In this document: positions 1 to 64,000 of the stretch, in pieces
How the letters are laid out: each line of letters begins with the position of its first letter
How positions within the stretch are numbered: position 1 is the first letter of the stretch
From: Bacteroidia bacterium
Lineage (GTDB): Bacteria; Bacteroidota; Bacteroidia; M30B66
Direction: 5' to 3'
Length of the DNA: 64,000 bases
NCBI GenBank assembly: GCA_965279035.1
Contig: OZ257142.1
Coordinates: 3,456,001 to 3,520,000 of the forward strand
Translations under genes and position numbers: made by a program
Notes under the pieces: generated by a model
Seen by the model: only the letters and a program-made list of their open reading frames with translations
Databases searched by the model: none
What the model was told of the DNA's origin: nothing

Positions 1-2
1 AA

Positions 3-209
3 GGAAAAGATGTTGAAACAATTAGCAGAGAGCATGGAGTATCGAAGGCTACTTTTTACAAGTGGCGACAACGATACGGTGGCATGGAGGCTAGTGAGTT
101 GAAGAATATAAAACGGCTAGAAGAGGAAAATGCAAAGTTAAAGCGCATGTATACAGATTTAGCTTTAGAGCTAGATATGGCAAAGTATATAATCGAAAAA
201 AAGCTTTAA
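3..209 (+). CDS. IS3 transposase OrfA (partial)
   Basis: Manual translation [50 protein letters not shown]...: HTH plus leucine zipper. Confidence 0.85.
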
Positions 210-466
210 AGCCTTGCCACAAAAGAGCGATTGTAGAAGAGCTCAAGCATCATTATCCTCATGGCATAAGCAAGGCGTGTCGTATTTTACAAACAAGCAG
301 GAGTAGTTTAAACTATCGTTCCCAAAAGGATGATTCGTTTTTAAATGATGCTTTAAGTAAACTAAGCATTGAACACCCCAGAGAAGGCTTTTGGAAGAGT
401 TATTATCGTTTACGCAACAAGAGTGTCAAAGTAAACCACAAACGCCTCCACAGGGTTTATAAGCAA

Positions 467-1090
467 ATGGGTCTACCATTAAGACGCAAGGCAAAAAAGC
501 GTTTGCCAGCAAGAGTAAAAGAACAAATCGTAATACCAAGTGAATTTAACCATACTTGGAGTATTGATTTTGTACATGACGTTCTCAGCAATGGTCGCAA
601 GTTCAGATCCTTTAATGTTATAGATGATTACAATCGTGAGGTATTATTTATCGAAACAGATTATTCATTAAAAAGTAGCAGAGTAATCTGGGTGCTAAAC
701 CACCTAATCAATAAACATGGAAAACCTAAAAAAATACGAATGGATAACGGACCTGAATTTATCGCCAAGCTTTCGAAAGAATGGAGTGAAATAAAAGAAA
801 TAGACTTTCATTACATACAGCCTGGAAAGCCAACACAAAATGCATTGATAGAAAGATTTAATAAAACCTTTAGAGGAGGAATCCTTGATAATTATATTTT
901 TGAATCTCTCTATGAGGTAAGAAGCATCACTGAAACATGGATGCAAGACTACAATGAAGAAAGGCCACATGATGCTTTGGGTGGCTTAAGTCCAGTGATG
1001 TATAAACGTAAAAATCAGACTCTTCTTGGCCTCCGTTCCGCTACGCTTCACTCCAGCCAAGAAGAGTTAATCAATGATAATAAATTGTAA
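467..1090 (+). CDS. IS3 transposase OrfB (DDE/rve); real frame probably begins near 200 via -1 frameshift
   Basis: WSIDF...D...DNGPEF...[14 protein letters not shown] motifs. Confidence 0.9.
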
Positions 1091-1122
1091 TTTAGAACCG
1101 TACTAAAAATGGGGAGCCTACA

Positions 1123-1362
1123 AACTAGCAAAGGCATTTTCATTCGATTTCATTCTAGTAAAATATCAAGCAAACAAAGCCGTGAAAAATATTTCAGCTG
1201 ATTTTGACTTCTGCCCTATTCTTGGCTTATTTTGAACTTGCAAAATCTAAGGCGATTTTTTCTACTCGATTCCAGCTAAAAACAGTTTTACAAATTGCAT
1301 GAATAACTCATTTGTGCAAAATGTTAGCCGACTTTGCGGAAGAGATTCGCGTTTCTTATAAC
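1123..1362. repeat. Non-coding cassette family Y (partial, interrupted by IS3)
   Basis: Homologous to the right halves of 47482-47928 and 59900-60348. Confidence 0.85.
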
Positions 1363-1487
1363 GTTCCGCACACACCTGAAGAGCCAAATGAGGTGAACGG
1401 AATGCTTTAGATTAGACGAATATAACAAGAAAATCGAATGCCTCAAACTCCCGAAATGCTTGGCTTTGCTGGTGTGTGCTGTTAGCG
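1356..1487 (-). repeat. attC-like site, family A, intact
   Basis: TAAC-GTTCC-GCACACACC...GGTGTGTGC-T-GTTA palindrome. Confidence 0.9.
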
Positions 1488-1904
1488 GATGTCACCTATC
1501 CGTAAATATGTTTCTGGAGTCATTACTGATAAACTACTTTCCTTAAAATCTTTAATGTTTCTTGTCACGATTACTTTAATCTCTTTGTCATATTGCGCTG
1601 AGAAATTCTGTATCGCATCTTCAAAATCCTTAAATTCAGAATTTAGAGCTGCTAATATCGTTTCTTTATTTATTATCGCAATATCAATCATATTAATTAA
1701 CATCTTCAGATTCTCAATGACCTTCTCGTGTTTCGCTGTCTTTCTCAAAAGATAATACACATTACTTATTATCACAGGTGTTACAAAACCTGATATAACT
1801 TTCTTTTCACATAACATCAATATTTTAGTGGCATCGTCCGAAAATGGTTTTCTGTCAAAAAAGAAGTCGAGTATTACATCTGTATCAATTAAAACTTTAT
1901 TCAT
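1482..1904 (-). CDS. PIN-domain (VapC-like) toxin
   Basis: VLIDTDVILD...DFEDAIQ...IVTRNIKDF PIN motifs. Confidence 0.9.
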   Translation of the reverse strand: MNKVLIDTDVILDFFFDRKPFSDDATKILMLCEKKVISGFVTPVIISNVYYLLRKTAKHEKVIENLKMLINMIDIAIINKETILAALNSEFKDFEDAIQNFSAQYDKEIKVIVTRNIKDFKESSLSVMTPETYLRIGDIR

Positions 1905-1906
1905 AC

Positions 1907-2164
1907 TTACAAATATTTTTTGGCAATTGCATCTGTAAGTTCTTTCTTGTAATCAAAATCTTTTGGTAATTTAAATGAACCTCGTAATTGCTTTACAGTT
2001 GGACTCAAATCTTTATCATCAATCTCCTTTTCATTAGTTAAAGCTTTAAGATAATTTTCTATTAGGTCAGACAGACTTCTTTCCCGTTCCCGCGCATATC
2101 TTTTAGCCTTCTCAATTATTGATTGCTCAATCGTAAGCGTTAGTTTCGTATTCATAACCTTCAT
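1907..2164 (-). CDS. Antitoxin, RHH-like (DUF6364-like)
   Basis: TKLTLTIEQSIIEKAKRYA...SLSDLIENYL directly upstream of the PIN gene. Confidence 0.8.
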   Translation of the reverse strand: MKVMNTKLTLTIEQSIIEKAKRYARERERSLSDLIENYLKALTNEKEIDDKDLSPTVKQLRGSFKLPKDFDYKKELTDAIAKKYL

Positions 2165-2305
2165 TTTTCACAAAAGTAATAAAATTTTCAATATACACGT
2201 GCAAATATATCCAAATGAATACGTGTCGTTTGTTGGTGATTTCCGCTAACCTTTAGACTTGCAGTCAAAGATTTTAGCTGATAAATTTACCATAAATAAA
2301 TGTAG

Positions 2306-2457
2306 TTAACCGAAAGCAGGGCGACCTATGCGCTAACAAGGATAATAGGCCTATGGAACGATATAGTGCCCTACTTTCTGGTTATTTAAGCCTCAGATAG
2401 ATATTCGGGATTCAGGCCCATTATAAAGGTTTTGAGGTACAAATAACCATTGGTTAA
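2306..2457 (+). ncRNA. Predicted IS110 bridge RNA (same offset in all 7 copies)
   Basis: Two stem-loops with internal loops: CGCTAAC (2331-2337) and GGAACG (2355-2360) match the target; ATAGATAT (2397-2404) and TAAAGG (2424-2429) match the IS circle junction. Confidence 0.8.
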
Positions 2458-2480
2458 TCCGTTTTGCTAATTATAAAATT

Positions 2481-3494
2481 ATGAATTCAAACCAGAACAA
2501 CCAAAAACATTTTGTAGGAACAGATGTTTCAAAAGAAACACTTGATGTAACGATCTTTTTCAACTCCTCAATGCATTTTCATCAGCAATTTTCAAATGAC
2601 AGCAAGGGCTTTAAGCAATTGCTGAAATGGCTAGAAACCTATCCTGAATTCAGTTTTGAAAATACTTTATTCTGCATGGAACATACAGGAATTTACACTC
2701 GTCAGTTTGTTGAATTCCTCCTTTCGAAAGAAGCAAAGGTATGGATGGAGTCGGCACTGCATTTAAAGCGTTCTATGGGCATGACAAGGGGCAAAAGTGA
2801 TAAGATCGATTCACTGCGAATTGCACGCTATGCAATGACTCATCAGGACCAAGCCAGGCTCGTAAATCTTTCCAATAAAACATTGTTGCTTATCAAAGAC
2901 CTTATGAGTGCAAGAGAGCGGAGTAAAAAGGCCTACCAGTCCATAAAAGTCTCCATTGATGAAATGCAAAGAGTCGATGCAGCAACAGCAAAAGAGCTCT
3001 TGAGGATTAATAAACCAGCCCTTTCTGGATTATTGAAAAGCAAGATGGCGTTGGAAAAACGGATGATGGAATTAATAGCGATGGATCCTGAACTGAACGA
3101 GCTATTTGAGCTGGTTACTTCTGTCAAAGGTGTGGGTAATGTATTGGCAACCGAACTGATTGTTTATACACATGCATTTAAAAGAATGGATGAAGCCAAA
3201 CAACTGGCCTGCTATTGCGGAGTCGCTCCTTTTTCTCATACTTCCGGCACGAGTGTGCATGGAAGAAATGGAACTTCAAACTTTGCTAACATGGGACTTA
3301 AATCAACTTTACACTTGGCTGCACTTTCTTCAATTCGTTACGTACCTGAGCTTAAAACATATTATCAGAGGAAAGTAGCTGAGGGAAAATCCAAAATGAG
3401 CGTAATTAATGCCGTGCGGAATAAACTGTTGCAACGTGTCTTAGCAGTGGTAAAAAGAGGAACGCCTTACCAAGAAAATTATCAAGTAAATTAA
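2481..3494 (+). CDS. IS110 recombinase/transposase
   Basis: DEDD RuvC-like motifs GTDVSK, MEHTG, KSDKID; C-terminal HTSGTS serine motif. Confidence 0.95.
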   Translation: MNSNQNNQKHFVGTDVSKETLDVTIFFNSSMHFHQQFSNDSKGFKQLLKWLETYPEFSFENTLFCMEHTGIYTRQFVEFLLSKEAKVWMESALHLKRSMGMTRGKSDKIDSLRIARYAMTHQDQARLVNLSNKTLLLIKDLMSARERSKKAYQSIKVSIDEMQRVDAATAKELLRINKPALSGLLKSKMALEKRMMELIAMDPELNELFELVTSVKGVGNVLATELIVYTHAFKRMDEAKQLACYCGVAPFSHTSGTSVHGRNGTSNFANMGLKSTLHLAALSSIRYVPELKTYYQRKVAEGKSKMSVINAVRNKLLQRVLAVVKRGTPYQENYQVN

Positions 3495-3515
3495 TTTGGA
3501 AAACTCATAGATATC

Positions 3516-3640
3516 GTTCCGCACACACCTGAAGAGCCAAATGAGATGAACGAAATGCTTTATATTAGACGAATATAACAAGAAAAACGAATGCCTCATA
3601 CTCCCGAAATGCTTGGCTTTGCTGGTGTGTGCTGTTAGCT
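3516..3640 (-). repeat. attC-like site A, disrupted by IS110
   Basis: GTTCCGCACACACC...GGTGTGTGCTGTTAGC; its TAAC end lies at 2247-2250. Confidence 0.9.
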
Positions 3641-3645
3641 GTAGT

Positions 3646-4287
3646 TTATTTATTACTCCAGAATTCTTCAGTTAAATAAAAAACAGTGTCAATAAAATAA
3701 AGGACATTATTTCTAGTCAACACATTTTCATCATGCAAATCTTCGAGTATAATTCCTAAATTTTGATTAAAGTAATCGTTGTTTCTAGTATTTTGAAATC
3801 CATTTGAAGTCAAAAACTCTTTTAATTGATTTAAATCTGTATTACTTGTTATTGTAACATATGATTGTTGAACAACAGCATAAAGAATTTCATTCTCCTT
3901 GGTAAATCCAAGCAATTCATATGCAGTATCTTCAAAAAAAAAATTATGAATCAACAAATTATAAAAGTAATCTCTCCAACTGCTATAATAAATTCCATCA
4001 TTTAACTTTAAAACATGATCAGAGTTTTTGAGATACACTCTTTGCTCTGCTCCTTCACTTACATACTGAGTAAAATCAATATCAGATATCCAAAGCTTAT
4101 TTTCTGAAACAAAGATTTCTAATCTCTTTGCTTCTTGTTCTTTGAATTGCTTTGAGTTTTCAATTTTTGAGCCTGGTTGCGAGCCTTTGCTAAGGTAACT
4201 GGCGACTGATTGGATAGTTGTTCCAAACCTAACTTGGCTCTTTCCTGAAATGACATCATAAAGTTCTTGTTTAAGTTGGTCTTGCAT
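3646..4287 (-). CDS. Kinase-fold protein, polyvalent-protein kinase (kinase-PolyVal-like)
   Basis: GAEQRVY, VLK, EDLHDENV, FID kinase-like motifs. Confidence 0.65.
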   Translation of the reverse strand: MQDQLKQELYDVISGKSQVRFGTTIQSVASYLSKGSQPGSKIENSKQFKEQEAKRLEIFVSENKLWISDIDFTQYVSEGAEQRVYLKNSDHVLKLNDGIYYSSWRDYFYNLLIHNFFFEDTAYELLGFTKENEILYAVVQQSYVTITSNTDLNQLKEFLTSNGFQNTRNNDYFNQNLGIILEDLHDENVLTRNNVLYFIDTVFYLTEEFWSNK

Positions 4288-4353
4288 TAAAGCAAAGATA
4301 AGAAATGATTTTATAAGTCGGAATGCTTGTTTATCAGCGATTTACTAAATTAC

Positions 4354-4485
4354 AGCTAACGTTTCGGGGGTTTGCGATGGCGGGGAGTTTTAGCACTAAA
4401 CTTCATTCGGAGAACTGAACTTCCACTAACCACAAATGTGTCTGCGAAGCACGGAACCCCCGCTATCGCAAACCCCATGTTAGCG
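4354..4485 (-). repeat. attC-like site, family D
   Basis: CTAAC-GTTTC-GGGGTTTGCGATGGCGGGG...CCCCGCTATCGCAAACCCC-AT-GTTAG. Confidence 0.9.
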
Positions 4486-4589
4486 GATGCCCTTCTTCCC
4501 ATTCCACGAAGGTATGCACTTTATTTTGTCGCACAATTGTCTGATTAAATTTTTTGTCGTCAAAAGTTGTCAGCAAGTAACCACACAAA

Positions 4590-4620
4590 AAATAAGCAGG
4601 GGTGGCGAAGCCACCCCTGC
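4590..4620 (-). terminator. Likely intrinsic terminator downstream of viperin
   Basis: GCAGGGGTGGC-GAA-GCCACCCCTGC hairpin followed by a T-rich tract on the minus strand. Confidence 0.55.
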
Positions 4621-4872
4621 CTTTACTACTTGTCTTTTCCCTTTGGCGGCACAGGAGGCTGCTGTTTAGGGTCAAGTTGTTTGCCTCTGTTACCTTGATT
4701 TTTGTCATAGGTTTCGTTTGTGCCAGAGGTCCCTTTGTTCGGATTTTTTATGTCCGCTTCGTGATTTTTTTCTTTCTCACTCATTGTTTTTGGATTTAAC
4801 TGTGATGCTTCAATTTCTGCGTTTCTGCTTCCGCCCCTTAGTTTTAGTTGGACTTCGGTTTAACCAATATTT

Positions 4873-5739
4873 TTAGTTAACCGTTGTCCAGTTGTAGATG
4901 CCGCCTCTTGAAACAAACTTTGAAAAGTCGTAGCTCATTTGCTGAATAGCAAGTCTTGCCCCGATGTCTAAAATTGGTTTGCTGTAAATGTGTCCGCCTG
5001 TTGTGTTGTCGTAAAACCTGCCTGCTGGGTCAACCATAGCATAAGAACCAGTCATTTGATTGTTGTTCTCGGGAACTATGCTTGTAATGTCCAGAAGTCC
5101 TTTGTGGTTATCAATAAAAAATTGAAATTGCTCGTTTGTGATTTTGAATTTGTCAATGTTCAAATCGTTCTGTCCTTTCATTGGCAAAACTTGGAATAGT
5201 TTCCATCGTTTTGGTTTTGCATAACGGATAAACTCGCTCAAGTTTTCGTTGCAGTTCTTGCTACTTACAACTGTATTTATTTTTAGTCCATAACCGTGTT
5301 CTTTTATTCTGTCAACAAGCGAAGTGTAGTAGTCAATTTGTAAAGGTGTCTTGCCCGAAATTGCTCTGCCGGTTTCAATGTTTGTGTTAGCGTTTAAACT
5401 GTCAATGCTTACGGAAATCCAGTCAAGGTGCTGCTGATTAGCTTGCAAAAAACTGTCAGTAAGTTTACTGCCGTTGCTCACAATCATTGTTGTAAGTCCT
5501 GCTTGCTTGGCGGTTGTAATTAAATCGGGAAGCCAAGGGCAAAGAGTTGGTTCGCCTCCTGCGAAAGTGATTTTCTCAAAGCCAATTTCAGCAAGATGAA
5601 GGACTACTTCAATTGCTTGTTCTTTTGGTAAATGTCCTTTTGGTAAAATGCTTTGCTTAACATCTTGAAAGGTTGCGAAGCAAAACTTGCAACGCATGTT
5701 GCATGGCTCCCATAAATGAAAATTGACTGCTGGAATCAT
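4873..5739 (-). CDS. Prokaryotic viperin (radical SAM, antiviral ddhNTP synthase)
   Basis: VNFHLWEPCNMRCKFCF (CX3CX2C), KITFAGGEP, SYAMVDPAGRF, FVSRGGIYNW viperin-like motifs. Confidence 0.88.
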   Translation of the reverse strand: MIPAVNFHLWEPCNMRCKFCFATFQDVKQSILPKGHLPKEQAIEVVLHLAEIGFEKITFAGGEPTLCPWLPDLITTAKQAGLTTMIVSNGSKLTDSFLQANQQHLDWISVSIDSLNANTNIETGRAISGKTPLQIDYYTSLVDRIKEHGYGLKINTVVSSKNCNENLSEFIRYAKPKRWKLFQVLPMKGQNDLNIDKFKITNEQFQFFIDNHKGLLDITSIVPENNNQMTGSYAMVDPAGRFYDNTTGGHIYSKPILDIGARLAIQQMSYDFSKFVSRGGIYNWTTVN

Positions 5740-5821
5740 TTGTGTGTTTTTTAGTTTAACGACACAAATATTCAGCGACTTTTTAGGTCAGATTCTATTT
5801 GGAAAATAGAAACTTATTGAA

Positions 5822-5850
5822 AGTAATGAGTTGGCTTTTTTGAGTAATGA
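5822..5850 (-). promoter_or_regulatory. Putative LytTR binding direct repeat upstream of viperin
   Basis: AGTAATGA at 5822 and 5843, period 21 bp. Confidence 0.5.
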
Positions 5851-5856
5851 AATAGG

Positions 5857-6597
5857 TCAAGGCATCCGAAAATTCTCTGAGGTTTTTAAAAGTTTTGTTT
5901 CAATTTTTCCATTTTGGTTCATCACTTCAACTTCAATCTCACGACTTCCTTTCTTTCTTGGTTTAACATGCTTTTCGTTCACCACAACACCTCTGATAAT
6001 TTCCAAAAACTTTTGTTTGCTAAATCCTTTCTCGTGCATTTTAGCTATTGTAAAATCAATAAGTATTTCTGGTTTTCGGTCTATGAAGTAAATGATTTTG
6101 TTGTTTGATTCCGCACCATTTGCCTTGTCTGAACATAGATAAACTATAGTGTCAACCACTATTTTATTTTTTTTGCTCTCTGCAAAATCAAGGTTAATGT
6201 ATTTGGAAGTTATTTCTTCTCTCACTTCGTTGAGAAACTTTGTCGCCTTTTTAAGAAACTCCTTTTCCGTAAATGGTTTTGTAATGTGGTCAACAATTAA
6301 ATCAAATTCGCTTTCCAATTTTTCAATCTCTTTCAAATTCGCTGCGTTGTGTCCGCTAACAAACAATACTGGAAGTTTAAGTTTGTAAGCTACCTCTAAA
6401 CCATTCATGTTACTGCCACCGCCTAAATCAATGTCAAGAAGCAAAGCGTCAGCTTTGCTTGTTTTTTCATTGTTTAAAAAGTCGGTGGAGTTTGTTGCGA
6501 AAGCAACAACTTCAACTAACTCTGTCGCTTCCAAATTTTGTTTATGGTCTTTCAGTAGCGAAGGATTGTCTTCTAAAATTGCAACTTTAAGTTTCAT
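5857..6597 (-). CDS. LytTR-type response regulator
   Basis: Receiver domain (ILEDN, LLDID, NGLE, ITKPF) plus LytTR-like C-terminus; ATG overlaps the kinase stop (TAATG). Confidence 0.85.
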   Translation of the reverse strand: MKLKVAILEDNPSLLKDHKQNLEATELVEVVAFATNSTDFLNNEKTSKADALLLDIDLGGGSNMNGLEVAYKLKLPVLFVSGHNAANLKEIEKLESEFDLIVDHITKPFTEKEFLKKATKFLNEVREEITSKYINLDFAESKKNKIVVDTIVYLCSDKANGAESNNKIIYFIDRKPEILIDFTIAKMHEKGFSKQKFLEIIRGVVVNEKHVKPRKKGSREIEVEVMNQNGKIETKLLKTSENFRMP

Positions 6598-7310
6598 TAA
6601 AAGCGAATGATTAAAGTTGAAATATACTGTTGCTCGTTGCAACTATTTTTAAGGTCAAATTTTCCTGTCAGCAGAAGGTCTAATCGTTTTCTCATGTTGC
6701 TCAATCCAATTCCGCCTTTCGTTTCTCTTGGGTTTGGAATAATTCTGTTTACCACATTCAATTCAAAAGTTGTGTCCGAAAGTTTGAGTGTGATTTTCAA
6801 AAACTCTGGATGGTTTCTATCTCCGTGTTTGAAAGCGTTCTCAACGAAGTAAGCCGTTATCAGGTGAGGAACGCAAGCCGTTGTAAAAAATTTTGAGTTT
6901 GTATTCACTTGCGACTTGTCAATTTTTATGCTGTCAATTTGATAAACAAAATTTCCTTGAAGTGCTTTATACTTTTCAAGAAAGTTCAACTCCTCTTGAA
7001 TACTTACAAGATGTTTGTTGCCGTGATATAAAATGTAGTCAAGCGTTTCAGCAAGCGATTCAGAACCTTTGTAAAGATTTTTGGCTGCAACATTAAGCGT
7101 TGAAACCATGTTGCGTAGAGTGTGAGGTTGCAACTGAAATTTCAAATGCTCTGCCTCAAGTAAAGCGTTGTCGGCAATGAGTTTTGCGTTTTCCCTTGCA
7201 AGTTTGTCCCGCTGCTTTTTCTCTGCTTTCAGTTTGGAGTAAAGCCAAATACTGAGAACAATGAAAACTACAATTATGAAAATTAGTCCTTCGTTATCTT
7301 CCATTGTCAA
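6597..7310 (-). CDS. LytS/YehU-family histidine kinase, single TM, no sensor domain
   Basis: LKFQLQPHTLRN H-box, VENAFKHG, GGIGLSN. Confidence 0.88.
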   Translation of the reverse strand: MTMEDNEGLIFIIVVFIVLSIWLYSKLKAEKKQRDKLARENAKLIADNALLEAEHLKFQLQPHTLRNMVSTLNVAAKNLYKGSESLAETLDYILYHGNKHLVSIQEELNFLEKYKALQGNFVYQIDSIKIDKSQVNTNSKFFTTACVPHLITAYFVENAFKHGDRNHPEFLKITLKLSDTTFELNVVNRIIPNPRETKGGIGLSNMRKRLDLLLTGKFDLKNSCNEQQYISTLIIRF

Positions 7311-7380
7311 GTTTACTAAAAGTCGTCATATTTTGCTGTCGGTTGATGGTTGCACGGTCGCTCATAGGGTTTCCGCTAAC

Positions 7381-8645
7381 CTTTAGACTTGCAGTCAAAG
7401 ATTTTAGCTGATAAATTTACCATAAATAAATGTAGTTAACCGAAAGCAGGGCGACCTATGCGCTAACAAGGATAATAGGCCTATGGAACGATATAGTGCC
7501 CTACTTTCTGGTTATTTAAGCCTCAGATAGATATTCGGGATTCAGGCCCATTATAAAGGTTTTGAGGTACAAATAACCATTGGTTAATCCGTTTTGCTAA
7601 TTATAAAATTATGAATTCAAACCAGAACAACCAAAAACATTTTGTAGGAACAGATGTTTCAAAAGAAACACTTGATGTAACGATCTTTTTCAACTCCTCA
7701 ATGCATTTTCATCAGCAATTTTCAAATGACAGCAAGGGCTTTAAGCAATTGCTGAAATGGCTAGAAACCTATCCTGAATTCAGTTTTGAAAATACTTTAT
7801 TCTGCATGGAACATACAGGAATTTACACTCGTCAGTTTGTTGAATTCCTCCTTTCGAAAGAAGCAAAGGTATGGATGGAGTCGGCACTGCATTTAAAGCG
7901 TTCTATGGGCATGACAAGGGGCAAAAGTGATAAGATCGATTCACTGCGAATTGCACGCTATGCAATGACTCATCAGGACCAAGCCAGGCTCGTAAATCTT
8001 TCCAATAAAACATTGTTGCTTATCAAAGACCTTATGAGTGCAAGAGAGCGGAGTAAAAAGGCCTACCAGTCCATAAAAGTCTCCATTGATGAAATGCAAA
8101 GAGTCGATGCAGCAACAGCAAAAGAGCTCTTGAGGATTAATAAACCAGCCCTTTCTGGATTATTGAAAAGCAAGATGGCGTTGGAAAAACGGATGATGGA
8201 ATTAATAGCGATGGATCCTGAACTGAACGAGCTATTTGAGCTGGTTACTTCTGTCAAAGGTGTGGGTAATGTATTGGCAACCGAACTGATTGTTTATACA
8301 CATGCATTTAAAAGAATGGATGAAGCCAAACAACTGGCCTGCTATTGCGGAGTCGCTCCTTTTTCTCATACTTCCGGCACGAGTGTGCATGGAAGAAATG
8401 GAACTTCAAACTTTGCTAACATGGGACTTAAATCAACTTTACACTTGGCTGCACTTTCTTCAATTCGTTACGTACCTGAGCTTAAAACATATTATCAGAG
8501 GAAAGTAGCTGAGGGAAAATCCAAAATGAGCGTAATTAATGCCGTGCGGAATAAACTGTTGCAACGTGTCTTAGCAGTGGTAAAAAGAGGAACGCCTTAC
8601 CAAGAAAATTATCAAGTAAATTAATTTGGAAAACTCATAGATATC
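7381..8645 (+). mobile_element. IS110 copy 2
   Basis: Same ends and length as copy 1, same target position. Confidence 0.95.
7611..8624 (+). CDS. IS110 recombinase
   Basis: Protein identical to 2481..3494. Confidence 0.95.
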   Translation: MNSNQNNQKHFVGTDVSKETLDVTIFFNSSMHFHQQFSNDSKGFKQLLKWLETYPEFSFENTLFCMEHTGIYTRQFVEFLLSKEAKVWMESALHLKRSMGMTRGKSDKIDSLRIARYAMTHQDQARLVNLSNKTLLLIKDLMSARERSKKAYQSIKVSIDEMQRVDAATAKELLRINKPALSGLLKSKMALEKRMMELIAMDPELNELFELVTSVKGVGNVLATELIVYTHAFKRMDEAKQLACYCGVAPFSHTSGTSVHGRNGTSNFANMGLKSTLHLAALSSIRYVPELKTYYQRKVAEGKSKMSVINAVRNKLLQRVLAVVKRGTPYQENYQVN

Positions 8646-8770
8646 GTTCCGCACACACCTGAAGAGCCAAACGAGGTGAACGAAATGCTTTAGATTAGAC
8701 GAATATAACAAGAAAAACGGATGCTTCAAACTCCCGAAATGCTTGGCTTTGCTGGTGTGTGCTGTTATGG
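8646..8770 (-). repeat. attC-like site A, IS110-disrupted
   Basis: Family A sequence. Confidence 0.9.
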
Positions 8771-8929
8771 GCTGGTTTTCTTTCTTTATAGACAGTAAAG
8801 GCAAGTTGTTCTGTCTTGTGAGCCTCAATTAATTCTGTAGTGTCCTTGTCAGGAAAAGCAACAATCAGATAATTTCCTCTTGCCAAAATCTAATTTCCCA
8901 TGCCAATTTGATCTTGGTGGGACTGTTGA

Positions 8930-9304
8930 TTATTCATAGCGGTGTGATTTTTCACTAAATTTTATATCGTAAATTGTCACAAGGCCATTTTTATTTTTAA
9001 TAATAATATTGTTTCCACATACATTTTTTACGCTATCACCATCATATAAATATTTATTAGATATTTCATTAAATTTTTGGTCATAAATTGTTACTCGATT
9101 ATCTTTAGATGTTACCACAATAATCTCAGGCGAGAAACCTGAGAGTTCGTCACCATCGAAAATATATTTACGAGATATTTCACTATAATTTGAATTCCAC
9201 ACAGTCAATCTTCCATCACTTGATTTTGAAATATCAGCTATGTCTTGACCATATGATAAAATTGTAGTTAACGCTAAGGCGGAAACTAAAAGAAACTTCT
9301 TCAT
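8930..9304 (-). CDS. Secreted hypothetical protein with internal repeats
   Basis: Signal peptide MKKFLLVSALAL; three repeats of the VTIYD.KF.EIS..Y type. Confidence 0.7.
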   Translation of the reverse strand: MKKFLLVSALALTTILSYGQDIADISKSSDGRLTVWNSNYSEISRKYIFDGDELSGFSPEIIVVTSKDNRVTIYDQKFNEISNKYLYDGDSVKNVCGNNIIIKNKNGLVTIYDIKFSEKSHRYE

Positions 9305-9451
9305 TTTTATTTGAATTAAATTTTTGTTGCTATTCCTCATGATGTTCGGAATACTCTCTGTTTTTTTGGTGGTTATATTGTATCAACTATTCAGTTGTTT
9401 GTCTCTTTTTATGGTCAATCTTTCTTGAACTGCGATGTCTTTTAAACTTGC

Positions 9452-9582
9452 CCATAACGGTCCGGCGATTTGCGAATGCGCGGAACAGTTTACCCAAATG
9501 TATCAAAACAAACGAAATGTTTCAATCAGAAAAATGACTTATAGAACGAAAATGCCCGCGTATCGCAGATTGCCTGTTATTT
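9452..9582 (-). repeat. attC-like site, family C
   Basis: TAAC-GGTCC-GGCGATTTGCGA...TCGCAGATTGCC-T-GTTA; near-identical to 47922. Confidence 0.9.
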
Positions 9583-9960
9583 GATGCGCGCCAAGTCCGA
9601 TTCAGTTCTAGCAAAGTTTCCAAGCAAAAAAAGCGACTTGAATACACATTCTGAAATAAGGCCAAAAACCATTCTGCAAATATTCTGTGTTTGTCGCCAT
9701 CAATTCTCTAGTTGATTTCATCAATCCATTAATTTGATTTTATCAGCAGTTCATTCCAGGCATATGGCGACAAACTTTTCAAAAACCTCTCAAATGGTTT
9801 TTGCCTATCCCTCAAATGCCGAGCTTTTTTTATCAAAAACGATTAGACATTCGTTTATTACTTTATTGTTTCCTGATAGCCGAAACTTCCTTTCGCCTTT
9901 AATGAATTATCTGACCACAATGCGAATGGCGAGTTTGGAAAATTTCGCGTTTCAAATAAC
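9576..9960. repeat. Non-coding cassette family X, copy 1
   Basis: 385 bp, four copies in window, ends GTTATTTGATGCGCG...CGCGTTTCAAATAAC. Confidence 0.9.
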
Positions 9961-10085
9961 GTTCCGCACACACCTGAAGAGCCAAACGACGTGAACGGAT
10001 AGCTTTAGATTAGACGAATATAACAAGAAAAACGAATGCCTCAAACTCCCGAAATGCTTGGCTTTGCTGGTGTGTGCTGTTAGCG
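9954..10085 (-). repeat. attC-like site A, intact
   Basis: Family A sequence. Confidence 0.9.
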
Positions 10086-10131
10086 GATCGCCCGGCACTC
10101 ACATTTTCGCAGTTGTGAAGTCGAACTGAAC

Positions 10132-10578
10132 TTATTTAACTTTTGATAAGCTTACAATCAAGGAATCTGGAATTTTCAAATCGTTAACCTTCCTAATGTA
10201 TCTCATACTGTCTTTAGTCGAAAAATACTCATCACCGGCGTCTCCTCCTTTTTTCATTAAGATCCATTCATGTCGCCTTCCTTTTTGGTGCTTAATAATA
10301 AAAAATTGTTTATTAAAAGAATATTCGAACGGATTGCTTGCGATTTTTATATAGTCAGTATCTGTTTTTAATTCATAGTTCTGAATAAAATCTTTTCTTA
10401 ACCAGATTCCGCAATCATTGTTATTGCAGCCTAAATAATATTCATTCCAAATTTGTTTCTGAACTCTAATGTTTATTGCACTCGTGCCGCATCCTGAAAG
10501 AAGGAACAATAGGCCAGTTCCAGTCAGACCTTTCTTAACAAATTTTAGATATTTATGAGAGATGTTTAGCTTCTTCAA
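10132..10578 (-). CDS. Hypothetical lipoprotein
   Basis: LLSGC lipobox; fills the cassette. Confidence 0.6.
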   Translation of the reverse strand: MKKLNISHKYLKFVKKGLTGTGLLFLLSGCGTSAINIRVQKQIWNEYYLGCNNNDCGIWLRKDFIQNYELKTDTDYIKIASNPFEYSFNKQFFIIKHQKGRRHEWILMKKGGDAGDEYFSTKDSMRYIRKVNDLKIPDSLIVSLSKVK

Positions 10579-10663
10579 AAGTATTTAATTACAGGTGACT
10601 TATTGATACTGATTTTCAAATGTTCAAAGTGACGTGATTGCTTTATGTAGGGTGTCCGCTAAC

Positions 10664-11928
10664 CTTTAGACTTGCAGTCAAAGATTTTAGCTGATAAATT
10701 TACCATAAATAAATGTAGTTAACCGAAAGCAGGGCGACCTATGCGCTAACAAGGATAATAGGCCTATGGAACGATATAGTGCCCTACTTTCTGGTTATTT
10801 AAGCCTCAGATAGATATTCGGGATTCAGGCCCATTATAAAGGTTTTGAGGTACAAATAACCATTGGTTAATCCGTTTTGCTAATTATAAAATTATGAATT
10901 CAAACCAGAACAACCAAAAACATTTTGTAGGAACAGATGTTTCAAAAGAAACACTTGATGTAACGATCTTTTTCAACTCCTCAATGCATTTTCATCAGCA
11001 ATTTTCAAATGACAGCAAGGGCTTTAAGCAATTGCTGAAATGGCTAGAAACCTATCCTGAATTCAGTTTTGAAAATACTTTATTCTGCATGGAACATACA
11101 GGAATTTACACTCGTCAGTTTGTTGAATTCCTCCTTTCGAAAGAAGCAAAGGTATGGATGGAGTCGGCACTGCATTTAAAGCGTTCTATGGGCATGACAA
11201 GGGGCAAAAGTGATAAGATCGATTCACTGCGAATTGCACGCTATGCAATGACTCATCAGGACCAAGCCAGGCTCGTAAATCTTTCCAATAAAACATTGTT
11301 GCTTATCAAAGACCTTATGAGTGCAAGAGAGCGGAGTAAAAAGGCCTACCAGTCCATAAAAGTCTCCATTGATGAAATGCAAAGAGTCGATGCAGCAACA
11401 GCAAAAGAGCTCTTGAGGATTAATAAACCAGCCCTTTCTGGATTATTGAAAAGCAAGATGGCGTTGGAAAAACGGATGATGGAATTAATAGCGATGGATC
11501 CTGAACTGAACGAGCTATTTGAGCTGGTTACTTCTGTCAAAGGTGTGGGTAATGTATTGGCAACCGAACTGATTGTTTATACACATGCATTTAAAAGAAT
11601 GGATGAAGCCAAACAACTGGCCTGCTATTGCGGAGTCGCTCCTTTTTCTCATACTTCCGGCACGAGTGTGCATGGAAGAAATGGAACTTCAAACTTTGCT
11701 AACATGGGACTTAAATCAACTTTACACTTGGCTGCACTTTCTTCAATTCGTTACGTACCTGAGCTTAAAACATATTATCAGAGGAAAGTAGCTGAGGGAA
11801 AATCCAAAATGAGCGTAATTAATGCCGTGCGGAATAAACTGTTGCAACGTGTCTTAGCAGTGGTAAAAAGAGGAACGCCTTACCAAGAAAATTATCAAGT
11901 AAATTAATTTGGAAAACTCATAGATATC
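10664..11928 (+). mobile_element. IS110 copy 3
   Basis: Same ends, length and target. Confidence 0.95.
10894..11907 (+). CDS. IS110 recombinase
   Basis: Identical protein. Confidence 0.95.
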   Translation: MNSNQNNQKHFVGTDVSKETLDVTIFFNSSMHFHQQFSNDSKGFKQLLKWLETYPEFSFENTLFCMEHTGIYTRQFVEFLLSKEAKVWMESALHLKRSMGMTRGKSDKIDSLRIARYAMTHQDQARLVNLSNKTLLLIKDLMSARERSKKAYQSIKVSIDEMQRVDAATAKELLRINKPALSGLLKSKMALEKRMMELIAMDPELNELFELVTSVKGVGNVLATELIVYTHAFKRMDEAKQLACYCGVAPFSHTSGTSVHGRNGTSNFANMGLKSTLHLAALSSIRYVPELKTYYQRKVAEGKSKMSVINAVRNKLLQRVLAVVKRGTPYQENYQVN

Positions 11929-12053
11929 GTTCCGCACACACCTGAAGAGCCAAACGAGGTGAACGAAATGCTTTAGATTAGACGAATATAACAAGAAAAA
12001 CGAATGCCTCAAACTCCGGAAATGCTTGGCTTTGCTGGTGTGTGCTGTTATAG
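11929..12053 (-). repeat. attC-like site A, IS110-disrupted
   Basis: Family A sequence. Confidence 0.9.
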
Positions 12054-12089
12054 GCTGCCATATTTTCAACCTAAATATCACAAGTTATT

Positions 12090-12698
12090 TTACTTTCTCT
12101 TGAAACTACAAAACAAGAAATTCTGTTTCGTATTAAATGGAGTTATATGATCTTCAGTAACACATTTTATTTTATCAAAACCAATTTCAAGCTGCTGTTG
12201 CAATTCTTCTTCGGTGTATTGGTGAACATCAAGCATTGAACATTTCGTAGGTCCGTGGTCACTAAAAGTTCCAATTGCCATAAAACCTTTTACAGCTTGT
12301 TGTGCAATTGTCAGATATGAATTTATATCTGTTGTGCTAGTTAGAAAATGAAAAGTTGCTCTGTCGTGCCAGCAATCGTAAGTTGTTGAAGGATGAAACT
12401 CTGTTACATCACTTACAATCCAATTTACTTTGGTTCCTTTGTCGCCTAAGCGTTGCTTTGCTCTTTCGATTGCATTCTCTGATATGTCAAGTACAGAAAT
12501 ATTTTCAAAACCTTCGTCAAGTAAATAGTCAACAAGCTTGCTGTCGCCACCACCAACATCAATGATACTTGCATTCTTAGGTAAATTAAAACTATGAATG
12601 AAATCCAAAGATGTTTTTGGTAATTCTTGCGTCCAGCTTACTTCATTAGGTTGCTTTGTTGCGTATACTTTTTCCCAATGCTCTTTTCTTGTTGTCAT
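12090..12698 (-). CDS. Class I SAM-dependent methyltransferase
   Basis: IIDVGGGDS, VLDIS, WHDRATFHFL. Confidence 0.9.
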   Translation of the reverse strand: MTTRKEHWEKVYATKQPNEVSWTQELPKTSLDFIHSFNLPKNASIIDVGGGDSKLVDYLLDEGFENISVLDISENAIERAKQRLGDKGTKVNWIVSDVTEFHPSTTYDCWHDRATFHFLTSTTDINSYLTIAQQAVKGFMAIGTFSDHGPTKCSMLDVHQYTEEELQQQLEIGFDKIKCVTEDHITPFNTKQNFLFCSFKRK

Positions 12699-12703
12699 AA
12701 ATT

Positions 12704-13267
12704 TTATTGTTTTGGCAATTTATAATCAATACCAAAGAATTTTGCATATTCTTCAATTGATTGTAATCCTGCTTTTGTTCTCCTCAAATTTACATTTTTC
12801 TCATCTTCAATTGGATAAAATTCTTGACCACCAGTTTCATTAAAAACGATTTGTGACCCATAAATTTGTTTTTTCCCTTGTCGCATTAATATTCTATCAT
12901 GCATTAGCGCTTCATCAGATGCTGAAGATTCACCTTTTCTAACAGATTCTTGAAGTAAAGGAAAGTAGAATTCTTGCGTTATTAAATCTGCATGTTGAAT
13001 AACAAGAAACAAAACCTGATTATGATTACCAACTACATTTCTACCTAACCAACCATGCTTTGCAATTAAAGATTTAATCAGAACTAAGTTACAACTATCA
13101 ATGTAATCAATGAATTCAACAGAATCTAAACCTTTTCGTGTCTTTTGATCTCGTTCATATATAAACTTCAATTCAGCTTTAATTGCTGTAGTATCAATAT
13201 TTGATTGTGCGAAAGCTAATTCACAACAAATGAAATTTAATAGAATAATGAAAATGTTCTTAGTCAT
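12704..13267 (-). CDS. Secreted DUF6624-like protein
   Basis: DQ..R, HGW.G, LVIQHAD, DR...G..Q.YGSQ, VN.RR...GL motifs. Confidence 0.75.
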   Translation of the reverse strand: MTKNIFIILLNFICCELAFAQSNIDTTAIKAELKFIYERDQKTRKGLDSVEFIDYIDSCNLVLIKSLIAKHGWLGRNVVGNHNQVLFLVIQHADLITQEFYFPLLQESVRKGESSASDEALMHDRILMRQGKKQIYGSQIVFNETGGQEFYPIEDEKNVNLRRTKAGLQSIEEYAKFFGIDYKLPKQ

Positions 13268-13301
13268 AATGAAGTCAATAGTAATTGTATTTTATGGTTG
13301 C

Positions 13302-13433
13302 CTATAACGTTTTCGGGCTTGGCGAAGGTGGCGATTTTCACCACAAATGTTAATGCGGAGAACCAAACTTTGATTAACCACAAATGTGTCTACGGTGCAC
13401 TGAACCGCCACTTTTGCCAAACCCGTGTTAGCG
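13302..13433 (-). repeat. attC-like site, family D
   Basis: CGGGCTTGGCGAAGGTGGCG...CGCCACTTTTGCCAAACCCG-T-GTTA. Confidence 0.9.
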
Positions 13434-13442
13434 GTTCGTTGT

Positions 13443-14834
13443 TTAATATACCTGATATCTGCACCATTTAATAATTTCTGGATACAGGTCAGCTATGGTC
13501 GCTCCACTAATTCTGTTTTTATAGAGCCTTATGAGTTCTTTGTTAAATTCAGGAAACCTTGAAAACCCGCGGTTGTATTTCATATTTTTTTCTATTTTAT
13601 TGATTAAAGTTTCTTGTTCGTCTATTGGTGCATAGTCCAGATAATATAGCGACACCAAAGCCCAATTCATATATTCTTCAAAACATGATAAGGCCTTTGG
13701 ATAGCCCATAACTGCTGCTGAATTTTCAGCTTCCCAATTTTTTAAGTCCTTAAACGCTGTAATGAAATTTTCATCCATTGAATATTTTTCTGCTTCTGGA
13801 TTAATATACGAATGGTTTAATTCGGTAAAAGCAATGCTTCCGTTTCTTAACTGATTTGACTTTGCGGAATAATTCTTATCAGATTTGTCTGAATACGGGA
13901 AATTAATATGCACCTGAGCTTCTTTAAATCCATTATTGTCAAATTTATTTGCAGATTGACTTCCGCCTACAAGTGGTGAGAAAATTACTTTGTAACAATT
14001 ATATGAAGTAGAAGGGAAATTTTTATTTAACCATTGTTGCATTTCCGAAATATTTATGCTGTCTTTAAAATACATGATTTGTGAATTATACAATGGTATG
14101 TGATTTTTATAGAATTTTGAAAAATTGGTTTTCATATAGAAATTTTCTAATTCTGCAGTAAACGGTAAAATTGTATTTGTATATTCCCAATTTACCCTAT
14201 TATATACACCATTATTGATTATTTTCCCTTTGTTAGTTACAAACGCATAGGCATCCATTTTAAGATAAAAATATTTCCACCATTCTTTTTGCAAAACTGC
14301 ATTAAAAGACAAAACTACTTTCTCGTTTTTAAACTTTTCGAAATATTTAATCACATCCTTATAATATTCTGTTTCATGATTGACCAAATCACTGTCATTT
14401 AAACCTTTATTTGTAAGCGCTATTATCACATTGACTAATTCGTAAACTTCTGGAGCTTCAATAACGGTTTTATTATCATAAAGTTTTTTATATTCATTTG
14501 AAAAGGTTGCCGGTTCTGGATGCCCTGCAATTCTTGTTATGGCGCTGTCTTTTCCTAGAAGTACAACAAAATCATAATTTCTATTCGATTCGACATTAAA
14601 GGCTATAGAATCCTTGTCGGTAATAAATACCACTTTTGTCAATTTGGATTTAGGTACTACTACATCCCAAACATCTGGGCGAACCTCTGGTGAAATAGTC
14701 CATTCGGATGTGCCATTGTTCCCATTTCGAATGTATGCAAGCGTTTTAGATGCCTTTATAATTGGGACCTTTGTCTGCGCATAAGAAACGAAAAAAAAGG
14801 TCAAACTTAGAATGGTAAATAATACTCTTTTCAT
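13443..14834 (-). CDS. Secreted DUF4932-like protein
   Basis: Signal peptide; PEVYELVN, FTELNHSYIN, FEEYMNWA motifs. Confidence 0.7.
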   Translation of the reverse strand: MKRVLFTILSLTFFFVSYAQTKVPIIKASKTLAYIRNGNNGTSEWTISPEVRPDVWDVVVPKSKLTKVVFITDKDSIAFNVESNRNYDFVVLLGKDSAITRIAGHPEPATFSNEYKKLYDNKTVIEAPEVYELVNVIIALTNKGLNDSDLVNHETEYYKDVIKYFEKFKNEKVVLSFNAVLQKEWWKYFYLKMDAYAFVTNKGKIINNGVYNRVNWEYTNTILPFTAELENFYMKTNFSKFYKNHIPLYNSQIMYFKDSINISEMQQWLNKNFPSTSYNCYKVIFSPLVGGSQSANKFDNNGFKEAQVHINFPYSDKSDKNYSAKSNQLRNGSIAFTELNHSYINPEAEKYSMDENFITAFKDLKNWEAENSAAVMGYPKALSCFEEYMNWALVSLYYLDYAPIDEQETLINKIEKNMKYNRGFSRFPEFNKELIRLYKNRISGATIADLYPEIIKWCRYQVY

Positions 14835-14889
14835 AATATTCTTGTTGTTTTATCTATTTGATGGTCGTGGTGCCAGTCTTTACAATGAC

Positions 14890-15022
14890 CGCTAACGCTC
14901 CGCGTGCAACTCGAGGTTTGGGAATTGGTGAACTGAATGCTTTAGATTAGACGAATATAGCAAGAAAATTGAAATGTTTTAACCAAGCAAAATGCCCAAA
15001 TCTTGAGTGCACGCTGTTATTT
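14890..15022 (-). repeat. attC-like site, family B
   Basis: TAAC-GCTCC-GCGTGCAACTCGAGGTTTGGG...CCCAAATCTTGAGTGCACGC-T-GTTA. Confidence 0.9.
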
Positions 15023-15400
15023 GATGCGCGCCAAGTCCGATTCAGTTCCAGCAAACTTTCCAAGCAAAAAAAGCGACTTGAATACACATTCTGAAATAAG
15101 GCCAAAAACCATTCATCAAATTATCAATGTTTGTCGCCATCAATTCTCAAGTTGATTTCATCAATCCATTAACTTGATTTCATCTACAGTTCATTCCAGG
15201 CATATGGCGACAAACTTTTCAAAAACCTCTCAAATGGTTTTTGCCTTTCCCTCAAATGCCGAGCTTTTTTTATCAAAAACGATTAGACATTCGTTTATTA
15301 CTTTATTCTTTCCTGATAGCCGAAACTTCCTTTCGCCTTTAATGAATTATCTGACAATAATGCGAATGGCGTGTTTGGAAAATTTCGCGTTTCAAATAAC
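15016..15400. repeat. Non-coding cassette X, copy 2
   Basis: Highly similar to 9576-9960. Confidence 0.9.
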
Positions 15401-15525
15401 GTTCCGCACACACCTGAAGAGCCAAACGAGGTAAACGAAATGCTTTAGATTAGACGAATATAACAAGAAAAACGGATGCCTCAAACTCCCGAAATGCTTG
15501 GCTTTGCTGGTGTGTGCTGTTAGCC
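15394..15525 (-). repeat. attC-like site A, intact
   Basis: Family A sequence. Confidence 0.9.
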
Positions 15526-15602
15526 ACTGGCACATGTTAAACTACAGAATAACTTATTTAAATGGAAATTATATATAAGATTTAAATTTATTTCAATCAA
15601 GT

Positions 15603-16952
15603 TTATCTAATCAAATGCACTACTCCTTTTTTCGATTTATTAATTCCCACTGATGATTCATAATTAACAATCCAAAAGTAAGTTCCATCTGGACATTGTT
15701 TATCAACATGATTTCCATTCCAACCTTGATTTGGAATGCTTGTTTGAAATAATTGTATGCCCCAACGATTATAAATTGTTAAAGAAAAGTTTTTCACTTG
15801 TTGAATTTTGATTGGTAAAAACTCTTCATTGATTCCATCGCTATTGGGTGTGAATACATTGGGCATTTCTAATAATGTTGTACAATTGGTGTCTACTTGT
15901 ATTGTGTCACTTCTAACAGCGCAAGCGTTTGAAAGTGTAACAAAATAGGTACCTGGTTGTGTTATCAGAAAAGTTGGATTTGTTGAGCCATCTTGCCAAT
16001 AAATGTTGGTCGCATTTGTTTTTTGCGCTTCAAGTAGAATCGGTTGGTCAAAACATATTGATGTGTTTGATGGAAAAACTTGTTTCAAAGGTAGATCTAC
16101 ATTGATGGGGAATTCTATAGTATCGCCATCGGTGAACAACAAGTAGGTTGTGTTAAATTCAGGAGAAACAGTGAGCGTTTTTTGATTTGAAATACTCACA
16201 TTGGGATCATCTGCTTCTACCCATTTAAAAATGCTATCGCGACTAAAATGTTCAAGTGTTATACTTTGCCCACGGCAAATGCTGTAATCCATTTGAACAA
16301 GCTCAATTTTATCAATAAAATAATATGCTTCAGAGTTTAATGTTGGATTGTTTAAAAGGGTGTGTAAATCATCGTGGAAATTGCCAAAAGTAACATAGTG
16401 AAAAGTGTCTTGTGCAGTAAATACAAAAGATAGTAATGTCCAATCATTATAAGATTCTAACATTTCAGTGTATTCAATTTGAGGCTCCAATAAAATTACA
16501 TCATGTCCACCATTACCTGGTGGTTGGTTTAATGGTAATATGCTAAAATTCGCACCAATGTTGTTGGTAGTAATATGGAAGGCTAAAGAGTTTAATTTTT
16601 TTCCATTTGTAATATAAAACTGAAGTCTATATTTTTCACCTTTCGCTAGTGGTTCAATTAATTGAATACCAAGGTATTCTCGTTTATTATTTGTGTTTGA
16701 AGCTTTATAATATGTAAAAAAGCCAGCCTGACCAAGTCCTGAATATGGTTGAAGTCTATGACCTATATTAAAACCTGATTCATGGTTGTAATCTGGAGAA
16801 CCACTCGTTCGAATCCAACCTGTAGCAAGCTCTATTTCACTCCATTGGGTTGGTAATGAAGTGTATTCTTCAAAATCTCCATTGGGAATTAAATTTTGTG
16901 ATTGGGCAGGTATAACTAGCCACAGCATAAGTATGATGGATATATATTTCAT
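15603..16952 (-). CDS. T9SS type-B CTD (gliding motility-associated C-terminal domain) protein
   Basis: QNLIPNGDFE N-terminus; PNVFTPNSDGINEEF...IYNRWG...W.G...GTYF C-terminus. Confidence 0.9.
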   Translation of the reverse strand: MKYISIILMLWLVIPAQSQNLIPNGDFEEYTSLPTQWSEIELATGWIRTSGSPDYNHESGFNIGHRLQPYSGLGQAGFFTYYKASNTNNKREYLGIQLIEPLAKGEKYRLQFYITNGKKLNSLAFHITTNNIGANFSILPLNQPPGNGGHDVILLEPQIEYTEMLESYNDWTLLSFVFTAQDTFHYVTFGNFHDDLHTLLNNPTLNSEAYYFIDKIELVQMDYSICRGQSITLEHFSRDSIFKWVEADDPNVSISNQKTLTVSPEFNTTYLLFTDGDTIEFPINVDLPLKQVFPSNTSICFDQPILLEAQKTNATNIYWQDGSTNPTFLITQPGTYFVTLSNACAVRSDTIQVDTNCTTLLEMPNVFTPNSDGINEEFLPIKIQQVKNFSLTIYNRWGIQLFQTSIPNQGWNGNHVDKQCPDGTYFWIVNYESSVGINKSKKGVVHLIR

Positions 16953-17170
16953 AATACGACATAAAATTCATGAAACTTTGTCTTTTCTCGAGGAATGGAA
17001 ACGTTATTTGGTTGATTAAATTGCTCATGCATGGTTTAATTATTTTTACGGTCATATCTTGCAAAGTATAGTTCCTTGAGTTGATAATATTTCCAAAAGA
17101 AGAGATATCTAATACTCCGAATGTTCTCTGCTTGTTTCTATTTGAGTCAACAGTTGTTCTTGTGGCTAAC

Positions 17171-18435
17171 CTTTAGACTTGCAGTCAAAGATTTTAGCTG
17201 ATAAATTTACCATAAATAAATGTAGTTAACCGAAAGCAGGGCGACCTATGCGCTAACAAGGATAATAGGCCTATGGAACGATATAGTGCCCTACTTTCTG
17301 GTTATTTAAGCCTCAGATAGATATTCGGGATTCAGGCCCATTATAAAGGTTTTGAGGTACAAATAACCATTGGTTAATCCGTTTTGCTAATTATAAAATT
17401 ATGAATTCAAACCAGAACAACCAAAAACATTTTGTAGGAACAGATGTTTCAAAAGAAACACTTGATGTAACGATCTTTTTCAACTCCTCAATGCATTTTC
17501 ATCAGCAATTTTCAAATGACAGCAAGGGCTTTAAGCAATTGCTGAAATGGCTAGAAACCTATCCTGAATTCAGTTTTGAAAATACTTTATTCTGCATGGA
17601 ACATACAGGAATTTACACTCGTCAGTTTGTTGAATTCCTCCTTTCGAAAGAAGCAAAGGTATGGATGGAGTCGGCACTGCATTTAAAGCGTTCTATGGGC
17701 ATGACAAGGGGCAAAAGTGATAAGATCGATTCACTGCGAATTGCACGCTATGCAATGACTCATCAGGACCAAGCCAGGCTCGTAAATCTTTCCAATAAAA
17801 CATTGTTGCTTATCAAAGACCTTATGAGTGCAAGAGAGCGGAGTAAAAAGGCCTACCAGTCCATAAAAGTCTCCATTGATGAAATGCAAAGAGTCGATGC
17901 AGCAACAGCAAAAGAGCTCTTGAGGATTAATAAACCAGCCCTTTCTGGATTATTGAAAAGCAAGATGGCGTTGGAAAAACGGATGATGGAATTAATAGCG
18001 ATGGATCCTGAACTGAACGAGCTATTTGAGCTGGTTACTTCTGTCAAAGGTGTGGGTAATGTATTGGCAACCGAACTGATTGTTTATACACATGCATTTA
18101 AAAGAATGGATGAAGCCAAACAACTGGCCTGCTATTGCGGAGTCGCTCCTTTTTCTCATACTTCCGGCACGAGTGTGCATGGAAGAAATGGAACTTCAAA
18201 CTTTGCTAACATGGGACTTAAATCAACTTTACACTTGGCTGCACTTTCTTCAATTCGTTACGTACCTGAGCTTAAAACATATTATCAGAGGAAAGTAGCT
18301 GAGGGAAAATCCAAAATGAGCGTAATTAATGCCGTGCGGAATAAACTGTTGCAACGTGTCTTAGCAGTGGTAAAAAGAGGAACGCCTTACCAAGAAAATT
18401 ATCAAGTAAATTAATTTGGAAAACTCATAGATATC
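17171..18435 (+). mobile_element. IS110 copy 4
   Basis: Same ends, length and target. Confidence 0.95.
17401..18414 (+). CDS. IS110 recombinase
   Basis: Identical protein. Confidence 0.95.
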   Translation: MNSNQNNQKHFVGTDVSKETLDVTIFFNSSMHFHQQFSNDSKGFKQLLKWLETYPEFSFENTLFCMEHTGIYTRQFVEFLLSKEAKVWMESALHLKRSMGMTRGKSDKIDSLRIARYAMTHQDQARLVNLSNKTLLLIKDLMSARERSKKAYQSIKVSIDEMQRVDAATAKELLRINKPALSGLLKSKMALEKRMMELIAMDPELNELFELVTSVKGVGNVLATELIVYTHAFKRMDEAKQLACYCGVAPFSHTSGTSVHGRNGTSNFANMGLKSTLHLAALSSIRYVPELKTYYQRKVAEGKSKMSVINAVRNKLLQRVLAVVKRGTPYQENYQVN

Positions 18436-18560
18436 GTTTCGCACACACCTGAAGAGCCAAATGAGTTGAACGAAATGCTTTAGATTAGACGAATATAACA
18501 AGAAAAACGAATGCCTCAAACTCCCGAAATGCTTGGCTTTGCTGGTGTGTGCTGTTATAG
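18436..18560 (-). repeat. attC-like site A, IS110-disrupted
   Basis: Family A sequence (GTTTCG variant). Confidence 0.9.
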
Positions 18561-18572
18561 GCTGGCATTCTA

Positions 18573-19280
18573 TCAATTGTCTATTGGTTTGTCAAGTTTT
18601 CTGAAATTCCAATTCTTTTTAATTGTCTTTCCTGTCGCAAATTCATTTAGCCATACATCTTTAAATTTTGGGTTTAAATAGGTGTTGTCGGGCAAATAAG
18701 TTAGAATATGCTGTGAGGACAAATAGAACTGAATAAAGTTTCCAATATCTGGCCTATAGAAATTACCTAATATACCTATGCTGTCTTTTAAATCGCATAG
18801 ATATTTGAATTTTTCAAACGGATCGTTTGTCGCAAACAATTCATTTAAGGGAATATTTTGAACAATGATTTGGCTTTGTCCGTAATTATCAACAGTCGAG
18901 ATGCGGACAGATTCATTTTTAAATTTAGTAAAGTCAACTTCGTAAAATTTTGAAGTATCAATTTGTATGTTGCAAGGAAAGTCTTTTTTGAAGTTCTCGA
19001 AACGACTTATTGAAAGTTTGATACTGTCAATGTTGTTAAAATAAAAACAACTGTAACTATAAAAACCGCTGTCTGGGTTGTCCGAGTGTTTGGTAAAAAT
19101 ATCTGCTTCACCACGATGTCCAAAACCCCATTCATAAAATGTCTTAATATTAATTCTATCAAGTTTATCGGTAATATTCAGAGCTTTATCTTTAATATTA
19201 TTATCCGAAAATTTAGAGTTCGAACAAGCAAATAATGCAGTCAGAATAATAAAGGTCAATATTGTCGTGTAATGTTTCAT
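18573..19280 (-). CDS. Hypothetical lipoprotein
   Basis: LFAC lipobox; fills the cassette. Confidence 0.7.
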   Translation of the reverse strand: MKHYTTILTFIILTALFACSNSKFSDNNIKDKALNITDKLDRINIKTFYEWGFGHRGEADIFTKHSDNPDSGFYSYSCFYFNNIDSIKLSISRFENFKKDFPCNIQIDTSKFYEVDFTKFKNESVRISTVDNYGQSQIIVQNIPLNELFATNDPFEKFKYLCDLKDSIGILGNFYRPDIGNFIQFYLSSQHILTYLPDNTYLNPKFKDVWLNEFATGKTIKKNWNFRKLDKPIDN

Positions 19281-19289
19281 TATGCTTGC

Positions 19290-19420
19290 CTATAACGCTC
19301 CGCAGCTATCGGCTGAACCGGAGAACGGAACGTGATGCTTTAGATTATACGAATGTAATATAGAATTACCAATGTATCAACTTACCCAAATGCCGGTTTT
19401 GCCGATAGCTGCTGTTATAC
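19290..19420 (-). repeat. attC-like site, unique variant
   Basis: TAAC-GCTCC-GCAGCTATCGGC...GCCGATAGCTGC-T-GTTA. Confidence 0.9.
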
Positions 19421-19519
19421 GCTGCCAAGATTTTCGCTCGGAGTTTGTCAGCCCAGAATTCGTATAAAGGATGTTCAAAGTGATTTACATTCATTGATAT
19501 GTCGGTCTGGGTTTGCATT

Positions 19520-19972
19520 TTACTTTTTGAATGCGTCTTTGATTTTAGATGAATGTGCTTTTAATCCTTGGCCTACAATTGAATTTGTTCCAAGCGAAAG
19601 GTCAATTTTCTTTTGGTCATTGTCAAGCCAAAGAATAAGTTTTCCATTTGAGAAATAATATTGGTTACTAACCACACCTTTTTTGTTTTTGTCATAATTG
19701 TAGTCAATAGCAAAGTATAATTGTCCGTTGCTGAAGTAGTAGTCCACACCGTTTTTCTCTGCTTCACCAAACACAATTAATTTAATCTGATTGCCCTCAT
19801 AATATGCGGTTGCTGGGTCCTTAATCTTGGCTGTATTGTAGGACTTAAGATTGTCCTGAATGAAATGATATTGTTTCTTGATATTATTAATAATTGAATC
19901 AGTTGCAGGTTCTGTCTGTCCGAAACAACCAAACGAAAAAGTTAGAAATATTGTAACCAAAATATTTTTCAT
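19520..19972 (-). CDS. Secreted hypothetical protein
   Basis: Signal peptide; repeated YYFSNG.L motif. Confidence 0.7.
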   Translation of the reverse strand: MKNILVTIFLTFSFGCFGQTEPATDSIINNIKKQYHFIQDNLKSYNTAKIKDPATAYYEGNQIKLIVFGEAEKNGVDYYFSNGQLYFAIDYNYDKNKKGVVSNQYYFSNGKLILWLDNDQKKIDLSLGTNSIVGQGLKAHSSKIKDAFKK

Positions 19973-20008
19973 TGCTTGATTTGTTTTTTATTTTCTGATT
20001 TCACAAAT

Positions 20009-20386
20009 CTAAGTTCTAGTGGCAGCATTTCCATTTATGTCAAAGAAATAATTTTCGCCTGTTGGAACTCCGTCTTTGTAAAAAACGATTTCTTTTATTA
20101 CACCATTCTCAAAATATTCAATATTTTTTCCCTGATATTTCTCGTCCACAATTTCACCTCGTTTGTCGTAACCCAAGTAATAATAAAACCCTTCTGCTCG
20201 TTTTGTTCCGTCCTTAAACAAGTATTGGTAAGGTTTTCCTTCTCCGTCAAAATATTCTTCCGTTACAGTTTCTAATTCCTTGTTGTGTTTGTCTATCTGC
20301 TCAATTAGCCGCTTTGCCTCTGCACTGTTTTTAAACTCATCAGAGTTGGTGTTTTTGTTTCGTTTTAAAAAGTCAAAGAGTCCCAT
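20009..20386 (-). CDS. Hypothetical protein with MORN-like repeats
   Basis: MGLFDFLK start; YFENGVIKE...YKDG...G...FFDING. Confidence 0.65.
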   Translation of the reverse strand: MGLFDFLKRNKNTNSDEFKNSAEAKRLIEQIDKHNKELETVTEEYFDGEGKPYQYLFKDGTKRAEGFYYYLGYDKRGEIVDEKYQGKNIEYFENGVIKEIVFYKDGVPTGENYFFDINGNAATRT

Positions 20387-20452
20387 GGTTGTAATTTTAA
20401 GTATTTGTCAAAGTTAATTTCTTGCTGAATGTTTCAAATTAGCCCAGTTGCT

Positions 20453-20905
20453 TCAAATCCTGTCCAACATTGACTTGTCAATTATTTCCTTTAATTCGTT
20501 TTTGTCATCGTCACTAAGCCCTAAGACAAAGCTATTCATAATCTCAATGGCGTCTAAAATCTCTAATCTTGATTTGATAAACCCTTTCTTCTTAATTGTA
20601 TTATAAAGTTTAATCTTCTTATTAATAAAAGCAACACCATCTTCACCCATTTTGTCTTTTAGAAAATTTAACGCACTAAGTTGTTCGTCTTTTGTAAGCG
20701 AATTATTTCCAATTATCAGGTTGTTAATTATGTTGTCAAATATCCTCATTCTTCTTAAACTCCCGCTTTGTATTCGCTGCTCCAACTCTTTGTTTGAAGC
20801 ATCTCTATAAGGGAATATTTTATCAATTTTATTCAGTTCTAAAAACTCCATAAAATAATTGGCTCGCCTCACTAAAAATTCAAATTCATGATTCTTTTGT
20901 TGCAT
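20453..20905 (-). CDS. Hypothetical protein
   Basis: 150-aa ORF co-oriented in a multi-gene cassette. Confidence 0.6.
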   Translation of the reverse strand: MQQKNHEFEFLVRRANYFMEFLELNKIDKIFPYRDASNKELEQRIQSGSLRRMRIFDNIINNLIIGNNSLTKDEQLSALNFLKDKMGEDGVAFINKKIKLYNTIKKKGFIKSRLEILDAIEIMNSFVLGLSDDDKNELKEIIDKSMLDRI

Positions 20906-20933
20906 AATTTTTCCAGGTCGTTATTATTAGTCA

Positions 20934-21308
20934 TTACTTGAATTGATAATCATATTGATATTTCTTGTCCAATTTAAAAAACTGTCCGCTTGAACCTGAA
21001 CCAAAAACTTTTCCATTTGTGCATAATATAATTGTTTTGTCGCTACATACAATCAGTATTTCATCCCAATTTGCACCTTTCCAAGGTCCGTCCATTTCGG
21101 ATTCGTTAAGGTCTATCACAAAGGTTTTAATTGAGTCCTTGTCAGAAATAAGTTTTGTAAACTGTTGGGCGGCACGATGAGTTGTAATAGATATTTGATT
21201 TACTGTTTCATAATTTATCATTCCGTTAATTTCAGAAAAGGTCTTGCTGGACATACAACTACTTAAAGAAATAATTGTCAGCAGTAATGGCATTAAAAGT
21301 TTGTTCAT
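20934..21308 (-). CDS. Hypothetical lipoprotein
   Basis: LSSC lipobox. Confidence 0.65.
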   Translation of the reverse strand: MNKLLMPLLLTIISLSSCMSSKTFSEINGMINYETVNQISITTHRAAQQFTKLISDKDSIKTFVIDLNESEMDGPWKGANWDEILIVCSDKTIILCTNGKVFGSGSSGQFFKLDKKYQYDYQFK

Positions 21309-21332
21309 TGCTCGTCTGTTTAAGTTCTTAAT

Positions 21333-22247
21333 TTAATCTCTGCACCACACCTCATTTACTTTGTTTGTTGTAGTGTCAAAATGCACTGTCATAAAGAATA
21401 ACCAAGTTCCACCCAAACCTAATGGTCCATTTTTTTTCCCCAAGTCAACCTCATAAACTAAAGGTGATGTCGTGTCACTTGCAGTTGGGCTTCCCAACAT
21501 TTGCAAAACATCTGATTTTGATTTACCAATTAAAATACTGTCAGCAATAAGTTTGTCAACCATTTCGCCTCTTACTCTTCTGTCGCCATTCAACCATTTT
21601 GCTTTGTCAAAGTTTAAGGCAACACCATTAAGATATTTTCTTACCCAAACTTCACCTCCTTTGTTCTTGTAAGCAATTAGCCCTTCTTTTTTTGTCCAAT
21701 AAAGTTCTGTAACATCACTTTCGTTTTTTATTCTTTCAGGATAGCTGTGTTTAATCAGATAATAATTCCAAAACTTACTGTCGTTTAACTTTACTGTGTC
21801 TGTATGCAGTTCGCCTATTGTTAAATCGTGTTTTGAGTAAAATCCTTTAAAGTTAAAACTGAACTCAAGTTGTTTGGGTTTTGGCGACTTTGATATGGAA
21901 AACAAACTTTGATAGTCAATTTTTGTTTTTGCATTTACTGTTGAAGTTCCATGCCAAATGTCAACAGGAAGATGTTTAATTAGGTACGATAAATTATTTG
22001 TTGGTCTTGGTGACATAAAAAATCCTCCTCCTTTAACCTGCTCCGAAAGAGTATCAATAATCAATAATGTGTCAATGTCATGCAAGTTGCTTTCGTAATA
22101 AATTGTATCACCCAGATGCAATGAAGAAGCAAATGTTAACTCGTCATTTGAGAAATCAAAATCTTTTTGGTCATAAGAGTTGCAAGCAGACAATAGGGCT
22201 GTCAAAAGTGTGAATACTATAAACGTTGTCTTGCTGTTATTTTTCAT
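21333..22247 (-). CDS. Hypothetical lipoprotein with BamE/SmpA-like C-terminus
   Basis: LSAC lipobox; LIGKSKSDVLQMLGSP motif. Confidence 0.65.
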   Translation of the reverse strand: MKNNSKTTFIVFTLLTALLSACNSYDQKDFDFSNDELTFASSLHLGDTIYYESNLHDIDTLLIIDTLSEQVKGGGFFMSPRPTNNLSYLIKHLPVDIWHGTSTVNAKTKIDYQSLFSISKSPKPKQLEFSFNFKGFYSKHDLTIGELHTDTVKLNDSKFWNYYLIKHSYPERIKNESDVTELYWTKKEGLIAYKNKGGEVWVRKYLNGVALNFDKAKWLNGDRRVRGEMVDKLIADSILIGKSKSDVLQMLGSPTASDTTSPLVYEVDLGKKNGPLGLGGTWLFFMTVHFDTTTNKVNEVWCRD

Positions 22248-22317
22248 TGTGGTTGTAACTGTTCATTTATTGCAGGATGTTCAAAGTTAGCACTGTCGCC
22301 AATTGGTTGCGTATAAC

Positions 22318-23582
22318 CTTTAGACTTGCAGTCAAAGATTTTAGCTGATAAATTTACCATAAATAAATGTAGTTAACCGAAAGCAGGGCGACCTATGCGC
22401 TAACAAGGATAATAGGCCTATGGAACGATATAGTGCCCTACTTTCTGGTTATTTAAGCCTCAGATAGATATTCGGGATTCAGGCCCATTATAAAGGTTTT
22501 GAGGTACAAATAACCATTGGTTAATCCGTTTTGCTAATTATAAAATTATGAATTCAAACCAGAACAACCAAAAACATTTTGTAGGAACAGATGTTTCAAA
22601 AGAAACACTTGATGTAACGATCTTTTTCAACTCCTCAATGCATTTTCATCAGCAATTTTCAAATGACAGCAAGGGCTTTAAGCAATTGCTGAAATGGCTA
22701 GAAACCTATCCTGAATTCAGTTTTGAAAATACTTTATTCTGCATGGAACATACAGGAATTTACACTCGTCAGTTTGTTGAATTCCTCCTTTCGAAAGAAG
22801 CAAAGGTATGGATGGAGTCGGCACTGCATTTAAAGCGTTCTATGGGCATGACAAGGGGCAAAAGTGATAAGATCGATTCACTGCGAATTGCACGCTATGC
22901 AATGACTCATCAGGACCAAGCCAGGCTCGTAAATCTTTCCAATAAAACATTGTTGCTTATCAAAGACCTTATGAGTGCAAGAGAGCGGAGTAAAAAGGCC
23001 TACCAGTCCATAAAAGTCTCCATTGATGAAATGCAAAGAGTCGATGCAGCAACAGCAAAAGAGCTCTTGAGGATTAATAAACCAGCCCTTTCTGGATTAT
23101 TGAAAAGCAAGATGGCGTTGGAAAAACGGATGATGGAATTAATAGCGATGGATCCTGAACTGAACGAGCTATTTGAGCTGGTTACTTCTGTCAAAGGTGT
23201 GGGTAATGTATTGGCAACCGAACTGATTGTTTATACACATGCATTTAAAAGAATGGATGAAGCCAAACAACTGGCCTGCTATTGCGGAGTCGCTCCTTTT
23301 TCTCATACTTCCGGCACGAGTGTGCATGGAAGAAATGGAACTTCAAACTTTGCTAACATGGGACTTAAATCAACTTTACACTTGGCTGCACTTTCTTCAA
23401 TTCGTTACGTACCTGAGCTTAAAACATATTATCAGAGGAAAGTAGCTGAGGGAAAATCCAAAATGAGCGTAATTAATGCCGTGCGGAATAAACTGTTGCA
23501 ACGTGTCTTAGCAGTGGTAAAAAGAGGAACGCCTTACCAAGAAAATTATCAAGTAAATTAATTTGGAAAACTCATAGATATC
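22318..23582 (+). mobile_element. IS110 copy 5
   Basis: Same ends, length and target. Confidence 0.95.
22548..23561 (+). CDS. IS110 recombinase
   Basis: Identical protein. Confidence 0.95.
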   Translation: MNSNQNNQKHFVGTDVSKETLDVTIFFNSSMHFHQQFSNDSKGFKQLLKWLETYPEFSFENTLFCMEHTGIYTRQFVEFLLSKEAKVWMESALHLKRSMGMTRGKSDKIDSLRIARYAMTHQDQARLVNLSNKTLLLIKDLMSARERSKKAYQSIKVSIDEMQRVDAATAKELLRINKPALSGLLKSKMALEKRMMELIAMDPELNELFELVTSVKGVGNVLATELIVYTHAFKRMDEAKQLACYCGVAPFSHTSGTSVHGRNGTSNFANMGLKSTLHLAALSSIRYVPELKTYYQRKVAEGKSKMSVINAVRNKLLQRVLAVVKRGTPYQENYQVN

Positions 23583-23707
23583 GTTCCGCACACACCTGAA
23601 GAGCCAAATGAGATGAACGGAATGCTTTAGATTAGACGAATATAACAAGAAAAACGAATGCCTCAAACTCCCGAAATGCTTGGCTTTGCTGGTGTGTGCT
23701 GTTATGC
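23583..23707 (-). repeat. attC-like site A, IS110-disrupted
   Basis: Family A sequence. Confidence 0.9.
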
Positions 23708-23717
23708 CATGTGCAAA

Positions 23718-23885
23718 TTATGCTTTGACTTTCTTCTTTTTATCAGCCGGTTTTCTTGATAAAATACGGTTACGTTCAATTCGTTTTTGAGCAAAGTAAT
23801 TACTCAGTGCTAATTCTTCTTCTTTTGTTAATTTATCTTGCCCTCCGATGAAATCAACATCTAATTCAACAGATTTCTTTTTCAT
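23718..23885 (-). CDS. Small 55-aa protein missing from the ORF track
   Basis: MKKKSVELDVDFIGGQDKLTKEEELALSNYFAQKR...; starts 2 nt after the upstream stop and ends beside the site. Confidence 0.7.
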   Translation of the reverse strand: MKKKSVELDVDFIGGQDKLTKEEELALSNYFAQKRIERNRILSRKPADKKKKVKA

Positions 23886-23887
23886 GA

Positions 23888-24418
23888 TTAAAAAATTGGG
23901 AAATATTTACCAATCAATTTCAAAGCTGCTTGAGTCTCAATAATCATAACACGATTACTTAAATGAAATGCACCAAGTGTCTTTTCATAATGTTCTATTA
24001 ATTGTGATTTCGATAAAAATGAAATAGCTCCTTGAAATCCTCTTTGAAATGACAATTTGCATGCAAATGCTACTAAATTGCCAGGCACGCCATTATACAT
24101 TTTATTCTTTCCTTTATTAAAATGCGCACTTTCTATTAAGTGCATATAAACATGATCAGGTTTTACTTCGATACTAACTAATCCTTGAATTATATTTGGA
24201 TTACCGACAATCGTTAATTTAAAAACTTCTCTTAATGGATTCTTAAGTTCAAGTTTCCAATCAAAATCCCAGTCCTTTTTTTTGCTTATTGCTTTAATAT
24301 CAACTGCTGTCAATACAGAAACCTCCGTTTGAAAACTATCGCCAGAAATAGTATTTTCAATCGAATTGGTCAACTTATCGACTATAAAGTCTAATCCAGT
24401 ATCTTTTTGATGTTTCAC
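23888..24418 (-). CDS. GNAT-like acetyltransferase-fold protein
   Basis: VYMHLIESA...YNGVPGNLVAFACKLS...LSKSQLIEHYEK.LG resembles the GNAT acetyl-CoA region. Confidence 0.55.
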   Translation of the reverse strand: MKHQKDTGLDFIVDKLTNSIENTISGDSFQTEVSVLTAVDIKAISKKKDWDFDWKLELKNPLREVFKLTIVGNPNIIQGLVSIEVKPDHVYMHLIESAHFNKGKNKMYNGVPGNLVAFACKLSFQRGFQGAISFLSKSQLIEHYEKTLGAFHLSNRVMIIETQAALKLIGKYFPIF

Positions 24419-24483
24419 AAGTGAAAGTTAAGCATTACAAATTGTACTGCCAAATCTCATCTTGTCGATATCATTTGCATTGG

Positions 24484-24615
24484 GCATAACGTTTTGCAGC
24501 TACCCGAAGGGCGGGACTTTTACCACAAAACTTGATTTGAAAAGCTAAAGTTTGATTAACCACAAAACTGTCATTGGAACACGAAACCCCGCTTTTTGGG
24601 TAGGTGCTGTTAGGT
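24484..24615 (-). repeat. attC-like site, family D
   Basis: GCAGCTACCCGAAGGGCGGG...CCCGCTTTTTGGGTAGGTGC-T-GTTA. Confidence 0.9.
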
Positions 24616-24752
24616 GCTGGCGTTCTGTCTGTCGTTGCTCTGTTGTCCATTGTTTGCAGTGTCTTTGGTGCGTTGGCTTGGTGGCTCTTTTGCATTTTTT
24701 GTTTGGCTTTGTGCGTTTGAAAAAAATGCAAATGTGCCACCAAATGCGTTGG

Positions 24753-27700
24753 CTATTGTCCTTCAATTATTTTCTGTTCTTCTGGTGTAATGTCGTAAAG
24801 CTTATAAACTAATTGGTCAATTTTCCTTTCAAGGTCGGTAGTTGAAGTTCCTTTTTTGCTTATTATTTTTCTACCAAATCTATAAATGGTTGTTGTTCTG
24901 TTGGGCTAATTTTTTTAACAGGAATTTCTGTCAGTGGTGTATAATACAACTCTAAACTTTCTCCTTTTCTTTTGCCTTTATTGTAAAGCCAAAAGAAGTA
25001 AAGTTTTGAATTTAACAATGCAAGAATATATTTGAGACTAAAGTCTTTTTTTGCATTGGTTATATAGTAAACATCTGCACTAGAATACCATATACTATTG
25101 TTGTAACCAAAAACATTCGATTTAGTCCTTTGAGGGCAAACAATTTTTTCACCTTCAAAAACTGATTTTGTTCTTGCTGCAAAAATAACCCACCATTTAC
25201 CAAGTTTTACTGCCGCTTGCATTTCTCCTCTTTCTTGGCTTCTGTTTTTTATTACAGCCTCAAACTTTTCAAAATGTTTTTTAATTGTTGGATAATTTCC
25301 TATTTAAATATCCCTTGTTGCATATATTACTTGATACTTTGATTCATCAGAAGTCCAATATTTGTGAATGTCAGAGTTCTTAAACCAAGGTCTAATTAAT
25401 TCTAATTCTTGTTTTGAAAATTTTTTATTATTTACTTCTTCATTTGTAAGAACATAAACACCTTGATTGATATTTTCAACTTGTGTTAGTTCATTTTCAA
25501 TATGCTTATTTGAAATTCTATCCACGCCACTTAAAATTCCTTGACTAATGTCACAAATTTCAATTAACGGAGTTCCTTGATCAATTATTTTATTGAAAAT
25601 TGAATTATCTTTAGTAGAATTTTCTTTATTTCCTAAGCCCTGTAAGCGGATATAATTGTTTGTCGTTTCATATAGTTCAGTTTGTGGTGCTAAATAAATT
25701 TTTGAATTTTCGTTCTGTGCTGAGATAACTTTATCAAACAGTTCTTGATTACAGTCGCCAGTTTCAGATGTTACAAGATTATGTGCTAGTGAAGTAGCAT
25801 TTATTCCTTTGGTTAAAAATGTTATTAAGTTATGTTGACCTTTAGCAGATTCAAATATTCTTAGCTCATTCAAATTAACTAAACCGTTTATAGTTGCACT
25901 ATTTTTAAAGTCGGTTCGTAAATTTTCACCTCCGTCACTTGTTAAATAGTAGTTTGTTGTGATGTAAGCCAGTTTCCCATTTTCTTTAAGCAATTGCAGT
26001 CCCAAATGAAAAAAGAAATAAAATATATCCATTTTCCTTTGATAAAAATTTGCAAGGTTGCCTTGGCGAATAATTCTGAATACTTCTTTATGACCTTTTT
26101 CTCCGATGTATGGTGGATTTCCAATTATAGCGTCAAAGCCTTCAAATTCGCCATTATTATTAAGAACTTCTGGAAATTCAAATCGCCATTCAAATGCACT
26201 TTTATAGATTACGTTATTTTTTATTTCCTCAATTTCTTTGGAAAGAATATTGATGTCAGCTTCTAATTTTATTTGATTATCCTTTTGTATCTTTTTCTGT
26301 TTACTATCAAGTTCAAATAATTTTCCTTGATTTAGCAAATTAAAAAGGTCTCCGCTAAGTTTTCTGAGTTTAATTTGTTTGGGGTCATTGTTGCCAATTT
26401 CAGTTCGAAAATCAGATTTAATACTGTCAATGATTTTTTGCAAACCTCTTTTAACATCACGACTTTTTTCGTTTTTGTAATCGTTTACAAATCCTCTGTA
26501 TGCTTTTACATCGTATTTGATGCTTTTCAAAGCTTTGCTTAAATCTGAATCAAACGTAAACCTACTTAACAAACTATTTCCACATTTAATATTGATGTCA
26601 ATATTTGGAAGTGTTTCAAGTTCAGCATAATTCGTTTCTGCTTTGTAATAAGCATTTTTTAAAAGCTCTATCCACAAACGTAAACGGCAAATTTTTACGG
26701 AGTTTGGATTGATATCAACGCCAAACAAGCAGTTTTCGATTATTGTTTGCTTTTCGTGGAAAAGTGTTTTTTGAATCCTATTGCTTTCTTTATTTAATGG
26801 ATTGTATGCAAAAATGTTGCTGTTTTCATCAGTAATAATAAGTTCATCATTTATTATTTCAATTTCATAATCTCTAAGAGTTTTCCCTTTCTCGTCCATT
26901 AGTATACCGAGTTCACTTTTTACCGCTATTATTTCGTTAAGTGCAGAAACTAAAAAGTGACCAGAGCCGACTGCTGGGTCGCAAATTTTAATTGAATTAA
27001 TTATTTCGTTTGCTTCTTTTTTGTCTTCAATTTTATTGTAAAGTTCATCGAATTGCTTAATGTTCCATTTTTTATTTACATTGAATTTCTCAACAACAGC
27101 AAGGCGAATTGATTGTTTACACATATACATCGTGATAAATGCTGGCGTGAAAATCGAACCGTCTTTGTAACCATTAATTTTTTCAAATACTTTACCAAGA
27201 ACCGAGGCATTAATAATTGTTTTATTGTCTTCTTGAACATCTTCAGTTCCTTCACTTGCAAAGTCGTAAGCATCTAAAAACTGAAAAAGATAATCCAAAG
27301 TGGGCAGCGAAGCTGCCTTCTTTTTTGTATCTTTTAATATTGTTGTTCCAATTATTTCAAGTTGTCCGTTGTTATCAAGTGAATTTATTTTAATCGTTAA
27401 GTCTTCTAATTCGCTTATCTCAAAAAGTGAACTATTTAAGTATGGAACTTTGCTATACTTAATTTTAATTGCATCAGTTCTTTCTGTTAGATTTATAGCT
27501 AAAACTTTATGAAACAGTTTAAACAATTCATCAAAATCATTTATCATTGATGAATTTAGGAAGCGATACTCCTTATTACCTTGATGATAAGTTATGAGTT
27601 GACCTTCTAATAATTTTAGAAACAGGATTCTGTTTATCCAAGTAATACAAAGCTCAAGCGAAATATTATATATCCTTTCTTCTTTATTTTCTCCATATAA

Positions 27701-28621
27701 AGATTGGTCGGGAATTCTATGTAAAACATCTTCTGTATTTAATGCTTCTATAGTTGCTTCAAAAAGTGAAGCTAGGTTCCGGTTTTCTTTTTTACGCCTA
27801 ATTATATTCCTACCACCTTCCTTAACTTCTTCAAGTCCGATTATGTGAAGTAGTTCTCTATAGAACTTTTCGTTAAGAGAGTTACTATCGTTTGGTGTTG
27901 CTACTTTTAATAAGTGTGTTGGTGAAAGAATTTTGAATAATGCAATTAATTCTTTGTCGTCCTCTTTATTGTTGTTTCTTAAAACCTTATCATATTCTCT
28001 GATGTCGAAGTAAACACAAGGTATTTCAACTTCAATTTTGGCAACTATTTTGGCTATTTCTTCATAAAAAAACGGGTTATCTTTTTTGTCGTTGAGTTTG
28101 GTTTCGTATAGTTTTTTTATTTGTGTATTTCGGTAAATATGTTTGTCGAAATAATTTGCGTCAATAATAAACCATTGGTTTACATTGGTCATTACCAACT
28201 GTTTTAGTTGGTTGTTTCCTGCTTGGTTTCTCTCGTCTAAGTAATAAAGTATAAGTTCGTGAAGTGCTTTTTTGTTAGGGTTGTCAGCCGTTACCATTTC
28301 ACCAATATTGGTAGGCCGTTTGGCTTCTATAATTACTCCAACCTCGCTGTCAGTTGTCTTGCCGAGATGAATTACAAGGTCTTTTTTGTCTTTGGTGTTG
28401 ATTGCGTTGGTGTCACGATAGTATGTGTCCCGCAGAAAGTCACGTAAGTCGTTTTTTAAATGTTCTTCACTTTCGTCTTTAGGTCGTTTTTCTATAACGC
28501 TGATTTTGTCGAGTAAAGCAATGAGGTTTGTTTTAAAAACGTCAATTTCGCTTCTCAAAGGTTTTTGCTTTAAGAAGGCTTTTAGTGCTTTTTTCGGTGT
28601 TTGCGTTATTAGTTTCATCAA
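24753..28621 (-). pseudogene. Type IIG restriction-modification enzyme (Eco57I/TaqI_C-like), with nonsense codon at 25304-25306 and frameshift near 24866
   Basis: IIEAK nuclease motif, DPAVGSGHF motif I, GNPPY motif IV; reading continues in frame after TAA; terminal IDQLVYKLYDITPEEQKIIEGQ lies in a shifted frame. Confidence 0.85.
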
Positions 28622-28869
28622 ATTTTCTATGTCAATTATTAAGCTCGCTAAGTTAAGTTTTAAAACCGTTTTTCAGTCCAAAGTTGTCGGCAAATTGTCA
28701 ACCTGCTGAATGTCTTGGTGCGGTTGGGCAAAATTAAATGTGCTGCAATTTGGGTCGGCTTGTGCGGTTGCATTGCAGCTCTTTTAATTTTGCGAAGCGT
28801 TGGCATTTTGTCGTCTGTTTTAATGTTAGTTTGTTGTCTGTTGTGTCGTCCTTTACGCTTGCACCTAAC

Positions 28870-30134
28870 CTTTAGACTTGCAGTCAAAGATTTTAGCTGA
28901 TAAATTTACCATAAATAAATGTAGTTAACCGAAAGCAGGGCGACCTATGCGCTAACAAGGATAATAGGCCTATGGAACGATATAGTGCCCTACTTTCTGG
29001 TTATTTAAGCCTCAGATAGATATTCGGGATTCAGGCCCATTATAAAGGTTTTGAGGTACAAATAACCATTGGTTAATCCGTTTTGCTAATTATAAAATTA
29101 TGAATTCAAACCAGAACAACCAAAAACATTTTGTAGGAACAGATGTTTCAAAAGAAACACTTGATGTAACGATCTTTTTCAACTCCTCAATGCATTTTCA
29201 TCAGCAATTTTCAAATGACAGCAAGGGCTTTAAGCAATTGCTGAAATGGCTAGAAACCTATCCTGAATTCAGTTTTGAAAATACTTTATTCTGCATGGAA
29301 CATACAGGAATTTACACTCGTCAGTTTGTTGAATTCCTCCTTTCGAAAGAAGCAAAGGTATGGATGGAGTCGGCACTGCATTTAAAGCGTTCTATGGGCA
29401 TGACAAGGGGCAAAAGTGATAAGATCGATTCACTGCGAATTGCACGCTATGCAATGACTCATCAGGACCAAGCCAGGCTCGTAAATCTTTCCAATAAAAC
29501 ATTGTTGCTTATCAAAGACCTTATGAGTGCAAGAGAGCGGAGTAAAAAGGCCTACCAGTCCATAAAAGTCTCCATTGATGAAATGCAAAGAGTCGATGCA
29601 GCAACAGCAAAAGAGCTCTTGAGGATTAATAAACCAGCCCTTTCTGGATTATTGAAAAGCAAGATGGCGTTGGAAAAACGGATGATGGAATTAATAGCGA
29701 TGGATCCTGAACTGAACGAGCTATTTGAGCTGGTTACTTCTGTCAAAGGTGTGGGTAATGTATTGGCAACCGAACTGATTGTTTATACACATGCATTTAA
29801 AAGAATGGATGAAGCCAAACAACTGGCCTGCTATTGCGGAGTCGCTCCTTTTTCTCATACTTCCGGCACGAGTGTGCATGGAAGAAATGGAACTTCAAAC
29901 TTTGCTAACATGGGACTTAAATCAACTTTACACTTGGCTGCACTTTCTTCAATTCGTTACGTACCTGAGCTTAAAACATATTATCAGAGGAAAGTAGCTG
30001 AGGGAAAATCCAAAATGAGCGTAATTAATGCCGTGCGGAATAAACTGTTGCAACGTGTCTTAGCAGTGGTAAAAAGAGGAACGCCTTACCAAGAAAATTA
30101 TCAAGTAAATTAATTTGGAAAACTCATAGATATC
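28870..30134 (+). mobile_element. IS110 copy 6
   Basis: Same ends, length and target. Confidence 0.95.
29100..30113 (+). CDS. IS110 recombinase
   Basis: Identical protein. Confidence 0.95.
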   Translation: MNSNQNNQKHFVGTDVSKETLDVTIFFNSSMHFHQQFSNDSKGFKQLLKWLETYPEFSFENTLFCMEHTGIYTRQFVEFLLSKEAKVWMESALHLKRSMGMTRGKSDKIDSLRIARYAMTHQDQARLVNLSNKTLLLIKDLMSARERSKKAYQSIKVSIDEMQRVDAATAKELLRINKPALSGLLKSKMALEKRMMELIAMDPELNELFELVTSVKGVGNVLATELIVYTHAFKRMDEAKQLACYCGVAPFSHTSGTSVHGRNGTSNFANMGLKSTLHLAALSSIRYVPELKTYYQRKVAEGKSKMSVINAVRNKLLQRVLAVVKRGTPYQENYQVN

Positions 30135-30259
30135 GTTCCGCACACACTTGAAGTGCCAAATGAAATGAGCAGAATGCTTTAGATTAAACGAAAGTAACAA
30201 AGAAAACGGATGATTCAATACAGCGGAAAGCTTGGCATTTCTAGTGTGTGCTGTTAGCA
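30135..30259 (-). repeat. attC-like site A (diverged), IS110-disrupted
   Basis: GTTCCGCACACACTTG...CTAGTGTGTGCTGTTAG with compensatory changes. Confidence 0.88.
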
Positions 30260-30292
30260 GATGTGCCTAAACTAAAATCTAATCATGATAAA

Positions 30293-30324
30293 GTTTGCAA
30301 TTTGAAAACATTTGATTACTTTTG
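30293..30324 (+). promoter_or_regulatory. higBA promoter and operator
   Basis: TTTG(30294)-19 nt-TACTTTTG(30317) Bacteroidota consensus; imperfect palindrome GTTTGCAA-T-TTGAAAAC. Confidence 0.6.
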
Positions 30325-30328
30325 CCTT

Positions 30329-30655
30329 GTGAAAGTTCTTGTCAAGAAAACGATTCTATTTTATATCAAAAAATATCCAATGGCTGAAACTCAGCTAATG
30401 ATTTGGTATACGGAATTTTCAAGACATCAATTTTCTAATTTCAATGAACTTAAAAAGGTTTATGGAAATGCTAGCATTGTCAATAATAATAGAGTTGTTT
30501 TCAATATTAAAGGCAATGACTTTAGATTGGTAATTTCAATAAACTTTTTACAAGCTGCATCTTATGTGATTTGGTTTGGAACTCATAAAGAATATGATAA
30601 AATTGATGTTCAAACTATTTCTTTCGACACAGCCATTCTAACAAATAAAAAGTGA
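30329..30655 (+). CDS. higB: HigB toxin
   Basis: ELKKVYGNASIVNNNRVVFNIKGNDFRL...FGTHKEYDKID; likely GTG start. Confidence 0.9.
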   Translation: MKVLVKKTILFYIKKYPMAETQLMIWYTEFSRHQFSNFNELKKVYGNASIVNNNRVVFNIKGNDFRLVISINFLQAASYVIWFGTHKEYDKIDVQTISFDTAILTNKK

Positions 30656-30659
30656 AACT

Positions 30660-31016
30660 ATGAATTGGAAAGTATTGAAAACTGAAGACGATTATAACAA
30701 AGCTTCAATTCGTATGATGGAAATATTTCATGCTGAGCCTAATACTCCTGAAAAAGATGAATTAGACCTGTTGCTTTTGCTTGTAAAAGATTTTGATGAC
30801 AAACATTATCAATTACCAGAGCTTGATGCATTGGAAGTCATTAAATACAAAATGAAAGAAAAAGGAATGAAAGCAAAAGATCTAGAGCCGATAATTGGAA
30901 GCAAAGGTCATGTTTCTGCAATTCTTTCTGGTAAACGTGAGATTACATTAAAAATGGCTCAAAAGCTGAAAAATTACTTTAGCCTTCCAGCTGAAGTTTT
31001 CTTGCATGGTGCTTAA
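30660..31016 (+). CDS. higA: HigA antitoxin (HTH)
   Basis: LKTEDDY...DELDLL...KDLEPIIGSKGHVSAILSGKREIT. Confidence 0.9.
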   Translation: MNWKVLKTEDDYNKASIRMMEIFHAEPNTPEKDELDLLLLLVKDFDDKHYQLPELDALEVIKYKMKEKGMKAKDLEPIIGSKGHVSAILSGKREITLKMAQKLKNYFSLPAEVFLHGA

Positions 31017-31054
31017 TAATGTTTCTTAGTAACGTGATGATAATTTGGCATTTC

Positions 31055-31185
31055 TGCTAACGTTCCGTGGCTTTGCGATGTGCGGAATAGATTAACGTAA
31101 TGCCTCAGATTAGACGAATCTACCCAACAATACGGATGATTCAAAGTAGCTGAAATGCCCGCATATAGCAAAGCCACTGTTAGAG
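31055..31185 (-). repeat. attC-like site, unique variant, intact
   Basis: TAAC-GTTCC-GTGGCTTTGC...GCAAAGCCAC-T-GTTA. Confidence 0.9.
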
Positions 31186-31195
31186 GCTGACAATT

Positions 31196-32728
31196 TCACT
31201 CCACAATAAATCTTCTAATAAAACTTTCATTTCCATTGATAACTTTTACCCAATACAAACCACATGAAAAATTTAATTCTTTGAGTTGGATTGAATATAA
31301 CAAACTAGAACACTTCGCTTCATAAACAATTGCTCCTTGTGCATTGAAAAGGTATATACTTGGATTTTGAAGATGCGTATTCAATAAACGGATATTCAAA
31401 ATATCTTTTGAAGGATTTGGATAGATTGAAATATCAGACTTAGGTTTTTCAATATACTCAGTATTATTAATTCCAAGTGTATCACAAAAACTTCCATCAA
31501 TTGGCCCTAACCTAAAATTGGCAAAGTTTGAGGGAGAAACGAAGGTTGTTACGTTTTCGGTTGTATCTGAATTAAAAACAAAATCACAAGCAAAGCCAGG
31601 CAAATTAGGTTTACGAATTCTACATAAAGTATTGATTACCGTTGTGTCATTTTCTACAATTTGCCCTGCAAGAAATATTTCTTTTCCATTAGGAGCTATT
31701 TGTGGTGAGTTCGTAATTGTTGTTGATAACAAAGTCCAATTTGAACTATTTAAATCGTATTGCAAGAGAGCTCGACTTAGATCTAAATCAGGCCACGATG
31801 ATCTTCGAATATAAAGCTTAGAGCCATCAGGGCTAATGTTACAGGCATTATGGTCACCATAAGGAATTGAATCTGTTAAATCGTGTACTATTGGATTGCT
31901 TAAAGTGCCCGAACAACGGTCAAAATCGTATTCGTGAAGGTATTTATAACGCTTGCCAGTAAAGTGTAGGAATTTCAATCCATCGAAGGAAAAATATGAA
32001 TAAGTTTCAAATTGTCCGCGATGATTTATGCCAGGAATGGTGATTTTTTGCATCTCTGAAATTCCACTTGGACTTAATAAACCTATGAAATATTCATCTT
32101 CAAAAATCCCAGGTTTTATGAGCCACCAATCGCGTCCATTTGCATGTCGACAAGCTTGCATATCGCCCGAAGCGGAAGTGTCGTTCATCACAACATTATT
32201 CTGGCTTATTAGAGCACGATTTGGGACATCTAAGTATGCATAAGTAAAAACAACATCTGCCTTAGGAACATTAGAATTAAAATTAGCAGCCTTAAATTGA
32301 CCATAAAATAAATATGCACGATCAGGATTGCCCGGATCATTTAAAAACAATGGACCAAGTGAATTAAGAATGCTTGATGTATCAGGATTATCAGCTGGCC
32401 ATGGAACCCAATTGAAATACAGTCGGTACGATAAAACGTTTCCTAAATTATCAACCAATCGCCATCCATTCGATGCAAAAACAAAATTTCCATCCGCATC
32501 AGAATATGCAGCTCGACTGTAATAGGTGGATAAACCCAAATCTAAGGGTTCAATTATTTCTTCCAAATTATCATCATTAAACTTAAAAACTACATTGGCG
32601 TATGGAGGTAAGCAATCGCCTGCACCAGGGACTTGGTCACAGTTGCCATTAACCAAATTATCAGCCTGCCTTTGAGCCCAAACATTACTTATCCAAAAAG
32701 TCATCAAGAACAAAAAACTACTTCGCAT
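31196..32728 (-). CDS. T9SS type-A CTD protein, beta-propeller-like (~510 aa)
   Basis: Signal peptide, RHANGRDWW and FDRCSG motifs, IYPNPS CTD. Confidence 0.85.
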   Translation of the reverse strand: MRSSFLFLMTFWISNVWAQRQADNLVNGNCDQVPGAGDCLPPYANVVFKFNDDNLEEIIEPLDLGLSTYYSRAAYSDADGNFVFASNGWRLVDNLGNVLSYRLYFNWVPWPADNPDTSSILNSLGPLFLNDPGNPDRAYLFYGQFKAANFNSNVPKADVVFTYAYLDVPNRALISQNNVVMNDTSASGDMQACRHANGRDWWLIKPGIFEDEYFIGLLSPSGISEMQKITIPGINHRGQFETYSYFSFDGLKFLHFTGKRYKYLHEYDFDRCSGTLSNPIVHDLTDSIPYGDHNACNISPDGSKLYIRRSSWPDLDLSRALLQYDLNSSNWTLLSTTITNSPQIAPNGKEIFLAGQIVENDTTVINTLCRIRKPNLPGFACDFVFNSDTTENVTTFVSPSNFANFRLGPIDGSFCDTLGINNTEYIEKPKSDISIYPNPSKDILNIRLLNTHLQNPSIYLFNAQGAIVYEAKCSSLLYSIQLKELNFSCGLYWVKVINGNESFIRRFIVE

Positions 32729-33447
32729 AAACCAATTTTTTATATTCAATACGTCCATTGAAAGGAAATGAAATCTGCAAAGTATAAATTCCTTGTGCTA
32801 ATTCATTATTCATAAAATCAAGTAAGAATTGATTTCCTGAATCTCTTTTTCTTAGTACAATTTGACCTAGTGAGTTAAATAAAATCAATTCCTTTATCTC
32901 ATCAATCCCTTTAGACCCTGTATATACCATAAATACCGATTTGGAAGGATTAGGATAAACTATACATTCTTCTAAAGTCTCTGTAGAATCAGAATGTTGC
33001 TGAGCCATGCGATAAGCATAGCCCTGTTCTGAACAAAGTGAATCATCATAAAAAACTAAAGTGTCGTTAAACAAAGTAAGCATTGCTCGAGCTTTATAAA
33101 CTGCTGGTCCTCCAGCTACAGGGCATAATGATGCAATGTTTTCAATTACTTGCTCTTGTTCAGGAAGATAATACATTAATTCAGCATTTAAACGCTTTAT
33201 CTCAATTGTATTTAACTCCTGATCGTATAATTCATAATGTTTATTTGAAACGATTCGATTATTCATTGATGTTATTGAATCTCTCTGAATTTGAGAAGCA
33301 GTTTGCAATGTTTGAGTTAAAACGTTGATTTGATTTTGTTTTGCAAGATGTATTTCAAATAGCTCTTGACGTTCGACATCTAGTATAGATCCTAAAGTAT
33401 CCTCATTTGATGTAAATAAACTATCAAGCAAATTAACTTGTTGTAAT
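32718..33447 (-). pseudogene. C-terminal remnant of a giant T9SS protein, truncated by IS3
   Basis: CPVAGGPAVYKAR motif shared with the 2626-aa protein; VYPNPS CTD. Confidence 0.8.
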
Positions 33448-33529
33448 TGTAAATCGTCAGCATAAAGTGGACTAAATATAGTCAAAACTAAGAGAGTGTT
33501 TCTAAGTTATATTTTTAATTTTAACAACC

Positions 33530-33883
33530 ATGGAAACAAAGAAAAAACAAACGACCGAGAATTACATTAAAGAAATCCGCAGAAAGACAAGAAGAATTTT
33601 CAGTTCAGAACAGAAGATCCAGATAGTTATGGAGGCATTGCGTGCTGAATTGTCAGTAGCAGAATTGTGTAGGAAGTATTCTATACAGGAGAGTCAATTT
33701 TATAAATGGAATAAGGAGTTTTTGGAAGCAGGTAAGAAGCGTCTCTCCGGTGATGTAACCCGCGAAGCTACGAGTGATGAAGTGTCAGAGCTTCGCAAAG
33801 AAAATCAGCGCTTAAAGGAAATGGTCGCTGATTTGGTTTTGCGCTATGACATTGTAAAAAAAAGCTTGTCCATGCTGGATTAA
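33530..33883 (+). CDS. IS3 OrfA
   Basis: HTH, A7G slippery site near the 3' end. Confidence 0.9.
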   Translation: METKKKQTTENYIKEIRRKTRRIFSSEQKIQIVMEALRAELSVAELCRKYSIQESQFYKWNKEFLEAGKKRLSGDVTREATSDEVSELRKENQRLKEMVADLVLRYDIVKKSLSMLD

Positions 33884-33903
33884 CTGTAAAACTGAAAAAA
33901 TAT

Positions 33904-34920
33904 ATGCGTTTTACAGCATCCGAAAAGCAGGAACTCATCGATCTCGTTGTTCAATCTGAAATTGGTGTCAATCGCACCTTACGTGAAATAGGGCTTAATA
34001 AGAGCACATTTTACAAATGGTATAAATCATATGCTGACAACGGCGTTGATGGCTTAAATCCAAGCAAGCGGGTTTTAAAAAGGCAATGGAATAGTATTCC
34101 ACAACAGCAAAAGAATCTTGTAGTAGATCTTGCTTTGAATTATCCTGAATTATCATCTCGTGAACTTGCTTTTAAGCTAACTGATGAGCAACAGATTTTC
34201 ATTTCAGAATCGAGCGTTTATCGCATTTTGAAATCGAGAGGCTTAATCAATTCACCAGCCCATATTTTCATTTCAGCAGCCGATGAATTTTCTAAGAAAA
34301 CAGGATTTGTTCATCAAATGTGGCAAACAGACTTTACTTACTTTAAAATCATTGGTTGGGGCTGGTATTATTTAAGTACCATCTTAGATGATTACAGCCG
34401 ATATATTGTGCATTGGGAACTCTGTTCTGGGATGAAAGTTGAAGATGTAAAAAGAACCGTTGATAGAGCCATTAAAAAGGCCAAATTACTGTCAAAGCCT
34501 CGTCCCAAACTATTATCGGATAATGGTTCATGTTATATTGCTGCGGAACTCAGTGCTTACCTTAAGCAAAACCATGAGATAGATCAAATACACGGTAGGC
34601 CTTTTCATCCTCAAACACAAGGTAAAATAGAACGTTATCATCGTACAATGAAAAACGTGGTTAAGCTAAATCACTATTATTGTCCGGAAGAACTTGAAGA
34701 TGCCCTGGGAAAATTTGTTGATAATTACAATAACCAACGTTATCATGAATCATTGCAAAACCTAACTCCTGCTGATATATACTATGGAAGAGGTGATCAA
34801 ATCCTTAAAGAAAGAAAACGCTTAAAACACGAAGCATTAAACTCAAGAAGAATGGAATATGAGATGATAAAATCTAAACTCAAATCACAAAATCAAAATT
34901 TAAATCTAATTTTGATTTGA
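33904..34920 (+). CDS. IS3 OrfB DDE transposase
   Basis: WQTDFT, DDYSR, SDNG, PQTQGKIER. Confidence 0.92.
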   Translation: MRFTASEKQELIDLVVQSEIGVNRTLREIGLNKSTFYKWYKSYADNGVDGLNPSKRVLKRQWNSIPQQQKNLVVDLALNYPELSSRELAFKLTDEQQIFISESSVYRILKSRGLINSPAHIFISAADEFSKKTGFVHQMWQTDFTYFKIIGWGWYYLSTILDDYSRYIVHWELCSGMKVEDVKRTVDRAIKKAKLLSKPRPKLLSDNGSCYIAAELSAYLKQNHEIDQIHGRPFHPQTQGKIERYHRTMKNVVKLNHYYCPEELEDALGKFVDNYNNQRYHESLQNLTPADIYYGRGDQILKERKRLKHEALNSRRMEYEMIKSKLKSQNQNLNLILI

Positions 34921-34969
34921 TAATGAAATAATCTCTAAGTAAAAGTCCACTTTTGTTTGAAGACATACA

Positions 34970-35607
34970 CCCTCCAAAATGATATCAATACATTGGCTTC
35001 TAGTTTAACAAATATTCATAGCAATTATATTTCAATGAAGGCAGCTAGTAATGAAAGTGCTAAGCAAGTAAATATTGCCATTACTCCTGTTAACTTTATG
35101 GAATATTTAGAAAAGAAAATCAATGTATATAATCACTTATATAATAGAGTATCGTTTGTTGAATTTAATGAATCTGAAAAAAACATAATTGATTCTATTG
35201 CTTCAGTTTGCCCACTACTGGGCGGAAATGCTGTTTTCCTCGCTAGAAGTATTCAATTTTCATACAATGACAGTATTTTTTACGATGATTTGCTTTTGTG
35301 CAATCAACAAGGTGTTTACAATCGTATGTCAAATAAAGACAGCATTTATGAATTGAAAGAAGAGCATTTTGTAGTTTATCCAAATCCTACAAATGGTGAA
35401 TTGAATATATATTTAAGCTCAGGGGATAAATACTCAATACGAATCTTTAATTTATTAGGTCTATTAATAATAGAAGAATTTGATTTGAAATTAAAAGCAA
35501 CAATACATTTAGACAAAGAAAATATTGCAAATGGCTCTTACATTCTATTCCTTGAAAATAAATTAACGGGGAAAATAGAGCGTAAAAAAATCAATTTCAA
35601 TCATTGA
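34970..35607 (+). pseudogene. C-terminal remnant of a giant T9SS protein (paralogue of 44018-44655)
   Basis: Starts abruptly at the IS end; near-identical to the 44018 region. Confidence 0.85.
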
Positions 35608-35614
35608 ATTTAAA

Positions 35615-37159
35615 ATGAAAATCAAAATGTGTAGTACAAAAATTATTTTTTGTTTTTTTTCTGTCATATTATCATTGTCGCTCACAGCACAGCGTCAATC
35701 TGATGTTTTGGTAATGGGTAATTGTTTTTATAGTATACCATCTGAAGCTCCTGCTTCAAATTTTTTATTAGTATTTAATGAAGATAGTTTGGAATATATC
35801 GACAATAATACTCCAATAGTTCTATCTAATTTTTATAGTCGAGCATCCTATTCAGACAAACATGGAAATATAAAATTTGCCTCCAATGGTTGGCGATTGG
35901 TAAATAGTTATGGAGAAGTATTGTCCTATAAATTATGGAGTGATAGTATTGTATGGCCTGGAGGATCACCAGATACAACTCGAGTAGATTTATCTAAAGG
36001 ACCTTTGTTTCTTGAAGATCCATCTGATAGCAATCGAGTATATTTATTTTATGGACAATATTTAAGTGGTATCCCATCATCAATAGGGATGCTAAATCAA
36101 GATATATTATTTTCTTATGCAATTTTAGATGTATCGTCACAGAGTATGATAAGTAATAATCATATATTATTAAGTGATACAACATCCATTTCGGATGCTG
36201 TGGCTGTTCGCCATGGGAATGGTCGCGACTGGTGGATTATAAAGCCCGGAGTATTATCTAATGAATATTATATTGGATTATTGGATATCAATGGGGTAAC
36301 TCCTATGCAACATGTCTTTATTGAAGGATTAGAGCCGCACAATCAAACTTACACTAGTTCACATTTTAGTCAAGATGGTAATCACTTTATTCATTTTTCT
36401 GGTTTTGGCCCTAAATGGGTTCAGCGAATGGATTTTGATCGTTGCACTGGAATTTTTAGTAACCCTCAAGAGAAGGATATTAGTTCTCTATTTAGACCTG
36501 CCGACTTATCTAACTTTATTCCAAGCCCTGATCTTACAAAATTTTATGGTTATCGTTTAAATTACAATGATAGTAATTATATTACAGGAACTTACCAATA
36601 TGACTTTAATACTGATTCTTTAACTTTCATTTATCCAGATGCAGGTATTTCTTTAATATCGCCTAATTATAATAATTTATTTATTTTCGATGTTTTTGAT
36701 TATAATCAACCATATGAAAATATGTATTTCAGCACTATTAACCAACCAAATGAACCTGGTAATTCATGCGAAATCCAAACCTTTAGATACAATATTGAAA
36801 ATGCACCATTTATAGTTTCAGCTCCCAACATAGTTAATTATCGTCTTGGGCCATTCGTTGGCAGCGCTTGTGATCCTTTAGCTATAGAAGATAAGTTATT
36901 CAATAAAACAAAAAATATCCGTTTAGAACTATTTCCCAATCCAGCAAATAGTCAATTGCATTTACGCTTAAATGATCCCCAACATGATTATTCAATTCGA
37001 TTGTTTAATTCAATTGGTGAATTGGTGTATTCAACTCAATTAAGCAATGGTCTTTTGGATATTGATTTAACTAGTTTATCATTAGGTTCAGGTGTGTATG
37101 TTATTGAGTTATCAAATTCAATTATCATAAAGCGGGAGAAAATATTGATTGCTAATTGA
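35615..37159 (+). CDS. T9SS type-A CTD protein, beta-propeller-like
   Basis: RHGNGRDWW, FDRCTG, LFPNPA CTD. Confidence 0.88.
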   Translation: MKIKMCSTKIIFCFFSVILSLSLTAQRQSDVLVMGNCFYSIPSEAPASNFLLVFNEDSLEYIDNNTPIVLSNFYSRASYSDKHGNIKFASNGWRLVNSYGEVLSYKLWSDSIVWPGGSPDTTRVDLSKGPLFLEDPSDSNRVYLFYGQYLSGIPSSIGMLNQDILFSYAILDVSSQSMISNNHILLSDTTSISDAVAVRHGNGRDWWIIKPGVLSNEYYIGLLDINGVTPMQHVFIEGLEPHNQTYTSSHFSQDGNHFIHFSGFGPKWVQRMDFDRCTGIFSNPQEKDISSLFRPADLSNFIPSPDLTKFYGYRLNYNDSNYITGTYQYDFNTDSLTFIYPDAGISLISPNYNNLFIFDVFDYNQPYENMYFSTINQPNEPGNSCEIQTFRYNIENAPFIVSAPNIVNYRLGPFVGSACDPLAIEDKLFNKTKNIRLELFPNPANSQLHLRLNDPQHDYSIRLFNSIGELVYSTQLSNGLLDIDLTSLSLGSGVYVIELSNSIIIKREKILIAN

Positions 37160-37237
37160 ATTTATACATAACCCAATAATTGAATGATCATAGTGCTTAT
37201 TGTATTGCAGTATGCTGATTACAAAGTGTTGCATAAC

Positions 37238-38502
37238 CTTTAGACTTGCAGTCAAAGATTTTAGCTGATAAATTTACCATAAATAAATGTAGTTAACCGA
37301 AAGCAGGGCGACCTATGCGCTAACAAGGATAATAGGCCTATGGAACGATATAGTGCCCTACTTTCTGGTTATTTAAGCCTCAGATAGATATTCGGGATTC
37401 AGGCCCATTATAAAGGTTTTGAGGTACAAATAACCATTGGTTAATCCGTTTTGCTAATTATAAAATTATGAATTCAAACCAGAACAACCAAAAACATTTT
37501 GTAGGAACAGATGTTTCAAAAGAAACACTTGATGTAACGATCTTTTTCAACTCCTCAATGCATTTTCATCAGCAATTTTCAAATGACAGCAAGGGCTTTA
37601 AGCAATTGCTGAAATGGCTAGAAACCTATCCTGAATTCAGTTTTGAAAATACTTTATTCTGCATGGAACATACAGGAATTTACACTCGTCAGTTTGTTGA
37701 ATTCCTCCTTTCGAAAGAAGCAAAGGTATGGATGGAGTCGGCACTGCATTTAAAGCGTTCTATGGGCATGACAAGGGGCAAAAGTGATAAGATCGATTCA
37801 CTGCGAATTGCACGCTATGCAATGACTCATCAGGACCAAGCCAGGCTCGTAAATCTTTCCAATAAAACATTGTTGCTTATCAAAGACCTTATGAGTGCAA
37901 GAGAGCGGAGTAAAAAGGCCTACCAGTCCATAAAAGTCTCCATTGATGAAATGCAAAGAGTCGATGCAGCAACAGCAAAAGAGCTCTTGAGGATTAATAA
38001 ACCAGCCCTTTCTGGATTATTGAAAAGCAAGATGGCGTTGGAAAAACGGATGATGGAATTAATAGCGATGGATCCTGAACTGAACGAGCTATTTGAGCTG
38101 GTTACTTCTGTCAAAGGTGTGGGTAATGTATTGGCAACCGAACTGATTGTTTATACACATGCATTTAAAAGAATGGATGAAGCCAAACAACTGGCCTGCT
38201 ATTGCGGAGTCGCTCCTTTTTCTCATACTTCCGGCACGAGTGTGCATGGAAGAAATGGAACTTCAAACTTTGCTAACATGGGACTTAAATCAACTTTACA
38301 CTTGGCTGCACTTTCTTCAATTCGTTACGTACCTGAGCTTAAAACATATTATCAGAGGAAAGTAGCTGAGGGAAAATCCAAAATGAGCGTAATTAATGCC
38401 GTGCGGAATAAACTGTTGCAACGTGTCTTAGCAGTGGTAAAAAGAGGAACGCCTTACCAAGAAAATTATCAAGTAAATTAATTTGGAAAACTCATAGATA
38501 TC
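37238..38502 (+). mobile_element. IS110 copy 7
   Basis: Same ends, length and target. Confidence 0.95.
37468..38481 (+). CDS. IS110 recombinase
   Basis: Identical protein. Confidence 0.95.
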   Translation: MNSNQNNQKHFVGTDVSKETLDVTIFFNSSMHFHQQFSNDSKGFKQLLKWLETYPEFSFENTLFCMEHTGIYTRQFVEFLLSKEAKVWMESALHLKRSMGMTRGKSDKIDSLRIARYAMTHQDQARLVNLSNKTLLLIKDLMSARERSKKAYQSIKVSIDEMQRVDAATAKELLRINKPALSGLLKSKMALEKRMMELIAMDPELNELFELVTSVKGVGNVLATELIVYTHAFKRMDEAKQLACYCGVAPFSHTSGTSVHGRNGTSNFANMGLKSTLHLAALSSIRYVPELKTYYQRKVAEGKSKMSVINAVRNKLLQRVLAVVKRGTPYQENYQVN

Positions 38503-38627
38503 GTTCCGCACACACCTGAAGAGCCAAATGAGGTGAACGAAATGCTTTAGATTAGACGAATATAACAAGAAAAACGGATGCCTCACACCACCGAAATGCT
38601 TGGCTTTGCTGGTGTGTGCTGTTATGC
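38503..38627 (-). repeat. attC-like site A, IS110-disrupted
   Basis: Family A sequence. Confidence 0.9.
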
Positions 38628-38929
38628 GACGCTTTGTTTTCAAAATGCCCTTATAATTGATTTTGAATATACTGATTTTACTCTACTGGAAGTTCAAGTG
38701 ATAAGTGCAAATTTACTTTTAAAATTTTCAAAGTAGTAAAAGAAATTATACTTCGATATTTTGTAAAAATGATTTGTAATTGAATAGAACTAAATTAAAT
38801 ATTTCAAATAAATGAACACAAAAATGCTATACATAATATATGTATAAAAGATCAAATGACTTTTAAAAGATTTACAAAAGTTTAATACCAGGAAATTTGG
38901 ATTCTAAAAATATTGAATATATATTCACC

Positions 38930-40300
38930 CACACCCGTCCAAGACGTTTGTATAACGAAAATACAATCCTGATTTGATGCGAGATTACTCATCAAAGAAC
39001 GCTCTTTTGAAAATTAAACCCTCTATAATTTAAAAAAGGGACATTTGTAATTCCAGTTTATCAATTTCGTCATCATCTAAAAAGGGTTTATCAAGCCATT
39101 TTTTGAGGTCAATTTTCACAAAGAGATTTAATCGAATAAAGGACACCAAATTTGAGAGGTGCCAAGAGTGTTTTGCTTCCTTTTGAAGTGTCTTTAAAAG
39201 CAGTATGGTGATTAGTGCTGTCCAAATCTGTATCAGAACAGCATTCATGCTGGTTCCTATGAAAGACTTGATTTTCAGGTGTGTTTTGATCTCCTTGAAG
39301 AACGATTCGATGCTCCATCTACGTTTATATAGTTCTGAAATGGTCGATGCTGTCCAAGAAAAATTGTTTGTAAGAAGTTCAAGATATATCTGTTGTTCTT
39401 CATCCCAGATCTGAACCATTCGGAGCTTTTGCGGGTATTTTTCTTTTGATTGAGGTAAACTCAAAAAGCCTTTCCAGTCGTATTGCAAGTCTGGATTTGC
39501 TTCATCGGTTGGGCTCTTAGTTCGCTCATAAAGTTCAAACTGAATGTTTTCTTTTCCTCGAATAACAAAGAATACTCCTTGTTCATCTAATTTTCTCATC
39601 CAGTTAAAATCGACATATCCTCTATCAGCTACAACAATGCTTCCTGTGGGAAATTCAATATCATGTGCTGCATTTACATCGTGCTTTTTGCCATCACTCA
39701 AATCAGCAAAAACGGGCATACAGCCGTCAAAGTCAAGGACTGTGTGAAGTTTTATAGCTCCCTTCTTCTTTCGAAATAGTGCCCAGTCGAACACTTTAAG
39801 ACAAAGGTCAATCGTGGTTGAATCGAGCAGATAGATTTTACGTTTGGGAAGCAGCTTTCGGCTTGTTTTTAAGGTTGATTCAAACTGCTCATACAAGTTA
39901 AAATACATCGCTTGAAACAGCTCCCAGTTGCGATGTTGGTTATTATATGCCAACGATGATCGCCTCATGGCTTTTGACACTCCCAGATGATTTAAATCGC
40001 CTGTTGCTGATCGCATTCCATTGCAAACGTCATTTAAGCTATTAGACTTGGAAAACTGGCAAAAAACCATTGTCACAAAGTGAGACCAAGCATCATTGCC
40101 TTTACAATGTTTATTGGACTCAAACTTTTCTACTAGTTTATTGAAAGAATCTCGCTTAATTTTTTGGAATATCTGAGCAAATAATGTGATCTTCATGCCG
40201 GAGTTGGTTTATGTTTTTGTGTCGTAACTCAAACATACCGGATTTAATCCGGACCAACTCTATTTTTTTACCCTATTTTAAAACGTCTTGGACGGGTGTG
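38930..40300 (-). mobile_element. IS4-family element (1371 bp)
   Basis: Perfect 20-bp IR CACACCCGTCCAAGACGTTT; 9-bp TSD ATATTCACC (38921-38929 and 40301-40309). Confidence 0.95.
39030..40196 (-). CDS. IS4 transposase
   Basis: LDSTTI, DRGY, YKRRWSIESFFKEIK (YREK motif). Confidence 0.95.
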   Translation of the reverse strand: MKITLFAQIFQKIKRDSFNKLVEKFESNKHCKGNDAWSHFVTMVFCQFSKSNSLNDVCNGMRSATGDLNHLGVSKAMRRSSLAYNNQHRNWELFQAMYFNLYEQFESTLKTSRKLLPKRKIYLLDSTTIDLCLKVFDWALFRKKKGAIKLHTVLDFDGCMPVFADLSDGKKHDVNAAHDIEFPTGSIVVADRGYVDFNWMRKLDEQGVFFVIRGKENIQFELYERTKSPTDEANPDLQYDWKGFLSLPQSKEKYPQKLRMVQIWDEEQQIYLELLTNNFSWTASTISELYKRRWSIESFFKEIKTHLKIKSFIGTSMNAVLIQIWTALITILLLKTLQKEAKHSWHLSNLVSFIRLNLFVKIDLKKWLDKPFLDDDEIDKLELQMSLF

Positions 40301-40376
40301 ATATTCACCATACAAAATATTAAATGAATCGGCTCAAATAGATTCATTCTTTCCAGTAAATTTTAATTAATAGCTT

Positions 40377-41732
40377 ATGAATAACATTTACTCTTTCGAA
40401 AAAACATCAAAAGAATTTTACCTTGCTTGTAAAATTATTAGTTTCTTATTCTTAATGTTTTTAATTCATGATCCATTATCTGCTCAATCTAGTAATCCAA
40501 CTTTGACATGTAACTGGTCTCAATCTAACAATATTTCTGATTGTAATAATTTACTTTATCCATGTGTAAGCAATATTTCTGCAACTATTACTTATACTGA
40601 TTTCCCGGAGAATACTCAAATTAATTTCAATTTTCCAAATTCTTTTCATGTTGATATAACAGGGGCAATTAGTGTTGATGCGCCTGAAGCAATTAATGAT
40701 GGGCAATTTTATAATATTAATTCAATTGTAAGTGGCTCTGGAAGTTTAAATGTAAACCTGCAATTTCTTAATTGCAATTCAAATGGACCTGAAGTTATAA
40801 ATTTTAATAATTTAAGTTTTGATTGTTATGCGCCTTCGATTGGTCAGAATGGTTTAGAATCAGAATTTACTGGTCAAAATTTATCGATAGTTCCTGCGCC
40901 AAATACAATATTTACTTATACTTATGGAGGTCTTCCTTTTGAAATTATTAGTTGTAATAATTGTAATACTAGTTTAACCGCTCCTGGTTCAATAACAAGA
41001 AGTATTACTATTAAAGTTAATGCACCTCAAATTACTAATCTACTTTTTTCATATTCCGATGAAGCAGATGTGACTGAATCTTCTTTTGCTTTAAATGGTA
41101 ATGCAATAGTTAATTATATTGATTTAAATGGCATTCAGGTTGATGGTAACTGTGATAGGATTTTTAGTTTAACGCAGGATGTTGATGTGCAATGTGAAAA
41201 TTTTAGTGGTATTGGAAGTGTAAATATTTCTTTACCTTGTGGTGAATGTCAACCTTATTCCATATCAAATACTTTAAATGCGAGTATTAATTTGAATAAT
41301 CCTAATTTTTACATTACAAATACATTACAACAAGAAAATAATATTCTTGATGGATGCCCTGGTACTTATACAAATACTTATGTATTCCATAATATAAATC
41401 ATATTCCAATTAAAATTACGAATATTCAAGTTCCTCTAAATACAGGACTTTATTATATTTTAAATACCAAAGTAAATGGAATAGTAGTTGATTTCATTGA
41501 TACTTTAACTTTAATTGATGTTGGATATAATGATTTTACGCTTGTTTATGAATTAGGATTAAATTGTGAATATTATAAAAACTGTTCTCATCCAGTAAAT
41601 TATTTGAATCCTGAATCTGGAGAAATAAATATTTCATTTCAAAAAAATTGCACTGATACAATAACTTCACTTAATGTAGATTACACACCAATTTTAGGAC
41701 TGAATTATGCTTCAACTTTATTAGGTGGTGCA
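40377..41732 (+). pseudogene. N-terminal part of a giant T9SS protein, truncated by IS3
   Basis: Signal peptide; similar to the N-terminus of 50062..57942 (LYPC, FPNSF). Confidence 0.8.
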
Positions 41733-41781
41733 TGTATGTCTTCAAACAAAAGTGGACTTTTACTTAGAGAGTATTTCATTA

Positions 41782-42798
41782 TCAAATCAAAATTAGATTT
41801 AAATTTTGATTTTGTGATTTGAGTTTAGATTTTATCATCTCATATTCCATTCTTCTTGAGTTTAATGCTTCGTGTTTTAAGCGTTTTCTTTCTTTAAGGA
41901 TTTGATCACCTCTTCCATAGTATATATCAGCAGGAGTTAGGTTTTGCAATGATTCATGATAACGTTGGTTATTGTAATTATCAACAAATTTTCCCAGGGC
42001 ATCTTCAAGTTCTTCCGGACAATAATAGTGATTTAGCTTAACCACGTTTTTCATTGTACGATGATAACGTTCTATTTTACCTTGTGTTTGAGGATGAAAA
42101 GGCCTACCGTGTATTTGATCTATCTCATGGTTTTGCTTAAGGTAAGCACTGAGTTCCGCAGCAATATAACATGAACCATTATCCGATAATAGTTTGGGAC
42201 GAGGCTTTGACAGTAATTTGGCCTTTTTAATGGCTCTATCAACGGTTCTTTTTACATCTTCAACTTTCATCCCAGAACAGAGTTCCCAATGCACAATATA
42301 TCGGCTGTAATCATCTAAGATGGTACTTAAATAATACCAGCCCCAACCAATGATTTTAAAGTAAGTAAAGTCTGTTTGCCACATTTGATGAACAAATCCT
42401 GTTTTCTTAGAAAATTCATCGGCTGCTGAAATGAAAATATGGGCTGGTGAATTGATTAAGCCTCTCGATTTCAAAATGCGATAAACGCTCGATTCTGAAA
42501 TGAAAATCTGTTGCTCATCAGTTAGCTTAAAAGCAAGTTCACGAGATGATAATTCAGGATAATTCAAAGCAAGATCTACTACAAGATTCTTTTGCTGTTG
42601 TGGAATACTATTCCATTGCCTTTTTAAAACCCGCTTGCTTGGATTTAAGCCATCAACGCCGTTGTCAGCATATGATTTATACCATTTGTAAAATGTGCTC
42701 TTATTAAGCCCTATTTCACGTAAGGTGCGATTGACACCAATTTCAGATTGAACAACGAGATCGATGAGTTCCTGCTTTTCGGATGCTGTAAAACGCAT
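41782..42798 (-). CDS. IS3 OrfB
   Basis: Identical to 33904..34920. Confidence 0.92.
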   Translation of the reverse strand: MRFTASEKQELIDLVVQSEIGVNRTLREIGLNKSTFYKWYKSYADNGVDGLNPSKRVLKRQWNSIPQQQKNLVVDLALNYPELSSRELAFKLTDEQQIFISESSVYRILKSRGLINSPAHIFISAADEFSKKTGFVHQMWQTDFTYFKIIGWGWYYLSTILDDYSRYIVHWELCSGMKVEDVKRTVDRAIKKAKLLSKPRPKLLSDNGSCYIAAELSAYLKQNHEIDQIHGRPFHPQTQGKIERYHRTMKNVVKLNHYYCPEELEDALGKFVDNYNNQRYHESLQNLTPADIYYGRGDQILKERKRLKHEALNSRRMEYEMIKSKLKSQNQNLNLILI

Positions 42799-42818
42799 AT
42801 ATTTTTTCAGTTTTACAG

Positions 42819-43172
42819 TTAATCCAGCATGGACAAGCTTTTTTTTACAATGTCATAGCGCAAAACCAAATCAGCGACCATTTCCTTTAAGCGCTGATTT
42901 TCTTTGCGAAGCTCTGACACTTCATCACTCGTAGCTTCGCGGGTTACATCACCGGAGAGACGCTTCTTACCTGCTTCCAAAAACTCCTTATTCCATTTAT
43001 AAAATTGACTCTCCTGTATAGAATACTTCCTACACAATTCTGCTACTGACAATTCAGCACGCAATGCCTCCATAACTATCTGGATCTTCTGTTCTGAACT
43101 GAAAATTCTTCTTGTCTTTCTGCGGATTTCTTTAATGTAATTCTCGGTCGTTTGTTTTTTCTTTGTTTCCAT
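42819..43172 (-). CDS. IS3 OrfA
   Basis: Identical to 33530..33883. Confidence 0.9.
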   Translation of the reverse strand: METKKKQTTENYIKEIRRKTRRIFSSEQKIQIVMEALRAELSVAELCRKYSIQESQFYKWNKEFLEAGKKRLSGDVTREATSDEVSELRKENQRLKEMVADLVLRYDIVKKSLSMLD

Positions 43173-43254
43173 GGTTGTTAAAATTAAAAATATAACTTAG
43201 AAACACTCTCTTAGTTTTGACTATATTTAGTCCACTTTATGCTGACGATTTACA

Positions 43255-44655
43255 GCCAGTAATTCAGGAATAATTTTCCAACAAAATACAATGAAGTCTC
43301 ATGGAAATTCTTCACATATAGGAGCAGGTTTACTTTTAGGCTTTAACCCTAATATTATTTACAATAATAATCCAACGTCTATAACAATAGCTTCAGTAAT
43401 TGGACCTCAAGATACTACTAAAAATCAATGGCTTGATATGACATATGGTATTGGAGCAGTTGAACCTCAGGCAAGCTATTCATCCCAGACTAATCGTTTT
43501 TTTGTAAAAGGCAGTAATGATATTTCATTTTATACAAATCATGAACCTAATGATCCAACTTGCAACTTTGATTTGTTTTTTACTTGTCTTCCTGGTTCAA
43601 CATCTGCAGAAAGTAATATTTGTAGTTATGCTGGTTCAATAATAACGGGATATCGCATTGCAAATCCAAAGAACCTTATTGATATAATAAGTAAATCTGT
43701 TCATGACAGTTTATATTTTGACATGTATGATTCTGAAATTAACTATCAAGTAAAAAAAGATATTGATGTTCTTATTAAAAATCAAACTGGTACTATTCCA
43801 GATACGGGTACTATAAGTATTATGAATGCTATGATACAAACAACGAATATTCCTCAATTCAATAGTGTTAATAAACTTTCGGGTGAAAACAAAATTGATT
43901 CTTTAGAACTTGTAGAGTTTAAATTGAAAAGTAGAATCTTAGATTCATTAACTTTAATCAAAGATTCGTTAATCTTTGTTTATGATTCTGACTCAACAGT
44001 GATTAATGCTATTAATGCCCTCCAAAATGATATCAATACATTGGCTTCTAGTTTAACAAATATTCATAGCAATTATATTTCAATGAAGGCAGCTAGTAAT
44101 GAAAGTGCTAAGCAAGTAAATACTGCCATTACTCCTGTTAACTTAATGGAATATTTAGAAAAGAAAATCAATGTATACAATCACTTATACAATAGAGTAT
44201 CGTTTGTTGAATTTAATGAATCTGAAAAAAACATAATTGATTCTATTGCTTCAGTTTGCCCACTACTGGGCGGAAATGCTGTTTTCCTTGCCAGAAGTAT
44301 TCAATTTTCATACAATGACAGTATTTTTTACGATGATTTACTATTGTGCAATCAACAAGGTGTTTACAATCGTTTGGCAAATAAAGACAGCATTTATGAA
44401 TTGAAAGAAGAGCATTTTGTAGTTTATCCAAATCCATCAACTGGTGAATTGAATATATATTTAAGCTCAGGGGATATATACTCAATTCAAATCTTTAATT
44501 TATTAGGTCAATTGGTGTTTAAAGAATCTGATTTGAAATTAAAAACAACAGTTCTTATAGACAAAGAAAAGCTTGCAAATGGCACCTATATTCTGTTGCT
44601 TGAAAATAAAGTAACGGGGAAAATAGAGCGTAAAAAAATCAATTTCAATCATTGA
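43255..44655 (+). pseudogene. C-terminal part of a giant T9SS protein
   Basis: CPLLGGNAVFLAR motif and VYPNPS CTD; no signal peptide. Confidence 0.8.
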
Positions 44656-44662
44656 ACTTAAA

Positions 44663-46201
44663 ATGAAAATCAAAATGTGTAATACAAAAATTATTTTTTG
44701 TTTTTTTATTGTCTTGTTATCATTGTCGCTCAAAGCACAACGTCAATCTGATGTTTTGGTAATGGGTAATAGTGTATATAGTATACCCGCCGAAGCTCCA
44801 GGTTCTAATTTCTTGATGGTATTTAATGAAGATAGTTTAGAATATATCGACAATGAAACCCCCATTATTCTATCCAATTTTTTTAGTCGTGCCTCATACT
44901 CAGATAAACACGGGAATTTAAAATTTGCATCCAATGGTTGGCGATTGGTGAATAGTTTTGGAGAAGTTCTTTCCTATAAATTATGGCGAGAAGATATGGA
45001 ATGGCCTCAAGGCTCTCCAGATACTACTCTAGTTGATATATCCAAAGGACCTTTGTTTTTAGAGGATCCCGCCGACAGCAATCGGGTGTATTTGTTTTAT
45101 GGACAATATAAACGCGATATACCATCTTCAATTGGACTAATTAGTCAAGATGTATATTTTACTTATGCTATTTTAGATGTACCATCACAGAGTATGATTA
45201 GTATTAATCATACTGTTTTGAGTGACACTACGTCTATTTCGGATGCAGTGGCTGTTCGTCATGGAAATGGTCGCGATTGGTGGATTATTAAGCCTGGAAT
45301 TTTTTCTAATGAATACTATATTGGATTATTGGATATCAATGGGGTATCCTCTATGCAGCATGTATTTATTGAAGGATTAGAACCTCATACACAAACCTAT
45401 ACAACATCTCATTTTAGTCAAGATGGAAATCACTTTATTCATTTTTCTGGATTTGGTCCTAAATGGGTTCAACGAATGGATTTTGATCGTTGCACTGGTA
45501 TTTTAAGTAACCCGCAAGATCTGGATATTAGTTCCTTATTTAGACCTGCTGACTTGCCTAATTTTATTCCAAGTCCAGATTTATCTAAGTTTTACGGAAA
45601 ACGATTAAATTACAATGATAGTAGTTATCAATACGGAACATATCAATATGATTTTGTTAATGATTCATTAACCTTTATAACCTTAGCTACAGGTCTTTCT
45701 TTTATTTCACCAAATTATAATAACGTATTCAACTTTGAATTATTTGATAATTCTAATCCATTTGAAAATATGTATTATAGCACAATAAATAACCTTACTG
45801 GAAATGGATTGGAATACCAACAGTTTCGTTATGAATTAACTAATACTGCAACGTGCGTTTTAGCACCTAATATAGTTAACTATAGGCTTGGCTCTTTAGT
45901 CGGGAGTGCTTGTGATCCTTTAGCCTTAGAAGATATGGCATTAATTAAATCAAAAAAACTCAGTCTCGAACTATTTCCCAATCCAGCAAATACTCAATTG
46001 CATGTCCGCATAAATGATCCCCAAAATGATTATTCAATACGATTGTATAACTCAATTGGTGAATTAGTGTATTCAACTCAATTAAGTAAAGGACTATTGG
46101 ATATTGATTTGACTTCTTTATCTCTTAGTTCTGGTGTGTATTTTATTGAATTATCCAATTCTACAGTCATAAAGCGTGAGAAAATTTTGATTGCTAATTG
46201 A
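44663..46201 (+). CDS. T9SS type-A CTD protein, beta-propeller-like
   Basis: Close paralogue of 35615..37159. Confidence 0.88.
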   Translation: MKIKMCNTKIIFCFFIVLLSLSLKAQRQSDVLVMGNSVYSIPAEAPGSNFLMVFNEDSLEYIDNETPIILSNFFSRASYSDKHGNLKFASNGWRLVNSFGEVLSYKLWREDMEWPQGSPDTTLVDISKGPLFLEDPADSNRVYLFYGQYKRDIPSSIGLISQDVYFTYAILDVPSQSMISINHTVLSDTTSISDAVAVRHGNGRDWWIIKPGIFSNEYYIGLLDINGVSSMQHVFIEGLEPHTQTYTTSHFSQDGNHFIHFSGFGPKWVQRMDFDRCTGILSNPQDLDISSLFRPADLPNFIPSPDLSKFYGKRLNYNDSSYQYGTYQYDFVNDSLTFITLATGLSFISPNYNNVFNFELFDNSNPFENMYYSTINNLTGNGLEYQQFRYELTNTATCVLAPNIVNYRLGSLVGSACDPLALEDMALIKSKKLSLELFPNPANTQLHVRINDPQNDYSIRLYNSIGELVYSTQLSKGLLDIDLTSLSLSSGVYFIELSNSTVIKREKILIAN

Positions 46202-46272
46202 ATTTATACATAACCCAATAATTGAATGATCATAGTGCTTATTTTATTGCATTATGCTTATTACAAAGTGTT

Positions 46273-46405
46273 GCATAACGCTCCGCGTGCAACTCGAGGT
46301 TTGGGAATTGGTCAGCAGAATGCTTTAGATTAGACGAATATAGCAAGAAAATTGAAATGATTTAACCGAGCAGAATGCCCAAATCTTGAGTGCACGCTGT
46401 TAGTG
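46273..46405 (-). repeat. attC-like site B
   Basis: Family B sequence. Confidence 0.9.
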
Positions 46406-46413
46406 GCTGGTGT

Positions 46414-47328
46414 TTAGTTATCAATAAATTTATTGCTCTTACTTATGTTACACTCTTCACATAAAGTTTGAAGATTATTGAGTTCTGTTAATCCTCCGAG
46501 TGAAAAAGGTGTTTTATGATCTATATGTAACTTAATATCATCTTTTGCAGAGCGACCACAAGCAATACATTTAAAATTATCTTTTTTAAATACTTTATAT
46601 CTCATGCTTAAAGGAATAGATCTCTTAGACTTATTCTCAATAACTTTTAATGGCAACTCATCAATATCATTATCATCCACTTCATTTATGGAATCAAACT
46701 TATTAAAGTTGGGTAATATTTCTAACTGATAACCTTTGTTTCCTTGAAAATGACCTTTAATTATTGAAACAACAATAAAATCATTTAAGAATTTTTCAGG
46801 TGAAGTATTAACCAATTCTTCTGATTGTGGATCAAAAATCCCTAAAATGATATCATTATTTTCTGTTATTTCAAATCCTAGATTTCTTAACATGTCACAA
46901 AATACAATTTGTTTTTGTCTACGATGAGCTTGGGCTCGTTTATCGTCGCCATCATATCGTTCTGCGAATTTTATTTTTTGTGTAAGGAAAATTACATTAT
47001 CACTTTCTTTCTCTGTTGTTAAATTTAAAGAAAATGTCATTCCTACAGATTTATTAGCTTTTGTATAGCAAAATAGTCTGTAATGATTTGATGTGTTTTC
47101 ATATAACTGAACTGAAACCTGCAATTCTCCTTGTAGAATAGGAAATGTGTATTCATGAATATTCCCTAATAATTGAAAATCCGATTGATTGTATTGAATT
47201 ACATCTTTAACACCTTGACTTCCTTGTAAAATAAATTTACCAATTGAAATTTGATCCGGTAATTCTGTTTTTGCCAATAATAAAGCGAACTTAATTGCAT
47301 CTAAATGATATTCTTCAAGATTGTCCAT
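46414..47328 (-). CDS. HNH endonuclease with uncharacterised N-terminal domain
   Basis: CIACG...LHIDHKTPFSLGG...NLQTLCEECNISKSNK. Confidence 0.88.
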   Translation of the reverse strand: MDNLEEYHLDAIKFALLLAKTELPDQISIGKFILQGSQGVKDVIQYNQSDFQLLGNIHEYTFPILQGELQVSVQLYENTSNHYRLFCYTKANKSVGMTFSLNLTTEKESDNVIFLTQKIKFAERYDGDDKRAQAHRRQKQIVFCDMLRNLGFEITENNDIILGIFDPQSEELVNTSPEKFLNDFIVVSIIKGHFQGNKGYQLEILPNFNKFDSINEVDDNDIDELPLKVIENKSKRSIPLSMRYKVFKKDNFKCIACGRSAKDDIKLHIDHKTPFSLGGLTELNNLQTLCEECNISKSNKFIDN

Positions 47329-47355
47329 AGTAAAATGATAGTTAAAAACACTTGC

Positions 47356-47488
47356 CACTAACGCTCCGCGTGCAACTCGTGGTTTGGGAATTGGTTTGCA
47401 GAATGCTTTATTTTAGACGAATATAGCAAGAAAATTGAATTGCTTTAACCTAGCAAAATGCCCAAATCTTGAGTGCACGCTGTTATAA
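47356..47488 (-). repeat. attC-like site B
   Basis: Family B sequence. Confidence 0.9.
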
Positions 47489-47928
47489 GATGCGCGCCAA
47501 CTCAGCCTATGCGTGACTAGTAAAATTCAATCAAAATAAGCCATTCCAAAATCTTCATTACAAAGAAGCTTTCCCAAAACTCTGAGCAGATTTGATTGCA
47601 TTCTATGCTGAATATAGAATTTGAAAATCTCTAATGCCTTTTCGTCATGCACATTCTCGAGGCCATTTTTTATGGATCTCGCTCACCAAACTAGCAAAGG
47701 CATTTACATTCGATTTCATTCATATAAAATATCAAGCAAACAAAACCGAGATAAATATTTCTGCTGAATTTGAGTTCTGACCTTTTCAATGGCTTATTTT
47801 GAACTTGCAAAATCTAAGGCGATTTTTCCTGTTCGATCCCAACTAAAAACAGTTTTACAAATTGCATGAATAACTCATTTGTGCAAAATGTTGCCGACTT
47901 TGCGGAAGAGATTCGCGTTTCTTATAAC
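47482..47928. repeat. Non-coding cassette Y
   Basis: 447 bp, no ORF of 60 aa or more, ends GTTATAAGATGCGCG...CGCGTTTCTTATAAC. Confidence 0.9.
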
Positions 47929-48052
47929 GGTCCGGCGATTTGCGAATGCGCGGAACAGTTTACCCAAATGTATCAAAACAAACGAAATGATTCAATCAGA
48001 AAAATGACTTAGAGAACGAAAATGCCCGCGTATCGCAGATTGCCTGTTATTT
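47922..48052 (-). repeat. attC-like site C
   Basis: Near-identical to 9452-9582. Confidence 0.9.
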
Positions 48053-48430
48053 GATGCGCGCCAAGTCAGATTCAGTTCTAGCAAACTTTCCAAGCAAAAA
48101 AAGCGACTTGAATACACATTCTGAAATAAGGCCAAAAACCATTCTGCAAATATTCTGTGTTTGTCGCCATCAATTCTCTAGTTGATTTCATCAATCCATT
48201 AATTTGATTTTATCAGCAGTTCATTCCAGGCATATGGCGACAAACTTTTCAAAAACCTCTCAAATGGTTTTTGCCTATCCCTCAAATGCCGAGCTTTTTT
48301 TATCAAAAACGATTAGACATTCGTTTATTACTTTATTGTTTCCTGATAGCCGAAACTTCCTTTCGCCTTTAATGAATTATCTGACCACAATGCGAATGGC
48401 GAGTTTGGAAAATTTCGCGTTTCAAATAAC
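48046..48430. repeat. Non-coding cassette X, copy 3
   Basis: Near-identical to 9576-9960. Confidence 0.9.
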
Positions 48431-48555
48431 GTTCCGCACACACCTGAAGAGCCAAACGAGGTGAACGAAATGCTTTAGATTAGACGAAAATAACAAGAAA
48501 AACGAACGTCTCAACCTCCCGAAATGCTTGGCTTTTCTGGTGTGTGCTGTTAGCC
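48424..48555 (-). repeat. attC-like site A, intact
   Basis: Family A sequence. Confidence 0.9.
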
Positions 48556-48565
48556 CTTGGCGGTT

Positions 48566-50059
48566 TTATTGTTTAATAAATTTCTTTCCTGAGCGATTGC
48601 CAGTTTTCAAATCTTGTATTTCAATCCAATATATCCCTTGACTTAAGCCATTAATTTCATTTGATAATACAGTTTTTTGATTTTGAATCTGACCTTTCCA
48701 GTGAATTCTTCCAAGCATATCTGAAATAATTGCTTCACAATGTGATGGAATATCTTGTTCAATTATTAAAGAAGATTCAACAGGATTTGGGTATAATTTA
48801 AATCGTATATTTAAATTATTATCGATTGATTGAATACCTGTGCTTAAACTATCACAAATACTTCCTGTTAAAGCACCTAGTCTAAAATTGGCATAATTGG
48901 GAGAAACTTCAATAAATCCATAATTGATTAGATCAAATACTTGAGGTGTAAATCCACAATTTAATGTTGGGTTATTTGGTTGATAGAGAACACTAAGTTT
49001 AGGCTCATATGGATTAGAGGTAAAATCAGTTGTTGGAGAAACGACCCACAAGTTATTGGGAGTTAAACATGGTGCTCCTTGCCCTTCAGCAATAACTGAA
49101 AAAATAGATGTTTCAAAATCGTATTGACATAATTCAATTGTCAAAAATGCATTCATATTAGATCTTCTAAAATACAACTTTGTGCCATCAGGACTTAAAC
49201 AGCAAGCATTAACAGCATCTTCATTAAAATATGAACTCAAATCATGTTCAATCGGATTTGATAATCCTCCAGTACATCGGTCAAAATTATATATATATGC
49301 TTTTCTAACTGAACCGATAATTACGTTTATAAATTTGCCTCCATCACTTGAAAATAGATTCCAACCACCACCCGGTTGGTGGATATGAGGTATAGGTGTA
49401 TAAATTGAGTTAAAATCAAAACCCGAAGGGTTTAATAAAGCTTGATAAAATTTATCCTGATAAATAGTTGATTTCATAATCCACCAATCTCTACCATTTG
49501 CGTGCCTGCATGCGGCAATAGTGCCTGCTGCGCTTGAGTCTAATTCAATAGGATGCTTTCTGATTATAGTCTCAATTTCTGAATCTGTTGTTTTGAATTC
49601 TGAATAATAAAAACTAGTATCAATTCCTAAAATAAATGGATCGTCAAGAATAGGTTTAGAATAGGAATTTAATAAACAATATTTTTGGGAAGAACCAGGA
49701 ACATTCAAAAAAAGTGAGTTTTTAAATCCAAGCGGCATTTCACTAAAATTTCCTGAATAAAAAGAATCAATTATTGCACCTGATGAGTCAAATAAATATT
49801 TGCCATTAAAAACAAGCAAAAGATTACCTAAAGAATCTGAAATTGAAGCAGAACCCTTATTAATTCTGTATTGAAAATTAGCACTTTCTATACTTTCCAG
49901 TCCAGTATTATTAAATTTAAGAACACCACTCCCGTATGGTTCTGGACAGCCATTTTCAGGAGAACATAACCCCCATACCCAGTTATCAGCTTGGCGTTGA
50001 GATAAAAGCTCTGAAAAAGAAGTTAAAGCAAAAACCAAAATAAGTAAATTAAATTTCAT
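48566..50059 (-). CDS. T9SS type-A CTD protein, beta-propeller-like
   Basis: RHANGRDWW, FDRCTG, LYPNPV CTD. Confidence 0.88.
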   Translation of the reverse strand: MKFNLLILVFALTSFSELLSQRQADNWVWGLCSPENGCPEPYGSGVLKFNNTGLESIESANFQYRINKGSASISDSLGNLLLVFNGKYLFDSSGAIIDSFYSGNFSEMPLGFKNSLFLNVPGSSQKYCLLNSYSKPILDDPFILGIDTSFYYSEFKTTDSEIETIIRKHPIELDSSAAGTIAACRHANGRDWWIMKSTIYQDKFYQALLNPSGFDFNSIYTPIPHIHQPGGGWNLFSSDGGKFINVIIGSVRKAYIYNFDRCTGGLSNPIEHDLSSYFNEDAVNACCLSPDGTKLYFRRSNMNAFLTIELCQYDFETSIFSVIAEGQGAPCLTPNNLWVVSPTTDFTSNPYEPKLSVLYQPNNPTLNCGFTPQVFDLINYGFIEVSPNYANFRLGALTGSICDSLSTGIQSIDNNLNIRFKLYPNPVESSLIIEQDIPSHCEAIISDMLGRIHWKGQIQNQKTVLSNEINGLSQGIYWIEIQDLKTGNRSGKKFIKQ

Positions 50060-50061
50060 GT

Positions 50062-53000
50062 TTATCGTTTAATTAATTTTTCATTCAAAACTTTCAATCC
50101 TGAGTTGTCAAATACCTGAATAAAGTATAATCCTTGAGCAACAGGATTTAAAATGTCAACTTCAAACTCACCAGAAATTCTGAGTGATTTATTATAAATT
50201 AATTGACCCATTGAATTCATAATTTTAATTATAAAATCATTAGATCCAGGCAATAAACTTCTAATAATAAATTTACCAGTTGTTGGATTAGGGTAAATTC
50301 GTAAAAACTGATTCAAGTTATTATTTGAATTTGACATATCAGTTTTAGATAAACGAAACATAACTCCTTGCTGTATACAAACACCATCATCGTTGTATAA
50401 AGCTGTATCATTTATGAGTGCATAAAGGCTTCGTGCTTTGAATACAGCAGAGCCTCCCAAAGCAGGGCACAAATGCGCAATTTCATATAATTCAGAAATT
50501 TGAAATTCATCGAATATTAGATTGTTTTGAGCTACTGTGTTTAAATATATCTTGTTTACTCGTCGCTCAAAATCCTCAAATTCAATATTAGTTACTACCC
50601 CATTATTGTATAAAAAGGAACTATCACGTGCAAATCCTTGTTTATCTAAAACATTGTTGTCTATTAACTCTAATTGTAATTTTAATTGATAAATGATAGT
50701 TACCAAAGCTGCTCGCTGGTTAATTGTTTGTTCATCATCATATAAGTTATCAGCGATAATAGTACTATCAAGAATATCTATTTGACTCATCACTAATTTC
50801 ATTTCCTGTAAATACCCTTTTTTAATTTGATCGGTAGTTTCAGAAGTTTCATTTATAACCTGAGTTTGATCCACATAAACGTAGTTCTGAGCAGGACTTT
50901 GCTGATATGCTTCAATGAATGAAACAAAATTACCAGTATCTGGTAGGATTAGCTCTTGGGAATTTAAAGCTTGGAAAATATCTTTACTAAGTGAGAATTT
51001 TACCGATTCTGTAAACGGGTCAAAAGCAAGAGAATCATACGCCAAAAGTCGAGCTAGGTTTTCCTGATCTTTAACAGAAGCTCCTGTAACGAAAGCAGGT
51101 GCAGAAATTATTGAGCAATATGGTTCTGAAGGAGAATTAAATGAGTTATCGCAATAGAAAAAATCCCCTTCACAAAAACCTGTAAATGGTTGAAAGGGAG
51201 GAAATATTGGATAGATTGTTAAATCTGATGGATTGTGAACTGTAAAGCTGTTTAAAGTCGTATTTGCAGAGTTAGTGCTTTGCCTTCTAGCAGGAGTAAT
51301 AATATAACCGCCAGTCCATTTATTTCCATTGTTTATCTGATTCCCTAAAATTCCAGTTGCTGTTATATCAACACCATATTGATGATTTACAATAGTGTTT
51401 AATTTAAAACTATCAGTTTGGCAATTACCATAAATCTTAAATCCATATCTCGAATTATTTACATAATTATTTTTAATGATGCCATTTCTAGAATTTGTAA
51501 GATTAATTCCAAATTGTCTAGTTGTTGTATTACCATTGATAAAATTACACGAAACCAATGATTTATTTGTATTAGACATGTAAATTCCACCACCTATATC
51601 CCAACTACTATTAAAGAATGTAAAGGGAAGAATTACAATTGTATCGGATTGAATTCTAATTCCCGTTGCTGAATTAACAGATATTCCAAAAGATGATGTT
51701 ATTTTATTTGCAAGAATCGTAGTATATCTCCCCATAAATTGATTTGAAACAAAGATCCCGTTGTTAAATGAAACCTGAGGCAATTGTGAAAAAAGAGGAA
51801 GAGATGTTATTGTATTATAACCAATAGTATCATTTAACATAAAATCACTTTGCATTAGACTAACACCCTGAATCTTTGAAGCAATTTTATTTTTCATTAT
51901 TTTAAAGCTCTTAGCTCTTAAATTCAAACCGCGAACTCCAACATTAACATTATCAAAAGAACAATTTCTCACATGTACATCACTTGCATTTACAAATACA
52001 CCCTTATTACAATTATTAAAATGCGTGTTATTTCCCCAATTATTTGGCTCTAATTGACTAAATCCTCCTACGAACAAAAATGAATTAGTGCTTGCATAAA
52101 TACCGTTTCCACTTACATTATTAAACTGAGAAATTGGACTTATTTGATTATCTAACCAATAACTACTCCCTTGGTAATTTACACCAAATGGCTGGATATT
52201 ATCAAATTTTGATTGATATACTTTTGCATAAGCATATTTATTTAAAATAACACCATTACATAAATTCTTAAATCTACTTCCAGAAGTTACATACAAATTA
52301 TAATAATTGGTAGCAACAATTCCGGCTAAACTATAACCCAAAGGTAAAGGAGATTGATTAGGAAATGTTTGCAATAATTGCCCTCCAATAAAAGAACAAC
52401 TTTTCAAAGCAAGTGGATGCTCGCCTAATTCGTCTCCAGATTTGATAGCAACAAAATTATTTTCGAAAATCGTATTATCTACATTAGAATATGCATTCCC
52501 AAAACGTCTTAGCAAAATGCCATAGTGTGCATCTTTAATATTACAATTACTAATTTTCAATTTTCCCAAATTATTAATACCATTCCACATTTGCTCACAT
52601 CCTTTTAAATTACAAGAGTCCAATTTTAAAGTTCCAGTTACTTTAATTTCTTTCCCCCCAGCAATAGTGATATCACAATTATTAAACTCAAAAATATTAT
52701 CAACAGTTAAACTATGATTCAACTGAATGCATTTATCAGATAATATACTTAACCCCAATGATGTAGCAAGTTGAGAGGTTGTTAAAACATTTGCTGGAAT
52801 AATATATAATGGCGTACCTAAACTATCACAAATTTGACAATTACAAAGTGTATTAGAACTGATAGTTATCGCAGTATCTATACTAACACACCCTGAATCG
52901 TTTGTGAATGAATAAGTCAACATCAATGTATCTGAAATATAACTTGACGGGTCTACTACAAAGCTATTATTTGATAAACCATTAATTGAGAATATACCTC

Positions 53001-56000
53001 CTACTGGTGATACAGAAACTAAATAGTTCATACTTGCACAAATGCTATCACCTAATTGTAAAATATTAGCAGAAGAAATCTCATTAATTGAAACATCAAT
53101 ACTCGCCGTATCAATACACCCACTCAAATGCGAAACTATAACAGTATAGCTAGTATCATTATTTGGAGAATCGTAAGCAATTGAGTTATTAAGGCTATCA
53201 GCGGTCGCGTTCATGCTCCATTGGTATGTATGAGCATTTGTTACTAACGTATCTGTTGCAATAAATGGGTTGCTATTGTTAAAACCAAGATTATTAGTAG
53301 CATTTGAATCAACAGCGTGAAGTGAAATTGGACTACCACCACAAATAGAACTTTGACTGAGAATAATATGAGCTTGCACTCCATGATTTTGAATTTCTAA
53401 TGCATTGAAAACATATATGAGACCACCATTAGTGGTTACTGTTGCAGAATAAAGCCCTTGCTCAACATTTATATTAAGAATTGTGTCTTGAATTGTTAAA
53501 TCGGAAACAAGTAAAATGCTATCCAATTCAATTTTATATAATTGAATGTGCTTATCACTAGAATCAGTAAAATGTAAACTAATAATGCCTAGAGAATCTG
53601 CATTACAAGGATGCTTTAGAGATACTGTCGCTGCAGATTGCAAACAACAATCAGGAGAACCTGCCATAGCAGATATTTGAGACTGAGTTGAAGGCGATGC
53701 GTTATTTATGAAACTTTGTGAAAGGTAATTTGATGTATACAAAGCAGAATCATTACATTCTGTGTAACCAGTAAAGGTTGCTTCTAATATGCGATATAAA
53801 AAGTTACTTTGGAAAACAGAAGGTGATAAATTACATGTTGATTGATCTAGTTTAAATCTTAATGCAAATTGGAGATGAGCTCCGGCGTGAAGTGTATCTA
53901 CAGATGGAAATGCTAATACTAAAACAGTTGTCGGAGGCGTTGGAAAATCTTCAAATTGAAAAGAGTAATTAGGATCAATGGTATCATTGAGATAATTACC
54001 ACTTTGGCTTGACAAAGAATCTCCAGCTAAAAAATACTCAAACGTACTTGAACCAGTATTTAAAATTAAGCCAGAAGGAATGTTAATTAGTAATTTCCCA
54101 TTTACAATATTTGGGCGATTAATAGGATTATCAATATCAATTAACCATGTTAAGTCACAGCCTGAAGAGTCATTATTAATAATTAACTGCGAGCTTCTGT
54201 TTACATAAGCAGTATCACGATGAAAATTAACAATTGAAGTCCCCCCAAAACATTGAGGAGCTCTATTAACATTCTCTTTAAAAACTTCGAATGAATCAGT
54301 TATACAAAAGCATCCATAGTTTAAAGAAAGTCTATAATTATCAATGCCACAAACAACCGGAATAGCTAATTGTGTTGACATACTGTCTATTGGAAAACCA
54401 TTTTGAAAAAAATGATAAACAACTCCAAGTGAATCAATAACACTTAATGAATCATTCAAAAATGGTATTGTCGGGGAAAAAGGATTTATTGTTACAGGTA
54501 AATTAGGTGCGTTCGGCAGTAAACTTGAAACACCGTAACTCAACCAACAATTACCTATTTGTAATGAATCAGGCGATTTAATATGAAGATCAAAATGGAC
54601 TGAATCCGATTCAGCAATTCCTTGTATTTGATTAGGCATAGGTAATCCTAGAAACAATCCATTAAATACATTAGGGGAAGTATATATCCAATATGGTGTT
54701 TTAACTTTTTGAATATCAAATTGACTATGATTTGATACATCAACCGAATCATAAAATGAATAATCAACAAGCCGTAAAGAATCAACTACATATAAATAAG
54801 TTGGTATAAAATCTGAATCAATATAGTTTAAAGGGGATATGTAGGCAAAATCATAAAACGGGAGTTTGTGTGGTATTGTATCATTCCCGCTTGAACAAAA
54901 TTTGTTTGCTTTTATATAAATGTCCTGAAAGCCAGGTTTCTCAAGAGGATGCAAAAATGTTTGATTAGGATACCAAAGTTTTCTAAGTGTATCTGAATAA
55001 ACTAATGTATCTGTTCCATTTTCAATTGCAAAACCTTCAATAAAATTGCTTGAATATGCAGTATCTGCATATCCAATAAATGGTCGAAACTCATATGGAA
55101 AATCATCCATAAAGGTTCCTAAACCTCCAGAAAGCCGAATCTTAAAATGTGCTTCTGATATACAATGAGATGTAGAATCGTTTTGTGTAATGATTGAAAT
55201 CGACTTGTTGGGTACTAAAACTTTTAACTGAGTTCCCCAAGGATCGCAGCTATAAGTTGTCAATTGCGAATCCATATTAGTAGAACAGATAAATTGCCCT
55301 CTAAATAATACCGGATTTATTGGAGTTGTTACATCAGGTAGAACCCAAAATTCTGCATTAAGTCTGAGTTTATATGAATGAGTATTGATTGAATTGAGTT
55401 GAGGGAGTGCTGATAAGTTATCAATACCTAATTCAAAACTATAAAGTGTATCTCCACTCATTCCAAATACACTTGAATTATTGGGATTAATATTTTGAAC
55501 AATCAATGGAACTGAAAAAGAATCAGCAGCAATTGAATCTATAAAATAAAGTTCCGAATTCTTTAATTTTAACAATGGTTGATCACCAATTATTGTATGA
55601 GCTAATTCAAATGAAATATTTTGAAATTCAAATGTTTCACTACTACCATTGACTGTTAAATCAGGATAAGAGACCAAAGTCCCAATTGAAGATAATTTAA
55701 CAATATCAAATGGATATAGCTTGGTTAATTCATTACTAATTATAGATTCTCTTAGTATGCTTGGTAATGAAGGATTTGAAATATCAATTAATGAATCAAT
55801 ATGCAATGTTAATTCATCCCTTGATAATATAGGAGTATTAGGAAAATCAGTAGTATCACGAAAACCAAAGGTTGATCTTTCCAAATTTACACTCTTTGTT
55901 CCCATTGGTACAAATCCATCACATTCTCCCGGACAATGTGCAACTACATTCAAAGTATTGCATGCAAGTGTTTTATAACATTCTTCACACGAAGCGCAAA

Positions 56001-57942
56001 AAGCTTGGATTTGCATTAATAATTGAATTCCACCTGAATTGGGCGGATTACCAAAGGGACATGAATTTAAATTGTAATCAAATGAAAAATTAACAACAGA
56101 ATCTAAACTAGACCCAAGTGGAATTGTTAATGTATAATTGATAAATGTACCATGATTCGGGTTACTTATAACGTTATCAATTGGAACTAAATCATTATTA
56201 ACATAAAGCTGCTGAACATTATAACTTAATGGATTAATTGCATCGTCTGGAACTGGAATATGGAATACTGCTCTGTATTTTATAGTTGAATCACATGCTA
56301 ATCCTAATATATTTGATGGAATAATGCCACTCGGATAAAAGGAATAACTGACTCTGTCAGGAGCCATATCATGATCAATGTTAACAAAAGCATCAATATA
56401 ATCACCACCAGACGAATCCTGAATACTTAAAGGTGTTATTGAAGAAATATAATCTGATTCGCAAGAATTTTTCCAATAAAGTTTTATCGGTGTGTTTGCA
56501 AATGAATTAATATTATTGATTACTTGATTACTTTTTCCTTGCAGATAGAATTGGGAATTAAAACAACTTTGCTGTTTATTGCAATCATAATTGAATTTAA
56601 TTCTTAAATAGAAAAAGTTAGAATTTAACCAAGGACCTTGTGTACTCAATTGTGTTGAATCGATATAACTTTGAAATCCTGGCCAAATATTAGATGAAGA
56701 AAAATTATTTATCAAATCAATAGATAAAATTGAATTATTTGGACTTAAAGAATCAATAGTAAAATCTATTGGACCTAGAATTGGAATCAAATTATTCAAT
56801 GAATTTCCTATAAATATGCTATCAACTCCAGATATGTAGTTTGCATTCAATGCAATATCTATACTATCAATGAGAGCAATAGGGCCAGTTTTGGAGATTA
56901 AAATATCGTAGTTGTACAACCCTCCACAACTTGGCTTAACAGTACTATCAGCAACACTTAAGTTGACATAAGTGTTTGCAAATGTTTGATTTCCAGAAAT
57001 CCTTCCATACATATTAGCTGAAGTGATATTATTACCTGAACAACAAATTCGCTCAATTTTTATAACACTAGATGTATTGGGTTGAACACAAAATAGCTGA
57101 ACCTTTTGTCTGAATTTAAGAGTTTTTAAATTATTGGTGATCGAATAGTAATTTGCTAACGTATTTAAGTTTATTGAGGAATTAATTATTGAAGAGCCAA
57201 TTGTGTTATTCAATGAAATATTGGGACTAATGCCATTAGAGGGATTATTATCCACTAAAATCAATTCTTGATGTTGGACATCGTTTTCTTGCTCAATAAC
57301 TAAATCAAAAGTATTAATTGAAGTTGAATTAACTTTTACTTCAAATTCACGGTAATATATTTCACCAGAATTTCCTTGATAATTACTTAACAGTGTTGGA
57401 GTGATTTGAAATGCGGGAGAAGAATTTTGAAATGTAACATAAGCAGGAGTGCCTGTTGATAATTGCATCGGTGAATTATTGAAAGAAAACGAGGGAACAC
57501 CAGAGTTATCTTCATAGTGTGCTTGAAATCTTAGATCTGATAAATTCAATACTGAACCATTTGCAGCTAAATCATTAAGACAATTAGACAATTGAAAAGT
57601 AAAGTTCAATTGTCCAGTATTTGAAACAGGAAAAGTAATTTCAACAAAACCGTTAGTACTATCAGTTACTACATAATTAGAAGGTAAAGTTGTTAAGTCA
57701 AAACTATTGGGGAAATATAAAACTATCGAATTTGTATTTTGAACACTATATGAAATATTCAAATTTAATTGAGATTCACAAGGATATAGAGGAACTTGCC
57801 CTGTAATTCCATTTCCTGTTGTAAATGAATTTACAAGAGTCTGACTTTGAATGCAAAAACTAGAAAACAATAAAAGAAAACTGAGAAGTAATCTAAATTT
57901 AACATTAAAAATGTTTCTATTTTTTAGGTAGATATTTTCCAT
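50062..57942 (-). CDS. Giant 2626-aa T9SS-secreted surface protein (Ig-like and beta-helix-like regions)
   Basis: Signal peptide, N/S/I-rich, parallel beta-helix-like repeats, CPALGGSAVFKAR, IYPNPT CTD. Confidence 0.88.
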   Translation of the reverse strand: MENIYLKNRNIFNVKFRLLLSFLLLFSSFCIQSQTLVNSFTTGNGITGQVPLYPCESQLNLNISYSVQNTNSIVLYFPNSFDLTTLPSNYVVTDSTNGFVEITFPVSNTGQLNFTFQLSNCLNDLAANGSVLNLSDLRFQAHYEDNSGVPSFSFNNSPMQLSTGTPAYVTFQNSSPAFQITPTLLSNYQGNSGEIYYREFEVKVNSTSINTFDLVIEQENDVQHQELILVDNNPSNGISPNISLNNTIGSSIINSSINLNTLANYYSITNNLKTLKFRQKVQLFCVQPNTSSVIKIERICCSGNNITSANMYGRISGNQTFANTYVNLSVADSTVKPSCGGLYNYDILISKTGPIALIDSIDIALNANYISGVDSIFIGNSLNNLIPILGPIDFTIDSLSPNNSILSIDLINNFSSSNIWPGFQSYIDSTQLSTQGPWLNSNFFYLRIKFNYDCNKQQSCFNSQFYLQGKSNQVINNINSFANTPIKLYWKNSCESDYISSITPLSIQDSSGGDYIDAFVNIDHDMAPDRVSYSFYPSGIIPSNILGLACDSTIKYRAVFHIPVPDDAINPLSYNVQQLYVNNDLVPIDNVISNPNHGTFINYTLTIPLGSSLDSVVNFSFDYNLNSCPFGNPPNSGGIQLLMQIQAFCASCEECYKTLACNTLNVVAHCPGECDGFVPMGTKSVNLERSTFGFRDTTDFPNTPILSRDELTLHIDSLIDISNPSLPSILRESIISNELTKLYPFDIVKLSSIGTLVSYPDLTVNGSSETFEFQNISFELAHTIIGDQPLLKLKNSELYFIDSIAADSFSVPLIVQNINPNNSSVFGMSGDTLYSFELGIDNLSALPQLNSINTHSYKLRLNAEFWVLPDVTTPINPVLFRGQFICSTNMDSQLTTYSCDPWGTQLKVLVPNKSISIITQNDSTSHCISEAHFKIRLSGGLGTFMDDFPYEFRPFIGYADTAYSSNFIEGFAIENGTDTLVYSDTLRKLWYPNQTFLHPLEKPGFQDIYIKANKFCSSGNDTIPHKLPFYDFAYISPLNYIDSDFIPTYLYVVDSLRLVDYSFYDSVDVSNHSQFDIQKVKTPYWIYTSPNVFNGLFLGLPMPNQIQGIAESDSVHFDLHIKSPDSLQIGNCWLSYGVSSLLPNAPNLPVTINPFSPTIPFLNDSLSVIDSLGVVYHFFQNGFPIDSMSTQLAIPVVCGIDNYRLSLNYGCFCITDSFEVFKENVNRAPQCFGGTSIVNFHRDTAYVNRSSQLIINNDSSGCDLTWLIDIDNPINRPNIVNGKLLINIPSGLILNTGSSTFEYFLAGDSLSSQSGNYLNDTIDPNYSFQFEDFPTPPTTVLVLAFPSVDTLHAGAHLQFALRFKLDQSTCNLSPSVFQSNFLYRILEATFTGYTECNDSALYTSNYLSQSFINNASPSTQSQISAMAGSPDCCLQSAATVSLKHPCNADSLGIISLHFTDSSDKHIQLYKIELDSILLVSDLTIQDTILNINVEQGLYSATVTTNGGLIYVFNALEIQNHGVQAHIILSQSSICGGSPISLHAVDSNATNNLGFNNSNPFIATDTLVTNAHTYQWSMNATADSLNNSIAYDSPNNDTSYTVIVSHLSGCIDTASIDVSINEISSANILQLGDSICASMNYLVSVSPVGGIFSINGLSNNSFVVDPSSYISDTLMLTYSFTNDSGCVSIDTAITISSNTLCNCQICDSLGTPLYIIPANVLTTSQLATSLGLSILSDKCIQLNHSLTVDNIFEFNNCDITIAGGKEIKVTGTLKLDSCNLKGCEQMWNGINNLGKLKISNCNIKDAHYGILLRRFGNAYSNVDNTIFENNFVAIKSGDELGEHPLALKSCSFIGGQLLQTFPNQSPLPLGYSLAGIVATNYYNLYVTSGSRFKNLCNGVILNKYAYAKVYQSKFDNIQPFGVNYQGSSYWLDNQISPISQFNNVSGNGIYASTNSFLFVGGFSQLEPNNWGNNTHFNNCNKGVFVNASDVHVRNCSFDNVNVGVRGLNLRAKSFKIMKNKIASKIQGVSLMQSDFMLNDTIGYNTITSLPLFSQLPQVSFNNGIFVSNQFMGRYTTILANKITSSFGISVNSATGIRIQSDTIVILPFTFFNSSWDIGGGIYMSNTNKSLVSCNFINGNTTTRQFGINLTNSRNGIIKNNYVNNSRYGFKIYGNCQTDSFKLNTIVNHQYGVDITATGILGNQINNGNKWTGGYIITPARRQSTNSANTTLNSFTVHNPSDLTIYPIFPPFQPFTGFCEGDFFYCDNSFNSPSEPYCSIISAPAFVTGASVKDQENLARLLAYDSLAFDPFTESVKFSLSKDIFQALNSQELILPDTGNFVSFIEAYQQSPAQNYVYVDQTQVINETSETTDQIKKGYLQEMKLVMSQIDILDSTIIADNLYDDEQTINQRAALVTIIYQLKLQLELIDNNVLDKQGFARDSSFLYNNGVVTNIEFEDFERRVNKIYLNTVAQNNLIFDEFQISELYEIAHLCPALGGSAVFKARSLYALINDTALYNDDGVCIQQGVMFRLSKTDMSNSNNNLNQFLRIYPNPTTGKFIIRSLLPGSNDFIIKIMNSMGQLIYNKSLRISGEFEVDILNPVAQGLYFIQVFDNSGLKVLNEKLIKR

Positions 57943-58091
57943 ACTGATTAAATTAAATTACTAAATGAGATTGGGGGCTAATTACTTTACCTTTCAGCTA
58001 AAATATAAAATCCTTTCAAATAGACAACAATTGTTCAAAAGTTTGTTTATAAGTCCTGTTTGATTCACCTGAAACGGGAACAACCGCTTAG

Positions 58092-58223
58092 GGCTAACGT
58101 TCCGCACACACCTGAAGAGCCAAATGAGGCGAACGAAATGCTTTAGATAAGACGAATATAACAAGAAAAACGAATGCCTCAAACTCCCGAAATGCTTGGC
58201 TTTGCTGGTGTGTGCTGTTAGCG
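58092..58223 (-). repeat. attC-like site A, intact
   Basis: Family A sequence. Confidence 0.9.
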
Positions 58224-58374
58224 GTTCGTTGTTTTTTGTTCATTGATTATCAATGTTATTTTCCAGAAATAAACAATTTGTATACTGCAAGAATGATAAT
58301 TGCAAATGTAATTGTGCCTAAAATAAAGGCAACCTTTTTCATTCTTTGTTTATTTTCTTGTTTCATTTCTTGAT

Positions 58375-59127
58375 TTATTTATTTTTTCTTCCAAGTTTTA
58401 ATATCAATCTCCATGTTACTGTTTTTTCTTCGCTTGCATTAGTCCATGCCGACAGAAGTTTATGAAACAATTCATCTGTAGGGTTAATTTGATTTTCATT
58501 AATGAATCGTTGAGTGGCTGACCACGTATTTAAATAACCAATGAAATCATACAAAGTCATTGATTTTTCATAAAAATAATCTGGAGCATTAATTTTCTGA
58601 AATGGAAATGGAATGGTTCGGTATTCTTTTTCCACTATTCTATTTTCTACGAGCCAATAGTTATCCAAGGTATTGTAGTGAAAATGATTTACAATTTCAT
58701 CAACTTCTTTTGAAACAGTTGGAATACCATAACACCAAGCTGCAATAATTCCGTTTGGCTTCAATACTCTATTTACTTCTTTATAAAACACATCGAAATT
58801 GAACCAATGTAAGGCATTAGCAATAGTAATTAGGTCAACTGAATTTTTTAGAATAGAATTATTTTCTGCTGTTTCTACTAAATATTTCACATTTGGATGT
58901 GGCAAACAATGTTTGATTTGTTTTTCGCTTGGGTCGGTTGCAATTACTTGCTCATAATGTTCTGCTAATCCAATTGCTGCTTGTCCATTACCAGTTCCAC
59001 AATCCCAAACCAACTTATGTTCTTTTGACAGCAATGCTAAAAACGAATAAAGTTCATTCGGGTAAAGTGGACGATACTTTACATAAATATCCGACTGTTT
59101 TGAAAAATTATCTTTAAAAAGTGCCAT
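58375..59127 (-). CDS. Class I SAM-dependent methyltransferase
   Basis: Y.KYRP.YP, WDCGTGNGQ, ANALHWF. Confidence 0.9.
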   Translation of the reverse strand: MALFKDNFSKQSDIYVKYRPLYPNELYSFLALLSKEHKLVWDCGTGNGQAAIGLAEHYEQVIATDPSEKQIKHCLPHPNVKYLVETAENNSILKNSVDLITIANALHWFNFDVFYKEVNRVLKPNGIIAAWCYGIPTVSKEVDEIVNHFHYNTLDNYWLVENRIVEKEYRTIPFPFQKINAPDYFYEKSMTLYDFIGYLNTWSATQRFINENQINPTDELFHKLLSAWTNASEEKTVTWRLILKLGRKNK

Positions 59128-59134
59128 TGCTATT

Positions 59135-59689
59135 TTAATTCAGTTTGTAAAAAGGTTCAATGATTTTCCATTTTGTTCCTTCGGGTTGATTGTAATTGTA
59201 TTCTTCAAATGCTCCTCCCCAAACATTGTTTGGATATTTAATGAGTTGGTCAATGATTAAAACCATTGTTGGATATGGAATTATTCTTTTTGCTTCTTCT
59301 AATGAAAACCATTTTGTTCGTGTTGTATCTGAAAAAGAATTTCCGTTTGTGTAGCCAGTGAAATGAACTACATAAATTGGTTTAACTGTTACTCTGTATC
59401 GGTTTGGTTTTTGGTAAGTGAACATTCCCCCCAATTTATAAGTGTCGTATTTGAAGCCAAGATAAATTGCAACTGAATCCATTAAGTTTTTTAAAGTGAT
59501 TGGCCCCTCGTAACCAACTCCTTCTAATTCCCAAGCTTGATAACTGTTGTCATAGCGTAAAAGAATTTGTTTACTGTCATTCATCACTAAATACTTTGTC
59601 CATGTAGTTGTGATGCTGTCAGCTCTTGTTTGTGAAAAGCAATGAAATGAGACTAATAAAATAAGTGTTGTTGCCAAAATATTTTTCAT
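59135..59689 (-). CDS. Secreted hypothetical protein, possible degenerate Nudix fold
   Basis: Signal peptide; KQILL...WE..G, KWFSLEEA. Confidence 0.6.
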   Translation of the reverse strand: MKNILATTLILLVSFHCFSQTRADSITTTWTKYLVMNDSKQILLRYDNSYQAWELEGVGYEGPITLKNLMDSVAIYLGFKYDTYKLGGMFTYQKPNRYRVTVKPIYVVHFTGYTNGNSFSDTTRTKWFSLEEAKRIIPYPTMVLIIDQLIKYPNNVWGGAFEEYNYNQPEGTKWKIIEPFYKLN

Positions 59690-59773
59690 TGTCGTTTTAT
59701 TTGTTAAAGTTAAATTTTTGTCTGCTCGCTTTTTGCATAAATGTTTGGGTTAGTAGCGTTGCTTTACAATGAC

Positions 59774-59906
59774 CGCTAACGCTCCGCGTGCAACTCGAGG
59801 TTTGGGAATTGGTCAGCAGAATGCTTTAGATTAGACGAATATAGCAAGAAAATTGAAATGATTTAACCGAGCAGAATGCCCAAATCTTGAGTGCACGCTG
59901 TTATAA
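59774..59906 (-). repeat. attC-like site B
   Basis: Family B sequence. Confidence 0.9.
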
Positions 59907-60348
59907 GATGCGCGCCAACTCAGCAAATGCGTGACTAGCAATGTTCAATCAAAATAAGACATTCCAAAATCTCATTACAAAGAAGCTTTCCCAAAACTCA
60001 GAGCAGATTTGTTTGCATTCTAAGCTGAATATAGAATTTGAAACTCTATAATGCCTTTCCTTCATTCTCATTCTCGAGGCCATTTTTTATGGATCTCGCT
60101 TACCAAACTAGTAAAGGCATTTCAATTCGATTTCATTCTAGTAAAATATCAAGCAAACATAGCCGTGAATAATATTTCTGCTGAATTTGAGTTCCGCCCT
60201 TTTCAATGGCTTATTTTGAACTTGTAAAATCTAAGGCGATTTTATTCTATTCGATTCCAGCTAAAAATAGCTTTTGCAAATTGTCTAGAAAATCCATTTG
60301 TGCAAAATGATAGCCGACTTTGCGGAAGAGATTCGCGTTTCTTATAAC
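59900..60348. repeat. Non-coding cassette Y
   Basis: Homologous to 47482-47928. Confidence 0.9.
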
Positions 60349-60474
60349 GCTCCGCGTGCAACTCGAGGTTTGGGAATTGGTCAGCAGAATGCTTTAGATT
60401 AGACGAATATAGCAAGAAAATTGAAATGATTTAACCGAGCAGAATGCCCAAATCTTGAGTGCACGCTGTTATTT
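60342..60474 (-). repeat. attC-like site B
   Basis: Family B sequence. Confidence 0.9.
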
Positions 60475-60852
60475 GATGCGCGCCAAGTCCGATTCAGTTC
60501 TAGCAAACTTTCCAAGCAAAAAAAGCGACTTGAATACACATTCTGAAATAAGGCCAATAACCATTCATCAAATTTCCTGTGTTTGTCGCCATCAATTCTC
60601 TAGTTTATTTCAATTGTCCTTTAACTTGATCTCATATGCAGTTAATTCCAGGCATATGGCGACAAACTTTTTAAAAAACCTCTCAAATGGTTTTTGCCTT
60701 TCCCTCAAATGCCGAGCTTTTTTTTCAAGAGCGATTAGACATTCGTTTATTACTTTATTATTTCCTGATAGCCGAAACTTCCTTTCGCCTTGAATGAATT
60801 ATCTGACCACAATGCGAATGGCGAGTTTGGAAAATTTCGCGTTTCAAATAAC
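60468..60852. repeat. Non-coding cassette X, copy 4
   Basis: Homologous to the other X copies. Confidence 0.9.
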
Positions 60853-60977
60853 GTTTTGCGGGTTTAAGAAGTTGGCGATTTCGGAGCACAAAACTGTCAA
60901 CCTGCACGAATGTTTGATTGGAAAACTGAACTTCAATTAACCACTGAACCGCCAATTTCTTAAACCCGCTGTTACCG
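60846..60977 (-). repeat. attC-like site, family D
   Basis: GCGGGTTTAAGAAGTTGGCG...CGCCAATTTCTTAAACCCGC-T-GTTA. Confidence 0.9.
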
Positions 60978-61303
60978 GATGCCCTTCTATCTATCCTAAG
61001 CGTTGAATTGTCAATTTTGCAACCACAATTTTCAAAGTGTTTAGCAGTTAGGGTGTTGTCTGTCAAAGTTTGCAGTGGTGTGGTGGAATGAAGTTTTATT
61101 TTTTTGTGCGGTGGGGATTTTTGTTTTTAAATTTTATTTGGGGTGGAAAAATAAATACTCTCTTACAAGTTTTGGTTTCAGCGTGGGGCTGTGGGACTTG
61201 TAAGAGTGTATTTATTTGCGCGAGGGCTTTTTGATTCAACATCAATTTATAAGAAATACGAGATTTATACTTCAATGATAGAAAAAAATTCCTTTCGAAG
61301 AAC

Positions 61304-61705
61304 CTAAACCTTATCTATTTTTTTCTTGCCTGTGAGAAGGATATACATAATGTATAAAGCAACCATAAAGGAATCAGCAATCACTGCTGTTCCTGCTCCA
61401 AATCCCATGTAACTTTCAGTTGAAGAAAGCACGAGGACAATGAATATAACTTTGCTGCTTCCAGCAATTACAAGAACAAATCGCCTTACCGATTCTGTAA
61501 ATGCTCCGTAGATAAGCATCATGCCAATAAGTCCAATTAATGCTCCCCAATTGCGAACAATGATTTCGGATAGATTGCCTTCTATTGTTTGCCCAAAATT
61601 TGATTGAAGCGAAGCTTGAGGCGAGATTAATGCCAGGAGCATTGTACAGGTTAAAAGTCCTGAAACAAGCATAACCCATTTGAAGTTTGATACGAAGAAA
61701 CGCAT
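61304..61705 (-). CDS. Small membrane protein
   Basis: Four hydrophobic segments. Confidence 0.75.
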   Translation of the reverse strand: MRFFVSNFKWVMLVSGLLTCTMLLALISPQASLQSNFGQTIEGNLSEIIVRNWGALIGLIGMMLIYGAFTESVRRFVLVIAGSSKVIFIVLVLSSTESYMGFGAGTAVIADSFMVALYIMYILLTGKKKIDKV

Positions 61706-61736
61706 AGCTTAAGAGTTTTTATTTTGTGAAATATTA

Positions 61737-62447
61737 TTATTCAATTACAAGTTCTTTCTTTTTAAGAAACATAATTCCAACTACAATCAGCCAAACCAAC
61801 CAAAGGGTGCTTCCGATAAAACCTGCCATGTCCCATACAGGAAAATCGGGCATCACCGTTGCAAATAATTCTGCTTGTGCTAACAAATAAATAAACGAAC
61901 TGATGAAGCCAAGCCAGTTAACCCATTTAGGAATCAGGTTTAATTTGCCAAATGAAAAGGAAATCATAACTGTCCATGCAATGGTAAATAACTGTCCTAA
62001 ATGCTCACCTAAAATAACTCCACCATATTGATGAATTGTTTTGAAGGCAACAATAGCAGCAGCTTTTGTTGGTTCATCAACAGCGGTAACAAATGTGTTT
62101 GCCAAAACAGGCACAACAAATGTCCAACGCAATAAGCCAATCATTTGAACGATTAAACCAATAACTCCAATGTTGGTAGCAACTCGAACCAAAGAAGTTT
62201 TATTTTCCAATTGTTGACCTAAGAGAATATAAGCAGGTAATAATGGAATACCAGTGATGGCAAAAGCAAACCATGTCCAAATTAAATTATTACCACCTTG
62301 ATGAAATTTTGTGAGAATGGTAGCAGTGTCCTGTCTTAGTATGACAGGATACTCAAAAATGATTGTTAGAATAGTGTAAGGGATAAATAATGCGATAGCA
62401 CCAGCTATCAATAAGTATCCGATTGTTTTGTAATTATTCTTTTTCAT
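61737..62447 (-). CDS. DUF4386-like membrane protein
   Basis: FEYP.ILR, IGLLRW.FVVP, GEHLG; multi-TM. Confidence 0.75.
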   Translation of the reverse strand: MKKNNYKTIGYLLIAGAIALFIPYTILTIIFEYPVILRQDTATILTKFHQGGNNLIWTWFAFAITGIPLLPAYILLGQQLENKTSLVRVATNIGVIGLIVQMIGLLRWTFVVPVLANTFVTAVDEPTKAAAIVAFKTIHQYGGVILGEHLGQLFTIAWTVMISFSFGKLNLIPKWVNWLGFISSFIYLLAQAELFATVMPDFPVWDMAGFIGSTLWLVWLIVVGIMFLKKKELVIE

Positions 62448-62452
62448 GATTT

Positions 62453-62911
62453 TTATTTTTTATTAAAGAAGAATGAATAACTGATTCCACCTGCGGGATT
62501 AAACTTTAAACTTTCGCCTTCGGCTGCAACTGAAATAGCACCAATGCGAAGGTTAAGCCCTTTCCAAATCATCCAACGAAAGCCTACTTCCGTTCCTAAC
62601 GCATTTTTGTCTTTATAGTCATGGTCTAATCCTCTCATGTAAGATGCACCTGCATAGAATGAGGAAGGATTTTCTTTTTTGCCAACAGGAAGAAACCAAT
62701 AGGTAAGACCTGTTTTGACAAAGTTGTTGGTTACGCCTGAAAATGCGGTAAGGTAATATCCTGCATGGACGGAAACCTGTTGATACCTGAATTCTGCACC
62801 AATTGATGGCGCACGAAAGGCGTTAATACTTAATTCGCTTTTTGAAAAGCGACTCTGCGAATAGGCAGATGTTGACAATAATAACATGAGTAACATAATT
62901 TGTTTTTTCAT
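62453..62911 (-). CDS. Probable small outer-membrane beta-barrel protein
   Basis: Signal peptide, amphipathic strands, C-terminal GISYSFF. Confidence 0.65.
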   Translation of the reverse strand: MKKQIMLLMLLLSTSAYSQSRFSKSELSINAFRAPSIGAEFRYQQVSVHAGYYLTAFSGVTNNFVKTGLTYWFLPVGKKENPSSFYAGASYMRGLDHDYKDKNALGTEVGFRWMIWKGLNLRIGAISVAAEGESLKFNPAGGISYSFFFNKK

Positions 62912-62948
62912 TTTTATTTTTGATTTTTAATTGTGAATGATTAATTAT

Positions 62949-63515
62949 TTAATTATTGATTTTGTTTTTTGAATTTATCTGCTTCCAGTCGTTGTAAAGA
63001 AAAATTCCCCACACCACCTCAACAGTTTGGAGCATGGCATACCCTGATGATAATGCCCAACCAAAATACGATTGACCCGATTGAACATTGATAAACACTA
63101 ATAGAAAAAGGATGCTTGGAATTAATCCTGTTATCCGCAGCCACATAGGATAAAGACTGCACCAAAACATGAAAATGAAAGATGGTATCATTGGTATTGC
63201 CATCATTATACCTCTGTCAGCATTTATTCCAACCTTATTCAATGATGATAAAGAAATGCCATGTGCAATACCAAGTAAAATATATGCAGATGCTGATACA
63301 TGCTGTCCACGCAGCCCTGTATATCTTGCAGCCATCACCGATGCTGAAATTGCGAACGCATTTGCAATTTGATAGTGTAACAATTCATAGCTTAAACTAT
63401 TGCTGAACAGATAGCCAACTGAAGTGCATATTAAATTTAAGCTATACCCAATGAGTATAATTAATACAAGGCTTTTGTTTTCAAAATCACTTTTGCTCAT
63501 AGCAGTTGAATTCAT
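62949..63515 (-). CDS. Membrane protein
   Basis: About six hydrophobic segments. Confidence 0.7.
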   Translation of the reverse strand: MNSTAMSKSDFENKSLVLIILIGYSLNLICTSVGYLFSNSLSYELLHYQIANAFAISASVMAARYTGLRGQHVSASAYILLGIAHGISLSSLNKVGINADRGIMMAIPMIPSFIFMFWCSLYPMWLRITGLIPSILFLLVFINVQSGQSYFGWALSSGYAMLQTVEVVWGIFLYNDWKQINSKNKINN

Positions 63516-63547
63516 TGTAGCAGTTTTTAAATTTTACAAATGATTTA

Positions 63548-64000
63548 TTATTTCTGTTGTTGTTTATCTTCTGATTTCTTTTTTAGTTCAGCAAGCCAAA
63601 CATTATGCATCTTTCTTAATTTATTCGGTTGAACTATTTTTTCCAAAGAAGTAAGCCAGCCGTTTTGAGATTCATCAACAATTACTTTGCAGCCTTTTTC
63701 TGTCGGCACAATCAACCAAACAGTATAGGCTTGAACACTTTTCTTTTTTGATTCCCAAGCCAACAAATTATTTGGCTCATATTGCTTAATGGAAGATTGA
63801 AATTTCATTCCCATTGTGTGCCAATTAAAAACTGAATTGGATTCTAATATTGTGTCAGTAAGATTTGCATACGAGACATTTTTTGCACCTCTATACCATT
63901 CTTCCCACTTTAAAGCATCAATTAAAAATTCCCAAACAATATTTGCAGAAGCATTTATTTCTATTTCGTTGTGAACAAAGAATTTGCCTTTGTCGGGATT
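63548..64000 (-). CDS. SRPBCC/polyketide cyclase-like protein (5' end beyond window)
   Basis: Frame open to the edge; NEIEINASANIVWEFLID..KWEEW...YEPNNLLAW. Confidence 0.75.
   Translation of the reverse strand, partial: NPDKGKFFVHNEIEINASANIVWEFLIDALKWEEWYRGAKNVSYANLTDTILESNSVFNWHTMGMKFQSSIKQYEPNNLLAWESKKKSVQAYTVWLIVPTEKGCKVIVDESQNGWLTSLEKIVQPNKLRKMHNVWLAELKKKSEDKQQQK

Follow-up and report, generated by a model that had tools for sequence, protein, structure and literature searches.

Seven identical IS110-group elements with a predicted bridge RNA in hairpin sites of a Bacteroidota cassette array

The host of the seven-copy IS110 element is a freshwater Bacteroidota chromosome. The window analysed here, a stretch of 64,000 nucleotides, is largely occupied by a one-way cassette array with at least 23 sites over 60 kb, the cargo of which includes toxin-antitoxin, methyltransferase, restriction-modification and unknown genes. 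The sites form families of ~125 bp that are highly similar within, and the 23 sites fit one frame in one orientation, an imperfect hairpin with …TAAC at one end and GTTA… at the other. With this hairpin and a cassette boundary at G^TT (here and below, the caret marks a joint), they are sites of the attC type; the stems contain mismatches and, judged by eye, no evident bulged (extrahelical) bases. Seven sites of one family (family A) are interrupted by IS110 elements of 1265 bp each, pairwise 100% identical and all on the + strand, and all seven were recovered where the first-pass annotation had placed them:

2251-3515, + strand: IS110 copy 1, 1265 nt, one C ambiguous
7381-8645, + strand: IS110 copy 2, identical
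10664-11928, + strand: IS110 copy 3, identical
17171-18435, + strand: IS110 copy 4, identical; right flank GTTTCG, the T for C at +4 giving a G:T wobble with the guide
22318-23582, + strand: IS110 copy 5, identical
28870-30134, + strand: IS110 copy 6, identical; in a diverged family-A site
37238-38502, + strand: IS110 copy 7, identical

The identical block common to the seven copies is 1272 nt long (starts 2247, 7377, 10660, 17167, 22314, 28866 and 37234), and no sequence leftward of it is common to all seven. Comparison with empty sites (…TAAC^GTTCC…) resolves the block into TAAC, the 1265-nt element and GTT. Copy 1 therefore spans 2251-3515, with one C assignable to either element end. There is no target-site duplication: occupied and empty sites differ by the element and the single ambiguous C. 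Orientation and insertion position are the same in 7/7 copies, the target being TAAC^GTT(C/T)C within the ~125-bp attC-like hairpin sites of family A; the right flank reads GTTCCGCACAC in six copies and GTTTCGCACAC in one (the copy at 17171). On the cassette (minus) strand, insertion turns the GTTA of the site into GATATCT, a conversion proposed earlier that can be read directly off the sequence. The element has 230 nt of non-coding sequence 5′ of its open reading frame (ORF) and 21 nt 3′ of it. None of 14 listed inverted pairs joins the first and last 50 nt, which bears out the earlier remark that sub-terminal inverted repeats are absent and extends it to terminal ones.

The coding part and the non-coding part upstream of it contain the following features:

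2306-2438, + strand: predicted bridge RNA core of copy 1, target-binding then donor-binding module (covariance-model match)
7436-7568, 10719-10851, 17226-17358, 22373-22505, 28925-29057 and 37293-37425, + strand: predicted bridge RNA of copies 2-7, same match
2330-2337, + strand: left target guide GCGCTAAC, identical in sequence to the top strand on the left side of the joint
2355-2360, + strand: right target guide GGAACG, which complements C+GTTCC of the top strand
2397-2405, + strand: left donor guide ATAGATATT, same as the element right end (…ATAGATAT-C); its last U would wobble with G
2424-2429, + strand: right donor guide TAAAGG, which complements the left-end C+CTTTA
2481-3494, + strand: transposase/recombinase ORF, 337 aa, DEDD RuvC-like domain and Tnp domain with SG motif
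Starts 7611, 10894, 17401, 22548, 29100 and 37468, + strand: the same transposase ORF in copies 2-7

The suggestion that this ORF is an IS110-type recombinase was confirmed in three ways. It exceeds the Pfam cut-offs for PF01548 (68.5 bits) and PF02371 (70.5 bits), reaches 157 bits with NCBIfam NF033542 ('IS110 family RNA-guided transposase'; cut-off 140), and aligns over its full length with the IS621 transposase 8wt6 (E 2.7e-26, residues 7-332), including the SG motif. Residues D15, E67, D107, D110 and S255-G256 are invariant among 25 homologues. By its domains, its non-coding layout, the lack of inverted repeats at its ends and its site-specific one-way insertion, the element belongs to the IS110 group.

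Besides the seven occupied sites, the window contains 16 empty ones. Family-A sites are given from their TAAC, except for the occupied ones, which are given as the remainder to the right of the element:

3516-3637, + strand: occupied family-A site remainder, copy 1 (TAAC at 2247-2250)
Starts 8646, 11929, 18436, 23583, 30135 and 38503, + strand: occupied family-A site remainders, copies 2-7
1359-1484, + strand: empty family-A site
9957-10082, + strand: empty family-A site
15397-15522, + strand: empty family-A site
48427-48552, + strand: empty family-A site
58095-58220, + strand: empty family-A site
31058-31182, + strand: empty site outside family A whose sequence, GCTAAC^GTTCCG, makes it a predicted yet unused target
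4357-4482, + strand: empty non-A site (GTTTCG…)
13305-13430, + strand: empty non-A site (GTTTTC…)
14893-15019, + strand: empty family-C site (GCTCCG…)
46276-46402, 47359-47485, 59777-59903 and 60345-60471, + strand: further family-C sites, empty
19293-19417, + strand: empty non-A site (GCTCCGCAGC…)
24487-24612, + strand: empty non-A site (GTTTTGCAGC…)
60849-60974, + strand: empty non-A site (GTTTTGCGGG…), the last site before the right end of the window

Occupancy is thus 7/12 for family A versus 0/11 for the other sites, which were defined by the frame TAACG(T/C)T-stem-~72 nt-stem-GTTA and are all on the + strand and all empty. If seven insertions were distributed at random over 23 sites, the probability that all would fall in the 12 family-A sites is 792/245157 = 0.003. 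The first-pass annotation had counted 7 of 12 family-A sites and none of 13 others; the former count stands, and for the latter only 11 sites were found. Its claim that the element targets family A holds for all seven insertions, but the specificity resides in 5-6 nt at the joint and not in the hairpin. The preference for family A arises because the right guide reads four variable bases, and the other families start with GTTTC, GTTTT or GCTCC. In the window, TAACGTTCC occurs unoccupied six times, each time in an att site, and not once on the opposite strand. Five family-A sites and the site at 31058 are fully matched yet empty; a match is therefore necessary, but does not predict occupancy.

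The 230-nt upstream region is predicted to fold into two internal-loop modules. A covariance model (R1), built from eight close relatives and searched against 79 loci, gave a full-length match (positions 1-133) 5′ of the ORF in 7/7 window copies and 77 more matches among the searched loci, 84 full-length matches in all. Across 66 distinct rows, 92.0% of the cells are paired, versus 63.7% in shuffles; compensatory changes are found at 25/25 pairs, none of 500 shuffles attains any of five fold measures, and slid controls reach 32-51%. Because the rows were aligned to the model itself, this test favours the structure; RNAalifold, run unaided on a MAFFT alignment, recovers only 11 pairs, eight of them compensatory. 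No Rfam family matched the RNA. One RNA run (X24) contained a small share of the sequence words. The non-coding region noticed upstream of the ORF therefore holds a predicted two-loop RNA with covariation support.

Since the left target guide is identical to the top strand, it would pair with the bottom strand; it is also the complement of the cassette-start core GTTAGCGC. The strand pattern of the four guides is the one published for IS621, with the left guides (target and donor) directed to the bottom strand and the right guides to the top strand. Judged by complementarity, the target guides would pair with the target and the donor guides with the element's own ends, as in IS621-type bridge RNAs. 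The left donor guide follows the right end across elements: ATAGATAT(T) matches the right end …ATAGATATC, the guide is ATAGATTT in a clade with the right end …ATAGATTTC, and it is ATAGAAAT in elements ending in …ATAGAAATC. At the joint, donor and target have only the C in common (AC in the target, TC in the donor); to the right of this C, the target has G and the donor C. Among 12 elements checked, joining the right and left ends in a circle would create the candidate promoter motif TTTG-N20-TAGACTTG in seven (the window copy, its five closest relatives L003, L004, L005, L007 and L008, and L052), and the motif is absent in the other five.

Relatives of the element allow the proposal of RNA-guided site choice to be evaluated beyond the window. 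For 45 insertions, the five bases preceding the invariant CG of the right guide were compared with the right flank. The mean match is 3.42/5 positions, with 5/5 in six rows, 4/5 in 17, 3/5 in 15, 2/5 in four and 1/5 in three. The 38 unique guide-flank pairs total 128 matches, a value attained in 0/20000 shuffles (shuffle mean 1.61 per pair, shuffle maximum 87). Reduced to 20 distinct right guides, the match is 74/100 versus a shuffle mean of 33.5, again attained in 0/20000 shuffles. The outermost right-guide position is probably not read. In distant relatives (41-48% identity) the left guides differ, and each is the same as the left flank of its own element; examples with exact 9-nt matches are L058, L059, L060, L064, L071 and L078. 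Together with the IS621 strand pattern of the guides, this covariation sustains the proposal.

A recombinase or host factor might instead recognise the folded hairpin or TAACGTT directly, the RNA complementarity being incidental. The targets are indeed hairpin sites; TAAC^G does not vary within the clade and so yields no covariation signal; and an anchored hairpin ending in GTT is present in 19/45 of the relatives' right flanks, versus 263/3000 random positions. However, the remaining 26/45 flanks fail this hairpin test, and the variable flank bases follow the guide bases. A one-base change of the guide between near-identical elements is accompanied by a matching change of site: L088, a metagenomic element with a 98% identical protein, has GAAACG instead of GGAACG and is located at C^GTTTT. 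Conversely, the same guide is found with different hairpins, as in a lake metagenome contig (X5) where the hairpin that follows a 98%-identical copy at TAAC^GTTCCGC is a different one and, by sequence match only, at site 31058. We consider direct recognition very unlikely.

Somewhat less probable still is that the IS was multiplied passively together with a family-A-site module, through cassette or homologous recombination or segmental duplication within the array, rather than placed copy by copy. Every copy does share its site family and orientation, and duplicated cassettes do exist in the array. Nevertheless, no two of the seven copies have the same left flank or the same cargo on either side, five family-A sites lack the element, and the guide-flank rule holds for relatives in other genomes at unrelated sites. 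Moreover, the elements show no difference along their 1265 nt, but the family-A sites attached to them differ at several positions, one of them strongly. Seven identical copies in mutually differing sites indicate a recent burst of insertion. Misassembly classically arises at identical repeats, but the placement of one repeat several times by the assembler has a negligible probability given the unique flanks of each copy on a 4.2-Mb contig and the ~9-13x depth of the IS contig relative to neighbouring unique contigs in two read-derived contig sets of the same organism (1117 vs 100-127 in X1, 2246 vs 170-240 in X3), a depth that does not equal copy number.

Each copy is thus, with high probability, an autonomous IS110-group insertion sequence that consists of a DEDD/serine recombinase and a predicted bridge RNA specified by the left end of the element. 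The 5′ strand of the target loop would carry GCGCTAAC, and the GGAACG of its 3′ strand would pair with top-strand C-GTTCC, the first bases of the family-A hairpin; in the donor loop, ATAGATAT(U) would pair with the right end of the excised circle and TAAAGG with its left end. Strands would be exchanged around the single common C:G pair, which on the cassette strand would be the G of the GTT where cassettes meet. Exchange at this G would therefore place the element between cassettes, in one orientation and antisense to the cargo, so sparing the cargo ORFs and parting the GTTA arm from the rest of the hairpin. The data show the anatomy, the protein family, the covariation of the RNA fold and that of guides with flanks, and the site statistics; from these we infer expression of the RNA, a circular intermediate that carries a promoter at its junction, the precise points of cleavage and an effect on cassette recombination. 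Insertion may also lock neighbouring cassettes to each other, a possibility raised by the first-pass annotation.

The joint can also be compared with the boundaries of the array itself. A ~500-bp cassette recurs beside two different site families, and its copies cease to match within TAACGTT; the family-C sites agree at each of the 127 nt that run from TAAC to GTTA, and the sequences beyond are unrelated. The first-pass annotation put the insertion at or one base from the crossover, and TAA^C or TAAC^ is indeed the module boundary in the duplicated cassettes; the G^TT crossover, however, was borrowed from the canonical integron integrase IntI, and its position in this array is presumed by analogy. 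No tyrosine recombinase was found among 30 scanned window ORFs, and in the genomes of five relatives no gene attains the IntI cut-off of TIGR02249. Their best recombinase genes cover only positions 2-178 and 240-314 of this profile, and their best profile is NF040815 (XerA/integron integrase; 205-227 bits versus a cut-off of 220). In three relatives, the recombinase adjoining such arrays is XerA-like, lacks the IntI-specific domain and is oriented as the cassettes are. An IntI with its additional domain adjoining the array, as expected of an integron, was thus found neither among the window ORFs nor in the five genomes.

To our knowledge, RNA-guided targeting of attC was previously known only for the IS1111 branch in Proteobacteria; the IS110 branch, which is used for bridge-RNA genome engineering, appears to have specialised independently on cassette junctions. 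In large Bacteroidota arrays, which are probably called integrase-less by standard integrase-based finders, the element shows precisely where one module ends and the next begins, and it directs attention to the recombinase that may operate them. With at least 20 right-guide variants and their genomic targets, including the 98%-identical pair with a one-base guide difference, the relatives already amount to a data set on specificity. Cassette dynamics may be measurably constrained or redirected by the seven insertions in 60 kb. A wider scenario, which we regard as unlikely, is that a bridge-RNA IS110 lineage across Bacteroidota co-evolved with a non-canonical integron-like system of XerA-like recombinases and bulge-less hairpins, and that the IS serves as an RNA-guided second shuffling engine. 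If true, the left guide would be hard-wired to the universal cassette-start core and the right guide would diversify after the site families; where an array holds several direct copies, the right junction of one would recombine with the left junction of the copy that follows, and cassette blocks would be released as circles with a restored site or would move as composite units.

Sedentary chromosomal integrons, such as the VCR arrays of Vibrio, resemble this locus in their long one-way array, similar ~125-bp sites, kinds of cargo and exchange of modules at the TAA^C boundary. Unlike them, the window contains no integrase, the recombinase of relatives is XerA-like without the IntI-specific domain, and the stems have mismatches and, by eye, no obvious bulged bases. 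Group IIC-attC introns are likewise a mobile lineage specialised on attC that leaves the cargo intact, but as described in the consulted part of PMC3001079 they combine a ribozyme with a reverse transcriptase, an unrelated mechanism with no recombinase. Within the portions of Durrant et al. 2024 (PMC11208160; structure 8wt6) that cover IS621 and the IS110-group bridge-RNA recombinases, the element agrees with IS621 in protein family and fold-level alignment, a guide RNA in the left end 5′ of the ORF, two internal loops, four guides with the same strand pattern and the core base within each, and the lack of inverted repeats and target duplication. It differs in its target, a cassette-array recombination site rather than the REP-like sequence of IS621, and in a left guide that is fixed across the whole clade, with only 4-5 right-guide bases varying. 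Donor and target share one base here, versus the CT dinucleotide of IS621 and the dinucleotide core of the bridge systems described in that account (PMC11208160). Protein identity with IS621 is low (phmmer 96 bits only), and the RNA is without a match to any Rfam model.

The closest functional parallel is with IS1111-attC elements, on which papers by Tetu and Holmes (2008) and by Post and Hall (2009) reportedly exist. In the sections of Siddiquee et al. 2024 (PMC11187229) drawn on here, this group comprises ISKpn4, ISPst6 and ISPa25, has Proteobacteria as hosts, carries sub-terminal inverted repeats and a non-coding region with the seekRNA 3′ of tnp, and has its top-strand match 5′ of the bottom-strand match. 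Our element is not a member, since it lacks sub-terminal inverted repeats and has its RNA region upstream of tnp; it also differs in the IS110 order of matches and in its Bacteroidota hosts. Shared with that group, as far as the same sections describe it (PMC11187229), are the DEDD-transposase superfamily, one-way insertion at one end of attC and a short RNA from a non-coding region. The element is an IS110-group counterpart of the IS1111-attC elements in another phylum.

The element is present in seven identical copies (100% identity), found by a repeat search of the window and spaced 5130, 3283, 6507, 5147, 6552 and 8368 nt apart. Base-by-base extension showed that all seven share a block of exactly 1272 nt, starting at positions 2247, 7377, 10660, 17167, 22314, 28866 and 37234, and have no common sequence to the left of it. 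The plus strand of the window contains 12 occurrences of the 22-mer that lies 3' of each copy. Seven of the occurrences directly follow a copy and the remaining five are directly preceded by TAACGTTC, and thus represent empty sites. Comparison of occupied and empty sites resolves the common block into TAAC, the 1265-nt element and GTT, with one C at the joint assignable to either end of the element; the copy at 17171 has T rather than C as the fourth flank base. The comparison bears out the first-pass annotation in coordinates, length, orientation and split sequence. Because duplicated cassette modules fix the boundary, the insertion point can be placed exactly between two modules, either at G|TT of the cassette strand or one base away from it, as had been claimed for the crossover point. 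Two further claims also held: after insertion the 3' arm of the hairpin reads GATATCT in place of GTTA…, and no cargo ORF of the window is broken by any of the seven insertions. The site's own GTTA then lies 1.27 kb away from the rest of the hairpin. Given this distance and the altered 3' arm, it is a reasonable inference that a recombinase needing both hairpin arms should fail at an occupied site.

The transposase ORF encodes 337 aa, starting 230 nt from the left end of the element and stopping 21 nt from the right end. Its assignment as an IS110-type recombinase is confirmed by three lines of evidence: both IS110 Pfam domains score above cut-off, the protein matches NCBIfam NF033542 'IS110 family RNA-guided transposase' with a score of 157 bits versus a cut-off of 140, and residues 7-332 align to the IS621 transposase (PDB 8wt6), the SG motifs coinciding. 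Across 25 homologues, neither the DEDD residues nor SG vary. No inverted repeat linking the ends of the element was found, so that the long non-coding region upstream of the ORF and the lack of sub-terminal repeats are as first described. On these two features the element belongs to the IS110 group and not to the IS1111 group, as these are defined in Siddiquee et al. 2024 (PMC11187229).

On its own, the region upstream of the ORF folds somewhat better than shuffled sequences (z = -2.4), and Rfam gave no match at the gathering threshold. The comparative evidence for an RNA fold, drawn from 79 related loci in public genomes (41-73% protein identity), is much stronger than single-sequence folding. 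Since RNAalifold, run on a plain MAFFT alignment, recovered only 11 pairs (8 with compensatory changes), we built a close-clade covariance model from the eight closest non-coding regions, with a structure written by hand from fold and alignment. The model finds a full-length match before the ORF in all seven copies of the window and 77 more across the 79 loci. In 66 distinct rows, whose alignment was fitted to the model and therefore favors it, 92.0% of pair cells form standard pairs versus 63.7% after shuffling, and compensatory changes occur at 25 of 25 pairs. None of 500 shuffles reached any of the covariation measures, and sliding the partners by 1-3 columns lowered pairing to 32-51%. The predicted RNA consists of two modules, in each of which an internal loop separates an outer stem from an inner hairpin. 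Nearly all titled records of the related loci are Bacteroidota. The sole exception is a MAG labelled Candidatus Nomurabacteria, in which the left guide of the element matches its own flank; the label may reflect a binning error or transfer.

The predicted guides of the element lie in exactly the IS621 arrangement, as set out in Durrant et al. 2024 (PMC11208160): in IS621, both left guides (target and donor) base-pair to the bottom strand and both right guides to the top strand, each of the four taking in the core. In the element, the left target guide GCGCTAAC equals the top strand left of the joint, and the right target guide GGAACG is the complement of top-strand C+GTTCC. The left donor guide ATAGATAT(T) equals the right end of the element, and the right donor guide TAAAGG is the complement of C+CTTTA at the left end. 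Donor and target have one common base at the joint, versus the CT dinucleotide of IS621. Handshake pairing of the ATAT after the right target guide with the right end following exchange was also considered; it fails beyond one base where the end is non-palindromic.

Site choice within the window fits these guides. All family-A sites and the site at 31058 read GTTCC, except for one family-A site with GTTTC, which would form a G:T wobble with the guide. All other sites have GTTTC, GTTTT or GCTCC, followed by other stems. The putative right guide thus explains the preference for family A. Unoccupied TAACGTTCC occurs six times in the 64 kb, in each case inside an att site, the other strand having none, and seven of the 13 predicted targets are occupied. 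The left guide complements GTTAGCGC, the consensus cassette start. Its match in the window always includes TAAC and reaches at most 7 nt, with a mean at family-A sites of 5.7 nt when occupied versus 4.4 nt when empty (a trend only, scored by eye on 12 sites).

The same correspondence extends to the relatives, in which the left guide, TAAC and the next G are constant and the four to five bases before the right-guide CG vary. Across 45 insertions with both guide and flank, the five variable bases match the right flank at a mean of 3.42 positions. This set retains three poor rows, which lower the score: a chance match (L043, 10815) and two loci whose right ends look disrupted (L001 and L053). The 38 unique guide-flank pairs total 128 matches, whereas shuffles average 1.61 per pair and reach a total of 87 at most; with one row for each of the 20 distinct guides, the total is 74 of 100 versus 33.5 shuffled. 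Neither value was reached in 20000 shuffles, and the proposal of RNA-guided targeting is borne out by this covariation. About four variable bases appear to be read, since the outermost right-guide base usually mismatches. Extra left-end matches in L008 (12260) and L043 (10815) were rejected as chance matches of a 9-mer.

In more distant relatives (41-48% identity) the left guides are quite different: each equals the left flank of its own element over 7-14 nt, and each right guide is complementary to that element's right flank. One element from a metagenome (L088:615-1879), whose protein is 98% identical, has a single base changed in its right target guide (GAAACG) and is located at C|GTTTT, before a shorter, different hairpin starting with GTTTTG; it is a case of natural single-base retargeting. 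Another copy, 98% identical and from a lake-water contig, is inserted at TAAC|GTTCCGC, with a different hairpin after it. Together with the guide-flank covariation, these cases argue that the site is probably chosen by the RNA and not by the hairpin. Right flanks of the relatives passed a hairpin test in 19 of 45 cases, with the clade carrying GGGCG-type guides mostly failing, and for this reason we do not describe all members of the TAAC-guide clade as targeting an attC-like hairpin.

Because the host sites differ from one another but the elements inserted in them do not, the sequences point to a recent burst of insertion rather than passive duplication. Contig depth hints at roughly ten genomic copies, although depth is not copy number, and two complete genomes of relatives contain five and three copies. 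A 28-member cluster could be read as 28 genomic copies, a reading we rejected: the members are 28 distinct sequences of at least 90% identity from many sources. Read-derived data came from Logan contigs of four sets (X1, X3, X5 and X6), of which X1 and X3 represent the same organism. In these sets we found neither a joint skipping 2251-3515 nor a right-end-to-left-end circle joint; since contigs lose rare variants, they are uninformative on circles and on excision. In X1 and X3, the IS contig is 1282 nt long and spans 2247 to 3528, as expected, though this is a weak indication, if abundant copies are alike in being preceded by TAAC and followed by 13 nt of family A. The X1 and X3 contigs also contain four joints of 1429-1490 to 2242-2247, at which a family-A right end almost directly abuts TAAC and the left end of the element. 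This suggests further genomic copies that have another att site as left neighbor, separated from them by little cargo or none.

The array itself contains 23 sites in one orientation between 1359 and 60974. The 12 family-A sites agree with the first-pass annotation; the sites of other kinds number 11, five of them family C, and not 13 as counted there. Each site consists of TAAC, G(T/C)T plus two bases, a 19-20-nt stem, ~72 nt, the return arm, one or two bases and GTTA. ORFs between sites are mostly on the minus strand, each ending just ahead of a site's GTTA/TAAC arm, which identifies minus as the strand of the cassettes, where each site takes the form …TAAC-stem…stem-GGAAC-GTTA…. By the central 70 nt, the ~125-bp sites split into two super-families, one comprising families A and C with sites 19293 and 31058, the other sites 4357, 13305, 24487 and 60849. 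Stems have mismatches without obvious bulged bases, and asymmetry lies in a 5-nt versus a 1-nt spacer beside TAAC/GTTA. A ~500-bp cassette is repeated left of 15397 (family A) and 60849 (another family), with identity ending inside TAACGTT; adjoining two different site families, it is evidence of past cassette shuffling. Family-C sites 59777 and 46276 are identical over 127 nt, from TAAC to GTTA, with unrelated sequence on both sides. The ~500-bp module, or its last 350-400 nt, is present four times (~9450-9956, 14893-15396, ~47920-48426 and 60345-60848) and carries a plus-strand ORF of 86 aa with a TTG start.

As is typical of sedentary arrays, the cargo includes a PIN/DUF6364 pair, a polyvalent-protein kinase, a radical-SAM protein, methyltransferases and an MmeI-like enzyme, and several cargo proteins carry the type-IX secretion tail that marks Bacteroidota. 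A single 9.7-kb 'cassette' between two family-A sites (48553-58094), unusually large for an att-bounded module, encodes proteins of 2626 and 497 aa, both with this C-terminal tail. No att site other than that holding copy 7 lies within 31182-46276. Individual cargo genes and other mobile elements of the window are as follows.

Cargo genes and other mobile elements of the window
1482-2164, PIN and DUF6364 pair, in a cassette of its own
25304-28621, minus strand, cassette-borne MmeI/Eco57I-like fused restriction-modification enzyme of 1105 aa with DUF7149 and DUF7814
467-1090, plus strand, rve fragment at the left edge of the window
33530-34920 (plus) and 41782-43172 (minus), IS3-type pair (HTH and rve ORFs), present twice, inverted
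39030-40196, minus strand, IS4-type DDE transposase flanked by the IS3-type pairs

No tyrosine recombinase is present among the 30 window ORFs scanned. In five genomes with relatives of the element, all genes score below the integron-integrase cut-off. The top-scoring ones match that profile at 2-178 and 240-314 only, skipping the IntI-specific insert; they score highest with the XerA/'integron integrase' model NF040815 (205-227 bits versus a cut-off of 220) and, among structures, with archaeal XerA. Three such genes lie ~1-8 kb from element-bearing arrays (L015, L033 and L025), that of L015 at the array's upstream end, oriented like the cassettes.

XerA-like tyrosine recombinases beside arrays in related loci
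L082:1210-2187, minus strand
L080:1222-2700, minus strand
L083:1135-2304, plus strand
L015:8095-9072, context
L033 ~9677-11170, context

Since the adjoining recombinases are XerA-like and lack the IntI-specific insert, the arrays exploited by this IS lineage may be integron-like without being canonical integrons, a lead for Bacteroidota.

In the mechanism that we propose, the RNA would be expressed from the element, cleavage would occur at the joint, and the element would pass through a circular intermediate, where joining of the right end to the left end would create a junction promoter. This junction would read TTTG-N20-TAGACTTG in seven of 12 elements examined, close to the Bacteroidota -33/-7 promoter consensus.

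Titles and abstracts of the literature revealed no attC-targeting element of the IS110 group with an upstream RNA, and none in Bacteroidota, although the supplementary tables of Durrant et al. 2024 may list such elements. Guidance to attC by seekRNA has been published for the IS1111-attC group (ISKpn4, ISPst6 and ISPa25) in Siddiquee et al. 2024 (PMC11187229). The element parallels this group in ecology. However, the inverted repeats and downstream RNA that define the group there are absent from the element, which is therefore not a member. By family sequence, anatomy and guide tests, its predicted mechanism is that of an IS110-group bridge-RNA element.

Follow-up and report, generated by a model that had tools for sequence, protein, structure and literature searches.

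Does the left end of this IS110-family insertion sequence (IS) encode the guide RNA of its own recombinase, and if so, which DNA does that RNA specify? Most IS110 elements are predicted to encode a bridge RNA, a kind of molecule known since 2024, and one more example is unsurprising in itself. What the locus adds is an unusually complete natural record within one 64-kb window (the whole stretch of 64,000 nucleotides that we analyzed), together with approximately 70 relatives that carry reprogrammed guides. The bridge RNAs described in the excerpted text of PMC11208160 are located in the left end of IS110-group elements and contain two internal loops. We conclude that positions 2306–2457 are very probably the bridge RNA (seekRNA) of the IS110-group element at 2251–3514, a variant of the known system.

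The element, its target sites, and its further copies are located as follows (a slash within a sequence marks the point of insertion).

2251–3514, + strand: IS110-family insertion sequence, copy 1, 1264 bp, with one C shared with the target (2250 or 3515)
7381–8644, + strand: IS copy 2
10664–11927, + strand: IS copy 3
17171–18434, + strand: IS copy 4, left flank GGCTAAC, right flank CGTTTC
22318–23581, + strand: IS copy 5, left flank GTATAAC
28870–30133, + strand: IS copy 6, left flank ACCTAAC
37238–38501, + strand: IS copy 7, left flank GCATAAC
2244–2250, + strand: left target half-site CGCTAAC, the final C being the shared core base; same letters as the guide at 2331–2337
3507–3514, + strand: IS right end ATAGATAT, the left donor half-site; same letters as the left donor guide at 2397–2404
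3515–3640, + strand: hairpin repeat of about 125 nt, attC-like, starting with the right target half-site CGTTCC (3515–3520)
58092–58103, + strand: empty target site GGCTAAC/GTTCC
1356–1367, 9954–9965, 15394–15405, and 48424–48435: other empty sites of the close repeat

There are no differences over 1264 nt among the seven copies, their left flanks diverge upstream of TAAC, and all five empty sites of the close repeat read xxxTAAC/GTTCC. Because these three observations fix the ends of the IS, its boundaries are defined independently of the guides. All seven insertions are at xxxTAAC/GTTCC-type sites, which indicates that insertion is site specific. The seven copies have no terminal inverted repeats, and comparison of their flanks with the empty sites showed a duplication of at most one C. 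Within the window, 7 of the 13 sites with CGTT(C/T)C are occupied by the IS, and all six CGCTCC-variant sites are without an insertion (hypergeometric P = 0.034); the seven identical insertions stand beside five cognate and seven near-cognate empty sites.

The ORF of the element encodes the recombinase.

2481–3494, + strand: recombinase gene, 337 aa, with a DEDD RuvC-like domain and a Tnp domain

Pfam models PF01548 and PF02371 matched this protein with 68.5 bits (cut-off 29) and 70.5 bits (cut-off 21.3), respectively. Residues D15, E67, D107, D110, and S255 are invariant in 26 relatives, and a profile of these relatives matched the structures of the IS621 (8wt6_A) and ISCro4 recombinases (E = 2.5e-30). 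The five residues align with the DEDD and Ser positions of the IS621 chain, which are named as the catalytic residues of that recombinase in PMC11208158. The protein therefore has the N-terminal DEDD RuvC-like domain and the C-terminal Tnp domain with catalytic serine that define an IS110-group recombinase. The initial annotation had described it as compact, but its size is not distinctive, as the IS621 chain in the PDB has 328 residues.

Upstream of the gene, the following features can be placed.

2282–2289, + strand: TAAATTTA, putative Bacteroidota-type -7 promoter box for the RNA
2306–2457, + strand: bridge RNA core, an outer stem around two modules (the covariance-model match spans 2303–2465)
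2312–2378, + strand: target-binding module
2380–2448, + strand: donor-binding module

The outer stem pairs TTAACC (2306–2311) with GGTTAA (2452–2457). The target-binding module is closed by GAAAGCAGGGC (2312–2322) and GCCCTACTTTC (2368–2378), which pair with a single C.A mismatch, and contains the left guide CGCTAAC (2331–2337), identical to the left flank at 2244–2250, an inner hairpin formed by AGG (2339–2341) and CCT (2350–2352), and the right guide GGAACG (2355–2360), which is followed by the handshake bases ATAT (2361–2364). The donor-binding module is built in the same order: its stems are GGTTATTT (2380–2387) with AAATAACC (2441–2448) and CCTCA (2391–2395) with TGAGG (2433–2437), and they enclose the left guide ATAGATAT (2397–2404), identical to the IS right end at 3507–3514, an inner hairpin of GGG (2407–2409) and CCC (2417–2419), and the right guide TAAAGG (2424–2429), followed by the handshake bases TT (2430–2431). 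Every string named for the target-binding loop in the initial annotation could be located base by base, as could the stems, the inner hairpin, and both guides that it had assigned to the donor-binding loop. Its statement that the extended right guides are exact reverse complements of the two post-insertion junctions also held when checked letter by letter: the right junction ATATCGTTCC (3511–3520) is the reverse complement of GGAACGATAT, and the left junction AACCTTTA (2248–2255) is the reverse complement of TAAAGGTT.

The fold is more stable than expected by chance (z = -3.16; none of 200 shuffled sequences was as stable) and is conserved. A covariance model (R1) built from eight sequences matched 73 of the 80 loci of Bacteroidota relatives and all seven copies in the window, always on the + strand and immediately upstream of the recombinase ORF, which identifies a structured non-coding RNA in the left end of these elements. 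The seven loci missed by the model comprise four with less than 200 nt of upstream sequence (L042, L052, L070, and L080), one partial match (L063), and two without a left end (L024 and L048). Among 71 distinct homologous rows, 89.7% of cells were paired, compared with at most 47.4% when the partners were slid, and changes on both sides were found in all 34 base pairs. A search of positions 2000–3800 against Rfam with E values up to 10 returned six chance-level matches, all with E of at least 2.2, far under the gathering scores, and none from a related family.

We compared the guides of each relative with the DNA at the ends of its own IS. Junctions were set by the IS-end motifs C[CT]TTAG (left) and CATAGA[AT][AT]N (right). 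Three loci (L010, L076, and L014) have two left motifs, and the one followed by sequence resembling related IS ends was chosen; the right junction of L078 was set by hand at the first motif after the ORF. Rows without flank sequence were excluded (10 of 80 on the left and 12 of 80 on the right). L001 and L002 have aberrant right ends, the right ends of L031 and L012 are mutated, and in L024 and L048 the left end is missing altogether; L031, L012, and L001 were kept in the permutation counts.

The right target guide matched its own right flank at a mean of 5.37 of 6 positions, perfectly in 33 of 65 rows and at five or more positions in 58 of 65, whereas the mean after permutation was 3.12 (SD 0.12). 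For the left target guide, the mean was 5.48 of 7 (perfect in 16 of 67 rows), compared with 4.51 (SD 0.084) after permutation. For both guides, none of 10,000 permutations reached the observed value; as the rows are phylogenetically related, these counts are not probabilities. There are 35 distinct classes of right guide, and by reading the list we found at least one perfectly matching flank for 22 of them. On the left, guides that depart from the consensus (for example, GACAAGC, CACCAAC, CTCCAAC, TGCAGTC, CACGAAC, CACCGGC, and TGCAATC) equal their own flanks. Matching on the left is loose, the occupied sites in the window agreeing with the left guide at four to seven of seven bases. The left donor guide matched the IS right end at all eight positions in 30 of 37 distinct rows, with five covarying variants. 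Three of the four guides (left target, right target, and left donor) thus covary with their DNA partners in the relatives. The fourth, the right donor guide with its conserved AAGG, faces an IS left end that hardly varies and so has no room to covary. For this guide, the pairing of AAGG proposed in the initial annotation is conserved, but the extension to the 6-nt TAAAGG is less secure, as its second base pairs in just 15 of 40 distinct rows.

The bases that follow the right guides behave as handshake bases. In the published scheme, such bases are complementary to the non-cognate DNA and mismatched to the cognate DNA (PMC11208158). Counting rows in which the right guide matched at four or more of six positions (target loop, 59 rows) or three or more of four (donor loop, 65 rows), we scored the two bases that come after each right guide. 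In the target loop, they were complementary to the non-cognate donor end in 48 of 59 rows and to the cognate target in none. In the donor loop, the counts were 60 of 65 for the non-cognate target end and one for the cognate donor. These counts support the handshake-like pairing noted initially. The covariance model over homologues with guide/flank covariation, which had been proposed as a check, likewise bears out an IS621-type two-loop layout: the RNA is conserved with compensatory changes, and its guides covary with their DNA partners.

A single C is common to donor and target, and on this point the five empty sites in the window and the junctions of 61 relatives agree with the initial reading of a single C in place of a dinucleotide core. 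Donor and target agreed at the base before the shared C in 5 of 61 rows and at the base after it likewise in 5 of 61. These elements lack the CT core dinucleotide by which IS621-like elements are defined, and which in those elements is common to donor and target and paired by all four guides. In all seven insertions in the window, the A of the target is kept at the left junction and the T of the donor is found at the right junction. A stagger of 0–1 nt between the strand cuts would explain the retention of these bases, and a 2-nt stagger would require directional mismatch resolution.

The sole RNA-library signal for the bridge RNA comes from a lake metatranscriptome, in which one 151-nt contig covers 2300–2450 at a depth of 2.3 with two differences; this is a weak hint, which may reflect DNA carry-over or a relative. 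Among the contigs of four runs, those from RNA covered 2300–2450 (X2) and 3262–3522 (X1), and the uncovered parts prove nothing. A scan of 2200–2520 detected no sigma-70-type promoter and no simple terminator. The Bacteroidota -7 consensus is TAnnTTTG, and TAnnTTT(G/A) is conserved at the position of 2282–2289 in an alignment of the left ends of eight close relatives, so TAAATTTA is a possible promoter box for the RNA. Among the contigs of two DNA runs there was none spanning the circle junction (3514 to 2251), which does not imply its absence, as contigs drop rare forms; the sole joint reported in these runs (3648 to 2239) is not the circle junction.

Might the left-end structure act in cis as a leader or supply the transposase with DNA sites, serving, for example, translational control or end recognition, the likeness between loops and flanks then reflecting repeats at the DNA level and not an RNA guide? 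The stretch does lie directly upstream of the ORF, and the single low-depth contig and the lack of a sigma-70 promoter in 2200–2520 would fit such a role. However, compensatory changes in every one of the 34 pairs point to a folded single strand, the loops covary with host DNA that lies outside the element and varies between elements, and both the arrangement of sense and antisense guides and the non-cognate pairing of the handshake bases follow the solved IS621 scheme; we consider a leader or DNA-site function very improbable. An even more remote proposition, to which we attach almost no weight, is that the guide/flank matches are due to chance or that the true IS is longer and takes in the 125-nt repeat. 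The right flank is indeed similar in all seven copies, but 12 copies of the repeat (5 close and 7 divergent) stand without an IS, and the repeats differ from one another while the IS copies are identical, so we rejected a longer IS. Chance was rejected on the permutation results, and the matches recur with different sequences in the relatives.

We therefore favor a bridge RNA, and our model of its action is drawn from IS621. By homology with that system, the RNA would be transcribed from the left end, ahead of the recombinase gene, as two modules under a common outer stem, and would be bound by the recombinase, with the same chemistry and a circular intermediate. In the target loop, CGCTAAC would bind the left half-site on its bottom strand and GGAACG the right half-site on its top strand. 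The donor loop would bind the IS ends: ATAGATAT(U) would pair at the right end with the bottom strand, and (UA)AAGG at the left end with the top strand, reaching over the circle junction. The AUAU and UU that follow the right guides would find complementary bases only in the non-cognate DNA, and hence in the recombination product, and this handshake would favor the exchange of strands. The exchange would then be carried out by a tetramer of the DEDD/Ser recombinase at the one C common to donor and target. We infer that the element is active and programmable. The seven copies have the same direction and the same place in seven repeats because the natural target is the ...TAAC/G... end of a repeated hairpin.

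Every IS insertion in the window is at the edge of this approximately 125-nt repeat. Its 19 copies, 12 of them close and 7 divergent, are all on the + strand. The repeat folds as a long hairpin with covarying arms and has the ends xxxTAAC...GTTAxxx, and most copies are directly downstream of the stop codon of a - strand gene or gene group. Integron attC sites are imperfect hairpins with ...AAC and GTT... at their two ends, one to a cassette and uniformly oriented, in arrays next to an integron integrase. The ends, the hairpin, the covarying arms, and the single orientation of the repeat agree with this; there is no integrase among the 47 window ORFs scanned with Pfam. In two relatives (L089 and L090), the homologous IS is at the AAC/G position of approximately 65-nt AAC...GTT hairpins that follow small ORFs, 2.7–3 kb from a gene for an integron-integrase-like tyrosine recombinase that the array adjoins. 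The recombinases of L089 and L090 scored 204.5 and 219.5 bits with TIGR02249 (both below the cut-off of 265) and 205.5 and 225.5 bits with NF040815 (cut-off 220).

The targeted repeats could be REP- or MITE-like intergenic hairpins or terminator-linked repeats, in which case the IS would be a REP-targeting IS110 element like IS621. Consistent with this, there is no tyrosine recombinase among 47 ORFs of the window scanned with Pfam (46 of at least 110 aa and an 85-aa ORF at 1907–2164), the units between repeats are large, at up to about 9.5 kb with several genes each, the repeat center (about 45 nt) is conserved while the arms vary, and the terminal and inner stems are separated by a one-sided spacer (5 nt versus 1 nt). 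Such a conserved center with variable arms, and a one-sided spacer, are unlike classical attC sites. The uniform orientation of the 19 repeats and the position of most of them right after the stops of - strand genes argue against REP-like elements, as do the ends and covarying arms, the content of the units (toxin-antitoxin, restriction-modification, and other accessory genes), and the two relatives whose IS occupies the same position of shorter hairpins near an integrase-like gene. We rate the chance of a REP-like identity at a little less than even. We also propose, tentatively and as a possibility somewhat short of probable, that these elements form a Bacteroidota IS110-type clade with bridge RNAs hard-wired to the attC recombination point (AAC/G) and with a one-base core in place of CT.

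If this proposal is correct, such elements colonize cassette arrays in one orientation, and each insertion cuts a cassette hairpin off from its terminal box and may thereby halt the shuffling of cassettes. The window would then be part of an unusually large Bacteroidota cassette array with 125-nt attC sites and multi-gene units, and the one-base core would belong to a bridge recombinase with a laxer site requirement than that of IS621. With an attC-like target, attC targeting would reach beyond the IS1111 group into the IS110 group, and bridge recombinases would be connected with integron-like arrays in Bacteroidota, a phylum in which integrons are reported to be rare (PMC9024848). A core of one shared base with a handshake neighbor bears on the length of crossover that is required and on the positions of the strand cuts, and the clade offers many orthologues with natural guide variants to test.

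In a literature search, neither "single-nucleotide core" nor "mononucleotide core" was found together with bridge RNA, and no link between bridge RNA and attC was found beyond PMC11208160. There was no IS110-type attC-targeting element from Bacteroidota among the matches listed (titles and the starts of abstracts), which is not proof of absence, and the clade may already be listed in Supplementary Table 5 of PMC11208160 or in the IS110 database of that group. Going by excerpts of PMC11187229, the element resembles the IS1111-attC group (ISKpn4 and ISPst6), RNA-guided IS of the DEDD family found at one end of attC sites and in one orientation in arrays. In that group, however, the RNA is downstream of the gene and the inverted repeats are subterminal, whereas the RNA described here precedes the gene, as in the IS110 type; the strand-matching regions of IS1111-type seekRNAs are also in the reverse of the IS110 order (PMC11187229, same excerpts). 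ISPpu10, as presented in part of bioRxiv 10.64898/2026.03.19.712850, is a similar case, an IS110 element that targets the copies of an intergenic repeat in which a stem-loop adjoins the paired site, but its host is Pseudomonas, unlike that of the element here.

The closest parallels are with IS621 and ISCro4 (IS622), as described in the portions of PMC11208160, PMC11208158, and bioRxiv 10.1101/2025.05.14.653916 on which we draw. Like them, the element combines a DEDD and Ser recombinase of similar size with an RNA encoded in the left end, the RNA has two loops in each of which the left guide has the sense of the top strand and the right guide is complementary to it, handshake bases pair with non-cognate DNA after exchange, and insertion is into a repeated hairpin element. 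The differences are that the protein similarity is remote, the structures having been found by profile search alone (E = 2.5e-30, as above), that the hosts are Bacteroidota and no sigma-70 promoter was seen, and that the target-loop handshake stretch in this copy is 4 nt. In addition, the outer stem here closes both modules, which creates a three-way junction, and in place of the CT dinucleotide of IS621 there is one shared C, with the adjacent base serving as a handshake position.

The window carries seven copies of the IS110-family element on the + strand (2251–3514 and six others), which are identical across 1264 nt. Their left flanks differ 5′ of TAAC (CGCTAAC in three copies, and GGCTAAC, GTATAAC, ACCTAAC, and GCATAAC in the others), and in all seven the right flank is a repeat of about 125 nt that starts with CGTTCC (CGTTTC in one copy). 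Twelve close copies of this repeat are present in the window, where none would be expected by chance, and 5 of the 12 lack the IS and read xxxTAAC|GTTCC. Because the copies are identical, the flanks diverge, and empty sites are available, the IS borders can be set independently of the guides, and exactly one C (2250 or 3515) is common to donor and target. In two DNA sequencing runs (X3 and X5) that contain the IS nearly whole (window 2247–3528), the word depth of the IS contig is about 10-fold that of the unique left flank (1117 versus 100 and 7167 versus 548, figures of depth and not of copy number), and the protein cluster of the recombinase has 28 member sequences on one 4.2 Mb contig; these observations hint at many copies genome-wide.

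The bridge RNA lies upstream of the recombinase gene and has the following parts.

Features of the bridge RNA (all + strand)
2306–2311 and 2452–2457: outer stem, TTAACC/GGTTAA, enclosing both modules
2312–2322 and 2368–2378: module 1 stem, GAAAGCAGGGC/GCCCTACTTTC, read from sequence
2331–2337: module 1 internal loop, 5′ side, CGCTAAC, left target guide
2355–2360, then 2361–2364: module 1 internal loop, 3′ side, GGAACG (right target guide), then ATAT (handshake bases)
Between these two loop sides: module 1 inner hairpin, AGG/CCT, read from sequence
2380–2387/2441–2448 and 2391–2395/2433–2437: module 2 stems, read from sequence
2397–2404 and 2424–2429: module 2 loop, ATAGATAT and TAAAGG, the latter followed by TT; a GGG/CCC hairpin divides the sides

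Every string named in the initial annotation was found in the sequence where it had been placed, and RNAfold yields the same two-module layout (−50.9 kcal/mol, z = −3.16, with none of 200 shuffles equally stable). With the borders set independently, the 5′ string of the target-binding loop (loop 1) is the same as the left flank, and GGAACGATAT in that loop is the reverse complement of the right junction, ATATCGTTCC. Likewise, the 5′ string of the donor-binding loop (loop 2) is the same as the IS right end, and TAAAGGTT there is the reverse complement of the left junction, AACCTTTA.

A scan with one genome per species confirmed 326 relatives' loci, and the best 80 of these were used. They are 41–73% identical, and 79 of the 80 are labelled as Bacteroidota taxa, the other (L059) being Candidatus Nomurabacteria; the window's own proteins carry type IX secretion sorting domains, consistent with a Bacteroidota host. 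A covariance model built from the window and 7 close relatives, using the structure of the initial annotation, matches 73 of these best 80 loci, immediately 5′ of the ORF and on the same strand. The 7 misses comprise four loci with less than 200 nt of upstream sequence (L042, L052, L070, and L080), one partial match (L063), and two loci (L024 and L048, 1180–1510 in each) in which the gene and right end are intact and unrelated DNA replaces the left end, leaving no bridge RNA; these two are presumably dead copies or reliant on RNA supplied in trans. Among 71 distinct rows, pairing is kept in 89.7% of cells, compared with 30.8%–47.4% when the partners are slid, and changes occur on both sides in 34 of 34 pairs, in an alignment that was fitted to the model and is thus biased toward the structure. 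RNAalifold, run on an 8-sequence MAFFT alignment made independently of the model, recovered the same helices and 8 compensatory pairs. Two relatives have unusual right ends: that of L001 (about 2500–2530) reads CATAGATAA and then TCGGG, with a flank that does not fit its guide, and L002 has no recognisable right end downstream of 2173 and has a longer ORF (382 aa).

The relatives' junctions were placed by conserved IS-end motifs, independently of the guides. The right target guide matches its own right flank at a mean of 5.37 of 6 positions (33 of 65 rows perfect, and at least 5 in 58 of 65), and permuting right flanks among rows gave a mean of 3.12 (sd 0.12). For the left target guide the mean is 5.48 of 7 (16 of 67 perfect), against 4.51 (sd 0.084) for permuted left flanks. 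In neither case was the observed mean reached in 10,000 permutations, counts that are not probabilities, as the rows are related by descent. By reading of the row list, 22 of the 35 different right-guide classes have a perfectly matching flank; guide/flank pairs include GGAACG/CGTTCC, CAAACG/CGTTTG, AAAACG/CGTTTT, AGACCG/CGGTCT, GCCAGG/CCTGGC, and TATTTG/CAAATA. The common left guide is CGCTAAC, and left guides that depart from it are identical to their own flanks in the loci listed here.

Left target guides identical to their own flanks
GACAAGC: L059
CACCAAC: L060 and L072
CTCCAAC: L065
TGCAGTC: L067
CACGAAC: L079
CACCGGC: L078
TGCAATC: L066 and L077

In 30 of 37 distinct rows the left donor guide is identical to the IS right end, across five variants (ATAGATAT, ATAGATTT, ATAGAAAT, ATAGAATT, and ATAGAAAA). 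The structure read in the initial annotation, and the guide/flank covariation that it named as a check, are therefore both borne out among homologues, by the 73 of 80 loci and by values above all 10,000 permutations. Its right donor guide, TAAAGG, stands in part: AAGG is conserved, and pairing of the second base is seen in just 15 of 40 distinct rows.

In IS621, the two bases 3′ of each right guide pair with positions 6–7 of the other DNA after top-strand exchange, and the reaction is blocked if these handshake bases pair with the cognate DNA (PMC11208158). In the relatives, the target-loop dinucleotide 3′ of the core-pairing G fits the donor end in 48 of the 59 rows counted and never the cognate target (0 of 59). 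For the corresponding donor-loop dinucleotide, a match to the target end is found in 60 of 65 rows and one to the cognate donor in a single row. This is the pattern expected of the handshake-like pairing first noted in the window copy. The matches largely reflect conservation (AU, UU), and variant classes track their partners (AA, UA, UU; AU, AC). The handshake positions start immediately beside the single C.

For IS621 and related orthologues, high conservation of the CT dinucleotide and a nearly invariant T9 have been described (PMC11208158). Among 61 rows with all four half-sites, C is present at the left junction in 60 and at the right junction in 59, and the base preceding it is identical in donor and target in only 5 of 61 rows, as is the base following it. 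One C therefore replaces the CT dinucleotide here; the relatives' junctions agree with the empty window sites, and the claim of a single common base holds. At the left junction all seven window insertions retain the A of the target, and at the right junction the T of the donor. Top-strand products alone would give this outcome, which suggests that the crossover region is no longer than one base or that resolution is directional. At one relative's left junction (L014, position 1177; ...CATAAT|CTTTAG), T takes the place of the common C found in all other rows; its left guide also has U at the core position and its right junction keeps C, so that a natural one-sided core-base change or a tolerated G·U pair is possible.

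The recombinase ORF (2481–3494, 337 aa) contains DEDD_Tnp_IS110 and Transposase_20 domains, both exceeding cut-offs. A profile of 26 relatives aligns nearly full length with the IS621 (8wt6) and ISCro4 (9t56) recombinases (E = 2.5e-30), and D15, E67, D107, D110, and S255, which align to the DEDD and serine positions, are invariant across the family. Given that the IS621 chain has 328 residues, the protein is of ordinary size and not compact as initially described. Of 6462 candidates, 4728 are database relatives of the recombinase at E ≤ 0.001, and those with names are IS110-family transposases of Bacteroidia or Chitinophagaceae.

A search of sequencing runs found two lake metatranscriptomes with small shares of the IS and four runs of one organism with 0.99–1.00 of the sampled words. 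In one RNA library (X2), a 151 nt contig (depth 2.3, 2 differences) spans 2300–2450, the predicted RNA alone; in another (X1), a 750 nt contig spans 3262–3522 and continues into unlike sequence. As contigs in RNA libraries, these signals are uninformative on transcription, RNA ends, and strand, and the X2 contig is a weak hint of RNA expression. A scan of window 2200–2520 found no sigma-70 promoter upstream of the recombinase gene. A TAnnTTT(G/A) box is conserved at 2282–2289, and we take it to resemble the Bacteroides −7 element.

A profile of the target repeat adds 7 more divergent copies, giving 19 in window 1363–60472, all on the + strand.

Repeat copies in the window (starts, + strand)
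Close copies: 1363, 3516, 8646, 9961, 11929, 15401, 18436, 23583, 30135, 38503, 48431, 58099
Divergent copies, from the profile search: 14927, 19323, 31082, 46311, 47398, 59811, 60379
Unoccupied CGCTCC repeats, six divergent copies: 14886–15030, 19280–19430, 46270–46410, 47360–47490, 59770–59910, 60340–60480

Seven of 13 CGTT(C/T)C sites are occupied, compared with none of 6 CGCTCC sites (hypergeometric P = 0.034), 2 of which have a perfect CGCTAAC left half-site; a single mismatch two bases from the common C may be enough to bar insertion.

The repeats fold as long hairpins with TAAC paired to GTTA. A central stretch and the ends (xxxTAAC-G(C/T)TCC and GC-TGTTAxxx) are conserved, and the arms vary yet stay complementary (GCACACACC/GGTGTGTGC, GCGTGCAACTC/GAGTGCACGC, and GCAGCTATCGG/CCGATAGCTGC). 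Most of the intervening genes are encoded on the − strand, and the majority of repeats come right after the stop codon of such a gene or group of genes. On the folded bottom strand, integron integrases cleave at the C of AAC. The array looks like one of integron-type cassettes, or like a cluster of attC sites that lacks an integrase; its sites are unusually long and its units hold several genes. No tyrosine recombinase was found among the 47 window ORFs scanned with Pfam. That the 125 nt repeats are instead REP-like, the intergenic type targeted by IS621, is a reading to which we give somewhat less credence. In two relatives, Pontibacter saemangeumensis (L089) and Rufibacter immobilis (L090), a homologous IS is inserted at the AAC|G end of one hairpin in an array of AAC...GTT hairpins of about 65 nt, each after small − strand ORFs, and 2.7–3 kb from a tyrosine recombinase gene oriented the same way as the cassettes.

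Tyrosine recombinases beside the hairpin arrays (− strand)
L089, 15004–16482: 492 aa
L090, 15898–17343: 481 aa

Both proteins are extended by about 210 aa at the N-terminus, and their best models are integron-integrase and XerA-type, just under or at cut-offs: on the integron-integrase model they reach 204.5 and 219.5 bits, in two stretches, against a cut-off of 265, and on NF040815 (tyrosine recombinase/integron integrase) 205.5 and 225.5 bits against a cut-off of 220. Integrons are reported to be rare in Bacteroidetes (PMC9024848). By analogy with the IS1111-family elements ISKpn4 and ISPst6, described as attC-targeting (PMC11187229), we read the IS clade as putatively attC-targeting, and we lean toward regarding the window's own repeats as attC-like.

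Many of the ORFs between the repeats have no family assignment. The units at 1482–2164, 24863–28621, 30248–31016, and 3646–5739 hold defence-type or addiction-type genes: a PIN toxin and its DUF6364 partner, a HigB toxin and its HTH partner, an MmeI/Eco57I-type restriction-modification enzyme (1105 aa) accompanied by a TaqI_C specificity ORF, a radical SAM enzyme, and a polyvalent-protein kinase (Kinase-PolyVal). Two inverted copies of an IS3-type element (33530–34920, +; 41782–43172, −), each with an HTH_Tnp_1 ORF and an rve ORF of identical Pfam scores, flank about 6.9 kb that contains type IX secretion-sorted proteins, IS110 copy 7, one hairpin repeat, and a DDE_Tnp_1 transposase gene (39030–40196), a composite-transposon-like arrangement. 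Another, partial IS3-type element lies at 3–1090.

Bridge RNAs have been predicted in 85.7% of catalogued IS110 elements (PMC11208160), and the kind is therefore already known. In the article literature searched, neither a one-base core nor attC targeting by an IS110-type element was described. Judged from its sequence, the locus is predicted to work like the IS621 bridge system, having its testable defining features except the CT core, in place of which there is a single C. It also differs from IS621 in that the outer stem closes both modules, the handshake stretch of the window copy is longer, the target appears attC-like, and the host phylum is Bacteroidota.
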